Source: Octopus sinensis (lineage: Eukaryota). From it: a stretch of 64,000 nt of DNA. Under the pieces are notes generated by a model, which saw nothing but the letters and a program-made list of their open reading frames with translations, did no database searches and was not told the origin of the DNA. Below, in pieces: positions 1 to 64,000 of this stretch (positions are counted from its first letter, which is position 1; each line of letters starts with the position of its first letter). The stretch is taken from the NCBI RefSeq assembly GCF_006345805.1, contig NC_043019.1, forward strand, positions 11,531,360 to 11,595,359. The letters run 5' to 3'. A program made the translations under genes and the position numbers.

Positions 1-692
1 ACAAACAAGGACAGACAAATGGATTAAGTTGATTACATTGACCCCAGTGCATAACTGGTACTTAATTTATCAACCCCGAAAGGATGAAAGGCAAAGTCGA
101 CCTCGGTGCAATTTGAACTCAGAACGTAACAGCAGACGAAATACCTATTTCTTTACTACCCACAAGGGGCTAAACATACAGGGGACAAACAGGGACAGAC
201 AAACGGATTAAGTTGATTACATCGACCTCCAGTGCGTAACTGGTACTTAATTTATCAACCCCCGAAAGGATGAAAGGCAAAGTCGACCTCGGCGGAATTT
301 GAACTCGGAACGTAACGACAGACGAAATACCTATTTCTTTATTACCCCCCACAAGGGGCTAAACACAGAGGCGACAAACAAGGACAGACAAAGGGATTAA
401 GTCGATTACATCGACCCCCAGTGCGTAACTGGTACTTAATTTATCAACCCCCGAAAGGATGAAAGGCAAAGTCGACCTCGGCGGAATTTGAACTCGGAAC
501 GTAACGACAGACGAAATACCTATTTCTTTATTCCCCCCACAAGGGGCTAAACACAGAGGCGAAAAACAAGGACAGACAAATGGATTAAGTCGATTACATC
601 GACCCCCAGTGCGTAACTGGTACTTAATTTATCGACCCCCGAAAGGATGAAAGGCAAAGTCGACCTCGGCGGAATTTGAACTCAGAACGTAA
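1..692 (-). mobile_element. SINE family A headless tails in tandem (about 4 units of ~180-190 bp)
   Basis: Repeated gacgaaatac|ctatttcttt junctions. Confidence 0.75.
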
Positions 693-936
693 TGGCATGT
701 TTTGGATGTATGTGTCTCTAAAACAAAACTGGATCTCATCCTGTCAAGGGACTCAGATGAGCCTATCCCAAGACAGGAAACACAGATGAGGGCAGCAGCA
801 TCAAACTCTCCCTCATTCACCAAATGTCATATATCAGGGGCAGTTTCAAATAATGAAGATGTAACAAAACCAATGGTGGTGCTCCAGCATGACCGCAGTT
901 TTTGAGCTGAAACTAGTTAAAGAGTTAAACACACAT

Positions 937-970
<34 letters not shown>

Positions 971-971
<1 letters not shown>

Positions 972-1197
972 AATATATATGAACATACATCCCACTGGGG
1001 ATGACAACTAATACTTAAGGCGGTACTCCAGCATGGCCACAGTCAAATGATTGAAACAAGTAAAAGAATAAAAAAATAAAAGAATATATATACATACGTA
1101 CATAAATATATACATCTAAATATATAGATAAATATATACATATCTATATAGATATATAAATATATATATATATATACATAATCATACACATATATAA

Positions 1198-1233
<36 letters not shown>

Positions 1234-3170
1234 TGTGTACAGTGCTCAGGTGCATTACAACTCTCATCTAAAGTGTATATATAATCAGGTGTAGTTTCGG
1301 CGGATATAAATGTGTGTGCATGTATGTGTGTGTGTGTGTACCATATTTGATGGCATAAAAGATACACAGACCCACCCCAAATATCAGCAGTGAAGATCCA
1401 AGGAAAAATGTATTGAAGGCATTAAAGCTTATGGGAGGCCACATTTTATATATAGGGCCAGGGGTGATATTTTAAAAATTTTTGGGGGAAAAAAAAGGCG
1501 TATCATTAAATATAATAATAATTTCTTTTAGAGAGTATCCTGAGATATCGAATGAATTTCAAGGATTCTTCATGAAGAAAATGGTTGGGAAACCATCCAT
1601 TAGATCACATAGACCTTCTCTGGCAACCCTTGAAAAACAATGAACCAAAACCAGATCGTCACAGATGGAATGCCTTTGATTTTTAAGGGTCTCCATCATC
1701 ATGGTTGTTAATGAGACAAAATAATTGCAACAAAAGATAACCAACGAAGATTAATAAAAAAAAAATATGAGAAGATGAGAACAAAATGGTTAAATGTGAA
1801 AGACTTTAAAAAACATTCAAATCCACTAACCTGCATAATTGTTATTTACTGTGGGTTTTGTTTTTATTTTCTTTGCAAAGAATGACGATTTAGGTGTGTA
1901 AGGAGGGCCGAAAGACAAACACCAATGAGGAGGAACAAAGGTTGTGTTGTACAGGTGTGATGGACTTATCAACACTGCTACACACATTGTGATAATGTAC
2001 TTACATAGACATACATACATGCCTGCACACACACACACACACAACACACACACACACACACACACAAATATATATGAACATACATCCCACTGGGGATGAC
2101 AACTAATACTTAAGGCGGTACTCCAGCATGGCCACAGTCAAATGATTGAAACAGTAAAAGAATAAAAAAATAAAAGAATATATATACATACGTACATAAA
2201 TATATACATCTAAATATATAGATAAATATATACATATCTATATAGATATATAAATATATATATATATATACATAATTATACACATATATAAATATATATA
2301 TATATACATAATCATACACATATATAAATATATAATAATAATAATAATTGTGTACAGTGCTCAGGTGCATTACAACTCTCATCTAAAGTGTATATATAAT
2401 CAGGTGTAGTTTCGGCGGATATAAATGTGTGTGCATGTATGTGTGTGTGTGTGTACCATATTTGATGGCATAAAAGATACACAGACCCACCCCAAATATC
2501 AGCAGTGAAGATCCAAGGAAAAATGTATTGAAGGCATTAAAGCTTATGGGAGGCCACATTTTATATAGGGCCAGGGGTGATATTTTAAAAATTTTTGGGG
2601 GAAAAAAAAGGCGTATCATTAAATATAATAATAATTTCTTTTAGAGAGTATCCTGAGATATCGAATGAATTTCAAGGATTCTTCATGAAGAAAATGGTTG
2701 GGAAACCATCCATTAGATCACATAGACCTTCTCTGGCAACCCTTGAAAAACAATGAACCAAAACCAGATCGTCACAGATGGAATGCCTTTGATTTTTAAG
2801 GGTCTCCATCATCATGGTTGTTAATGAGACAAAATAATTGCAACAAAAGATAACCAAAGAAGATTAATAAAAAAAAAAATATGAGAAGATGAGAACAAAA
2901 TGGTTAAATGTGAAAGACTTTAAAAAACATTCAAATCCACTAACCTGCATAATTGTTATTTACTGTGGGTTTTGTTTTTATTTTCTTTGCAAAGAATGAC
3001 GATTTAGGTGTGTAAGGAGGGCCGAAAGACAAACACCAATGAGGAGGAACAAAGGTTGTGTTGTACAGGTGTGATGGACTTATCAACACTGCTACACACA
3101 TTGTGATAATGTACTTACATAGACATACATACATGCCTGCACACACACACACACACAACACGCACACACA
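971..3170. repeat. ~1.1-kb tandem duplication (971-2065, 2066-3170)
   Basis: Near-identical copies bounded by (CA)n tracts. Confidence 0.9.
1203..1305 (-). mobile_element. CR1 3' tail stub (duplicate at 2333-2420)
   Basis: Reverse complement of 40768-40866, including the (ATT)n tail. Confidence 0.75.
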
Positions 3171-3817
3171 TCATATAAGTCAAGTGAGGTTTAGATTAGA
3201 TAATTATACTAAGAGTATATTTTCCTACTGAAAGCTTTATTATACACACACACACACACAGATATGTATTACATACATACTCTTTTACTTGTTTCAGTCA
3301 TTTGACTGCGGCCATGCTGGAGCACCGCCTTTAATCGAGCAACTTGACCCGGATCTTATTCTTGAATCGAGCAACTCGACCCGGAACTTATTCTATCGGT
3401 CTCTTTTGCCGAACCGCTAAATAACAGGGACATAAACACACCAGCATCAGTTGTCAAGCAATGCTAGGGGGACAAACACAGACACACAAACACACACACG
3501 CATATATATATATATACGACGGGCTTTGGTCGGCCCGAGGCTATAGTAGAAGACACTTGCCCAAGGTGCCACGCAGTGGGACTGAACCCGGAACCATGTG
3601 GTTGGTAAACAAGCTACTTACCACACAGCCACTCATACATATACACACACATATATACATTATAAAATGTACAGTCCATGTTGGCATTGGTTGTATAGTT
3701 TAACAGGATGCAACGGTCCCAAGGACTGCATTGTACTCCTGTAAATGCTTTGGCATAGTTTATTACAACTGGATTCCATTCTTAACACCAACCACTTTGC
3801 AGTATATACTGGATGCT

Positions 3818-4053
3818 GCAAAGGCGGCGAGCTGGCAGGAACATTAGCACGTCAGGCGAAATGCTCAGCGGTATTTCGTCTGCCGTTACATTGTGAGTTC
3901 AAATTCCGCCGAGGTCGACTTTACCTTTCATTCTTTCGGGGTCGATAAATTAAGTACCAGTTACGCACTGGGGTCGATGTAATCGACTTAATACCTATGT
4001 CTGTCCTTGTTTGTCCCTTCTATGTTTAGCCCCTTGTGGGTAATAAAGAAATG
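3818..4053 (+). mobile_element. tRNA-derived SINE family A
   Basis: GAGTTCAAATTCC B-box; 17-bp TSD agtatatactg(g/a)atgct. Confidence 0.85.
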
Positions 4054-4510
4054 AGTATATACTGAATGCTTTTCTCGTGACACCAGCTCTGGCGAGGTTG
4101 CCACGCAGCTTACAATACTAAGATCATCTTCAACTGAGTGAGGTCACAATAGAGAGGGTGGCACCTATATGCTAAGAGATAAGGGGTAGAGTCTAAAAGA
4201 AGGAGCCAAGACAGAACATATTTCTTGCTGTGAATGGCCGCATGACTGTTCACATTATTGAAGAGTGAGCAGGAGTAACAGAGGAGTGGGGCCGGAGAGA
4301 TAAAAACTTCTGTTTGCAAACAACTTGCAGATGCAAGTGCTACCAGTTGAAACCTCCACATACTGAATGCTAGCAAGCTTATGGGATCAAGAGAGAATGC
4401 AGGCCATTTTGGGGCCTTCCTCTCAACAGCATATCAATGTGCACTGCCTCCTCCCTCCTCCCCACTAAAATGAGGCCCTACATAAACTGGTTACTAGGTT
4501 TTGCTCAATG

Positions 4511-5035
4511 AAGGCGGCGAGCTGGCAGAAACGTTAGCATGCCGGGCGAAATGCTTAGCGGTATTTTCGTCTGCCGTTACATTCTGAGTTCAAATTCCGC
4601 TGAGGTCGACTTTGCCTTTCATCCATTCAGGGGTCGATTAAATAAGTACCAGTTACGCACTGGGGGTCGATTAAATAAGTACCAGTTATGCACTGGAGTC
4701 GATTAAATAAGTACCAGTTATGCACTGGAGTCGGTTAAATAAGTATCAGTTACGCACTGGGGTCGATTAAATAAGTACCAGTTATGCACTGGGGTCGATT
4801 AAATAAGTACCAGTTATGCACTGGAGTCGGTTAAATAAGTATCAGTTATGCACTGGGGTCGATTAAATAAGTACCAGTTACGCACTGGGGTCGATTAAAT
4901 AAGTACCAGTTATGCACTGGGGTCGGTTAAATAAGTACCAGTTATGCACTGGGGTTGATATAATCGACTTAATCCGTTTGTCTTGTCCTTGTTTGTCCCC
5001 TCTGTGTTTAGCCCCTTGTGGATAGTAAAGAAATA
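4511..5035 (+). mobile_element. SINE family A with 32-bp internal minisatellite
   Basis: 15-bp TSD aggttttgctcaatg (4496-4510, 5036-5050). Confidence 0.85.
4630..4953 (+). repeat. 32-bp minisatellite, ~10 copies
   Basis: Unit ggggtcgattaaataagtaccagtta(c/t)gcact. Confidence 0.9.
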
Positions 5036-6133
5036 AGGTTTTGCTCAATGTTCTTCTAGCCATTGCACACCATCTCTTTTTAACCAAAGCCAGTTGCTTG
5101 CCTTCTCCACTGTAGTCTGGTTATCACTGATGGTGGTCATTTGCTTATGATGTGTCAACAGCAATTGCCTGAGAGTGTCTAATGAATCCTCTACATCAAA
5201 CTTCAATTGGAAAATGCTCGGCTTTCCATCCTGCGTCTTCAAATTCCTCAAGGAGGTTTTTATACTAGTCAATCTTTCAAGCATCCATGAGGAACTGTTA
5301 ACTTGACTAGAATTACTACTTCCTTGATTAAGGGAATTCCTGGTTTTGTTAAAGTTATTCCTTACTTATGTTTCTAAGGTTAAATTTTTTTTTAACTTGT
5401 TTCAGTCATTTGACTGTGGCCATGCTGGAGCACCGCCTTTCATCGAGCAAATCTACCCTAGGACTTATTCTTCGGAAGCCTAGTAATTATTCTATCGGTT
5501 TCTTTTGCCGAACCACTAAGTTACGGGGACGTAAACACACCAGCATCGGTTGTCAAGCGATGTTGGGGGGACAAACACAGACACACAAACATATACACAC
5601 ACATACATATATATATTTCTTTACTACCCACAAGGGGCTACACACAGAGGAGACAAATAAGGACAGACAAACGGATTACGTCGACCTCAGTGCATAACTG
5701 GTACTTAATTTATCGACCCCGAAAGGATGAAAGGCAAAGTCGACCTTGGCGGAATTTGAACTCAGAACGTAACGGCAGACGAAATACAGCTACGCATTTC
5801 GCCCAGTGTGCTAACGTTTCTGCCAGCTCGCCGCCTTACATACATATATATATATATACATATATACGACAGGTTTCTTTCAGTTTCCGCCTGCCAAATC
5901 CACTCACAAGGCTTTGGTCAGCCCGAGGCTATAGTAGAAGACATTTGCCCAAGGTGCCATGCAGTGGGAATGAACCCGGAACCATGTGGCTGGTAAGCAA
6001 GCTACTTACCACATGAATAAAAGACTGGAGCACCGCCTTAACAGGCTTCAGTTGAAGAAATCAACCCCAGGACTGATTCTTTGTAAACCTAGTACTTATT
6101 TTATCGTTTTCTTTTGCTGAACTGCAAAGTTGT

Positions 6134-6580
6134 TAGTTTATTAGTAATGCCATCATACCTGGACAACAAATATATTAAGCAGAACAAGGCACTTTTTTAT
6201 ATATGTGTATATATGAGACGGATGCAAGCATGTTGTGTGCTTAAGAAATTTGTTTCTCAGTTACGTGGATTTAGGTTCAGTTTCACTGTGTCTTCTACAA
6301 TAAGCTAAGGGTGACCGAAGCCAGTCATATGTGTGAGTGTGTATTTGTCTGTGTTTGTTCTCTGTAACTTAGTGGTTTGGCAAAAGAGACCAATAAAATA
6401 AGTACCAGGTTTTAAAAAAAAGTACTGGGGTCAATTTGTTTGATTAACCCCTTCAAAGTGGTGCCCCCTCATTGCTGCAGTCTCATGACTATCTGTCTCA
6501 TATATACACATATATAAAAAAGTGCCTCATTCTGCTTAATATATTTGTCGTCCAGGTATGATGGCATTACTAATAAACTA
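6134..6580. repeat. Foldback: 90-bp inverted arms around a decayed SINE B
   Basis: Arms 6134-6223 and 6491-6580, 4 transition mismatches. Confidence 0.85.
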
Positions 6581-6774
6581 GCAAAACACTTTGGTGACAC
6601 AGTTTCTTGATAGAAACTCAAAAACCCTTCTTCTGTGATTATTATGCTCAAAGTTATCTTTTATTCTAAAGTCTATAATTTAAAAGTTATCAAAGATAGC
6701 CAACAGTACACCAAGTCCAACTGTTAATCACAGACAAACGTGTGCTTATGTATATATACTAACACATAGATGTT

Positions 6775-6821
6775 CATAAAAATCCATACACACAAATGTG
6801 TTATATATTATATATATATAT

Positions 6822-6864
<43 letters not shown>

Positions 6865-7088
6865 TATATATATATAAAACACATTTATATATATAATATA
6901 TATATATATATATACATATATATATAATATATATATATACATATATATATATACATATATATATACATATATATATATACAATATATATATATATATATA
7001 TATACATATACTATTATTTTCCGGGAACGCTGCCGCTGTTCTCTTTTAGAGAGACTTAGTTATTTTAATATTTCTATTATATATATAC

Positions 7089-7119
<31 letters not shown>

Positions 7120-7130
7120 CACATATATAC
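6775..7130. repeat. (AT)n-rich compound microsatellite
   Basis: Long TA/TACA tracts. Confidence 0.9.
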
Positions 7131-9257
7131 TTATACATGTATCCATTTACGTAAGCATAAATAAACGCAAAATGTGTTGTTTTTTTTGTTTGTTTTTTAT
7201 TTGTTTTGTTTTTTGTAAGGGGAGGTATTTTTGTTTTTTAAAGTTTGGAAGAGTTCATTTCTTCCCAATTTTTTTAATCACTACTCAATACTGATAGACA
7301 GGTATGACAACCTGGTTTGTGCTAAAGTTCACTGAAGAAACATCATCAATCAGGTAAGAGAAACTGTTGTTCATTCTCTTCTTATCCTCATTAAAGTTTA
7401 ATTAATTATTTAATTAATTAACTAGTTAATTAATTCATTCATTTATTCAAACGTAGCCTCAATTTTATTTCAATGTTGGATAGACTCTGAGATCTAATGC
7501 AAGGTTTTGTTGTGTTTTCTTCATATACGAATGAGAAATATGGATGTGTGTGTGTATGTACATATGTATGTGTGTATATGTATGTGTATATATATATATG
7601 TATGTGAGTGTTTTTGTATATATGTGTGAATGTTTTTGTATGTCATTATTCAGTTTATTTCAAGATTTCATGCCAATAGAGAAAGAACCAGTTTCTAACC
7701 TAGATCCAGGTTCTTTCGTTGGAATTTCAACATCAACAACAGGTTATTTTTGTTTGTTTGTTTGTTTGTGTGTGTGTGTGTGTGTATGTATGCATGCATG
7801 TATGTATGTATGTGTATTATAATATAGTTACATACACACACACACACAGTAATAAAAATTGCAGTAAATGTAATTGGTATTTTTAAGCTTTATGTAACAT
7901 ACACACACACATACAAACCACACACACACAAGGTGCAGGTGTGGCTGTGTGGTTAAGAAGTTTGTTTTTCAACTGCATGATTTTGGGTTCAGTCCCACTG
8001 AATGGCATCTTGAGCAAGTGTCTTCTATTCTTACACCAGTACCAAGTCAACCAAAGCCTTGCGAATGATTTTAATTAACAAAAATTTAAAGACAGGAAAT
8101 TAGTATTTACTTTCATCATTATTGTATTTATGCTATATCCCCTGATATTATCCATGGTACCCCAAATGTACTTTTGAAGTTAAGCATCATATGACAGTAT
8201 GCCAGGTATATACAATGATGGATATATATACTCTCTAACTCTTAGTGAACATATACATTTTTATAAAGATATAATCTTATAATAAAAAAACACAAATCTT
8301 GTAAAAAAAAGGTACCCCAGGTTTCCTTATGAAAATGATAATTTATTCCGCCAGTTATAAATATATATTTATAAATAACAACAGATGGAGATTGGTTCAT
8401 TCCCTACAGCTGTTTCAAACGAGTTTTTTTTATTGATGAAGATAATTATTACATCATGCAAAAAAAAATGTTTTTGTTTTTTTTCCCGGGTGAATATACA
8501 TGAATTAAACATCTTAAAAAAACAATCCAAGAATCAACATTGTGTGCCACTTCATGATTCCTGATTATCTTCAGCCAAAGATTCTTGATGTAATAACTCT
8601 ATTCATAAGGCGGTGAGCTGGCAGAAATGTTAGCACGCTGGGTGAAATGCTTAGTGGTATTTCGTCTGCCGTTACGTTCTGAGTTCAAATTCCGCCGAGG
8701 TCAACTTTGCCTTTCATCCTTTCGGGGTCGATTAAATAAGTACCAGTTATGCACTGGGGTCGATATAATCGACTTAATCCGTTTGTCCTCTCTGTGTTTA
8801 GCCCCTTGTGGGTAGTAAAGAAATAGGTATTTTGTCTGTCTTTACGTTCTGAGGTCAGATTCCACTTTCATCTTTTCAGGGTCAATAAATTAAGTACCAG
8901 TTACATACTGGGGTCAATCTAATCGACTGGCCACCTCCCCAAAAATTTCAGGCCTTGTGCCTAGAGCGGAAAAGAATAATTCTATTCATCAATATATATA
9001 TACCTCTGCTTCTTACTTCTTTGTTACCTATTTAAAGACATACCAGCATAAACCATGTGTTTGCCATTGTTATTTCATCCATTTTCATATCCTATATAAC
9101 CTAAACTCCAGTTTACCAACCAAACCACTTGCTACCGTACAATCTTACAAAAGACTGTACCTACCCAGCTAATAGCCAGGAGCAACTCTGGATCTAATTA
9201 CCCCTTAGAGGTATTAAACCCCTCTAACTTGATACCTACACAAGTTATATATATATA

Positions 9258-9440
9258 TATCGTCAGGACGCCATGATAGATCGTTAGCTCCTGCACACAT
9301 TTTGTTCTCTCGTTTTTTTCTGTGTATCTTTCTGTCAAAGTGCGTAGGCTCGAAACGTAAAAGACTTTTTCTATTTCTATTCCTGAGCGCTATACTAATA
9401 CATTTGTTTGTTTGTACTCCACCTGCTTTCGTCTTTTGTT

Positions 9441-9445
<5 letters not shown>
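9258..9445 (+). mobile_element. Penelope-like element terminal fragment with a degenerate hammerhead
   Basis: TCTTT-CTGTCAA-A-GTGC-GTAG-GCTC-GAAACGTA-AAAGA at 9327-9364. A related fragment lies at ~12310-12370. Confidence 0.5.
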
Positions 9446-9472
<27 letters not shown>

Positions 9473-9473
9473 A

Positions 9474-9871
9474 GGCGCAGGAGTGGCTGTGTGGTAAGTA
9501 GCTTGCTAACCAACCACATGGTTCCGGGTTCAGTCCCACTGCGTGGCATCTTGGGCAAGTGTCTTCTACTATAGCCTCGGGCCGACCAAAGCCTTGTGAG
9601 TGGATTTGGTAGACGGAAACTGAAAGAAGCCTGTCGTATATATGTATATATATGTATGTGTGTGTATATGTTTGTTTGTCTGTGTTTGTCCCTCTAGCAT
9701 TGCTTGACAACCGATGCTGGCGTGTTTATGTCCCCGTCACTTAGTGGTTCGGCAAAAGAGACCGATAGAATGAGTACTAGGCTTACAAAGAATAAGTCCC
9801 GGGGTCGATTTGCTCGACTAAAGGCGGTGCTCCAGCATGGCCACAGTCAAATGACTGAAACAAGTAAAAGA
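9474..9871 (+). mobile_element. tRNA/CORE-type SINE family B (also + at 13975, 17084, 32323, 33494, 35115, 36824, 40908, 41396, 42446)
   Basis: TGGCTGTGTGG A-box, GGTTCAGTCC B-box, CCTTGGGCAAG CORE-like motif, central (TA/TG)n. Confidence 0.85.
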
Positions 9872-10003
9872 GTATATATATATATAAAAGCAAAACAACA
9901 TACAGAAAGAGAGAAAAGAGGAAACACAACAGATGGAGATCTGCTCAGCCATTCATCGGTTATCAACCAAATATCATTGCAATTTCAATTTATTTCAGAT
10001 AAA

Positions 10004-10106
10004 ATGAATCATTCCACTTACCTTTTGTTTCTGCTGCTCACCTTTGTGACAAACACCCAAGCAACATTTGATCCGAAAGTCTGTAAACCAGACACAACAA
10101 ACATTG
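10004..10106 (+). CDS. Gene 1 coding exon 1 (signal peptide)
   Basis: Acceptor ttatttcag at 9998, ATG 10004, donor G|gtaagt. [34 protein letters not shown]. Confidence 0.88.
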
Positions 10107-12384
10107 GTAAGTATTTTTTTAAATTGAAGTTTCACCTATATTTGTTGGGGTTTTTTTTTCGTTTTTTTGATCTCATTTCTTTATCCTGTTTTTAGATTTT
10201 GTCTTATGGTGAAAAGCTCTGGTGCAGTTGTTAATGAGTAGCAGTATTAGATATGTAATTAATATTTAGTGTGGTTCAAATTCTGCTGCGGTCAGCTTTG
10301 CCTGTCATCCTTTCACGGTCAATAAATTAAGTACCAGTTGAGCACTGGGGTCGACATAATCGACTTACCCATTCCCCCAAGATTGCTGGCTTTGAGCCAA
10401 AATTTGGAAGTAATATTTAGTAGTACACTACATTGCTGTAAATTAAATTTCTACCTACTGATGAAAGTGGACATAGAGGGATGGTGGGAGAGAGAGAAGC
10501 AGGGAATGTGAGAGACAAGTAAAGAGAGAAGGGAAGATGGGACACAGATGGCTGGAGAGAGAGGGTGAAAGAGAGGAGAGGGAGATGGGGAGAAATAAGA
10601 AGAGAAAAGGAGAGATGTGTGGCACCTTGGGCAAGTGTATTCTACTATAAGCCTCAGGCCGACCAAAGCCTTTTAAGTAGATTTGGTAGGTGGAAACTGA
10701 AAGAAGCCCACTGTATATGTGTGTGTGAAGTTCAGGGGTTGATTTGTTCAACTAAAAAACCCTTCAAGGTGGTGCCCCAGCATGGCTGCAGTCCAATGAC
10801 TGAAAGAAGCACAGAATAAAAGATATCATTTGCCATGAGTGGGGATGCAAAGCATTTTCACTATTTTTCTGTGGGGGTACACTTATTTATCAGTTTAAGG
10901 GTCACTGTTATAGATAGCAAGCTGGCAGAATCATTAGCATGCTGGGTGAAATGCTTAGCAGTATTTCATCTGTCCTTATGTTCAGAGTTCAAATTCTACC
11001 AAGGCCAACTTTGCCTTTCATCCTTTTGGAGTCAATAAAATAGGTACCAGTTGAACACTGATTCAATTTAACTACTCCTGGGTAAGAGTATACAAACCAC
11101 AACCCTAAGCCAAGCCTTGCTGAGCCAGTGTAGCTGAGTAGGCTCATCAAACCAGTATGATCTGAAGTTCAAATTCACAGCCTCCACATCAGACCAGGGT
11201 TCATGGAGAGAACATGTTAAGGTCTTCATCTTGCAACAGACTGAACATAGGCAATCCAATCCAACCCAGTCATAGAAAGTTCATAATTTTAGGAAGCTGG
11301 AGCAATTTCAGCTACTAAGATACTACAACAAGCTATGCATTAAGTCTACCTCCAACAACAGGTCAACAGATACAGTCCATTTCTGTCTAGACCAGGGGTT
11401 CTCAACCATTTTTTTTTTATCTATGGACCCCTTTGATCACTACTCTATTCTGGTGGATCCCCATAACCATTCAATGTTCAAAAACTAGTTTTATAGAAAC
11501 TTCTTTCAAAATCCCTATTTCACTTTCCACACATTAACTTGTATAGGTTGAACTATGTAAAATGTTAGAGAAAGAAACTTTGCTGTTTCTTGCAATACAT
11601 ACATCAAAAGCAAAACTTTTTCAGGGTCCCTTAAAATACTATTGTGGGTCCCAAGTTTACTATTTTGTTATATGGGCCTCCAAAAATCTTATATGGACCC
11701 TGGTTGATAACCATAGAGCTAGACAGTTAGTTGATCTGGGACTATGATAGAAAATATTTCCCTCAGGGACCAAGGCACCTTGAGTTGAACCCCACATGAT
11801 CATGAAGCTAACTTCTCAACTACACAACCATTCAAGTACATGAACATCAAAATAAATATCAAAGGAAATAGTAGTTGTGATACCTGTGCCGATGGCACAT
11901 AAAAAGCACCATCCGAACGTGGCCGATGCCAGCGCCGCCTCAACTGGCTTCTGTGGCGGTGGTACATAAAAAGCACCATTCGAACATGGCCGATGCCAGC
12001 GCCGCCTCGACTGGCTTTCGTGCCGGTTGCACGTTAAAAGCACCAACCGATCGTGGCCGATGCCAGACTCCCCTGGCACCTGTGCTGGTGGCACGTAAAA
12101 AGCACCCACTACATTCGCAGAGTGGTTGGCGTTAGGAAGGGCATCCAGCTGTAGAAACACTGCCAGATCAGACTGGAGCCTGGTGCAGCCCCTGGCTCCC
12201 AGACCCCGGTCGAACCGTCCAACGATGATGATATATATATGTGTATATATATATATATATTATATATATATATATGTATGTATGCATATATATACATATA
12301 TATATATGTATTGTTCGTTTGTTTTCCACCTGCCTTCGTCTTTTGTTTATTTTCATAAAGCTTCCCGTTATATATATATGTATG

Positions 12385-12433
<49 letters not shown>

Positions 12434-14139
12434 ACTACACAACCATATATTATTATTCTGAACATGCTTGTGCATATAATTGTGTTGGCAAATTGTTTGT
12501 AAAGATTTAGCAAATTCATAATCACAAGTTTAATGTCTCTTATTTTTTTTTTGTTTAATATTTTCCCCGTTTTTCTATGCTCCTGAAAAATACACACACA
12601 TACATATGTACATTTACACACATATATACACGACTACACATGCACACACACACATACACAGACGTACCCATGCACATACATGAACGCATACACACATATA
12701 CACCCACTATAAATTTCTCCTTGGGATGTTTCCTTCTCCAACTTGATGCAGGCAGAGGTAATTGATCCAAATTGCTAATTAACAGGAGGATGAAATTTAT
12801 TCCAGTGCCTTAACGAAGCAATAACGACTGATTACAATAATAATTAGCATCAGACATGCATACCAAACATTTCTCCCAGGAATAAATGTTACCTGGGGTA
12901 GTCGTTTCCATGGAAACATGATGTGAAGTTTATTTAAAAATTTATAATTAAAATTAATGTTTGTCATACTTTTTCTTCTTTTATCAATTAATTATAGGCT
13001 CATACCTATTTTGTTACTACCCACAAGGGGCTAAACACAGAGAGGACAAACAAGGACAGACAAACGGATTAAGTCGATTTTACCGACCCCAGTGAATAAC
13101 TGGTACTTATTTAATCAACCCCGAAAGGATGAATGGCAAAGTCGACCTCGGCGGAATTTGAACTCAGAACATAACGGCAGACAAAATACGGCTACGCATT
13201 TTGCCTGGGGTGCTAATGTTTCTGCCAGCTCGCCGCCTTATAGGCTCATACCTTCCTCCCAACCAATGTTCTCAGGGGCCCTATTGAGGGTCTTGAGTAC
13301 AGCTTTCTTGCATGCCCAAAAAGCTTTGGTAGGGGTAAGAAACTTCACTGAATATTTCAATGTTTAACCTTTAGCATTGAAACCAATTATATCTGGACAA
13401 AGGCGGCGTCTGGCAGAATCGTTAGCGCGCCGGGCGAAATGCTTAGCGATATTTCGTCTGTCGTTACGTTCTGAGTTCAAATTCCACCGAGGTCAACTTT
13501 GCCTTTCATCCTTTCGGGGTCGATAAATAAAGTACCAGTTTCACACTGGGGGCGATATAATCGACTCAATCCCTTTGTCCGTCCCCTCTATGTTTAGCCC
13601 CTTGTGGGTAATAAAGAAATAGGTATTTCGTCTGTCGTTACGTTCTGAGTTCAAATTCCACCGAGGTCAACTTTGCCTTTCATCCTTTCGGGGTCGATAA
13701 ATAAAGTACCAGTTTCGCACTGGGGGCGATATAATCAACTCAATCCCTTCGTCTGTTCTTGTTTGTCCCCTCTATGTTTAGCCCTTTGTGGGCAGTAAAG
13801 AAATATATATCTGGACAAATTATTCTCCCTCTTTAATCTCCAAACTGGCCAGATCCAGCCTCTCACACTTACCCTACAATCTTATTCTAAAAAGAAACAA
13901 TCACATCTTTGAAATCTCAGAGCTACAAGATAAGCCGTGATAAATTCAAAACAATGAATAAATAAGCATTAGGCACAGGAGTGGATGTGTGGTAAGTAGC
14001 TTGTTCACCAACCACATGGTTCCGGGTTCAGTCCCACTACATGGCATCTTGGGCAAGTGTCTTCTACTATAGCCTCGGGCCGACCAAAGCCTTGTGAGTG
14101 GATTTGGTAGACGGAAACTGAAAGAAGCCCGTCGTATAT

Positions 14140-14175
<36 letters not shown>

Positions 14176-17100
14176 TTGTGTGTCTGTGTTTGTCCCCCTA
14201 GCATTGCTTGACAACCGATGCTGGTGTGTTTATGTCCCCGTTACTAAGCGGTTCGGCAAAAGAGACCGATAGAATAAGTACTGGGCTTACAAAAGAATAA
14301 GTCCCGGAGTCGAGTTGCTCGATTAAAGGCGGTGCTCCAGCATGGCCGCAGTCAAATGACTGAAACAAGTAAAAAAGAGTAAAAAAAAAAGAGAAAGACT
14401 AGTCTGGATACTAAAGGGTTAAGTTTTCAAAATTGGTAACTTTGCCTTTTGATAAATTTAAATCAATGAAAGATATTGATATAAGCAGATGTTTCAATAT
14501 GATTGATTAATTCTATTGAACTTGGTGCTACAGTTCAATAACCGGAACTAGTGGAATGTAATAATAAACTTTAATCATTTAACATTTAATCTGATCATAT
14601 CTGGTCAAAATATTCAGCCCTGTTTTACCTTCAAATTGGCCGGATCCAGCCTCTCACATTTCCCTTGTAATATTATCCTCAAAATTGAAATTACATACGC
14701 ACCATCCGTTCGTGGCCGTTTGCCAGCTCCGTCTGGCACCTGTGCGGGTGGCACGTAAAAAGCAGCCACTACACTCACGGAGTGGTTGGCGTTAGGAAGG
14801 GCATCCAGCCAATACCAGCGCCGCCTTGACTGGCTTCCATGCCGGTGGCACGTTAAAAGCACCAACCGATTGTGGCCACTGCCAGACTCCCCTGGCACCT
14901 GTGCGGGTGGCACGTTAAAAGCACCCACTACACTCACGGAGTGGTTGGCGTTAGGAAGGGCATCCAGCCGTAGAAACACTGCCAGATCTGACTGGGCCTG
15001 ATGCAGCCTTCCGGCTTCACAGACCCCAGTTGAACCGTCCAACCCATGCTAGCATGGAAAACGGACGCTAAATGATGATGATGTCATTGAAATCTCAAAG
15101 CTACAAAGTAATGCATGACTAATTCATATCAATGTGGATAAATAAGAATTACATTTGACAGAGAAATCTGAATGCTAAAGAGTTAAATATTCACAAACCA
15201 ACAGTGGAGCCTGTATGTGGTTGCTCAGCCTGTTAGAAATAGCAGACAAATCTCCTCATACCACACACAAGTCATTGATGGTGGTGGTAGTGATGATGAT
15301 GCTTGTGGTGATTGTCGTGATGACAGTGGTGGAGGTAATGATTGTGTTGGTAATGGTGGTGGTGGTGGTAGTACTTGCGGTAACTGTTGCGGCAGTAGTG
15401 TTAGTGGTTGTGTGGTAGTGATGCTTGTGGTGGTGGTTATCATTGCTGCTTTGTTTGTTTGTTTGTTGAGCGAAGCGGTCTTCTTCTGTAATGGGAGAAG
15501 TCCGAAACATTGTCCTTTGCTATTCATAAGACCCGCAAAAGAGAAAGAGGTCAACCCCCGACACCGAGAGTATCGACGGATGGATGAATGCGTATCCAGG
15601 CTCAGCGGTTGTGTAGGAAGTCGGGGACAAGAAACAGGAAGAAAGAGTGAGAGAAAGTTGGAGCGAAAGAGTACAACAGGGGTCACCACCACCCCCTGCT
15701 GGAGCCTCGTGGAGCTTTAGGTGTTTTCACTCAATAAACACACACAACGCCCGGTCTGGGAATCGAAACCGCGATCCTCCGACCGCGAGTCCGCTGCCCC
15801 ATTGCACCTCCACTATCTTTGCTGCCATGGTGAAGGTGGTTGTCATGGAGGTCATGGTCATCATCAGTGGTGGTGGTCGTGATGGGGATGAAGATGATGA
15901 TGATGTGATCATGGTAACGATAGTGTGAGCATGATTAGAACTATGATGATGATGATGAAATCATTTCATTTGCTTTGCTTATTAATTAATTAAATTTTTT
16001 TTTTTTCCAGATGACAGTTTTCCCAAACTTCACCCTCAATACAGTGTATTCATAGAGGCTAATTACATTTCAAATAAATCCACCGTACATTTCACCGAGT
16101 ACCATGATGCAAATGAAGGAGCCAATGTCATCAAACGAAGCCAACAAGATTCAAAGACAGACATCTACCTCTTCGAGAATACTGGAGAAATGTTTATTGT
16201 GACACCAGATGGTAAACACCTTAAGTTATTGATTAATCATTGAAAAATTCATTCATTCATTTATAATATTTCTTTTTCTTGTTTCAGTCATTGGACTACG
16301 GCCATGCTTGAGCACCACCCTGCAGAGTTTTACTCAAATAAATTACCCCCAGTGTTGATATTTTTTTTTCTATAGAACCTTTAACCCTTTCGTTACCAAC
16401 CTGGCTGAAACCGGCTCTGGCTCTGAGTACAAATGTCTTGTTTTCATTAGTTTTGAATTAAAATCTTCCACCAAACCTTAGTCACAATTTATGTTCCTAA
16501 CACTAGCTTAATGATAATGAAGTTATTTTACTAAATTCTTTGTTATATTTAAAGTAATTGAAAGAAACACGGAGTATCTCAAAATAAATACAGTAAGGAA
16601 AGGGTTAAGGTACAGGGAGATAGACAAACCAACACTAGGTATCAGGCATTGGGGTGGGGACACATACTTTCTCTTGCATTCTCTTACACACACACACATA
16701 TATATAATATATAGTGGGCTCCCACTCAATTTCCATCTACCAAATTCACTCATAAGGCATCAAGTTGGCCCAGGATTATAATAGAAGACATTTGAGCAAG
16801 GTGCCATGCAGTGGCACTGAACCCAAAACCACATGATTGAGAAGCAAGCTACTTAGCCATGCCTATGCCTTAGCCAGATATATACATATGCACCCTAACA
16901 TGGACCCAAACATGGAAATATCCACACAATACTACTCCTTTCCTCCCCAATATAATCCTACACGTATACTCCAAAGAAGTTATCCAAAATATAAAAAATA
17001 CACACACAAATAACTGCAATGCAAAGACATAATGCTAAAAAACATAATGACGTAAAAACATGAGATAATGCTAAAAAAAATAGGTGCAGGAGTGGCTGTG

Positions 17101-19989
17101 TGGTAAGTAGCTTGCTTGCCAACCACATGGTTCCGGGTTCAGTCCCACTGCATGGCATCTTAGGTAAGTGTCTTTTACTACAGCCTCAGGCCAACCAAAG
17201 CCTTGTGAGTTGATTTGGTAAACGGAAACTGAAAGAAGCCCGTTGTGTATATGTATGTATATATATATATAGAGAGAGAGAGGTAGTGGATAGTGATTTT
17301 CTTCACTACTTCAGGGAGTGACACGACCCTGCCTGACACGAGTCCTGGGCTCAGCTGGCTCTGATGACAGTACCTGGTATGGGCCCCTATCCAGGGTTAT
17401 GGAAAGGAGACAACCTTCAAAGAAATCCGGAGTGGAGCCCCGTAGGCGGTTTATTGTTTGACTCGACCCTCTTCTGGCAGCTCCTTCAACCAAGCTGGTG
17501 CTAAATGTAATGCTCTGCACTCCTTTGTTTGTGTGTCTGTGTTTGTCCCCACAACATCGCTTGACAACCGATGCTGGTGTGTTTACGTCCCATAACTTAG
17601 CAGTTCGGCAAAAGAGATTGATAGAATAAGTACTAGGCTTACAAAGAATGAGTCCTGGGGTTGATTTGCTCGACTAAAGGCGGTGCTCCAGCATGGCCAC
17701 AGTCAAATGACTGAAACAAGTAAAAGAGTATTTTCAGCTTTAGTACACTGGTCATGATATTGATATCAACTAAGGTATGGCATTGCTGATTACAATTCTT
17801 ATTTTTATTCAGGGGCATGCAAAACAACCGATTTGTGGAAGAACCCGAATAAGTACTTGTTTGGAGAGGAAATCTCCAATGGACGTTTCTTCTCACTTGC
17901 GGGAGCAGTTGAACTGGCAGAGACAAATTTCTTCAAGGTCAAAGAGAAAACCACAGTCATTGACCGAGGTATGAGTACATCAGTATGGTCAGCATGTCAG
18001 TATTTACCAAGCATGAAAGCAACTGTAAAGACCACTTGGTATTTTGGTAAGTTGGAAAAAATCTTTATATATAAAAGTGAAGTTGTGTGAGTGTCTGTCT
18101 CCTACGATTTAGATTCCTAACTACTCCCACATTTTGCGGTGCAGTTTAACCAAAACCGGGTATCTTATAGTCGTGATTCATATCGAGCCCTTCTGGGTAT
18201 TAGTGCGCATCTATGATGAGTCTACGATTTAAAAAAAAATTTACCATCATTTTCCCCCATTTTAATGCATTTTTTCGCTATTATATAAGGGAAGTAACTC
18301 TCTAAAAATGTCTACGATGAGTCAACGATTTAAAAAAAAATTTACCATCATTTATTTCCCATTTTCAATGCATTTTTTTGCTATTTTTTGGCTATAACTC
18401 TCTAAAAATGCTTATATAGTTATTTCCCTTACAAACCCGAGCAACGCCGGGCGATACTGCTAGTTATATATAAATAAATACACACGTGTGTCTGCCCTTT
18501 TTGTTTCACTGTCCCTATTCTCTTTATATTTACCTTGTACCTTGAGGTTACACCCTCACCAGCTGGGAAAGCCATGTACAAAGGAGTGCAGAAAGGTTCC
18601 TGGCTTTAAGGGTATCTATCATGAAAGGCCTGGTTGGGGGCCTGACATTCCAAGTTCTTTTACAGGGCTTACAAAAACTGAAGGATTGTTGCAATAAGTG
18701 TGTGAATCTAAAAGGGGATTGTGATGAACAAAATCAACTGATCCTCTGTACATTTTTTTTAACCAAAGCCAGGAACCTTTCAGTAAATCCTCATATCTCC
18801 TCTTCAGCAAAATATATGTTCTTGGCCTTTATCATAATTTCACCTCCTTCAGTACTCTACCACACTTAGCTGAGGAGTTTTGTTTTGTCAGTTCCACAAA
18901 AAAAAAAAAAGGAACCCACACGCTCTGGAAAGTGGTTGGCATTAGGAAGGACATTCAGCTGTAAAAATTATGCCAAAGCAGAAAATGGGAGCCCAACACA
19001 GTCATTTGGCTTGTGGGTTCCTGATGAACTACCCAAACCATACCAGCATGGTAAATAAGGTCCTACAGACATGGTTCAAGAAACACCAAGCTGACCTGCC
19101 CAAGATGCGGTCAGAATGACAAAACCATTCTGCACACACTCGTGCAATGTCCAAATATTTCAGACCTGTGGGCCTATGTCGAATGGCTGCTGTCACGTAT
19201 GGGATGGGTCTGGTTGTCAACCGAGTGTGTGGTGTGTATACACACAGTCTTTTTGTATTGCAGATCATTCCTCTCTCCTGATCCCCTTCCTATTGGCATC
19301 TGTCCCTCATTCTTACCATTGTCCCTGGCCATCACCCCACACCAATCTTTGTACATCATTCACTACATTCACCCCTTATATACCTCTGACAACCTCTGTC
19401 CCTATTTTCAGCACGTAAAAGCACCCACTACACTCTCGGAGTGGTTGGCGTTAGGAAGGGCATCCAGCTGTAGAAACTCTGCCAGATCAAGATTGGAGCC
19501 TGGGGCAGCCATCTGGTTCACCAACCCTCAGTCATTTGTCCAACCCATGCTAGCATGGAAAGCAGACATTAAACGATGATGATGAACTCACCCTCTCTCC
19601 CTTCACCCACTCTTCCATACTTCGCTTACTCTTCCTGATTCTTTCCTCTCCACCTTCTCTTCCATTCATTCTTTTGGACACGTTATCTTGAGAATATTCT
19701 GTGGCACATCATCGTCACCATCTATATCTCATTTCTAGCACTCTTCCATCCACTCATATATAACACAGGGGTATCTCTGAATCTCCCCTACACTAAAATA
19801 AACCTGTTCCTCCCATCCTACTCTAACCCAGGGGTTTGCAACCAAGATCAATATGGCCCCTGAGGGTCCATTCCATGCAAGAAAATAGCAAATTGGGGAT
19901 CCACGATAGTATTTTAAGGACCCCTGAAAAAATTTTGCTTGTGAGTGGATTTGGTAGGTGGAAACTGAAAGAAGCCCATCATATATATA

Positions 19990-20025
<36 letters not shown>

Positions 20026-23000
20026 TATGTATATATGTGTGTGTGTGTGTCTTTGTGTCTGTGTTTGTCTCCCCATCACTGCTTGACAACCAATGTTGGA
20101 GTGTTTATGTTGCCATAACTTAGCAGTTTGGCAAAAGAGATCAACAGAATAAGTACCAGGCTTTAAAAAAAAGAGAAGTACTGAGGTTGATACATTCGAT
20201 CAAAAATTCTTCAAAGCAATGCCCCAGCATGTCCGCAGTCTAAAAGAAACGAGTAAAAGATAAAAAAAGATAACAAAAAAAACCAAGTCTGTACAATGCA
20301 ATTATATTTAACACTTCCGTGTAAAATCAACCATAGAAAGACTGATGCTGTGGAAACTATGCCTTATAGACATTGCATGTGAGAACACACACCAGTTATT
20401 ACTTGCGGTCACTGTGTATGCATATGAGATATTTCAGCTAGCAAAAGACCAATGTAAGACTGCTGGTTTTCTATAAACAACCTTGCCCAGACTTGTGCCT
20501 CAGAGGGAGACTTTCTAGGTGCAATCCCATGGTTGTTCATGACTGCAGCGGGTTTTTTATGTCTATTAAGAAATTATATATTTCTTTACTACCAACAAGG
20601 GGCTAAACACAGAGGGGACAAACAAACGGATTAAGTCGATTACATCGACCCCAGTGAGTAACTGGTACTTTATTTATCGACTCCGAAAGGATGAAAGGCA
20701 AAGTTGACCTTGGCGGAATTTGAACTCAGAACATAATGGCAGACGAAATACTGCATTTCGCCTGACGTGCCAACGTTTCTGCCAGCTCGCCGCAGGTCTA
20801 TATACAATTATATACACCTGTATTTCAATTACTGCTATTAGTTTGCTTCTAATTAATATGAAAAAGGGTTTATTTCTTTTCAGCAACAGAAGATTCGGTA
20901 CCTGTGACACCAGTAAGACTTCACATGAAAGGAAAGGATGGTGATGGGAAGGATCTTGAATACCAGTTTGAGTTTTTCCACTATAAGCCTTACATACTGA
21001 CAGAAGAACCAATATTTGAGGTATGAAGTACTTTCTGTTCTTGCCACAATAATAATAAGGGTGGTAGGCATGGCTGTGTGGTAAGAAGCTTGATTCCCAA
21101 CCACATGGTTCCAGGTTCTGTCCCACTGCTGGCACAATCATTATCTACTATGGACCCAAGCCAACCAAATCCTTGTGAATGAATTTGGTAAATAGAATCC
21201 AAAAGAAGTCCATCATGTGTGTGTGTGTGTGCACAAAACAATATCTGTGAAATGCGATTCCCAGGTTATTTCCCTTCATCAGCCGAACAATTATTCTGTG
21301 CTGATGAAGGGAAATAACCCGGAAATCGCGATACACAGATATTGTTTTGAGCTGAGTGGTGGTGCTAGATTCCCTTGTTTGAAAATATAAGGACACAGAT
21401 TGTGTCATATGGCCAGCTGGAGACGATGTGTCTTGGGGCTAAATTACAGCAACATTCATCCTAAACCAGGACTGCCATGTTATGTTGGCAAATAATCTTT
21501 ACTCCTTTTGCCCCTTGTAATATATTTTTTAAAAGGCCATATAGGCCTTAAGCACTTTTCCACCGTTTGTTGAGTGGTATTTTCCAGTCTTTTTGTTTTT
21601 AGGTTTAGTGTTTTGTAAATTGTTTTTGACCAAACCATATACATTCTTATTATATTCCAGTTTTAATCTGTCTTTTTCACTATTATTAATTCTTTTCTCT
21701 TTTCACAGACTCCACGAGGAACCGTATGTAATGGACGAAAACAAACGAAGCCTTTACCAAACTTCCCAGATGTTTTTAGTTGTACAACAGAGATCGTCAA
21801 TGAAGCCAAAAACTCCATCCAATACCAGGAAGTAAGAGATATCTCTGATCCAATGTACAAAAAGAACACATCATGAGACACCACCACCAGTAATAATTTG
21901 ATTTCCCTCTCCTGACCTCCCCTGCTTTGCTCTGGTTGGTTGACTTGGTCAGTTTATACCTCAGGTTTGTCTACACAGGTGCCTTGAACAAGTTTTTTTT
22001 TCTATGATAGCCACAGGATGACCAACGCCTTGTGAATGGATTTAACAAATTGAAACTGAGCAAAAGTTCATTGAAAATACATCTCATTTCTTCTTTGCTC
22101 AATATATTTCCGAGAGGGTTGTGGGGACAGGTCCTCAAATCTGTCTTCCAATGGGGTCCTGTCTGGAGTAACTGTCTCCAATTGATCTGGCTAGATCTGC
22201 AAGTGAGACGACTGAGCTAATGGATGTTAACAAACCATCTTCCTCATGAATATCCTGCCAGTTGGTTTTGCTAACGTACTTACAAGTGAGTGTGTATGCG
22301 TATGTGCATCTATATATGCATGTATATATACATATATGTATGTGTAAGGTGCAGATGGTATTTGTTCACATGAGGAAAAAATAAAACTTTTTATTTTTTG
22401 AGATGTATTCATCAAATTTGGGTCAGTTTGTCTTAATGACATGTTCTATTGATCTCATTTGATGAACCCACTTTTGGCCTTGATGACAGCCTCCAGGTGA
22501 CCCTAAAACTGGCCACAAGCCTTCATCACTGTCTCCCGTTTTAGGCTTCTGAAGGACCTCAGCTCATCCTTCATGTAGCAGCTGAATTTGTTGGTCTCCC
22601 ATTTCAGCACACCCTACACAAAGAAGTCGAGGGAGCTGCAATCAAGTGAATTGGGAGGCCAAATGTCAGGTGCTCTCTGATTGAAGAAATTCTACAACAG
22701 CCAGGCCTGGGTCTTCTAGTTGGTGTGGCAGGGTACAAAGTCTTGCTGCAGCTACCCATTGTCCCAGGGCTTCATCACCTCATTCAAGGAACACATATAC
22801 AGCCATTGGCGTTCAGCCTGAGGCTCTCAGAGAATAAGTGGGGTGGTATGACATCACCTTACTGCTGACAACACCGAAGACTGTGAGTGTTGCTGGAAAT
22901 TTTGTCTGCATGACTCTGAGCACATCCTTGAGTGAGACAGGAAGCCACCAGTTGTTCTGGGAGTTGATCTTCTGGTCTTGGTAGAAATTCTCCTCAGAGA

Positions 23001-26000
23001 AGAACCACGGCATATCTAGCTTCTGTGAATGTTTTAACTTGTTGATCAGCTTCTTAGTGTACTTGATTCACTTTTTCTGCATTGCCTTGGACAGAAATTG
23101 TCCCTTCCTCATCTTGTATGAAAAGTAGTGGATGTCCTCATGGACCACCAGACTGATGAGCTTTTCACCCACACTTTACTCCCATGCAATGGCACACATG
23201 GACTTGAGGGGATGATTTTTATGATTTGGATTTCAGTGATGAATTCCAGCATCATGATGGCATCAGATCATCAATCATGGATTTTCCTCTTTCTTGTCAT
23301 CTCATAGTCAAATCCTGAATCTTCCAGCTCCTTTCTGACCTTTTCCACCATCCTTCTGCTGACACAAATTTCATGGAGGATTCCATGCCTCTTCCGCATC
23401 ATCATCTTTGTTTAGCGTCTGCTTTCCATGCTAGCATGGGTTGGACGGTTTAACTGGGGTCTGGGAAGCCAGAAGGCTGCACCAGGCCCAGTCTGATCTG
23501 GCAATGTTTCTACGGCTGGATGCCCTTCCTAACGCCAACGATGCCCTTCCTAAATTATTATCATTATTATGGCTATGTGGTAATTTCCAATCTTCTGCAA
23601 AAACATGTCTGGCCATGGAGAAATATTACCATACTTGGAAAACAGGTGATGGCTGGCAAGGAAGGGTATCCAGCCAAACCAAATCTGCTTGAACAAAATT
23701 CCTTCCAACCCATGCAAGTATGGAAAAGCATTAAAATGATGATGATCATGATCGTAACAATAATTTAAAAATAAGAAAACACACGACATTACACTGCAAT
23801 CATAAATTTATGACACCATGTGCAATATTAACAATGTATTAACTTTAAATTTGCAGGAAGAATATGATACCATTAACCAACTTGTACGCTTCACTTATAA
23901 ACCAGTATTAGATTCTGAAGACAGTTTTGGGACTGGAAAATTAACTAAAATACATGACTACAAAATTGGTAATTACATCATTTATTATATTATATAATTA
24001 TTATTACATTATTTTCTTTCTTTCACTCATAGCCTAATTTCTCCACATTGTGTGTATGCGTATATATATATATATATGCTAGTGTACCTGTGCTAGTAGG
24101 GTGCTAAGAGAAACCAACTGGCTTCTATGCCAGTAGCATGTAAAAGGGCACCATTCGAGCGTGATCGTTACCAACGTCGCCTTACTGGCACCTGTGATGG
24201 TGGCATGTGTAAAAAGATGCGAGCGAGCTCATTGCTAGTACCGTCAGACTGGCCCCCATGCCGGTGGCACGTAAAAAGCACCTACAACACTCTCAGAGTG
24301 GTTGGCATTAGGAAGGGCATCCAGCTGTAGAAACTCTGCCAGATCAAGATTGGAGCCTAGTGGAGCCATCTGGTTCACCAGCCTTCAGTCAAAATCGTCC
24401 AACCCATGCTAGCATGGAAAGCGGACGTTAAACAATGATGATGATGATGATGATGTATATACTCGTCAAACCAAGTGAAACCGTAGTTGCAGCTGATGCC
24501 AGTGTCACATAACTGGCACCCATGCTGGTGGCATATAAAAGGCACCCATTACACTGCTGGAGTGGTTGGCATTGGGAAGAGCATCCAGCTGTAAAAACCA
24601 TGCCAGACCAGACTGGAACCTGGTGCAGCTCTCCAGTTCACCATTTTCAATCAAACTGTCTAACCCATGCCAGCATGGAAAGCTTCTTTCAGAGTTCTAT
24701 AATTTCCTTCTTCCATCACTATAGACCCGTCACTATAGTCTTCTACTATAGTGTCGGGTTGATCAAAGCCTTGTGAATGGATTTGGTATGTGGAAACTGA
24801 AGCCCATCGTATATATGCACGTGTGTATATATCTACTTGTGTGTATTTTGTGTCTGTCTTAGCCTCCCCCCATCACCATTTGACAACCGGTGTTTGTACA
24901 TTTACATCCCCGTAACTTAACAGCTTGGCAAAAGAGGCTGATAGAATAAGTACTAGGCTTAAGTAATATGTCCAGGAGTAGATTTGTTCAATTAAAACCC
25001 TTCGAGGCGGTGCACCAGCATGACCGCAGACAAATGACTGAAACAAGTAAAAGAATATATATATATAAAACAATCTTTGTATGCCTTTGTGCTTGAGTTT
25101 GTCCCCAATCCTCCACTTGACAACTGGTGTTGGTTTGTGTATGTCCCCATGACTTAGCAGTTCAGAAAGAAAAAAAAAGACAATCAATAGAAAATCATCA
25201 TCATCGTTAATGTCCGCTTTCCATGCTAGCATGGGTTGGACGAATGACTGAAGGCTGGCAAACCAGATGGCTGCACCAGGCTTCAATCTTGATCTGGCAG
25301 AGCTTCTACAGCTGGATGCCCTTCCTAACGCCAACCACTCCGAAAGTGTAGTGGGGGTAAAAGTACTAACATTCCCACTTTCCTCAATAGCATTTACAAC
25401 AGGAACTGGCTGTATCTAAATACTGATATCAAATTATGAACTTAAATCACAGGTAGAATTACCTCTACTGCATGGCTCATTTTTAGTAAAGTTCTAATAA
25501 TATTGATTACTAACAATGGTACAAGGCCACTAATTATGTTAGGGTTCAATCAATTACATTAATTTCTGAACTAATTTTATCAACAATGGAAGGATAAAAG
25601 GTAAAGGTATGATTTGAGTGTAAAGGGACATTGTTAAAATATGTACGAAAATTAAAAAAATAAGTATTAGGGTCAATCTGTTTGATTAAAACTCTTCAAG
25701 GTTGTATTGTAACATAGCCACAGCCTGATTACCGAAAGAAGTAAAAGATAGTATTTTGTGTTCCAGCTTTCACTTTCACTTTATCTCTGATCTTATTTAC
25801 AGATGTTGCATACATTATTGATGATATCCGAGGCAACTGCACGATGCAACCGATATTTGGGAACGATGATGATATCAGAGGTGATCACAATCAGCGCATG
25901 GCCACCGCAAAAGAGATTTTTAAGGTTGATAAGGGTATCTTTACATATGAAGGTGTGGTAAGTATCTGCTGTTAATTTGATCCAATTCTAGATACTCTTT

Positions 26001-28017
26001 AGTGCTTCGTTGTTATTGATGTCATTTGTTTAACCTCAGGTAAAACCTGATCAGGTACACATATCATCAAAGACATTCCAAATTACAGTGGTGCTGAAAG
26101 GTTCCTGTCTTTAAGGGTATCGCAAAAGGCCCGGTTGGAGGCTCAACATTCCAAGTTCTTTAACAGGGCTGAGTAAATGTGAAGGACCAGTGCAATAAGT
26201 GTGTGAATCTGAGAGGAGAATATGTTGAATAAAATCATAATTAACTGATCCTCCTGTATTTTTTTTTTTACCCAAAGCCAGGGACTTTTCAGCTGCCCTT
26301 CATAGCAAACCTAGGACTACATTACCAAATAATCTTCCTTCCTCTTTCTCTTTAGTTTTACTATTTCCTTTTCTAAGATAATAGTTTGTGGGTGAGAAAG
26401 AAAAGTGTACTCCCCATCACCTATACCTATTTCTTTATTACCCACAAGGGGCTAAACATAGAGGGGACAAACAAGGACAGACAAACAGATTAAGTCGATT
26501 ATATTGACCCCAGTGCGTAACTGGTACTTATTTAATCAACCCCGAAAGGATGAAAGGCAAAGTCGACCTCGGCGGAATTTGAACTCACAACGTAACGGCA
26601 GACGAAATACCTATTTCTTTATTACCCACAAGGGGCTAAACATAGAGGGGACAAACAAGGACAGACATAGGTATTAAGTCGATTATATTGATCCCAGTGC
26701 GTAACCGGTACTTATTTAATCAACCCCGAAAGGATAAAAGGCAAAGTCGACCTCGGCGGAATTTGAACTCACAACGTAACGGCAGACGAAATACCGCTAA
26801 GCATTTCACCCGGCGCGCTAACGTTTCTGCCAGCTATACCGTCCATCGTCTACTCTATTGATTTCCAGTCTCTGCTCTTCACCAACTCACTCTATCTTCA
26901 AGTGGTTTTGTATTCTAGATTAAGAGATGGGTTGGTATAAAAGAGGCAGATAAGCCAAAGGAGATACTAGTTAAATTTGGGGTATCAGAGCTAAATTCTT
27001 TGAAGCTATGCGACTTGCCAGTTCATTATGTGCCATGCTAGCTCTTATATTCAGAGCCAGCTTGGCTCTCCAATTATGACAATGAGTCTTCCAGTTGATA
27101 CGATCAACTGAAGAAACTGCTTGCAAAACTATTACGCAAGTGGCTGAGCACTCCACAATCACACATGCCTTTTACATAGTTCTCCGGGAGATTCTGCATG
27201 AAACAGAATGCAACAAGGATAACCCTTTGAATTTACAGGTACAACTGAAGGAAATAGTAAAACTAGAGAGAAAAAATTATAAAAGCCATTATGATTTTTA
27301 CATTTTTATTTATTTTTGTTAATTTCCATAATTTTTGTAAGAATATTGAATTATATTTTTGTTGTTCTTTGTCTGCTTTCAGCAAAGTATACGGGGTTAT
27401 GAGTGTGATCTTTGGGTTGCTCACATCGACGCCTACCCAGCCTTTCCACTGATGACAGGGTCAATTATTGAATGGTATTTTACAACAGTGAGTTCTAACA
27501 ACTGCTCCACGTTTTGTATCTTAGTTTGCATGCATGTGTGTGTGTATGTATGTGTGTGTGTGTGTATGGGGCATACACATATCTTTTATCTTTTGTTTGT
27601 CATTCGACTGCAGCCATGCTAGGCCACCACCTTGGAAAATTTTTTGTTTAATCAATTGAACCCAGTACTGTTTCTGTCGGTCTCTTTTGCCAAACATCTA
27701 AGTTACAGGGACATAAACATACCAACATTGGTTGTCCAGTTGTGGTGGGACAAATGAAAAACACAGACACACACAATATATATATATACCTATTTCTTTA
27801 TTACCCACAAGGGGCTAAACACAGAGGGGACAAACAAGGACAGACATAGGTATTAAGTCGATTACATCGACCCCAGTGCGTAACTGGTACTTAATTTATC
27901 GACCCCGAAAGGATGAAAGGCAAAGTCGACCTCAGCGGAATTTGAACTCACGACGTAATGCAGACGAAATACCGCTAAGCATTTCGCCCGGCGTGCTAAC
28001 GTTTCTGCTAGCTCGCC

Positions 28018-28051
<34 letters not shown>

Positions 28052-31000
28052 GTGCTGGTGGCACGTAAAAAGCACCAACCGATCGTCGCTGTTGCCAGCC
28101 TCCCCCGGCACCTATGCTGGTGGCACGTAAAAAGCACCCACTACACTCATGGAGTGGTTGGTGTTAGGAAGGGCATCCAGCTGTAGAAACGCTGCCAGAT
28201 CAAGATTGGAGCCTGGTGCAGCCTCCTGGCTTCCCAGACCCCGGTCGAACCGTCCAACCCATGCTAGTATGGAAAACGGACATTAAACGATGATGATGAT
28301 ATATATTAGCTTAAAAGCCACACTCTGTGAAGACATTTAAGATAGCTTTTGTGGAGAGCTAATTGGGCCTGCTAAATAGCACAACTGTAATATGTCTATA
28401 ATGACTATATACCCTGGTGGTGCCTGACCAGAGGTTAAAGAGAGATGAGAATTAATTCTGTAGTGCAATCATTCAATCATTCCAGTCTCAAGTTGAATTC
28501 CAACTGTTGGCCAATTTGTCCCAAAGTTCTTATCTCACCATAAAAGAAATGAAGTGAATGTCATTTATCTTCCCCTTCATCTCAAACATCATCTGACAAA
28601 TGCCACCAAGATGGTGTCAATCAGCCAAGCTTTACCTGCTAGAAATAGCAACCCAAAAGTTTTTAAATCAGATCCCAATGCTGGATGTTCAAGAACCAAA
28701 TTGAAGGGCAGCTTTTCATCCTAGGATCATCCTGATTCCAAAAAAGATATAATACAACTATGTAGAGTAAATGTAGGCTGAGATACAGGGGACCCAGACA
28801 GACAGACAGAATTTCACTTTATATATATATATATATATATATATACTAGGAAACATACCCGTCCTTTGGATAGTTTAAGTTGCTTTGGTGGTATTTTCTT
28901 CACCAAATAATTGAATTTATCACTTCAGCAAAAGAGATTAGTACAATAAATACTAGACTTTCAAAACAAAATGTACTGGGGTTAATTCATTCGACTAAAA
29001 CCCTTCAAGGTAGTGCTCTAGCATGGCTCCAGTCCAACAATTGAAATAAAATATAAAATGGTTGAAGTAAAAGAAAGTTAATATTAATTCTAAATTGTCT
29101 AATGTTATATTTTTTGGGTTTTTTTTTTTTTTTTTTGCATATAACCATCTCAGCGCCAGTGGTCTTATGGAAAAGCTGTCCATGGAGTACCAAAGTTGAT
29201 GACACAGACTGACCTTAGTGTAAGTACTTTGCAGTTAATTTAGCTTAACTCTTTGAAATTAATTATTTGTGTTGAGACAACGTTGAATGGATTTAGACAA
29301 CCAAAGTAACAACAGACTGGAGAAGTAAATATCTAGACCGTTCCTGCTTAATATAAATCCATTTTCCTTCATTAACCGTGGTTATATTTGGCAAAGAGAT
29401 TTCAGTAGTCAAGACTGATTTCATTTTACTTCTGATGTGTGTGTTGTGTATTGTGTGTATACTTTGTGAGTGAGTGTGATTGGTCATGTTTTAAATTGCA
29501 CAGCAAGGGAGAGAGAAGGGGTAAAAACGTGATACAAAAGGACAGTTAAAATTTAGAGATGCAGGACGAATGCACACACTAGGCCTAGTGGCAGGCAATG
29601 AGTAAAAGCACATCATATATACACACATACACTGAGAGAAAAAAATTAAGGAAGTCGAGAAGTATATGATATCTACTTTTCCATGCTTGCCTGGGTCAGC
29701 TGGAATTTATTGAGGCAGGTTTTCTACATCAGATGCCCTTCTTGTCACCAATCTTCACCTGTTTCCAAGTAGGTAATATTTCCCCATGACCAAATGTGTT
29801 TTCTATGGAAGATTGGAAACAAACAACAATGCTTGTATGACAGTGAAACTAGTTTACAACCATCACATGATGTCGACACAAACGTGCACATACATACACG
29901 TATGTACAACAGGTTTCTTTCAGTTTCCATCAGCCAAATCCACTTACAAGGCTTTGGTTAGCCCAGGACTACAGTAGAAGACACTTACCCAAAGTGCTGT
30001 AAAGTGGGGTTGAACTCAAGACCACATGGTTGGGAAGTAAGCATCTTACACAAACACATATATAAATGCAATGTTATTACTAGTTCAAATACACCAATGG
30101 CACGTTTGAACTTGCAAACAAGCCATTCGTTGTGTTTTGTTATGGAGAAAGTTTTTTGCTGTCAACAGAGAAATTTTCTCCATAACAAAACACAGTGAAT
30201 GACTTGTTTACAGGTTCGAATGTGCCACTGGCATATTCAAAATTGTTTGTTCCTTCTCAAGCCACGCCTGGCTCATAGGGCTGGTTTCCCGGTTTCCTTG
30301 GCGTATAGGTTCCCCACCCGGATGGGACGCCCGTCCGTCGCAGGTGAGCTGCAAGATGCATGAGGAAAGAGTGAGAGAAAGTTGTGGCGAAAGAGTCAGC
30401 AGAAGTTTCGCCATTACCTTCTGCTGGAGCTGCGTGGAGCTTAGGTGTTTCGCTCATAAACACACACATCGCCCGGTCTGAGATTCGAACCCGCGATCCC
30501 TCGACCGCGAGTCTGCTGCTCTAACCACTAGGCCATGTGCCTCCACTCGAACTAGTAATAACATTGCGTTTATACAGATCACTGCTTAGCACTCTCATCC
30601 AACACATACAAAGATACATACACACAAATGTATGAGTATTTTCTTGTAAACTGCCATTTCATTCCTTTTGTTTTTTTGGGGTTTTTTTTAAACAGTCGCA
30701 TGAAGTTGAGGAAAAGAATATATATAACTTCAGAGAGACAGAACCAGATATTCTATTATTTGATGTCACAGCATGTTTTGAATTCAGAGATAAATACAAG
30801 TTTACATTCACAGTACCAGGTAGGTTGCATACAATTAACTCTTTTCTCTGCTTGAGACTGCCTTTAATTCAATTATACAAAATTGCTGTTTTGAAATGAT
30901 CTAAATTAAAACTGCCCACCAAAGTTTCATGTTAATTTATGTTCCAAACCATCAGTTATTTTAATTAATTTTTCATTAATTTCAAAATTAATTGGTAATG

Positions 31001-32641
31001 TGTTTCAACAGAAATACGTTAACAACTAGAAAAGCACTCGCAGAGTGCAGACCTCTGCCAAACCAGCAGGAGCAGCACTATGACGATGACAATGACCACC
31101 ACTGTGCAAATGATGAACATGTTTTCAAGGGAGATAATCAAAGAACGTAACAATACTTCATGTAAAGTAAAATATAACAAATGAAAAATCCTTCAAGAAT
31201 CTATAAAAATTCTTGGATCAGTACCAAAATTTCATCATCTGTTTCTTGTGTCATTACCAACTTTTCCTGTAAGTTTCATCAAATACCGTTCACAACTTTT
31301 TGAGTTATTTTCCACACAGATGGACAAACCAACACCAATGAAAACATAACCTCCTTCCTTGGTGGAGGTAAAAAAGTTTAAATATTGTACAACACCATCA
31401 GTTTATGTGTTCTATAACTTACCTGAGACTGCCCTGGTTCTATTATCAAAATCTTCCATCAAAATTTCATGTTATGTTTCAAACACCAACTTAATGGCTG
31501 AGTTATTTTTACTAAATTCTTCCTTATTTTTAACCTTCTTGGGATACCCAGACTGATTGATCAGCCCAAGTGATACAAGCTGAAAGGACCTTAAGGTCGA
31601 TCCATTGGTTCGATGGAACAAATGTTGTGAATGGTTGGTTTTGAAGTGTAATAGCTAATCAGAGATCATCTTTCAGTAGATGAATCTCAATAGAAAAAAA
31701 TCCTGGTCTTTTTGGCTATACAGTCTCTATATACAGGCATGTCCTTTAAATCCTTGTCACAACCAAATCTCAGACTCATGGATGCTGGTGCCGCATAAAA
31801 GCACCTGTGCCAATGTCACATAAAAACACACAGCCCAATACCATTGCCACATAAAAACTCTGTAAAGTAACTGGCATTAGAAAGGGCATCCAGCTGTAGA
31901 GACAATACCAAAACAGACAACTGGAGTCTGGACAGCTCTCCAGCTGGCCAACTCCTGTGAAATGTCTAACCCATGCCAGCTTCTTTATATATATATCAAT
32001 ATCGACATTTCCATTTTGAGCTTGGTGCAGCTCTCAGCTTACCAGTTCAACTCTGTTTTGGCTTGGTTTTTATGGTAATCACTCGAAAGAGTGTACCAGG
32101 TGCTTTTAATGTGTCACAGGTACAGGTATCTATAGCATGTCACCAGCACTGGCCATAACTACAGCTCCACTAAACTTGATGTGTCTTCTCAAGCACAACA
32201 AATACCAACAGACTTGGCCACTTGTCATCACCTCTGTGAGACTCATATATTCTTTTATTTGTTACAGCCATGCAGCTGCAGTCATCATATGAATGTATAC
32301 ATACATATATATATATATATATAGGAGTGGCTGTGTGGTAAGAAGCTTGCTTACCAACCACATGGTTCCAGGTTCAGTCCCACTGTGTGGCACCTTGGGC
32401 AAGTGTCTTCTACTATAGCCTCGGGCCGACCAAAGCCTTGTGAGTGGATTTGTTTGACAGAAACTGAAAGAAGCCCATCGTATATATATATATAATATAT
32501 ATAAGAAGCTTGCTTACCAACCACATGGTTCCAGGTTCAGTCCCACTGTGTGGCATCTTGGGCAAGTGTCTTCTACTATAGCCTCGGGCCAACCAAAGCC
32601 TTGAGTGGATTTGGTAGACGGAAACTGAAAGAAGCCCGTCG

Positions 32642-32686
<45 letters not shown>

Positions 32687-35477
32687 ATGTTTGTGTGTCT
32701 GTTTGTCCCCCCCAACATCGTTTGACAACCGATGCTGGTGTGTTTACGTCCCCGTAACTTAGTGTTTCGGCAAGAGATACCGATAGAATAAGTACTAGGC
32801 TTACAAAGAATAAGCCCCGGGTCGATTTGCTCGACTAAAGGCGGTGCTCCAGCATGGCCGCAGTCAAATGACTGAAACAAGTAAAAGAGTATATATAAAA
32901 TAAAACCAGAGTCGGTTTAACATTAATTCAGTTAAACAGTTCCTACTAAGATCAATGGTAATCAAGCAAGCAGAACTGTTCATATTTCTTCTCTAAATCC
33001 AAATACGTACAGAAACCCAAGTCTAATAGTCAAGACAAATCTGCTTCCACCTTCTCAAAACCTTCATGAAAATTAAAACATGAAAATTGTGCATAATCTC
33101 CATGCTTTGATGTCTTTTTCTTCAAGCCAAACACACCCAATTAATTGAAAGGCACCTGAAAAGTTTTAAACGAGGGATCGTCTATGCAATTATTGATAAT
33201 ATAGAGATTTCTCCTATGAGAATCAACCAAATAAATGTGAGTTTTTTCTTTAAGCCATTCTTAATTTATGCATCAGTTATTAATTATTTTTTTTAATCGT
33301 AATTTTTACATCCATCTTCTCAGGTTTGTAGGAGTTCATCCATTCATTCATGTATGTATCTTCCTTGTGTCTGAAGTCAAATTGACCTTTCATCCCTTTG
33401 TGGTCAATAAAGCACTGGGGGGTTGATGTAATCAGTTAACCAGACTCCCACTAAAATTGCCAGCTTTGCACCAAAATTTGAAGGAATTATTAAGGAGTGG
33501 CTGTGTGGTAAGTAGCTTGCTAACCAGCCACATGGTTCCGTGTTCAGTCCCACTGCGTGGCATCTTGGGCAAGTGTCTTCTGCTATAGCCCCGGGCCGAC
33601 CAATGCCTTGTGAGTGGATTTGGTAGACGGAAACTGAAAGAAGCCTGTCGTATATATGTATATATATATAAGTGTGTGTGTATATGTTTGTGTGTCTGTG
33701 TTTGTCTCCCTAGCATTGCTTGACAACCGATGCTGGTGTGCTTACGTCCCCGTCACTTAGCGGTTCGGCAAAAGAGACCGATAGAATAAGTACTGGGCTT
33801 ACAAAGAATAAGTCCCGGGGTCGATTTGCTCGACTAAAGGCGGTGCTCCAGCATGGCCGCAGTCAAATGACTGAAACAAGTAAAAGAGTAAAGAGTAAAG
33901 AGTATCAGAAGCCATGGGAGCCAATGCTTGGTATTGCATCAGAGTGCCAAACAAAATGCTTATCTGTATTTCATCTGCTGCTACACCTGAGTTCAAATTC
34001 CGCCGAGGTCGACTTTGCCTTTCACCCTTTCAGGGTCGATAAATTAAGTACCAGTGAAACACTGGGGTCAATGTAATCAACTAGTTTCCTCCCCCAAAAT
34101 TTCAGACCTTGTGACTATAGTAGAATTATTATTATTATTATCATTATTGCTGTTATGTACTTCTAACATAAAATAATTACATTCTATACCATCAGCCAGT
34201 CAGTTGAAACTGACATTCAAAAGGGTCAGAGAAAATAGCCCTGTCAATTATATTTATTTTACTGCTTTTATCACGGTCAAAGGTCATCATCATTATACCA
34301 CCAGCTTAGTGGGAAGTTTTTTTTTTATTTGGTAGTCATAGCAGTAGTGTTGCTGTGTAAACAAAATAAATGGAAACATGTTAGACACATCCATACTGCA
34401 CATTATAAACATGTTATATACATACACACAGACATTAACAAGTTATATACATACATACAAGAACATGCTATACACACACATACAGTAACAGGTACATATA
34501 TACATATTAATTTCAAATTTTGGCACAAGGCCAGCAGTTTCAGGGAAGAGGCCAAGTCAGTCACATCAACCCCCCCAGTGCTCAACTGGTACCTACTCTA
34601 TAAAACCAGACAAAATACCACTAAGCAATTATTAACCCAGTTGAAACTGACTCTGGCTCTGTAATACAAATGTCTAGTTTTCATAAGTTTTGAATTAAAA
34701 TCTTCCACCAAACCTTTGTCACAATTAATGTTCCTAATACTAGCTTAATGATAACTAAGTTATTTTACTAAATCCTTTGTTAGATTTTAAATTAATTGAA
34801 AGAAACACAGAGTATCTCAACAGAAATAAGGTAACAAAAAGGTTAAAGTCACCATGATATTTTTAACCCTTTTATTACCAACCCAGCTGAAACCGGCTCT
34901 GGCTCTACAAATGTCTTGTTTTCATAAGTTTTGAATTAAAATCTTCCACCAAACCTTTGTCACAATTAATGTTCCTAACACTAGCTTAATGATAACTATG
35001 TTATTTTACTAAATCTTTTGTTAGATTTTAAGTTAATTGAAAGAAGCAGGGAGCATCTCAAAATAAATACAGTAAGGAAAGGGTTAAAGAAAACAGAGAA
35101 TATACATAGAACAATAGGAGTGGCTGTGTGGTAAGTAGCTTGCTTACCAACCACATGGTTCTGGGTTCAGTCCCACTGCGTGGCACCTTGGGCAAGTGTC
35201 TTCTACTATAGCCTCGGGCTGACCAAAGCCTTGTGAGTGGATTTGGTAGATGGAAACTGAAAAAAGCCCGTCGTATATATGTGTGTGTGTTTGTGTGTCT
35301 GTGTTTGTCCCCCCAACATCGCTTGACAACTGATGCTGGTGTCTTTATATCCCCGTAACTTAGCGGTTGCGCAAAAGAGGCCGATAGAATAAGTACTAGG
35401 CTTACAAAGAATAAGTCCTGGGGTCGATTTGCTCGACTAAAGGCGGTGCTCCAGCATGGCCACAGTCAAATGACTGA

Positions 35478-35541
<64 letters not shown>

Positions 35542-37319
35542 AGTGTGTCTTTGTGTCTGTATTTGTCTCCCCACCACCACTTGACAACTGATGTTGGTGT
35601 GTTTGCACGAATTCACTTTTACAATAGAAAACTACCGTTTCATGATGTAAATTTTTTTGATGTCATGATTTTTAAATATATATTCTTGAATAATTTTGCA
35701 GGTTGAGTTTGAAAAAGATAAAATCTTAGCATCATTTAAGATCCGTCATGATTTTTAAATATATATTCTTGAATAATTTTGCAGGTTGAGTTTGAAAAAG
35801 ATAAAATCTTAGCATCATTTGAGATTCATGACAAGGTAACAGTTCCTAACAGTGGCACCCTTACAAAGAAGCAAATAAGCTTGAAGAAAGCTGTGGATGG
35901 ACTGCGAAGCATTTTTGATAAAGGTGCTTTCACAGTCCCATTTAAATATGGGGACCAACAGGTAAGTACCTTCATACACACCTCTACACAGTAATGCACT
36001 GTCCTTGTATTGTGCTTCAAAGCCTCCAATGAATTTCAGCACCTGACACACCTTTTGACCAAAGAAATCGGATCACTGCTCTTCAATGCACATTCCTGGT
36101 GGAGTGGCCACGTTTACACTATAAAGCCAGAAAGAAAAATAGCATCATCATCATCATCGTTTAATGTCCGTTTTCCATGCTAGCATGGGTTGGACGGTTC
36201 GACCGGGCTCTGGGAAGCCAGGAGGCTGCACCAGGCTCCAGTCTAATCTGGCAGTGTTTCTACAGCTGGATGCCCTTCCTAACGCCAACCACTCCGTGAG
36301 TGTAGTGGGTACTTTTTACATGCCACCAACACAGGTGCCAGGGGAGGCTGGCAATGGCCACGATCAGTTAGTGCTTTTTACGTGCCACCAGTACGGAAGC
36401 CAGTCAAGGCGGCACTAGATTCAGCCACGTTCAGATGATGCTTTTTACATGCCACCGGGACGGGTATCACAACTACAATTTCCATTTGATTTTTATTTTG
36501 ATGTTGATGTACTCGACTCAGTAGGTCTCTTCAAGCACAGCAGGTTGCCCTACGATCCAAGGTAATCACAGCAGGCCGTCCTGCGATCCAAGGTACTTTG
36601 GATGGGCCGGGGCTGCTATGTGAAGCTGGTGCAGGAAATAGCCATGTGCTGCTTCTCAAACAATTGCCTTGGCAATCACTCACTTCCGAGGTTTGTTTCC
36701 TCACGTTTAATTTTTGCATCATTATGTTCATCTACAATTTGCATTCTACCCAGTTAATTACTAACCCGTCTTAATTTAATTTAACAATCATAGTCTTGCC
36801 TTTTTTTTTTTTTTTTTTTGCATAGGAGTGGATGTGTGGTAAGTAGCTTGTTTACCAACCACATGGTTCCGGGTTCAGTCCCACTGCGTGGCACCTTGGG
36901 CAAGTGTCTTCTACTATAGCCTCGGGCCGACCAAAGCCTTGTGAGTGGATTTGGTAGACGGAAACTGAAAGAAGCCCGTCATATATATATATATATGTGT
37001 GTTTGTGTTTGTCCCCCCAACATCGCTTGACAACCGATGCTGGTGTATTTATGTCCCCGTCACTTAGCGGTTCGGCAAAAGAGACCGATAGAATAAGTAC
37101 TGGGCTTACAAAGAATAAGTCCCGGGGTCAAGTTGCTCAATTAAAGGCAGTGCACCAGCATGGCCGCAGTCAAAATGACTGAAACAAGTAAAAAAAAAAC
37201 AATTAAAAAAAATATCAATGAATTTTAATATTTTTCATTTTCAGATAATCATGATTGATGCTGATAGCAACTCCTTAATTATGGAAGAAGTAAAAGGAAC
37301 ACACAAATCTAACAACTAA
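10004..37319 (+). CDS. Uncharacterised secreted protein, 573 aa, 13 coding exons: signal peptide + 2 tandem ependymin/LolA-like domains + C-terminal domain
   Basis: join(10004-10106,16011-16211,17813-18046,20884-21020,21709-21831,23857-23968,25803-25957,27383-27487,29154-29219,30696-30819,33127-33236,35785-35961,37245-37319) = 1722 nt. All introns are GT-AG, phases are consistent and there is no internal stop. Hydrophobic N-terminus [20 protein letters not shown]. Repeated motifs: [13 protein letters not shown] / [13 protein letters not shown]; EYHD / EEYD; [11 protein letters not shown] / [11 protein letters not shown]; F..P..C. The family call is from motif memory, not a search. Confidence 0.9.
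11393..11716. mobile_element. hAT (Charlie-like) MITE
   Basis: CAGGGGTTCTCAACC start, degenerate GGTTGATAACC end; flanks GTCTAGAC / AGCTAGAC (NTCTAGAN preference). Confidence 0.6.
12904..12917. promoter_or_regulatory. Perfect palindromic RFX X-box motif
   Basis: GTTTCCATGGAAAC in non-repeat sequence of intron 1. Confidence 0.4.
13008..13805. mobile_element. Inverted pair of SINE A: 13008-13237 (-) and 13402-13805 (+)
   Basis: TSDs ttataggctcatacct (16 bp) and tatatctggacaaa (14 bp). Confidence 0.85.
16011..16211 (+). CDS. Gene 1 exon 2
   Basis: ttttttccag|...G|gtaaac, phase 1-1. [18 protein letters not shown]...GEMFIVTPD. Confidence 0.9.
16385..16604. mobile_element. piggyBac-type MITE family 1
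   Basis: TTAA|CCCTTT...AAAGGG|TTAA. Confidence 0.7.
17813..18046 (+). CDS. Gene 1 exon 3
   Basis: ttttattcag|...G|gtaagt, phase 1-1. GACKTTDLW...[12 protein letters not shown]...TTWYF. Confidence 0.88.
18062..18463 (+). mobile_element. Non-autonomous Helitron copy 1
   Basis: A|TC 5' end, CCCG..CGGG subterminal hairpin, CTAG|T 3' end, no TSD. Confidence 0.8.
20884..21020 (+). CDS. Gene 1 exon 4
   Basis: ttcttttcag|...|gtatga, phase 1-0. [16 protein letters not shown]...EFFHYKP...EPIFE. Confidence 0.9.
21295..21339 (+). ncRNA. Candidate type I minimal hammerhead ribozyme (Penelope-like element type)
   Basis: Stem I TCTGTG/CACAGA; core CTGATGA (21301-07); stem II GGG-AAATAA-CCC; GAAA (21322-25); palindromic stem III ATCGCGAT; NUH=AUA, with cleavage predicted after 21333. 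Confidence 0.6.
21709..21831 (+). CDS. Gene 1 exon 5
   Basis: ttttcacag|...|gtaaga, phase 0-0. [32 protein letters not shown]. Confidence 0.9.
22330..23400 (-). pseudogene. Tc1/mariner maT-family (DD37D) transposase fossil, antisense in intron 5
   Basis: Minus-strand translation [52 protein letters not shown]-37aa-[18 protein letters not shown]-stop (22455), with in-frame stops and frameshifts. Confidence 0.85.
23857..23968 (+). CDS. Gene 1 exon 6
   Basis: atttgcag|...G|gtaatt, phase 0-1. [16 protein letters not shown]...KIHDYKI. Confidence 0.9.
25803..25957 (+). CDS. Gene 1 exon 7
   Basis: ttatttacag|...|gtaagt, phase 1-0. [13 protein letters not shown]...FTYEGV. Confidence 0.9.
26084..26304. 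mobile_element. Tc1/mariner-type ~220-bp MITE (also 18577-18795; partial ~46990-47140)
   Basis: TIR-like GCTGAAAGGTTCCTG..CAGGGACTTTTCAGC; internal sequence shared among copies. Confidence 0.6.
26422..26835 (-). mobile_element. SINE A with duplicated tail (other copies 5623-5838, 8608-8970, 20580-20795, 27787-28020, 45730-46222, 59940-60570)
   Basis: High similarity to the family A consensus seen across the window. Confidence 0.8.
27383..27487 (+). CDS. Gene 1 exon 8
   Basis: ctgctttcag|...|gtgagt, phase 0-0. [12 protein letters not shown]...IEWYFTT. Confidence 0.9.
29154..29219 (+). CDS. Gene 1 exon 9
   Basis: Poly-T tract, catctcag|...|gtaagt, phase 0-0. [22 protein letters not shown]. 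Confidence 0.85.
30084..30240. repeat. ~157-bp imperfect palindrome
   Basis: Perfect 20-bp core arms 30131-30150 and 30175-30194; outer arms differ almost only by transitions. Confidence 0.8.
30243..30546 (-). mobile_element. tRNA-derived SINE family C (also 46640-46950, 15470-15798)
   Basis: Head GGCCTAGTGGTTAGAGC..GGTTCGAATC; CpG-rich body shared by 3 copies. Confidence 0.8.
30696..30819 (+). CDS. Gene 1 exon 10
   Basis: tttttaaacag|...G|gtaggt, phase 0-1. [12 protein letters not shown]...FDVTACF...FTVP. Confidence 0.88.
33127..33236 (+). CDS. Gene 1 exon 11
   Basis: ttttcttcaag|...|gtgagt, phase 1-0. KHTQLIE...[10 protein letters not shown]. Confidence 0.85.
34632..35083. mobile_element. 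Two adjacent piggyBac-type family 1 MITEs (partial + complete 34867-35083)
   Basis: Same internal sequence as 16385-16604; TTAA flanks on the second copy. Confidence 0.65.
35662..35826 (+). repeat. 83-bp tandem duplication spanning the exon 12 acceptor
   Basis: gtcatgattttt..gcag|gttgag..gcatcattt starting at 35662 and 35745. Confidence 0.9.
35785..35961 (+). CDS. Gene 1 exon 12
   Basis: aattttgcag|...CAG|gtaagt, phase 0-0. [16 protein letters not shown]...KYGDQQ. A duplicate acceptor lies at 35701. Confidence 0.85.
37245..37319 (+). CDS. Gene 1 terminal coding exon 13
   Basis: tttcattttcag|[27 protein letters not shown], followed by AATAAA signals. Confidence 0.8.
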   Translation: MIMIDADSNSLIMEEVKGTHKSNN

Positions 37320-37700
37320 GACACCTACAAAGGTACCAGTGTCATATCAATAGTATGTAGTCCTGGTAATATCAGTATGAAAAAAGAGAAACTAAACTTT
37401 ACAGGTGGATCGAATCATCTTGAAACAATTTATTTTACTCAATGCAAAATTCTAATTTTTTCTTCTTCTTTTTGTTTGTATATTTATTTCTCTTCGAAGT
37501 TCTTGTTTTGTTTGTTTTTGTTTCTTGAAAATACATCCAGAGAAAAAGTGGAAGAATTAATGTCCTTTTTAAAAGATTTAGATATGAAAAAAAAAAAAAA
37601 AAAGAAAAACAATACCATCCTGACATAAACAGATAAGAGATTATTCATAAGTAAAATTCATTTGAATTGTTATTTTGTTTTCACTGTGAGAGGGAAAAAA

Positions 37701-37783
37701 AATAAACATGTTCCTTTTGTAATGATATAATTATTTTTGTGTTTATTATTGTATGACGCTGTCTCAATTTTCAGCAAAATAAA
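37701..37783 (+). terminator. Candidate polyadenylation signals of gene 1
   Basis: AATAAA at 37701-37706 and 37778-37783, with T/GT-rich sequence downstream. Confidence 0.5.
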
Positions 37784-38473
37784 AGTATGTTGCTATACTG
37801 ACAGACCTAGAGCAATGCACTGCTTCTCAAAATTATTTAAAACCTTTCAACATTCAGATTACATTGTCCAATGCAATATTCACATTGTTTTGAATTAATC
37901 CTGCATTATCTCATAGCTTTGAGATTTTGATGATGTGATCGTTTATTTTTACAATGGCATTGTAAGGTAGGTATGAGAGGCCAGATATGGCCGGTTTGTT
38001 ACATAAAAACAGGCAGAATATTTGAGCCAGATATGAGCAGCTTAAGCATTAAAGGGTTAACTACTGCCCTATTTTTTTTCCCCTGCAACTTGCACACCAT
38101 CCCTGGACCTTCTGATCTATCCACTGCCTTCAGCCACTTCTATCTCTCTCATCTTACCTCGTCTCCACTCCGGTAGTTCCCTTCAACCACACCACCAACC
38201 TTGTTCATCACTCATGAGATTCCTCTCTAAGCATCTGTTACTCTTCCCTCACACTTTTATGAAACACACCCTCTCCCCATCCCACCTGATCCACAGTCCG
38301 TATTCTCTTTTATCCTCACATTCTTGTACCTTGAGAGTTTGCTCTGACACCCCATCACTATCATCTTCATCTTCTATCCAGCTATTCTCATTCACCCTCA
38401 TATTATGTGAGGTTGCCATGTATTTCTTGCATAGCAAGACGCCTGCGCTTGACCCTCTTTTTTTACATTAGCC

Positions 38474-38732
38474 CAGTGGTTTCCAAACTTTTTTGGGCTG
38501 TCCCCCCCTTGGCACCCAGGCCACATCCCTTGTGCCTTCATCCAACTCATCACCACAAACATAGACTACATTTTTTAGTAAATTCAAAACAACTGTATTT
38601 CACGTATAAAAACCTAATTAACTCATTATTTTGGAATTTTTTTATATCCATAGCCCCCTTTTCTTCAACACACCACTTAATTTTTCCACTACCGGCTACG
38701 GGGGGTAGTACTGTCCACCTTGGGAAACACTG
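38474..38732. mobile_element. hAT-like MITE
   Basis: CAGTGGTTTCCAA...TTGGGAAACACTG termini; no clean TSD. Confidence 0.55.
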
Positions 38733-39058
38733 CTAGCCTCTCAACAGCTAGTATAAAGCAACATCAAACTTCATACACAAACACTGTATGTACATCTATC
38801 CTTGTTTATCACAGGGATTGGTTCCAAACGAATACAGTGACAAATTAATCATCTGTAATCATTTTTGTAAATGGAACAACTTGTCCCATGTTGAAGGGTA
38901 GAAGTATGTAAATCTATTTAAAAAACGTGCAGCCTTGCAGCAGTCATGTAAACACAAAGAGCAGTTGGTGCATCCTGGGTAACTGAGCACTGTGGGTGGT
39001 CGCTAGTGTGCATTTCTGTGATAGAAGCAGCATCTTCGACTGTCACCAACCCATGTTA

Positions 39059-39385
39059 TCACAGATCAAACCATGATAAGCAGAACATAGTTCACAACTG
39101 AGCATGCTGTATTATCCCAGATCAGTGATGAATGAATCAGTGATAAATAAGGCTACGTGTGCAATCTATCCTTTGTTGTCAACACAAAGGTAACTAATAA
39201 TTCCCTAAACTTTTCATCTCTCACAGATCAAACCATGATAAGCAGAAAATAGTTCACAACGGAGCAATACTGTATTACCCCCAGATCAGTGATGAATGAA
39301 TCAGTGATAAATAAGGCTACATGAGCAATCTATCCTTTGTTGTCAACACAAAGGTAACTAATAATTCCCTAAACTTTTCATCTCA
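39059..39385. repeat. 162-bp tandem duplication
   Basis: acagatcaaacc at 39061 and 39223. Confidence 0.85.
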
Positions 39386-39672
39386 TTTTTCAAAACACAC
39401 ACTTCTGCTGCTGCTTATGTCACCTGGGTTACAGAAGCAATCAACTACTTCTAGCCTTCTGGGTATTTGAAAGAATTTATTTCATAGAAATAAGTTAACT
39501 AAACTATTTCTAGGAGTGCTGAAGCATCTTCCAGTTATTTAAAGATTAATATATCATATGTTAATGTAAAGAAGTTGGATAGTCGTTGTATAGCTTTTTT
39601 TCTTTTTCTTCTATTGCTGTATCTAGTCTGGTGTTTCCTTCCCTTTCCTGCTAGCAATGTTGCTAAGATCAA

Positions 39673-39999
39673 GTGAAAGTGCGTGGCTTAGTGGTTAGGG
39701 CATTTGACTCGTGATTGTAAGGTTGTGAGTTCGATTCCCGGCGACGCGTTGAGTCCTTGAGCAAGACACTTTATTTCACGTTGCTCCAGTCCACTCAGCT
39801 GGTAAAAATGAGTAGTACCTGTATTTCAAAGGGCCGGCCTTGTCACACTCTGTGTCACGCTGAATCTCCCCGAGAACTACGTTATGGGTACGCGTGTCTG
39901 TGGATTGCTCAGTCACTTGCACGTTAATTTCACGAGCAAGCTGTTCCGTTGATCGTATCAACTGGGACCCTCGTCGTCGTAACCGGCAGAGTGCTACCC
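39673..39999 (+). mobile_element. CORE-type SINE family D (fragments 40155-40400, 44497-44630)
   Basis: TGGCTTAGTGG / GAGTTCGATTCC boxes, CCTTGAGCAAGACACTT CORE motif, 13-bp TSD ttgctaagatcaa. Confidence 0.85.
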
Positions 40000-40458
40000 T
40001 TGCTAAGATCAACTTTATCTTTGATTTCTCTGCATTGAACTAGCAGAATTATAAGAAATAATTCAATCAATTATATTTAATTTCTTTTGCAAAATCAAAC
40101 CTTCTTTAAAAGAAAGGGACAGGGCTTAATAAAATGAATTTGATTTCCAGCAGTATGTTGTGTCCTTCAGCAAGACACTTTATTTCACATTGCTCCTGTC
40201 CACTCAGCTGACAAAATGAGTTGTACTTGTAGTTCAAAGGGACAGCCTTTTTCACACTCTGAGACACATTGAGTCTCTCTGAGAACTATGTTAGGGGTGT
40301 GAATGTCTGTGGAGTGCTCAGCCACTTGCATGCTAATTTCATGAGCAGGCTGTTCTGTTGATTGGATCAACTGGAACACTTGTCATTGTAATTGACAGAG
40401 TGACAGGGGGTCAATTACATTGACCCCAGTCTTTGGCTGGTACTTATTTTATTGACCC

Positions 40459-40866
40459 TGACCTACCATATTCTGAGCGCCTTGTTTCCCTGGGCATGGA
40501 TTCACTGAAGCTCCGGCGTTCGGCGACGGACTTGGTAAACACCCACAAAGTTATCAACCACCTCACCAACAACAACACTGAACACCTTTTTGATCTCCAT
40601 GTGTCTAACACACGTGGACATGCCTACAAAGTCAGAAAACAATACAGCTCCCATGACTTTCGGAAACATTTTTTCACGCTCAGAGTTGCTGAAGCATGGA
40701 ATAAACTGCCTGCGTCAGTTGTTGACTGCCATGACACTGCATCTTTTAAGGCCCTCATGCTTTCCGAAATCCGCCGAAACTACACCTGATTATATATACA
40801 CTTTAGATGAGTTGTAGTGCACCTGAGCACTGTACACAATTATTATTATTATTATTATTATTATTA
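40459..40866 (+). mobile_element. CR1-clade LINE 3' end (ORF2 C-terminus, 3'UTR, (ATT)n tail)
   Basis: YSERLVSLGMDSLKLRR..TRGHAYK..RKHFFTLRV..WNKLP..SFK motif. It interrupts a SINE A. Confidence 0.85.
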
Positions 40867-42155
40867 AGACTTTAGCAGAATTTGAACTCAGAATGTAAAG
40901 CTGGAAGGTGGTAAGTAGCTTGCTTACCAACCACATGGTTCCGGGTTCAGTCCCATTGCGTGGAACCTTGGGCAAGTGTCTTCTACTATAGCCTCGGGCC
41001 AACCAAAGCCTTGTGAGTGGATTTGGCAGACGGAAACTGAAAGAAGCCCGTCGTATATATGTATATATATATGTATGTGTGTGTATATGTTTGTCCCCCC
41101 AACATCACTTGACAACCGATGCTTGCGTGTTTATGTCCCCGTAACTTAGCGGTGCGGCAAAAGAGACCGATACAATAAGTACTAGGCTTACAAAGAATAA
41201 GTCCTGGGGTCGATTTGCTCGACAAAAGGCGGTGCTCCAGCATGGCCGCAGTCAAATGACTGAAACAAGTAAGAGTAAGAGAGAGTAAGAGTAATACCAC
41301 TGAGCATTTCTCCTGGCACACTAATGATTTTTCCACCTTGGGACCATAGTATTTTCATTAATATGGATAACCAATTCCTAAACAAATGATAGTCGCAGGA
41401 GTGGCTGTGTGGTAAGTAGCTTGCTAACCAACCACATGGTTCCGGGTTCAGTCCCACTGCGTGGCATCTTGGGCAAGTGTCTTCTGCTATAGCCCCGGGC
41501 CGACCAATGCCTTGTGAGTGGATTTGGTAGACAGAAACTGAAAGAAGCCTGTCGTATATATGTATATATATATATGTGTGTGTGTTTGTGTGTCTGTGTT
41601 TGTCCCCCTAGCATTGCTTGACAACCGATGCTGGTGTGTTTACGTCCCCGTTACTTAGCGGTTCGGCAAAAAAGAGACCGATAGAATAAGTACTGGGCTT
41701 ACAAAGAATAAGTCTCGGGGTCGGTTTGCTCGACTAAAGGCAGTGCTCCAGCATGGCCGCAGTCAAATGACTGAAACAAGTAAAAGAGTAAAGAGTAAAG
41801 AGTATAGTTAACATTTTTTTTTTGTTATTAAACTTTAGATTGAAATTGTTAAAATGAAATCAAACATTTTTTTTTTTTAACTTAAAAAAAATTAATTTTG
41901 AAACACACAAACATATTCTCTTTCTATGCAACGGAGCAGAAAAATACTTTAGAATGTAAATACAAGATGAAGAATTTCTTTTTGTTTAAAAAAATATATT
42001 TCATTTTAATGTTGTAAAATAGGCAAAAACAAAAGAATATTTCTTAAATATAACAAATGAATAAAAAAAAATCAACAAGAAACAATGTTGAAAAATGTGA
42101 ATGAAATAAACAATAAATAAATAATAAATAGGAAACGATATGTTTGTTGTTGAAT

Positions 42156-45100
42156 TTAGGTGGAAGTCTTGATTTGATCAATGTCTAGTTGCATTTCTTG
42201 GTATAACATAGCTAGTGACTGCTTGAATGCCATAAGCTCCGACTCAGCTTTTCCAACACGGTCTAAGCAGCTAAACAGTTTCTTTAGTTTCTCTTCCATA
42301 AGCCTACCGTGTTCCTCATACATGGCTACCATTTGCTGTTGTGCTGTGATGCATCGCTTTTCAACCTGGAAAAATGGTATCCAAATACAAACCAAAGTCA
42401 AAGGTAATAATGACAAAATAAACGTCTGTGTATCAATATTACAACAGGAGTGGCTGTGTGGTAAGTAGCTTGTTTACCAACCACATGGTTCTGGGTTCAG
42501 TCCCACTGTGTGGCACCTTGGGCAAGTGTCTTCTACTATAGCCTCGGGCCGACCAAAGCCTTGTGAGTGGATTTGGTAGACGGAAACTGAAAGAAGCCTG
42601 TCGTATATATATATATATATGTGTGCGTGTATGTTTGTGTTTGTCCCCCTAGCATTGCTTGACAACCGATGCTGGTGTGTTTATGTCCCCGTCACTTAGC
42701 GGTTCGGCAAAAGAAACCGATAGAATAAGTACTAGGCTTACAAAGAATAGGTCCCGGGGGTCGAGTTGCTCGATTAAAGGCGGTGCTCCAGCATGGCCGC
42801 AGTCAAATGATTGAAACAAGTAAAAGAGTAAAGAGAGTAAAAGTGAGTAAAAGAGAGGTTATAATGTGGTATAATTTTCATACATCACTTTCAAATCTGT
42901 TTTCATCAATAGGAGGAGCAGGCATGGCTATGTGGTTGAGACCAGCCACATGGTTTTGTATTTAGTTCCACTGTGTGGCACCTTGGGCAAATGTATTCTA
43001 CTATAGCTCCAGGTCAATCAAAGTGTGCTCTAGTATTACCAAAGAGAATAATCATCATTCCACAGCCTTTTAATTAAATCTGATGCTTTCACTAACAACA
43101 TTTACTGTTCTACAATAACACATGCTGTTACGGCTTGTTTAACCTGGTTTTTGTATAACAAAACTAGCAGTATCGTCCGGCGTTGCTCGGGTTTGTAAGG
43201 GAAATAACTATATAAACATTTTTAGAGAGTTATAGCCAAAAAATAGCAAAAAAATGCATTAGAAATGGAAAAAAAATGATGGTAATTTTTTTTTTTAATC
43301 GTTGACTCATCGTAGACATTTTTAGAGAGTTACTTCCCTTATATAATAGCGAAAAAAATGCATTAAAATGGAAAAAATGATGGTAAATTTTTTTTTAAAT
43401 CGTAGACTCATCGTAGACGCGCGCTAATACTCAGAAGGGCTCGATATGAATCACGACTATAAGATACCTGGTTTTGGTTAAACTGCACCGCAAAATGTGG
43501 GAGTAGTTAGGAATCTAAATCGTAGGAGACAGACACACAACTTCACTTTTATATATAAAGATATCATTGTAAAAAGGGGAAAAAAACTCAAGTGGGCCAT
43601 GACTGACAGAAGTCACTGATATCCCTACTCTAAACTATTGACGGTTACTTCAACAACAACAACAACAACACAAAATAACAACTAACATGCCATGCAAAAC
43701 ATTCCAGTAATTTAAGGTTATTCTTTGTTTGAAATTGATTCGTTATTTTTTTTTTTTTAATTCCATTTTTAATCAGTACAGCCATTAATTTCACCATGAA
43801 AAACAAATCAGCTATGCATAACACCAAATCTTGAATTCTTGCTACTTAATTAATTCAATCAAAACAGAAGTGGCAGAAAACAGCCTTGATAAACATTAAC
43901 ACCTTTGATATCAACCCACCTAAGACTGTTTTAACCCTTTAGTGTTTAAACCGGCCATATCTGGCCCAGATATTCCACATATTTTATATTCAAACTGGCC
44001 AGATCCAGCCTCTCACACCAAACCTACATTGACATTCTAAAAATAAACAATCACATCATTGAAACCTCAAAGCTATAAGATAATGCATGATTGATTCAAA
44101 ACAATTTGAGTGAAAAAATATTACATTTAACAGAGTAATCTGAACACTAAAGGGTTAAACTGATCTAATTAAAACATTTCATTCAAACTTCAGGTTAATT
44201 AACATCCCAGACTCCAGCTTAACCCTTTAGTATTCGCATTAGTCTGCCAAAATTAATCCTTTTTTATCCACATTGTTTTGAATTTATCATGTAGCTATGA
44301 GATTTTGATGAGGTAGCTGTTAATTTTTAAAACGATATTGTAGGGTTGGTGTGAGAGACCAGATCTGGCCAGTTTGACCATAAAACAGGCAGAATACTTT
44401 TGGCCGGATATGGCCGGTTTAAATGCTAAAGGGTTAATAATGACTGAGTGATTTTACTAAATTCTGCAAGAATTTGAAGGCGTGTGGCTTAGTGGTTAGT
44501 GTATTTGGCTCATGATTGTAAGGTTGTGAGTTCAATTCTTGACAGCACGTTGTGTCCTTAAGCAAGACACTTTACTTCACATTGTTTTAATCCACTCAGC
44601 TGGCAAAAATGAGTAGTACCTGTATTTATCTAAGAGAGCAACAACTCTGGATCAGAACTGACTTAGTGATGACCAGTTCAACCCATACCAGCATGGAAAG
44701 CAGACAAAATGATGGTGGTGGCGGAGGTGGTTTATGGCTGTGGTGATGATATCAACTATCATCATCATCATCATCATCATCATCATCGTTTAACGTCCGC
44801 TTTCCATGCTAGCATGGGTTGGACAGTTCAACTGGGGTCTGGGGAGCCCGAAGGCTGCACCAGGCCAGTCAGATCTGGCAGTGTTTCTACAGCTGGATGC
44901 CCTTCCTAACGCCAACCACTCCGAGAGTGTAGTGGGTGATTTTATGTGCCACCGACACAGGAGCCAGACGAGGCTGGCGAACGGCCACGCTCGGATGGTG
45001 TTTTTTTTTATGTGCCACCGACACAGGTGCCAGACGAGGCTGGCAGACGGCCACGCTTGGATCGTGTTTTTTATGTGCCACCAACACAGGTGCCAGACAA

Positions 45101-45590
45101 GGCTGGCGAATGGCCACGCTTGGATGGTGTTTTTTATGTGCCACCGACACAGGTGCCAGACGAGGCTGGCGAACGGCCACGCTTGGATGGTGTTTTTTAT
45201 GTGCCACCGACACAGGTGCCAGACGAGGCTGGCGAATGGCCACGCTTGGATGGTGTTTTTTATGTGCCACCGACACAGGTACCAGACGAAGCTGGCGAAC
45301 GGCCACGATCGGATGGTGTTTGTTACGTGCCCACAGCACGGAGGCCAGTCGATGCGGTACTGGCTACGGCCTAACTGTGACAAAAATATTTTCCAAAGCA
45401 AATAATAACATAAACTTACATGTTTTTCCAATTGCTTTCTATATTCACTGAAGAGTTCGTCATGTTTGCGCTTGTCATTAACTTCATCGATAAGCTCCTG
45501 AGCTTGCTGTATGATAGAGTCTTTGGTAACCATGTCCATTGAAGACATTGAGGCTGGAGTATCTTTTACATGAAAGTCAGAGGAATCCAT
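42156..45590 (-). CDS. SYCE2: Synaptonemal complex central element protein 2 orthologue (126 aa from ATG 45590)
   Basis: Exons 45590-45420 (donor CAT|gtaagt) and 42365-42156 (ttttccag|GTT...TAA), phase 0. DSIIQQAQELIDEVNDKRKHDELFSEYRKQLEKHVEKRC..MYEEHGRLMEEKL..ESEL..LYQEM matches the remembered SYCE2 core (LQKRAQELIENIN..FRNSLK..IYNDHN..QEKL..ETELK..VYKDL). An acceptor 3 nt before the ATG implies an upstream exon. Confidence 0.82.
43164..43561 (-). mobile_element. Non-autonomous Helitron copy 2 (SYCE2 intron)
   Basis: Reverse complement of copy 1 with the same TC/CTAG termini, between A and T. Confidence 0.8.
43935..44433. mobile_element. Two piggyBac-type family 2 MITEs in inverted orientation (43935-44154, 44223-44433)
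   Basis: Each is TTAA|CCCTTTAG..CTAAAGGG|TTAA. Relatives lie at ~37800-38060, ~46415-46630 and a split copy at ~14580-15185. Confidence 0.7.
44755..45365 (-). mobile_element. RTE-associated short repeat with internal 63-bp array
   Basis: ggatgcccttcctaacgccaacc motif and (GAT)n tail. Other copies: ~11870-12230, 14700-15082, 19412-19585, 23398-23540, 24080-24455, 25195-25355, 28050-28300, 36145-36470, 47960-48272. Confidence 0.7.
44944..45330. repeat. 63-bp minisatellite, ~6 copies
   Basis: tggatgg recurs at 45121 and 45184; 21-aa periodic ORFs. Confidence 0.9.
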
Positions 45591-47830
45591 TTGCTACAAA
45601 TAAATTACTGTGAATCAAGCATAAGTTCAAATCAAGGTGGAAGTGAATGCAAAAAAAAAAAAAAAAAAAAAAAAAAAACCAAATAAATGATAATCCTTTC
45701 TACTTCAGGCACCAGGCCTGAAATTTGAGGGAAAGGGACAAGTTGATTACATCGACCCCAGTGTTTCACTAGTATTTAATTTATTGATCCCGAAAGGACG
45801 AAAGGCAAAGTCGACCTCAGTGGAATTTGAACTTAGAACATAGTGACAGGTGAAATACCTATTTCTTTACTACCCACAAGGGGCTAAACATAGAGAGGAA
45901 AAACAAGGACAGACAAACGGATTAAGTTGATTATATCGACCCCAGTGCGTAACTGGTACTTATTTAATCGACCCCAAAAGGATGAAAGGCAAAGTCGACC
46001 TCGGCGGAATTTGAACTCAGAACGTAGCGGCAGACGAAATACTGCAAAGCATTTTGCCTGGCGTGCTAACGTTTCTGCCAGCTTGCTGCCTTTATTTATT
46101 GATCCCGAAAGGACAAAAGGCAAAGTCGACCTCAGTGGAATTTGAACTCAGAACATAGCGACAGGTGAAATACCACTCAGCATTTCATCCAGCATGCTAA
46201 CAATTCTGCCAGCTCACCACCTTAACAAAACAAATAATAGTAACAAACAAATAGGTGTAAATCAAAAATGTCATAATGTAAATTTAGTTCATATTTTTGG
46301 TCCATAAAGTACAAAGTATTGGGATCGCTTCTTCTCTCTAAATCAGTTGCATACCAGTGAGAAATGCTGTGGGGACCACTCAGGGGGTCCTTACAGGAGA
46401 GTCACACATATTTAATCCTTTAGCATTCAGATTACTCTGTCAAAGATAATGCTTATTAATTCACACTGTTTAGAATTAATCTTGCATTATCTCAAAAAAT
46501 TTGGGATTTCAATAATATGATTGTATATTTTTGGAATAACACTGAAGGGTAGGTGCAAGAGGCTGGATCATTTTGAACATAAAACAGGAAGAATATTAGG
46601 GTTGGTTATGGATGGTTTAATTGCTAAAGGGCTATTATGTTGTTGTTGTTGTTTGTTCCTTCTCGAGCCATGCCTGGCTCATAAGGGCCGGTTTCCCAGT
46701 TTCTTGGCATATAGGTTCCCCACCTGGATGGGACGCCACTCCGTCGCAGGTGAGCTGCAAGATGCAGGAGAAAAGAGTGAGAGAAAGTTGTGGCGAAAGA
46801 GTCAGAAGTTTCGCCATTACCTTCTGCTAGAGCCGCGTGGAGCTTAGGTGTTTTGCTCATAAACACACACATTGCCCGGTCTGAGATTCGAACCAGCGAT
46901 CCCTCGACCGCGAGTTCGCTGCTCTAACCACTAGGCCATGTGCCTCCACAAAGGGTTATTATAGTGAACTGAAAATCTTTATATACAAGCCTTTACGAAG
47001 GAGATAACAGAGACAACATTCTGAATTCGTTTACAAGGCTTAGAAAAACTGAAGGACCGCTGTAATAAATGTGTCTCTCTGATCCTCCTGTATTTTCTTT
47101 AAACCAAAACCAGGAACTTTTCAGCAACCCCTCGTGTATGAAGGGACAGGGGATATGTACATATGCATACATACACAACAAGCTTCCTCACAGTTGTCGT
47201 CTACCAAATTCACTTGCATGCCATTGATTGACCAAGGCACTTGCCCAAGGTGCTACACAATGGGACTAAACCTGAAACCATGTAATTGCAAAGTGTGTTT
47301 CTATTCCTAAATACACAGAGCTGTGGTACTGTATCAAGTTACTTCAAATAATGCTTACTACCTATCATATACTCTTCAAGGAAGATAAGGTAAAAAGACA
47401 TGATGTAATAATATCATGATCTACGCATAAATGAGCGTATATGATTACATCGTGGCTAAATAAGCTGGGAGGCCATTCAGTACAGTTTGTAACATAGATA
47501 GATTGCTTTTTGGCATGAATGGTGAAATTAAGAGCTAATGGGAAAAGTTTGCTGTTAATTACAGCAAAAACTCTATATATATATATATATAGATGTCTCG
47601 CAAACAACTTGCACATGCAAGTGCTACCAGTTAAAAGCTCCGTATACCGGAAGCTAGCAAATGTATGGGGTCATCAGGAGAGAATGCGCGCCGTTTCGGG
47701 GCCTACCTCTCGACAGCATCAATGCGCACCAGCCCCCCCCCCTCACTGATATGAGGCCCCGCTTGCTAGATCAGCTGGTTATGAAGAACTCAATATACTT
47801 CTAGCCATCACTCATCGTCTCTTTTTAACC

Positions 47831-47861
<31 letters not shown>

Positions 47862-48663
47862 TAGTCCCGGGGTCGATTTGCTCGACTAAAGGCGGCGCTC
47901 CAGCATGGCCACAGTCAATTGACTGAAACAAGTGAAAGAGAGTAAAGAGTATATATATATCATCATCATCATCATTTAGCGTCCGTTCTCCATGCTAGCA
48001 TGGGTTGGACGGTTCAACTGGGGTCTGTGAAGCTGGAAGGCTTCATCAGGCCCAGTCAGATCTGGCAGTGTTTCTACGGCTGGATGCCCTTCCTAACGCC
48101 AACCACTCCATGAGTGTAGTGGGTGCTTTTTACGTGCCACCTGCACAGGTGCCAGACAGAGCTGGCAAACGGCCACGAACGGATGGTGCTTTTACGTGTC
48201 ACCGGCACGGGGCCAGGCGAGGCTGGCAACGGACACGAACGGATGGTGCTTTTACATGCCACCGACACGGGGATATATATATATATCAATGTCTGTCTAA
48301 TGTAGCCAGTATGAAAATATGTTGAAATACTAATTGTAAAGTGTGAGTTTTGATCAATAAGGTGAAGAACAAAAGGTGATAGTGTCTAAAGACTATATGT
48401 TAAAAAATAAATAATTGGGGCTAAAAAGAGCTTTTGAAGCTTTGAAGCAGGAAGGGTTGGTGACAGGAAGAGCATGCAACTGTAGAAATTTACCTCAATA
48501 AACATTGTCCAACCCATGCAAGCATAGAAAGGTAGATGTTATGATGGTGATGATTTTAAAAATATCATTAGCCTCCACCCATTTATTTTTATGAAGATAT
48601 CACACATACATCACATGCAGGGGCGGTGACAGCAAAATTATCATCATCATCAATTTTATGTTA

Positions 48664-49067
48664 GGATCTTTTAGGTTTGAACGGCAGTTTTTTCTAGTGG
48701 TGTCATATGAAATTGTCACCCATAATTATGACCCTAGTATCGATCTATTGCATTTCAATCTGTGTTAGGGCTAGGGGTAGGGGGAAGGGTATCTTTTTTT
48801 TCCTTCAGAAATGTAAATAAACCCAATCTGTTTCTTAAACGAGGGACAAATTCATACAGCACAGAATGTTTTCACCTCAATAGACGTCATTGATTGGTTG
48901 AAATTGAAGAAAAAATACAACAAATATCTTACAAACTATAGAATTTTCTCAATAAAGCCAAGAGAAAATGATGTTTTATAAACACATTCTACCAGTATAT
49001 GAAGTTCAAAAGTGTTTAGTTACGTGAAAATTATTTTTAAAAACTGCCGGTCAAACCGAAAAGATCC
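48664..49067. mobile_element. ~400-bp MITE, GGATCTTTT..AAAAGATCC TIRs, 8-bp TSD
   Basis: Flanks TTATGTTA / TTATGTTT. An inverted homologue lies at 53136-53544. Confidence 0.75.
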
Positions 49068-49343
49068 TTATGTTTATTTATCCATCCTTGCATGGGTTAA
49101 GCAAGTCTGTTCACCTGTAGCTTTCTACATCTCTATTGTATATCATCTCGTACTACAACTGACTTCCTCCTCCTCCTCCTACTACTACTACTGGAACCTT
49201 CTATTACTATTTCATCTATTTTGCATCAACCATTGATATCACATGCCTCAATAAGCGCAGAGTCAGTTGATATTTCTGATGCTCAACCACATTCTCAGTG
49301 CTCTTTCACTTAAATTGGCAAGTGGATTCCTGTAATCAAAATC

Positions 49344-49699
49344 ATTCCAGCCATAACTGCCCTGTCTTTCAATTCATAAATGACTACAATGGTTAATATA
49401 ATCCTTTAAGATGGTAGGATATAATTTTAAGAGAATTCAGCTGCTATTTCTAGCAGTTTGTGTGACCCAAAGAGGCTGACTTGTTAGGTCTAGGCAACCT
49501 ATCAGTGCATCTCTAATGCTTATTCCAGCCTTAACTGCCCTGTCTTTCAGTACATAAATGACTACAATGGTTAATATAATCCTTTAAGATGGTAGGATAT
49601 AATTTTAAGAGAATTCAGCTGCTATTTCTAGCAGCTTGTGTGACCCAAAGAGGCTGACTTGTTAGGTCTAGGCAACCTACCAGTGCATCTCTAATGCTT
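49344..49699. repeat. 178-bp tandem duplication
   Basis: attccagcc at 49344 and 49522. Confidence 0.85.
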
Positions 49700-51848
49700 T
49701 TAGATTCTTTATACACACGGCCCAAGTCTCATTTCCACACAACATCACACACTCCTTACAATTGCTGCAAAGCAGCCAAAAAGGTTAGGTGTACTTCAGA
49801 TTATCCATCTACCCACCTCTAACTCTAGCCATTGTACTATCTATCATTAGTCCTGCTTCCTCCATTAATCATGTCACTCCAGGCAGCGAAGACTGTTCAT
49901 ATTACTAGCTTTTCCAGTCATTTTTATGCATACCTCTAAATTCCATTGCATCACTATGAGAACCTCCTAACGATGTAGGCAACACATTATTAAATTCCTG
50001 CCTATGCCTTTTCTGCAAACAGTACCAAGCCACTTACCTGCTTCTATTGGACTCTTTGTATCTTGCACTTTGCTGCATTGCTGTTATTTAGCTGAAGCTT
50101 TGATCAAGCAGATCTATGATCAAAGGTGTTTCGGCCTTGACCACCCCAACTTGTTTTTTGGGGTCTTTTTTTTTTGTTGTTGCTGTAACAGGCACACACA
50201 TGGGTGCATGATTAAGAAGTTTGTTTCCTGTCTATATGGTTTTAGGTTCAGTCTCTCTGCATGGCATGTTGGGTGTGTACCTTTCTTCTCTTATAACCCG
50301 GGGCCAGCCAAAGCCACAGAAACTGAAAGAAGCCCATTGTATGCATGTGTGTGTGTGTTAGTGTTTCCTTGTTTTAGCATCACATGATTGTTGTAAAGGA
50401 GTGTCACATCAAAGCTGATGTGGGGGCCAAACATCAACAAAACCTTTACAATCTTTAGCAATTGCAACGTCTGTAGTTTCAGTCCTTCATATCAGTTAAC
50501 CCTGTGGTATCATCATCATCATCATCACCTTCGTTTAGCGTCCGCTTTCCATGCTAGCATGGGTTGGACGGTATATAGGAGGTAATGAAAGCACCAAGAA
50601 AAAATTTCGAATGACAAATAGGAGGAACCTCTATATAGTCGTTCGATCTATCAAAAACAGTAGCTAAGTCTCCTTCAAAATACACTATACGTCTTTAAAA
50701 TAAGAAGTGGTTCCCTTGTTAGTTCATATAATTTAGATAATATAGTCCTAGACCAGATATGGACCACTGTTTTTGAGAAGCAGGCCACAAAGACATCTCA
50801 CATCATCAAGCGTGTTGCCCTATTAAACAATTGAAGATAATTTTTCGTTAGTGTGCCATTCAAAGTCCCGTGGGCCGCAGTTTACCTATGGCTTCCAAGA
50901 CCTTACACATTTCCACTACATAAAACTTCCGCGCTCAGAAAAGTGATCGTTCAATTCTCGTCATCCGTGAATATTTTAGATATACTGTGTCTGAAATATA
51001 GGCGGGATGGTCATGACTATAATGCCTTTTGGTCATAGTTTTGCCAACTGCCTTTTCTCTCCCAGCGAAGCAAAACAAGATTTGAGTCGTATTTCATATA
51101 TGTTTTACATAAATAATATGTTACCTGTTCACACTACATTTAATGTTTGTTTCCAAGTTAACAACGAAAGCAACTCGACAATTATTTATTTCAGAATACT
51201 TCCTGCAGTTCTAAGACTTGAAAGAGTGAAAAGGAAAGGAAAACAAGAAAGTGGTAAGGGAGGGGAATTCGCAATCGATGTTGTTTTTCTTTCTGATTGG
51301 AGACACATAATAGATCAGACTGACAATTCAGCCTTCTGTATTAGTAAAATCCAAAAACATTCATTTGTGTGAGATGTTTTGAAATTGCTACGTAAATAGA
51401 AGAGAAGGTAGAAAAAGACAAAATATTTCTAAAAAAAAACAATAAGTAAAAAATAAATGCCAGATTTAAAAAAAAAATGAAAAATAAAAAAGGACGAAAA
51501 AAATAAGATTGAAAAAAGGGGGAAAATACTTCAAAGGACATAAACAGGTCTTCTCACAAACGTGAAGAGGAAAATAAAATAACAACACAGCACAATATAG
51601 AAAAATAGTAAATTGCATTTCTCTATAATGCAGACAGGATACAGAAGAGTATGTGTGTGTGTGTGTATGTGTGTAATAAGCTAGGGAGGGCTGACTCAGA
51701 GCAAAATAAAATTGCTTTTTCTAGGCTAGGTTTTATGTTTTATTGTGAGAGAAATAGACATTTATTTCAGTTATGGGAATAAATATAGTCTGGATGGATG
51801 CTTGATAACATAAAAATACAGACTTGGCAAGGCAACCTCTCGACTACG

Positions 51849-52058
51849 TTTTTATTGTTATTATTATTATTATTATTATTATCATTATTATTATTATTAC
51901 TATTATTATTATTACTACTATTATTATTATTATTATTATTATCATTATTACTATTATTATTATTATTATTACTATTATTATTATTATTATTTTTATTATT
52001 ATTATTATCATTATTATTATCATTATTATTATTATTATTATTATCATTATTATTATTT
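51849..52058. repeat. (ATT)n microsatellite
   Basis: ~210 bp of ATT with ATC/ACT interruptions. Confidence 0.95.
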
Positions 52059-52430
52059 TTATACATAGATCTATTTCAATGTACGAATGTTAGCACGGTT
52101 TACACTATAAACCTTTTGGTTTCTCTCCAAAATCAATGAGCAGTATCTGATAAACAACAACATTCAAGCAACTAAAATCCCTCACCCTACATTTTACCCT
52201 TTTTCCTCCAAATAACAACGTACAATAAATATGCTTAAGTCAAAAAGTCCAAGGTGATACAATTACATACACACACACAAAAGAAAGGAGGAGGAAATTT
52301 GTACGGAAGGAAACTGTCATTTTATAACTTGGTTCATCATAAATTTTATTCTGTAATGATTTCTTTTTTTTTTTTTTTTTTTTATAAGTCTTCGCTTTTA
52401 GTTTTGTCAGAGAAGCAAATGTGATTCCGT

Positions 52431-52484
52431 TTGGCGGCCAGACGGCCGGCCGGCCGACGAAGATTTGGAAAAGGAAGGGGGCGG
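52431..52484. promoter_or_regulatory. GC/CpG-rich patch with GC box
   Basis: CGGCCGGCCGGCCG (52443-56) and GGGGCGG (52478-84) in AT-rich surroundings. Confidence 0.3.
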
Positions 52485-52550
52485 TATTTTTGGGGGGTTG
52501 CAATAAAATAAACTGTATCGTTGTTGGAGACGAACTTTAAGTTTTTAGTC

Positions 52551-52971
52551 GGCAATCTTTCGTCTCTAGTAGACCTTTCCGTTGATTTCCGTAAAATTTT
52601 TTTTTTTTTTTACATATGGGCTTGCGGGAACTTTTGAAGTAATGAGAGCGAAAGAGACTAAGAGAAAGCGATTGTATGACGAGGGAAGTTCTTTTAAAGT
52701 TACCGTGCATGGGGGCATTGATGGACATGTGTGTGTGTGTGTGTTTGATGGGGTGTGGGAGACAGACAGTATGTTGTGTAAGTGAAGTGCTTCTGTTAGT
52801 GTGTGTGAAGAGACAGAGTAATGTGTGAAAGAAAGAGACAACTGAATTTTTTTACTCGGTGTATGTGTATATGTATGTATATTACTTCAAAAGTTCCCGC
52901 AAGCCCATATGTAAAAAAAAAAAATTTTTACGGAAATCGACGGAAAGATCTACTAGAGACGAAAGATCGCC
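52551..52971. mobile_element. MITE with ~92-bp TIRs and 8-bp TSD (Merlin-like)
   Basis: Arms 52551-52643 and 52881-52971, GG..CC termini, TTTTAGTC on both flanks. Confidence 0.75.
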
Positions 52972-53135
52972 TTTTAGTCTTTCGAAAATCTATGCACTCA
53001 TACACACACACACACACACCTTTTTAAATATTTTACATATTTCAGTCATTTGGACTTTTGCCATGCTTGGGATTAAAGCCTTGAAGAATTTTAGTCGAAC
53101 GAATCAACCTAGTACTTGTTAAAGACTCATACTTA

Positions 53136-53544
53136 GAATCTTTTCGGTTTGACCGGCAGTTTTTTAAAATAATTTCCACGTAACTAAACACTTTTAAACT
53201 TCGTATACTGGTAGAATGTGTTTATAAAACATTTTTTCTCTTGGCTTTATTGAGAAAATTCTATGGTTTGTAAGATATTTGTTGTTTTTTTTCTTCAATT
53301 TCTGCAATTTCAACCAATCAATGAGGTCTATTGAGGTGAAAACATTCTGTGCCGTATGAATATGTCCCTCGTTTAAGAAACAGATTGGGTTTATTTACAT
53401 TTGTGAAGAAAAAAAGATACCCTTCCCCCACCCCTAACCCTAAAACAGATTGAAATACAATAGATCGATACTAGGGTCATAATTATGGGTGACAATTTCA
53501 TATGACACCGCTAGAAAAAACTGCCGTTCAAACCGAAAAGATCC
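53136..53544. mobile_element. Second copy of the ~400-bp MITE, nested in a SINE B
   Basis: Perfect 8-bp TSD CATACTTA (53128-35 and 53545-52). The SINE B sequence resumes after it. Confidence 0.8.
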
Positions 53545-55149
53545 CATACTTATTCTATCGGTCGCTTATTGGTGAACCGGTAAGTTGTGTGGACATAAAC
53601 ACAGCAAAACCCGGTTTTTGAGCGGTGTGAGGCGAACGACAAACACACGACGGAATTCTTTCGGTTTCCGTCTATCAAATCCACTTACAAGGCTTTTGGT
53701 CGGCCCGAGGCTATAGCAGAAGACACTTGCCCAAGGTGCCACGCAGTGGAACTGAACCTGAAATCATGAGGCTAGGGAAGCAAACTTCTTACTACATAGC
53801 CAAATCAACGACAGTGCGAACATGTACAATAACAAAGTCAAAACGATCTGATATCATCACCTACTCTCTCACACATTGAATCGTTAAATACTGGCTTACA
53901 TATACGCTAAAGGTTTTTTTAAAACCAAAAACACGCACACAAACGGAAAACGACTTAAAAACAAAAGAAAACGGGTTTTAAAATCCAGGCGAATACTTTT
54001 TAAAAACTCTACAAGAATCAAACTTGGCCAACCAAATTGACCACTGAGTATTCATTATAATACACGTAGTCCGTAAATTTACATTCCACTACCTGTCCAA
54101 TTTGTAGATCCAGAGTTCATACACCAAATAGATTGATTATAGGGTCAAATGGAACAGTAGGAAAATACAAAAGAATAGGGAATTATACATTTTAAATCAG
54201 CTTGCGCGAGCGACAAATCGAGAAATTAACAACATATCTTCCTCAAAGCTTTACCACAATGCTTGGAACAGAGAACATCTTTTTATGCATATATGCATGT
54301 AAGTACGTACGTATATTTTAAATATACTACAGTCAAATGGTTCGAAAATTTGCGAACACAAGGTCCTGTATTCGATCTTTCTGCAAATGTCATTTTCAAT
54401 AACCATGAGCCGAGCCATAATTTCTAAGTGAATCACTTGTAAGACGGGCACTAGAAACCCGCCAGGTGAATTGTATTAAAAAAAAAACCCAGCATTGTAA
54501 CAACACTGTTTCTCGCTAAATCTGCCTGAAAAATAACGTTGAAGGTACACACGTCTGCAGAATGTTCAGCCACCAACACATTAATTCAATTGGCTGAGCA
54601 ACTGAACCTTCAACTGACGACCGAGATCCAAAGGGTCATTCGCACCGTCTGTCCTCAGTCAAGTTTCCAGATTTTCCTCACAGTTTCAACTGGTTACACT
54701 GGAGACTGCTCAAATTTGGCTGGCCCCCAAAATCTAAGCTAAGAGCATTAAATATTTTGAGAGAAAGCAAGTGGAAGTGTACGACAACAAAACGGAGAAA
54801 ATGTTACACAATTACAAACAAGAAAATAACAACAGGTGTCTTTCGACTAATAAAGATGAAACATAAACACACACCATCGCTTGAAAACCGATGTTGGTGT
54901 GTTTACGTCTTTGTAACTTAACGGTTCGGTAAAAGACCGATGGAATAAGCACTAAGCTTACAAAGAATAAATCCTGAGGTTGATTTGTTTAGTTCGATGA
55001 ATAAACGGTATGGCAAGAATTCGATAAGTACCAGATTTTAAAGAAATAATTACAGGAGGGAGCGATTTGTTCGACTGAGACGCCCTCGATGGCAGTGCTC
55101 CAACATGGCCGCAGTCCAATGAATCAAGATAAAAGGTAAAATATAATAC

Positions 55150-55545
55150 TCTTTTACTTGTTTCAGTCATTTGACTGCGGCCATGCTGGAGCACCGCCTT
55201 TAGTCGAGCAAATCGACCCCGGGACTTATTCTTTGTAGGCCCAGTACTTATTCTATCGGTCTTCTTTTGCCGAACCGCTAAGTGACGGGGACATAAACAC
55301 ACCAGCATCGGTTGTCAAACAATGCTAGGGGGACAAACACAGACACACAAACATATACACACACATAAATATATATATACATATATACGACAGGCTTCTT
55401 TCAGTTTCCGTCTACCAAATCCACTCACAAGACTTTGGTCTGCCCGAGGCTATAGCAGAAGACACTTGCCCAAGATGTCACGCAGTGGGACTGAACCCGG
55501 AACCATGTGGTTGGTAAGCAAGCTACTTACCACACAGCCACTCCT
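55150..55545 (-). mobile_element. SINE family B, minus strand (also 3283-3633, 5392-6012, 53035-53790)
   Basis: Reverse complement of the family B consensus. Confidence 0.85.
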
Positions 55546-57924
55546 AACGAATTAGTGAAGGAAGGACAGGAAGTATGTGGAATTTAATTCTAGGAGAGAA
55601 CAAGTTGACATGTTAAATCCCTCTACTACCATATCGTCTGTTTAACAATTTAATTCACGGAACTTCAAGATCAAAGAAGAGTTCATAATTTTTTACACAC
55701 CAGTAAACGACATGTTTGGAATTCCAATTGTGTTTGCACTTGTTGGCCTTTTACTACTTGTCAAATCTAGTTGACATATATATTAACGAGTGCCTTGCGA
55801 TTTATCAAACATAGATCGACCAGACCTTACAAATATCCATTTTGATAACCAGCCTGCCTGAAACTGCTCCTCAACCACCAACACCTGGTTCTATGAGACA
55901 AATTTCTTGTTTATTTAAGTGATCTAAATTTCATTAAAATTTCACGTTGTGTTCCAAACACCAAACTATTTCCTAAGTTCATCATTATTTTCAAGATTTA
56001 TTGAAACAAAGGTAGTGTATTATTTCAATAGAAATATGGTAACAAACGGATTAAATATTGTATGAATCCGTCGGTCTGTTCTGTGACTGACTTTGAGACC
56101 GTAGTTTGTTCTTACATATTTTCCGTTTTAAAGTGATCTAAAATAAAACTTTCCATCAAAATTTCATCTTCATCTATGTTCTAAACACCAGTGTAATAAT
56201 GAAAAAGTTATTTGATTAAATCATTGTTTGGATCTTTTCCTTTTGATGGACGGAATTTTCTAGTTAACTTAAACAATTTGAAACTTCGTATACTGGTAGA
56301 ATGTGTCAAAAGAAAACATTATTGTAAACAAAATTGTAATTTGTAAGTTTAACGTAGTTAAATTCATTGTTTTCAAAATTAACTGAAATAAAAGCAGTGT
56401 ATTTTTATAGAAATATGGTAACGAAATTATTAAAGACCCAGCTATCTCACGTCTTTCCGTATATCAGTAAGTACATTTTCTATGTGCTTTTTTTAAAGGA
56501 TGGTTGTTTGAGATGCGGGAGATTTCGCTACATTAGCCATACTAATATTCCTTTCTTCCTAGTTTAAAACGAAGGTATTTGACTTGAGGGAGATTTGGCA
56601 GCTATTTCTAGCAGGTCGAGCGACAACGTATCCAGTACATTAACCAATCTAACCCACCTTGCTTACGCGTTGATGCTTAAGGAAAATTTTGACTGCTATC
56701 TCTAGCAAGTCAAACGTAACGTCCACACATAGAGGCACCTTCGTTTGGCTCCAAGTCACAGTAATTGTATACGAAAAGAAAAGGAAAATATTCATTTAAC
56801 AAAGGTTGGCAATAAAAATACTATTGCTGTCTATTTCAATGACCATTTCCTGTTTAGTTTCTATTATTTTCACTGTCACAGGTGACAAGGAATGGGACGA
56901 GGAAGGGGGCTACAACTTTGTTGTTGGTTGGTTTTCGTTTGTTAGATCGTATTCTCTTTTCCTTTCCCTCCCGTGGTATTCCTTTCATCTCAACACAACT
57001 GTTGTGATTGAATGATTATTAAGGTCAAACTTCTTAAGCTATGATACCCTCAAGCCCACAACATACGCAGTAAAGAGGACATTTTTATTGACGAAAAACC
57101 TGAGTCACTCTTGTTAATTGCTCGCTCAGTGTATTGCAGCCATGCTGGAGCACCGTCTAACAGGGTTAAGTCGGGATCTATCAAAATTTTCTCAAATCAC
57201 CAATATTGATTTAGTTTTGCATGCTGATAGCAAAAATGATGTCCATTTTCTCTAGAAATTAATAATTTCTACTATAGGTACGAGGCCTGAAATTTTGTCA
57301 GAAGGGGCCAGTCGAATACATCCACCCCAATGCTCAGCTGGTACTTTATTCTATCGACCACGAAAGGATGAAAGGCAAAGTAGGCTTCGGTAGCATTTGA
57401 ACTCAGAACGTAAAGATGAAAGAAATACTGCGAAGCATTTTGTCCGGCACGGTAACAATTCTGCCAGTTCACCGACTTTCTTTTGAAATAAAAAAAAAAT
57501 TTTTTAAATGTTACAAGCCTCTATAATTATATAATTTTAGTCAATCAGAAGCGTCCATTGCTGACATGCCGAAAGTTGTGTCTGTTTCCAAGGGAACAGC
57601 CTTAATATTATGTGACAAGACGTATATGCATGTAAGTTTGTGCGTGAATTTGTATATGTGTGTGTGTGTGTGCCTGTGCTGGCATGTTTTGCTTACATTC
57701 CATCCTTTCATACCAGTTATATAGTATGGTTAAAACAATCAAAGCAATTACTGGACCACTAATCTACAATGGGCTGTAATACGTCGTGGTACTACTGATT
57801 CCTTTCTTTTATTATCAATTTCAAGAGATTCCATCCTTCAGTACCAGTTATATAATGAGGGTTATTCAAGTAACATTCTACCTTTGTTATACATTCTTGC
57901 TTGCTTCATACTCTTGCTTGATGG

Positions 57925-58560
57925 GGCTGAAATCATCTCAGGTTAGTGGTGCCAGAGGCTTCATGCATAGAGCTGATGAGGTCCACCAGTGTTCCCATTG
58001 CTGGCGGTCCCATGCCGGCCTCTCTGTCCTCCAAGATGATGTCGAGCCTCTGGAGATCTTCCCAAATTATGTCCAGCCATTTGACGCAGGGCCAGCTACA
58101 GGGCCTCTCCACCCTGTAGCTATTTCAATGAATGAGAGTAAGGACCTGGTAGGAGGATCTAGTGGGAGATAGAAGACATGTCCATACCAGCTCATGCGAC
58201 GGATAGCTATGAGGTGGGAGGCTGCTGACTGATGCAAGCACACATGCAGTTGTTCGTTGGAAACATGATGGAACCATCTGATGTTCTCAATGATTCTCAG
58301 GGATCCACTATTGAAGCCATCAATCCACTTTGCCAGGGTTTTTGTGATCAATGACATGGTTCAAGTAGCCAGGGACAGCCACAGAGACCTGTCAGACCCC
58401 GCTGATGACGAGGAACCGGTCAGGGTCCTTCCTGTTCACTCACACACAGCCCTCGGTACTGTTGTAGAGCCACTGGAACAGGGTGATGATCGTTGGAGAC
58501 ATGCTGACAAGCTTGAGAATTTTCCAGAGGGATGCATGGTCAGTCAACCATGTTGAATGT
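57925..58560 (-). mobile_element. RTE-clade LINE ORF fragment, internally deleted
   Basis: DHASLWK..; TKTLAKWIDGF..LRIIENIRW..VSNE..IRRMSWYGHV..GW; frameshifted. Confidence 0.75.
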
Positions 58561-61370
58561 CACCTTGAGGTCAACAAAGGTGGTAATCTATGTGGAACTC
58601 CCAAGATCTTTCAATACTGAGATGAAAGGCAAAAATATGGTCAGCACATATACTACCCTCTCTCTTTCCTTGACTGTCAAACAAAATTTTAATTCTTCAC
58701 ATCTCACTGCAATTCAACAAATCAAAAACTCTTCTATAAATCCGCTAATGAACTAATTATTACCAACACACACACACACACCATTTTCTTTCATTTATCC
58801 TACACTGAACAAGTGATTTGATACTTAGTGTGTCCTAAATACTTCATGTAGCTTACATCCAACAGAACAGTTCCTGCAAACATTCTAACAGACAGCACTG
58901 AAACACACACTCCAAAGTATATATTTACAGTTCTTGTTTACAACAACAGGGTGTTTACATGGTCACTTAACATGCTCAAAATAGCACCCAAATCTTTAAA
59001 CACCTTGAAGAATTTTAAGCCAAACAAATTGAACCCGGTACCTTTTTTCAAGCCTGGCACTTATTCTATTGGTCTCTTTTGCCAATAGTGGTGGGGGACA
59101 GACATATATATACACACACATATATAGACAGACCTCTTTCAATTTCCATCTATCAAATCCACTGACAAGGCTCTAGTCAATGCAAGGCAACAGAAGACAC
59201 TTGCCCAAGGTGCCAAGCAATGGGATTGAACCTGGAAACATGATTGGGAAGCAAACTTCTTACCACACAGCCACGCCTACAACACACCCACCCACACATT
59301 AATGTGCTTTTATGCCAAGTTTATATATATATATAAAGCAAGGACTACTCAATACTTTTTAATTGAATACATGTTTATTAAACATTTGCCAGGGCAAGTT
59401 TGAGAGTAACTGAAATTTTGATTTGTTTGTTTTCGTCATATATTTTTAGGGAGAGGAGATAGGACAGAGAGAGACAGGCAGCAGAGAAGGACAAAGACAT
59501 ACAAAAAGTAAATAAATACATATTTCCCCTACAGTAAAAACAGTGAGAGAAAGAAAGAAAAAGATGATGAAAGAAGGCCACCCCACAGTCAACTCCATGG
59601 TGGCAGCAGGTCTGAATCAAGAGAAAAGAAAAAAAAAGCTAAAAGAGGCAAAGGGAGACCATGTTTTGGATTGATTCAATTAAAAACTATCTCAGTATTT
59701 ACATTAACTGACAATGATTATTGTAATTATAAATAATAACAGCTGGATAATCGTTGGGTTTCCATGTTAATGTCCCATAATTGAGAAGGAGGCATCAGAC
59801 TCAAGTGTAACAGATTTCAGTAATGTTTACAATTATGGCTAATGCAGATCTCACACAATCTCATAAGACTGTGCAGATGGGGGTTGCGGTGTTGATGGCA
59901 GCAGCCGTGTGTGTGTGTGTGTGGAGGTATGTGTGGTGTGCAAAGCCGGGTGAAATGCTTTGTGGTATTTCGTCTGCCGCTACGTTCTGAGTTCAAATCC
60001 CGCCGAGGTCGACTTTGCCTTTCATCCTTTCGGGGTCGATTAAATAAGTACCAGTTACGCACTGGGGTCGATGTAATCGACTTAATACCTATGTTTGTCC
60101 TTGTTTGTCCCTTCTATGTTTAGCCCCTTGTGGGTAATAAAGAAATAGGTATTTCGTCTGCCGTTACGTTCTGAGTTCAAATTCCCCCGAGGTCGACTTT
60201 GCCTTTCATCCTTTCGGGGTCGATTAAATAAGTACCAGTTACGCACTGGGGTCGATATGATCGACTTAATCCGTTTGTCTGTCCTTGTTCGTCCTCTCTG
60301 TGTTTAGCCCCTTGTGGGTAGTAAAGAAATAGGTATGTTTGGTGTGCAAGGCGGCGAGCTGGCAGAAACGTTAGCACGCCGGGTGAAATGCTTTGTGGTA
60401 TTTCGTCTGCCGCTATGTTCTGAGTTCAAATTCTGCCGAGGTCGACTTTGCCTTTCATCCTTTAGGGGTCGATTAAATAAGTACCAGTTACGCACTGGGG
60501 TCAATATAATCGACTTAATCCCTTTGTCCTCTCTGTGTTTAGCCCCTCGTGGGTAGTAAAGAAATAGGTATGTGTGGTGTGCATGTTTTATCTACTGGTC
60601 AGTGACCATGCTGGGGCACACTCTTGAAAGATTATAGTAGGACAGATCAACCCCAGTACTAGCCAAATCTGGTACTTATTCCATCAGACCTCTTTAGCCG
60701 AACGCTAAGTTACAGACATAAACAAACCAACACTTTTTGTCAAGTGGTGGTGGTGGTGGGGTAATACAGACAAACACACAAGCACATATGTATATAATGG
60801 GCTTCCATAGTTTGTGCCAACCAAATTTAATCACAAGGCATTAGTCAATCCGGGGCTATAGTAGAAGATACTTGCTGAAGATGCCACGCAGTGGGACTGA
60901 ACCTGAAACCACATCATTGCAAAGTGAGCTTCTTAACCACACAGCAATGGTGCATGCGTGCTGTTGTGATTCAGCCAGTTGTGACCACCAAGCAAAATTC
61001 AAACAAGTTATTGTACCACATAAAAAAAAAAAATCAAAACATTTTGGTATTCTCTTGGTTTATGAAAACAAACTGAAAAGTAAAAAAAATGTATATAATT
61101 AACATTAAATTTTGGGGTGAGGTGGGGTGGAGGAATGTTTTTTTTTTTTTTGGTGAAAAATATAAAAGATGTGAGGTTTCAAGATTGAAACATCTTTAAT
61201 CATAAATCTACCCAATAATGGATGACATGGGAGTTAAGCAACAATGACAATTTTGATATGTCAGAGTAGACATGATTCGTGGGTTCTAATATTACTTGGG
61301 AAAAGGTGGAATGGTGGGCATATTTGGAGTGGTGGGCATATTTGGAGTGGTGGGGGATCTATGGATCAAA

Positions 61371-61786
61371 CTTAGTTGTTCAATGAACATGCTGGATCAA
61401 GACTGACCTAGGGCCATACAAAACCAAACATTGCTCCCATCATGTCGAAATGATACATCTGATCTCAACATTATCGATTTTTTAGGGATTATACAAGAAA
61501 TTTATTGATTAACAGACAATCATTTGTGACTGATGATTAATCTTCTTACATTTTTCCTTCATGTTTTTCATTAATTATTTTAAAACCCAGTACTCATTAA
61601 GTCTGGTACTTAGCTGTTCAACAAACCTGGATCAAGTCTGATCTAGGGTCATACAAAACCAAACATGGCTCCCATCATGTCTAAATGACACATCTGATCA
61701 ACATGATTGATTTTTTTTATGATTGAACAAGAAATTTATTAACAATCATTTTTGATTGATGACTAATCTTTTTACATTCCTCCTTC
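61371..61786. repeat. Diverged ~238-bp tandem duplication
   Basis: cttag..ggatcaag..catacaaaaccaaacat..ctcccatcatgtc occurs twice. Confidence 0.7.
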
Positions 61787-62631
61787 ATTTCTTCTTTGAT
61801 TAAATCAACTATTTTAAAACCTTCACAAATCTCTTCATCCTTTCTTTCTCTCTCTTAACCACCCAGAAGCTTATATGCTAGAAATAACAACCAAATCTGC
61901 CGTAACTCACACCTTACTGGCTTAAAAAAAAAGGACAATGAATAATGTACAGATATACACACTATATTTGAAAAAACGAGATGGTCACGGTTGGAATATC
62001 CCTGTGTATAGGTTGTCTGTTCGAATAGGACTGACACGGGGTTACACAACATTAATACAAACAAAGGAGCTTTGAACAACTAAAAATAGCAGCCAAATTA
62101 CTCATAAATCACATTTTACTAACGTAAAAAGGAATGAATGCTACATTGGATAAAATGGTTCTGGATCCATTATGAACAAACAGTATGTAAAGACGGGATG
62201 ATCAGGGTTGGAATGTCTTTGTCTGAACGTCTGCCGGATCAACGATTAGCTGACTTGAGGGTTAAATATGAAGGAAGACCTAATGGAAGTCTTCAGAAGC
62301 TAATCAAGCTGAAAATAATTATATTTTAATTGGGGAAATGAAAGGAACATTAGATTAAAAATAAAAGAAGATAATATTATCAGCAAAACCATTATTTATC
62401 GATTGATAAACTTTGACTGAAACATAATTGGAATCTATATTCTAAATGATATTGGCAAAAAATGCAAAAAAACCCCTGAGGTAATGGGTGGGAGAGCGAT
62501 TGCTGCTGTTTTTATTTAGCCCTAGGTCAGCTCTGATCGAGCAGAAAAGGACGATGGAAGACACGACTCCAATTGTGACCATCCTGTCTTATTTTTATTT
62601 CACATAGCATAACTAGGTTCGTATCAATATA

Positions 62632-63015
62632 TCTTTATATATAAAAGTGAAGTTGTGTGTCTGTCTCCTACGATTTAGATTCCTAACTACTCCCACATTT
62701 TGCGGTGCAGTTTAACCAAAACCGGGTATCTTATAGTCGTGATTCATATCGAGCCCTTCTGGGTTTTAGCGCGCGTCTACAGTGAGTCTACGATTTTAAA
62801 AATAATTTACCATCATTTTTTTTCATTTTAATGCATTTTTTCGCTATTATATAAGGGAAGTAACTCTCTAAAAATGTCTACGATGAGTCAACGATTTTAA
62901 AAAAATTACCATAATTTTTTTTCCATTTTTAATGCATTTTTTGCTATAACTCTCTAAAAATGCTTATATAGTTATTTCCCTTACAAACCCGAGCAACGCC
63001 GGGCGATACTGCTAG
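62632..63015 (+). mobile_element. Non-autonomous Helitron copy 3
   Basis: Near-identical to copy 1; A|TC...CTAG|T. Confidence 0.8.
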
Positions 63016-64000
63016 TTTTTTATAAAGACAGTAAGGTAAGATATGAGGGAAATTTGGCTGTTATTTCTAGTATGATGAGTAACAAACTAGCGGCCACTCG
63101 TTTAGCTTCCAGGGCTCCCTTTATCATACCTGCCAGCCGTGCCATCACATTTTTTTTTTCACACAATGTGTCTAGGACCCATATTATCCTTCCTGTGTGA
63201 CCTTCCTTTTTTTATGATTTGGGGAGTGGGATTTGGCAGCTATTTCTAGGCGTAACTGGTGACCACGTAGATGCTTCCAAAGGGTTCCAGATAGAAGAAG
63301 ACAGCCAGGAGTAAAGGCAGACGACGAGATAAGGAGATAGAGACAGACAGAAAGATTGGGAGAGAGAGAGAGAAGAGACAGAGATAGACAGAAAGATAGA
63401 GACAGGGAGAAAGAGAGAGAAAGAAGAAAAATATTGATGAAAATTTTTAAATAAATTAATGAAGAAACGAAAGAGAGATTATAAAACTATAAATTATCAA
63501 TCAAAAACAATTGTCTGTTGATCAATATTTTCTACATAATCACTAAAAAAAAATCAATATTGAAAGCAGACGACATGGTGGGAACCATGTTTGTTGACCT
63601 AGCAGGCTTATCTATTATCAAAGATGTTCCAGACGCGACCATCCTGTCTTTTACTAAGACATTGTGCATCGAACATCAATAGTCACATTATCTAATACGA
63701 CCTTCTTTTCTTTATGATAGTAACGTATGGTTTGAGGTAGATTTAGGTGTTATTTCTTGCATGTAAGGGATCGCCCATTGGTGGTCGTTTAGCCCCAGGT
63801 CAGCTTTGATTGAGCAAAACTTACGCTCAAAATCGCTTCAGTCATGACCTACGCATCTTTTTGTCTCCAGACGTACTGTAACTAGTTACTCGTTCTTTGA
63901 AACATTTGAGGGGTTTTTAGCTATTATTTCTCTACGAGTTAGTTTGGGCATCTCACACTTTTCCTGAGTGTGCCCCTACATCATCGACTTTGTTTCCTCA

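Follow-up and report, generated by a model that had tools for sequence, protein, structure and literature searches.

Ependymin-related proteins (EPDRs) are widespread and functionally obscure. Among the proteins that share their fold, EPDR1 binds fatty acids and gangliosides, the sponge protein EPD-BCP1 binds carotenoids, LolA and LolB hold the acyl chains of lipoproteins, LprG carries glycolipids, and RseB interacts with lipids. EPDRs are single-domain proteins of ~200–213 aa with a signal peptide, and they have not been found in ecdysozoans (PMC6280359).

Here we analyze LOC115223611, a gene within a 64,000-nucleotide stretch of the Octopus sinensis genome (hereafter, the window), whose 573-aa product is already annotated in NCBI as an "uncharacterized protein" (XP_029650127.1). 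The reading we favor, at somewhat better than even confidence, is that of an intact gene for a secreted protein with two ependymin/LolA-fold domains followed by a DUF7959 domain, free of a membrane anchor and likely acting as a two-site carrier of apolar ligands. Like EPDR1/MERP (PF00811; 6E8N, 6E7O, 6JL9, 6JLA, 6JLD) and EPD-BCP1 (8I34), which are secreted, N-glycosylated and cysteine-containing, the octopus protein bears a signal peptide, sequons and cysteines, and it is predicted to share their antiparallel beta-sheet fold, which in EPDRs encloses a deep pocket. In contrast to EPDRs, it is 573 aa long, with two such domains and DUF7959, has neither a PF00811 match nor an HMM match to EPDR1 sequences, and belongs with relatives that are transmembrane (TM)-anchored and include a centipede. 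Cysteines lie near the N-terminus, in the middle and in the later part of each domain (C27/C104/C163 and C232/C316/C363/C439), and the four of domain 2 follow the N-to-C order of the four-cysteine EPDR profile (PMC6280359); any register with the three ultra-conserved cysteines of EPDRs is putative.

The bacterial proteins LolA/LolB, LprG, RseB and VioE fall in the same fold class, with matches weaker than those of EPDRs; RseB, too, has several domains, one of them LolA-like and lipid-binding. LolA and LolB match the octopus model at Foldseek E values of 7e-5 to 4e-4, show no sequence similarity to this spliced eukaryotic gene, and act in the Lol lipoprotein-sorting pathway of diderm bacteria, whose partners are absent for the octopus protein, which resembles LolA and is not a member of that family.

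Gene structure and secretory features

Exact spliced mapping at 100% identity places the gene at positions 10004–37319 of the + strand, with its ATG at 10004 and a TAA stop codon at 37317–37319. The complete 573-aa spliced ORF proposed by the first-pass annotation coincides exactly with XP_029650127.1 over this span, in 13 exons rather than the 12 it had implied. Every junction has a GT donor and an AG acceptor (exon 1 ends TTG/gtaagtat); the 573-codon frame and 24 of 24 splice sites are intact. The features are as follows.

10004..10106, + strand: exon 1, aa 1–34; start codon, signal peptide (aa 1–20, 10004–10063), C27 (spliced mapping)
16011..16211, + strand: exon 2, aa 35–101; LolA/EPDR-like domain 1 begins, NKS sequon (mapping, hhalign)
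17813..18046, + strand: exon 3, aa 102–179; middle of domain 1, invariant C104 and C163, R153-G154, WYF (mapping, family invariants)
20884..21020, + strand: exon 4, aa 180–225; domain 1 ends (spliced mapping)
21709..21831, + strand: exon 5, aa 226–266; LolA/EPDR-like domain 2 begins (LolA_2nd_metazoa), C232 (mapping, precomputed Pfam, hhalign)
23857..23968, + strand: exon 6, aa 267–303; domain 2 (spliced mapping)
25803..25957, + strand: exon 7, aa 304–355; domain 2, NCT sequon, invariant C316, Y352 and G354 (mapping, family invariants)
27383..27487, + strand: exon 8, aa 356–390; domain 2, 'RGYECDLW ... EWYFTT' (mapping, BLASTP, hhalign)
29154..29219, + strand: exon 9, aa 391–412; domain 2 loop, lowest confidence of the model (mapping, AlphaFold model)
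30696..30819, + strand: exon 10, aa 413–453; domain 2 ends, invariant C439 (mapping, family invariants)
33127..33236, + strand: exon 11, aa 454–490; C-terminal alpha/beta domain (DUF7959) begins, invariant R485 (mapping, family invariants, model)
35785..35961, + strand: exon 12, aa 491–549; DUF7959 (mapping, model)
37245..37319, + strand: exon 13, aa 550–573 and TAA; final DUF7959 strand, hydrophilic tail (mapping, tail conservation)
37701..37706, + strand: AATAAA, candidate polyadenylation signal 382 nt past the stop codon (sequence only)

A neighboring gene lies on the opposite strand within ~6–8 kb downstream, and the window yielded no tandem paralogue. The 3′ end of the gene rests on annotation and conservation, because its cluster in the protein collection holds genome annotations only, with no transcript-derived copy. 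Separately, a duplication specific to O. sinensis creates a decoy acceptor ahead of exon 12.

The N-terminus is hydrophobic (aa 1–20), carries a T-x-A cleavage motif and forms a helix at residues 3–16 in the AlphaFold model, features expected of a cleavable signal peptide that directs the product to secretion. The product contains eight cysteines (27, 104, 163, 232, 250, 316, 363 and 439) and the sequons NKS(56) and NCT(315), with a further NHS(2) inside the signal peptide. Beyond the signal peptide the maximum 19-residue Kyte-Doolittle mean is 0.93, and therefore no TM segment is present; the C-terminal tail is hydrophilic, and therefore there is no GPI-type signal. In all these respects (signal peptide, eight cysteines, the NKS and NCT sequons, and a hydrophilic end without a TM or GPI-like tail) the protein is as the first-pass annotation had described it.

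Tandem repeats, fold and family

The AlphaFold2 model (pLDDT 85.1, pTM 0.77) contains two parallel runs, each of about six strands, a helix, and then five or six further strands. Searched against the PDB with Foldseek, it returned first EPD-BCP1 (8i34) and EPDR1 (6jl9, 6jla, 6e8n, 6e7o), structures from sponge, frog, mouse and human, with E values of 3e-7 to 1e-6, probability 1.00 and target TM-scores of 0.55–0.66. All of the top 15 matches were EPDR1 or EPD-BCP1 (E 3e-7 to 5e-6, probability 1.00, target TM-score 0.51–0.66), followed by RseB, VioE, LolA/LolB and LprG (E 7e-6 to 4e-4). Foldseek reports one alignment per target with the matched domain unspecified, and the fold of domain 2 rests on its homology to domain 1. 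The ependymin/LolA-like character that had been proposed from the letters of the DNA is thus matched by structural similarity to both EPDR and LolA structures. When the DUF7959 domain was searched on its own, nothing significant was recovered, the best matches being Trop2 and EpCAM (E 0.3–0.9).

Searches of PDB sequences with the single protein and with the family profile yielded no EPDR match, only TM-helix noise, and the octopus protein had no match to Pfam Ependymin (PF00811) at E ≤ 1. Sub-threshold Ependymin matches occurred in 10 of 50 relatives (best 5.7e-5; at most 23.7 bits, below the gathering score of 32.3). The connection between the octopus protein and EPDRs, as modeled, is structural only, because it has neither a Pfam Ependymin match nor a sequence match to any PDB chain.

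Repeat 1 (~aa 35–225) is encoded by exons 2–4, repeat 2 (aa 226–453) by exons 5–10, and the 120-aa C-terminal domain (aa 454–573), which matches Pfam DUF7959, by exons 11–13, with exon borders coinciding with domain borders. This layout reproduces the earlier estimate of about three and six exons for the repeats and ~120 aa for the last domain. Compared directly by BLASTP, the two repeats align only marginally (E 0.11); aligned as family profiles with hhalign, domains 1 and 2 match at 99.7% with E 2.9e-26 over 175 columns, and by this measure their homology is unambiguous, in agreement with the two diverged repeats first described. The duplication is ancient, as had been suggested, because the tandem architecture is common to molluscs, an annelid, a nemertean, a centipede and amphioxus. 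Intron positions give it no independent support, since they do not coincide between the repeats, the nearest pair lying ~2 codons apart after WYF (179/180 versus 390/391).

Exhaustive phmmer searches recovered 368 homologues (cluster representatives) at E ≤ 1e-3, 74 of which reach E ≤ 1e-30, with a best E of 1e-83, values that place the homology far beyond chance. Their sources are chiton, abalone, limpet, oyster, clam, snails, annelid, nemertean, centipede and amphioxus, and none of these proteins has a name; a literature search under locus names, UniProt identifiers and Pfam identifiers found no paper, and no characterized orthologue came to light. By these searches the tandem LolA-like/DUF7959 family is old, wide, bilaterian and wholly uncharacterized. 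Precomputed Pfam labels assign LolA_2nd_metazoa (PF25898) and DUF7959 (PF25899), neither marked 'weak'. A local Pfam scan of the O. sinensis, O. bimaculoides and Argonauta proteins returned nothing or noise (SHOCT_2, BRICHOS), its library probably lacking PF25898 and PF25899, and a word-index homology search with a 50-sequence alignment gave four proteins, none beyond those from phmmer. The proteins of Magallana gigas (K1R990), Haliotis rubra (LOC124289197) and Patella vulgata (LOC126816707) are homologous to the octopus protein over its full length (E 1e-72 to 1e-60, 28–34% identity); their ectodomain has the same three domains, and every invariant residue is present. Some other relatives comprise two whole modules (1250–1440 aa) or have added SRCR or other receptor-type modules.

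All nine family-invariant residues are kept in octopus (C104, C163, C232, D300, C316, Y352, G354, C439 and R485), at an identity of 20–34% to non-octopod relatives. Annotations of O. vulgaris and O. bimaculoides give the same 573-aa product with the frame intact, and all exons were recovered in Argonauta hians. Against O. bimaculoides (dS 0.13), dN/dS is 0.39 overall, 0.31–0.35 in the LolA-like domains and 0.59 in the C-terminal domain; as estimated from this pair, the overall value is clearly below 1 yet rather relaxed. LOC115223611 is an intact, conserved O. sinensis gene.

Probable loss of the membrane anchor in octopods

A C-terminal TM segment with a conserved 'GYSxGxMAGL' motif is present in 111 of 124 full-length relatives (~90%), so the default form of the family is a type I membrane protein with a single TM helix and a short cytoplasmic tail. 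Unlike these, the octopus and Argonauta proteins stop ~10 residues ahead of where the motif would start. The C-terminal tail is identical in O. sinensis, O. vulgaris and O. bimaculoides, and the Argonauta protein ends in 'EEVKGQHHHS' and a stop codon; the absence of an anchor noted in the first pass therefore holds for the annotated product, with the ending kept in three Octopus species and Argonauta. The unanchored form is, in this sampling, the exception within an otherwise TM-anchored family, and the best explanation is that the octopod lineage lost its membrane tether and probably releases the whole ectodomain in soluble form.

The alternative that the protein is anchored through an unannotated downstream TM exon, with the 573-aa product a minor or mispredicted isoform, would fit the ~90% of full-length relatives that have a TM segment, and exon 13 does contain a possible in-frame donor, GAA/GTAAAA (37290/37291). 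That donor is itself poorly kept in Argonauta (GAG/GTCAAG), whereas Octopus and Argonauta have in common both the residues past it (VKGTH/VKGQH) and the nearby stop. We looked for such an exon downstream with tblastn of the relatives' C-termini, a hydropathy scan of all + frames, and a search of all ORF fragments from the window and the Argonauta locus with an HMM built on the C-termini of the family; these sequence-level searches gave no significant hit. Two fragments, 48747–48830 and 55646–55771, were considered as hidden TM exons and rejected on their non-significant matches. The latter, whose 55670–55771 portion is the best match of the window to the TM profile, lies on the + strand, reads 'FYTPVNDMFGIPIVFALVGLLLLVKSS' up to a stop codon and is preceded by an AG in matching phase; however, it reaches only E 0.6 and 7.8 bits, against 7.3 for a minus-strand fragment, and sits 18 kb away, past the opposite-strand gene and behind a poor polypyrimidine tract. 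The O. bimaculoides comparison covered a 10-kb flank, which ends short of the region syntenic to 55.6 kb. In Argonauta, 8.4 kb beyond the stop are free of any TM-like exon, and three independent annotations give the same protein end. We regard a hidden anchor as quite improbable.

A candidate two-site carrier

In the proposed mechanism, the mature protein would consist of two homologous beta-sheet domains (~aa 35–225 and 226–453) followed by the 120-aa alpha/beta DUF7959 domain. Relatives would normally display this same ectodomain on the juxtamembrane 'GYSxGxMAGL' motif and TM helix; with the octopod coding sequence ending just ahead of that motif, a soluble ectodomain would result. By analogy, a hydrophobic cavity for a lipid or other apolar ligand is most likely present in each LolA-like domain, and the octopus protein may carry or scavenge hydrophobic molecules outside the cell at two sites. 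Alongside the observed gene model, secretory signal, lack of a TM segment, internal duplication, fold and family, we infer cavities, ligands and a carrier role because characterized proteins of this fold hold apolar ligands. The fold does not dictate such a function, since its relatives include the enzyme VioE and the sensor RseB; by analogy, the role most readily proposed is that of a soluble protein carrying hydrophobic ligands. From the fold only, a site of action in skin, mucus, gland or chemosensory tissue may be suggested.

The ectodomain could instead act through protein–protein contacts, in adhesion or as a receptor, with the octopod form a secreted ligand or decoy. The cell-surface type I default with its short cytoplasmic tail, the SRCR or other receptor-type modules fused in some members, and the EpCAM and Trop2 juxtamembrane domains as the best, non-significant structural leads for DUF7959 all point this way, and ependymins have historically been discussed as cell-contact glycoproteins. 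Every significant solved match, however, binds, carries or converts lipids or hydrophobic small molecules, and no protein-interaction motif was found in the octopus protein; a contact function is unlikely. Far less probable still is a gene that lost its anchor and is drifting toward loss of function as a relic under weak constraint. The relaxed dN/dS, above all in the C-terminal domain, the lack of transcript-derived copies in the protein collection, the low identity to all non-octopod relatives and the decoy acceptor before exon 12 would be in keeping with decay, but the complete frame and splice sites, the intact frames of O. bimaculoides and O. vulgaris, the full set of Argonauta exons, the retention of every Cys, Gly and Arg that is invariant in the family and a dN/dS clearly below 1 argue against it.

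The octopus gene itself is no surprise to specialists, because it is annotated, its domains are in Pfam, and UniProt hints at a 'LolA-like domain-containing protein'. What is new is where the octopod protein ends, before the TM segment of an otherwise anchored family. More tentatively, and with the balance tilting against it, the tandem LolA-like/DUF7959 proteins may be unrecognized bilaterian cell-surface receptors or transfer proteins for lipids or pigments, of which the octopod member would be a secreted two-site shuttle. If so, this shuttle would be the first tandem-LolA lipid carrier of eukaryotes, and its natural soluble ectodomain would make the whole family biochemically tractable. The gene reveals a second, uncharacterized architecture of the EPDR fold, with tandem domains, DUF7959 and a membrane anchor, distributed from molluscs through to amphioxus. 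Being naturally anchor-free, the octopod protein is convenient to express, purify, crystallize and test for lipids or pigments, and so may provide a function for the whole family.

The LOC115223611 gene and its surroundings

The window is animal-type DNA of low GC (~0.29-0.45), and a rough joining of its coding-looking open stretches led to P0001, that is XP_029650127.1, 'uncharacterized protein LOC115223611 [Octopus sinensis]'. Exact spliced mapping placed P0001, 100% identical, on the plus strand as 13 exons that run from the ATG at 10004 to the TAA at 37317-37319, so that the 573-aa reading frame and coordinates of the first-pass annotation are correct and its count of 12 exons becomes 13. 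All introns are GT...AG, most acceptors are preceded by a good polypyrimidine tract, and a candidate polyadenylation signal AATAAA lies 382 nt 3' of the stop. The gene is already annotated, as an uncharacterised one, and the earlier observation was correct and well-read. Exon borders coincide with both domain borders of the protein (spliced mapping):

Exons 2-4, plus strand: domain 1
Exons 5-10, plus strand: domain 2
Exons 11-13, plus strand: C-terminal domain

The proposed signal peptide is borne out: the 20 N-terminal residues before TF have a hydrophobic core, and positions -3 and -1 are occupied by small residues. The eight cysteines and both sequons (NKS56 and NCT315) are present as described, a third sequon, NHS at residue 2, being irrelevant. 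Beyond the signal peptide, 19-residue Kyte-Doolittle means are all ≤0.93; the protein has no hydrophobic window and closes with an 11-residue hydrophilic tail, leaving no place for a TM helix or a GPI signal, as had been claimed.

An 83-bp tandem duplication at 35666-35831 repeats the exon 12 acceptor together with about 50 nt from the start of that exon, making a decoy acceptor (35701/35702) from which the frame meets a TAA after 18 codons; since O. bimaculoides has one copy, the event is confined to O. sinensis. In the 64-kb window there is no second copy of LOC115223611, ARAGORN finds no tRNA genes, and no Rfam family reaches gathering threshold. A minus-strand ORF at 44790-45590 (coding-looking at ~45400-45590) begins MDSSDFHVKDTPASMSSMDMVTKDSIIQQAQELIDEVNDKRKHDELFSEYRKQLEKHV and then enters a SINE-like repeat. 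A tail-to-tail neighbour gene probably has its first exon here, and in O. bimaculoides a 155-aa minus-strand gene is called 5.6 kb past the orthologue's stop. Pfam gave nothing significant for this ORF and no match for ORF 40433-40789 (+), which, like 58067-58357 (-), we take to resemble C-terminal pieces of non-LTR retrotransposon ORF2 proteins. The window is rich in microsatellites and SINE-like repeats. The latter occur in many copies on both strands throughout the introns (e.g. 11880-12160, 14690-15000, 24270-24600, 44800-45400), translating as a 14-residue string or '...CRWHVKST...', and long (TA)n and (TATG)n-type microsatellites yield 'IYIYIY' pseudo-ORFs; together they account for most mechanical ORFs of the region.

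Two ependymin/LolA-like repeats in a metazoan family

AlphaFold2, run on a 50-sequence alignment of the family (A1), produced a model of good confidence (mean pLDDT 85.1, pTM 0.77) with two parallel runs, each of about six strands, a short helix and five or six strands, followed by a third domain of topology alpha-alpha-beta-beta-alpha-beta-beta(-beta). Foldseek returned 50 PDB matches at E≤1e-3, and ranks 1-15 were all ependymin-related (E 3e-7 to 5e-6, prob 1.00, target TM-score 0.51-0.66), comprising sponge EPD-BCP1 (8i34) and frog, mouse and human EPDR1 (6jl9, 6jla, 6e8n, 6e7o, 6jld), with one alignment per target, so that the matched domain of P0001 is not distinguishable. RseB, VioE, LolA, LprG, LolB and a Thermus LolA-like protein followed. 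With EPDR structures heading the list and LolA/LolB lower, the ependymin/LolA-like domains proposed earlier stand when checked against the PDB. When A1 was cut into two halves, the resulting domain 1 and domain 2 profiles matched at 99.7% probability (E 2.9e-26, 175 columns), and the fold assignment therefore covers both. Direct BLASTP of one half of P0001 against the other was marginal (E 0.11; common motif RG...W...WYF.T); parallel motifs are P.LP.qF, E.YD, a central Cys (C104/C316), Y.G..VRGI..D.W and WYF...W....PV. The three against six exons per repeat noted earlier were right, and the duplication is indeed ancient, the tandem layout being common to chiton, gastropods, bivalves, an annelid, a nemertean, a centipede and amphioxus.

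The sequence-level tie to ependymins is only faint. A Pfam scan found no Ependymin match in the octopus protein, PDB sequences gave no HMM match to P0001 or its family, and sub-threshold Ependymin matches occurred in 10 of 50 relatives, the best (5.7e-5, 23.7 bits against a cut-off of 32.3) in domain 2. P0001 would work like ependymin-related proteins but is not one of them, having no PF00811 match and not being a single 200-aa domain. PMC6280359 reported none in ecdysozoans, whereas the related family of P0001 includes a centipede protein. The C-terminal domain, modelled alone at pLDDT 90.3, matched no solved structure significantly; the best were Trop2/EpCAM juxtamembrane domains (E 0.3-0.9), a possible likeness that is a lead, not a result.

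Exhaustive phmmer against 1.84 billion cluster representatives found 368 homologues at E≤1e-3, of which 213 reach E≤1e-10 and 74 reach E≤1e-30, mostly of 600-690 aa, some of 1250-1440 aa carrying two whole modules. Named members are all 'uncharacterized' or 'hypothetical' or bear an evidently transferred name, such as DMBT1, which an extra SRCR domain accounts for; in UniProt the O. bimaculoides fragments go under 'LolA-like domain-containing protein'. The precomputed Pfam tables list PF25898 (LolA_2nd_metazoa) and PF25899 (DUF7959), without a mark and at E≤1e-5, across P0001 and two further family proteins, P0002 and P0003. Because P0002 lacks both the C-terminal domain and PF25899, PF25899 presumably corresponds to the C-terminal domain and PF25898 to domain 2. 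Contrary to these labels, local hmmscan against Pfam-A gave no match at E≤1-10 for the three proteins, probably because the local library is without the two models. P0001 belongs to this Pfam-catalogued, unstudied family, and we found no paper naming LOC115223611, its UniProt ids or its Pfam ids. Extra modules are fused or merged in P0029 (Owenia fusiformis, 1400 aa), P0065 (Branchiostoma, 788 aa) and P0104 (Mya arenaria, 878 aa), one each with an ionotropic glutamate receptor ligand-binding domain UniRef name, an SRCR domain and an 'Apple domain' name; either cell-surface domains have truly been shuffled in them or separate gene models were merged.

The membrane anchor and the octopod ending

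The family consensus C-terminus in A1 is '...GYSxGxMAGLxxxMxxxGxxxGxxxxxxxxK'. A hydrophobic segment lies within the last 110 residues of 111 of the 124 representatives of ≥550 aa, which makes type I membrane topology the norm in this family; most of the other 13 look like truncated models. P0001, unlike its family, is without this defining C-terminal TM: it aligns with relatives to about residue 568 and ends some ten residues short of the GYSxGxMAGL motif.

An annotation artefact is an unlikely explanation of this ending, for several reasons. The 11-residue tail is identical in the O. vulgaris and O. bimaculoides annotations. The last exon in the Argonauta hians genome reads MMIDSDGSSLTIEEVKGQHHHS and then stop, so codons past the conceivable exon-internal Octopus donor GAA/GTAAAA are conserved as protein, with a stop a few codons on, and the donor itself is poorly preserved there (GAG/GTCAAG). 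A search for a TM exon downstream of LOC115223611 found none significant by tblastn of relatives' C-termini, by hydropathy scan or by a family C-terminus HMM, run on all 4,376 ORF fragments from the window and from the Argonauta locus. The best TM-profile match in the window, at + 55646-55771 (FYTPVNDMFGIPIVFALVGLLLLVKSS, then stop; E 0.6, 7.8 bits), barely beats a minus-strand fragment and lies 18 kb downstream, past the opposite-strand gene called in O. bimaculoides; its short frame 55670-55771 (IKEEFIIFYTPVNDMFGIPIVFALVGLLLLVKSS, then stop), beyond the end of the O. bimaculoides flank compared, is either chance or a relic of a lost anchor exon. The 90% cluster of P0001 holds genome-annotation entries only and no transcript-assembly copies. 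A hidden anchored isoform is, on balance, distinctly improbable, and the anchor has probably been lost in the octopod lineage, which is our main addition to the earlier finding.

Constraint and proposed role

By Nei-Gojobori comparison with the O. bimaculoides orthologue, mapped on its own locus (13 exons), dS is 0.129, dN 0.050 and dN/dS 0.39 (0.35 in domain 1, 0.31 in domain 2, 0.59 in the C-terminal domain). LOC115223611 is under purifying selection, though rather relaxed, and all nine family-invariant residues are kept (9/9), so a decaying gene is scarcely credible. Together with an identity of only 20-34% to non-octopod relatives, this relaxed purifying selection indicates a secreted protein that is fast-evolving yet maintained.

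LOC115223611 encodes a soluble secretory protein of three domains, two of which have the EPDR/LolA fold. LolA/LolB, LprG, RseB and the carotenoid-binding EPD-BCP1 (8i34) support an apolar cavity in this fold. EPDR1 does so as well (PMC6363788, PMC6608618). By analogy, each LolA-like domain of P0001 would hold an apolar cavity, and the protein may bind hydrophobic ligands extracellularly, either transporting or sequestering them; its anchored relatives would play the same part on the cell surface, with DUF7959 as a putative juxtamembrane stalk or interaction module. A protein-protein role, in adhesion or as a decoy, seems to us an unlikely alternative to ligand carriage. The interest of P0001 is moderate and lies chiefly in its being a naturally soluble way into an unstudied family.
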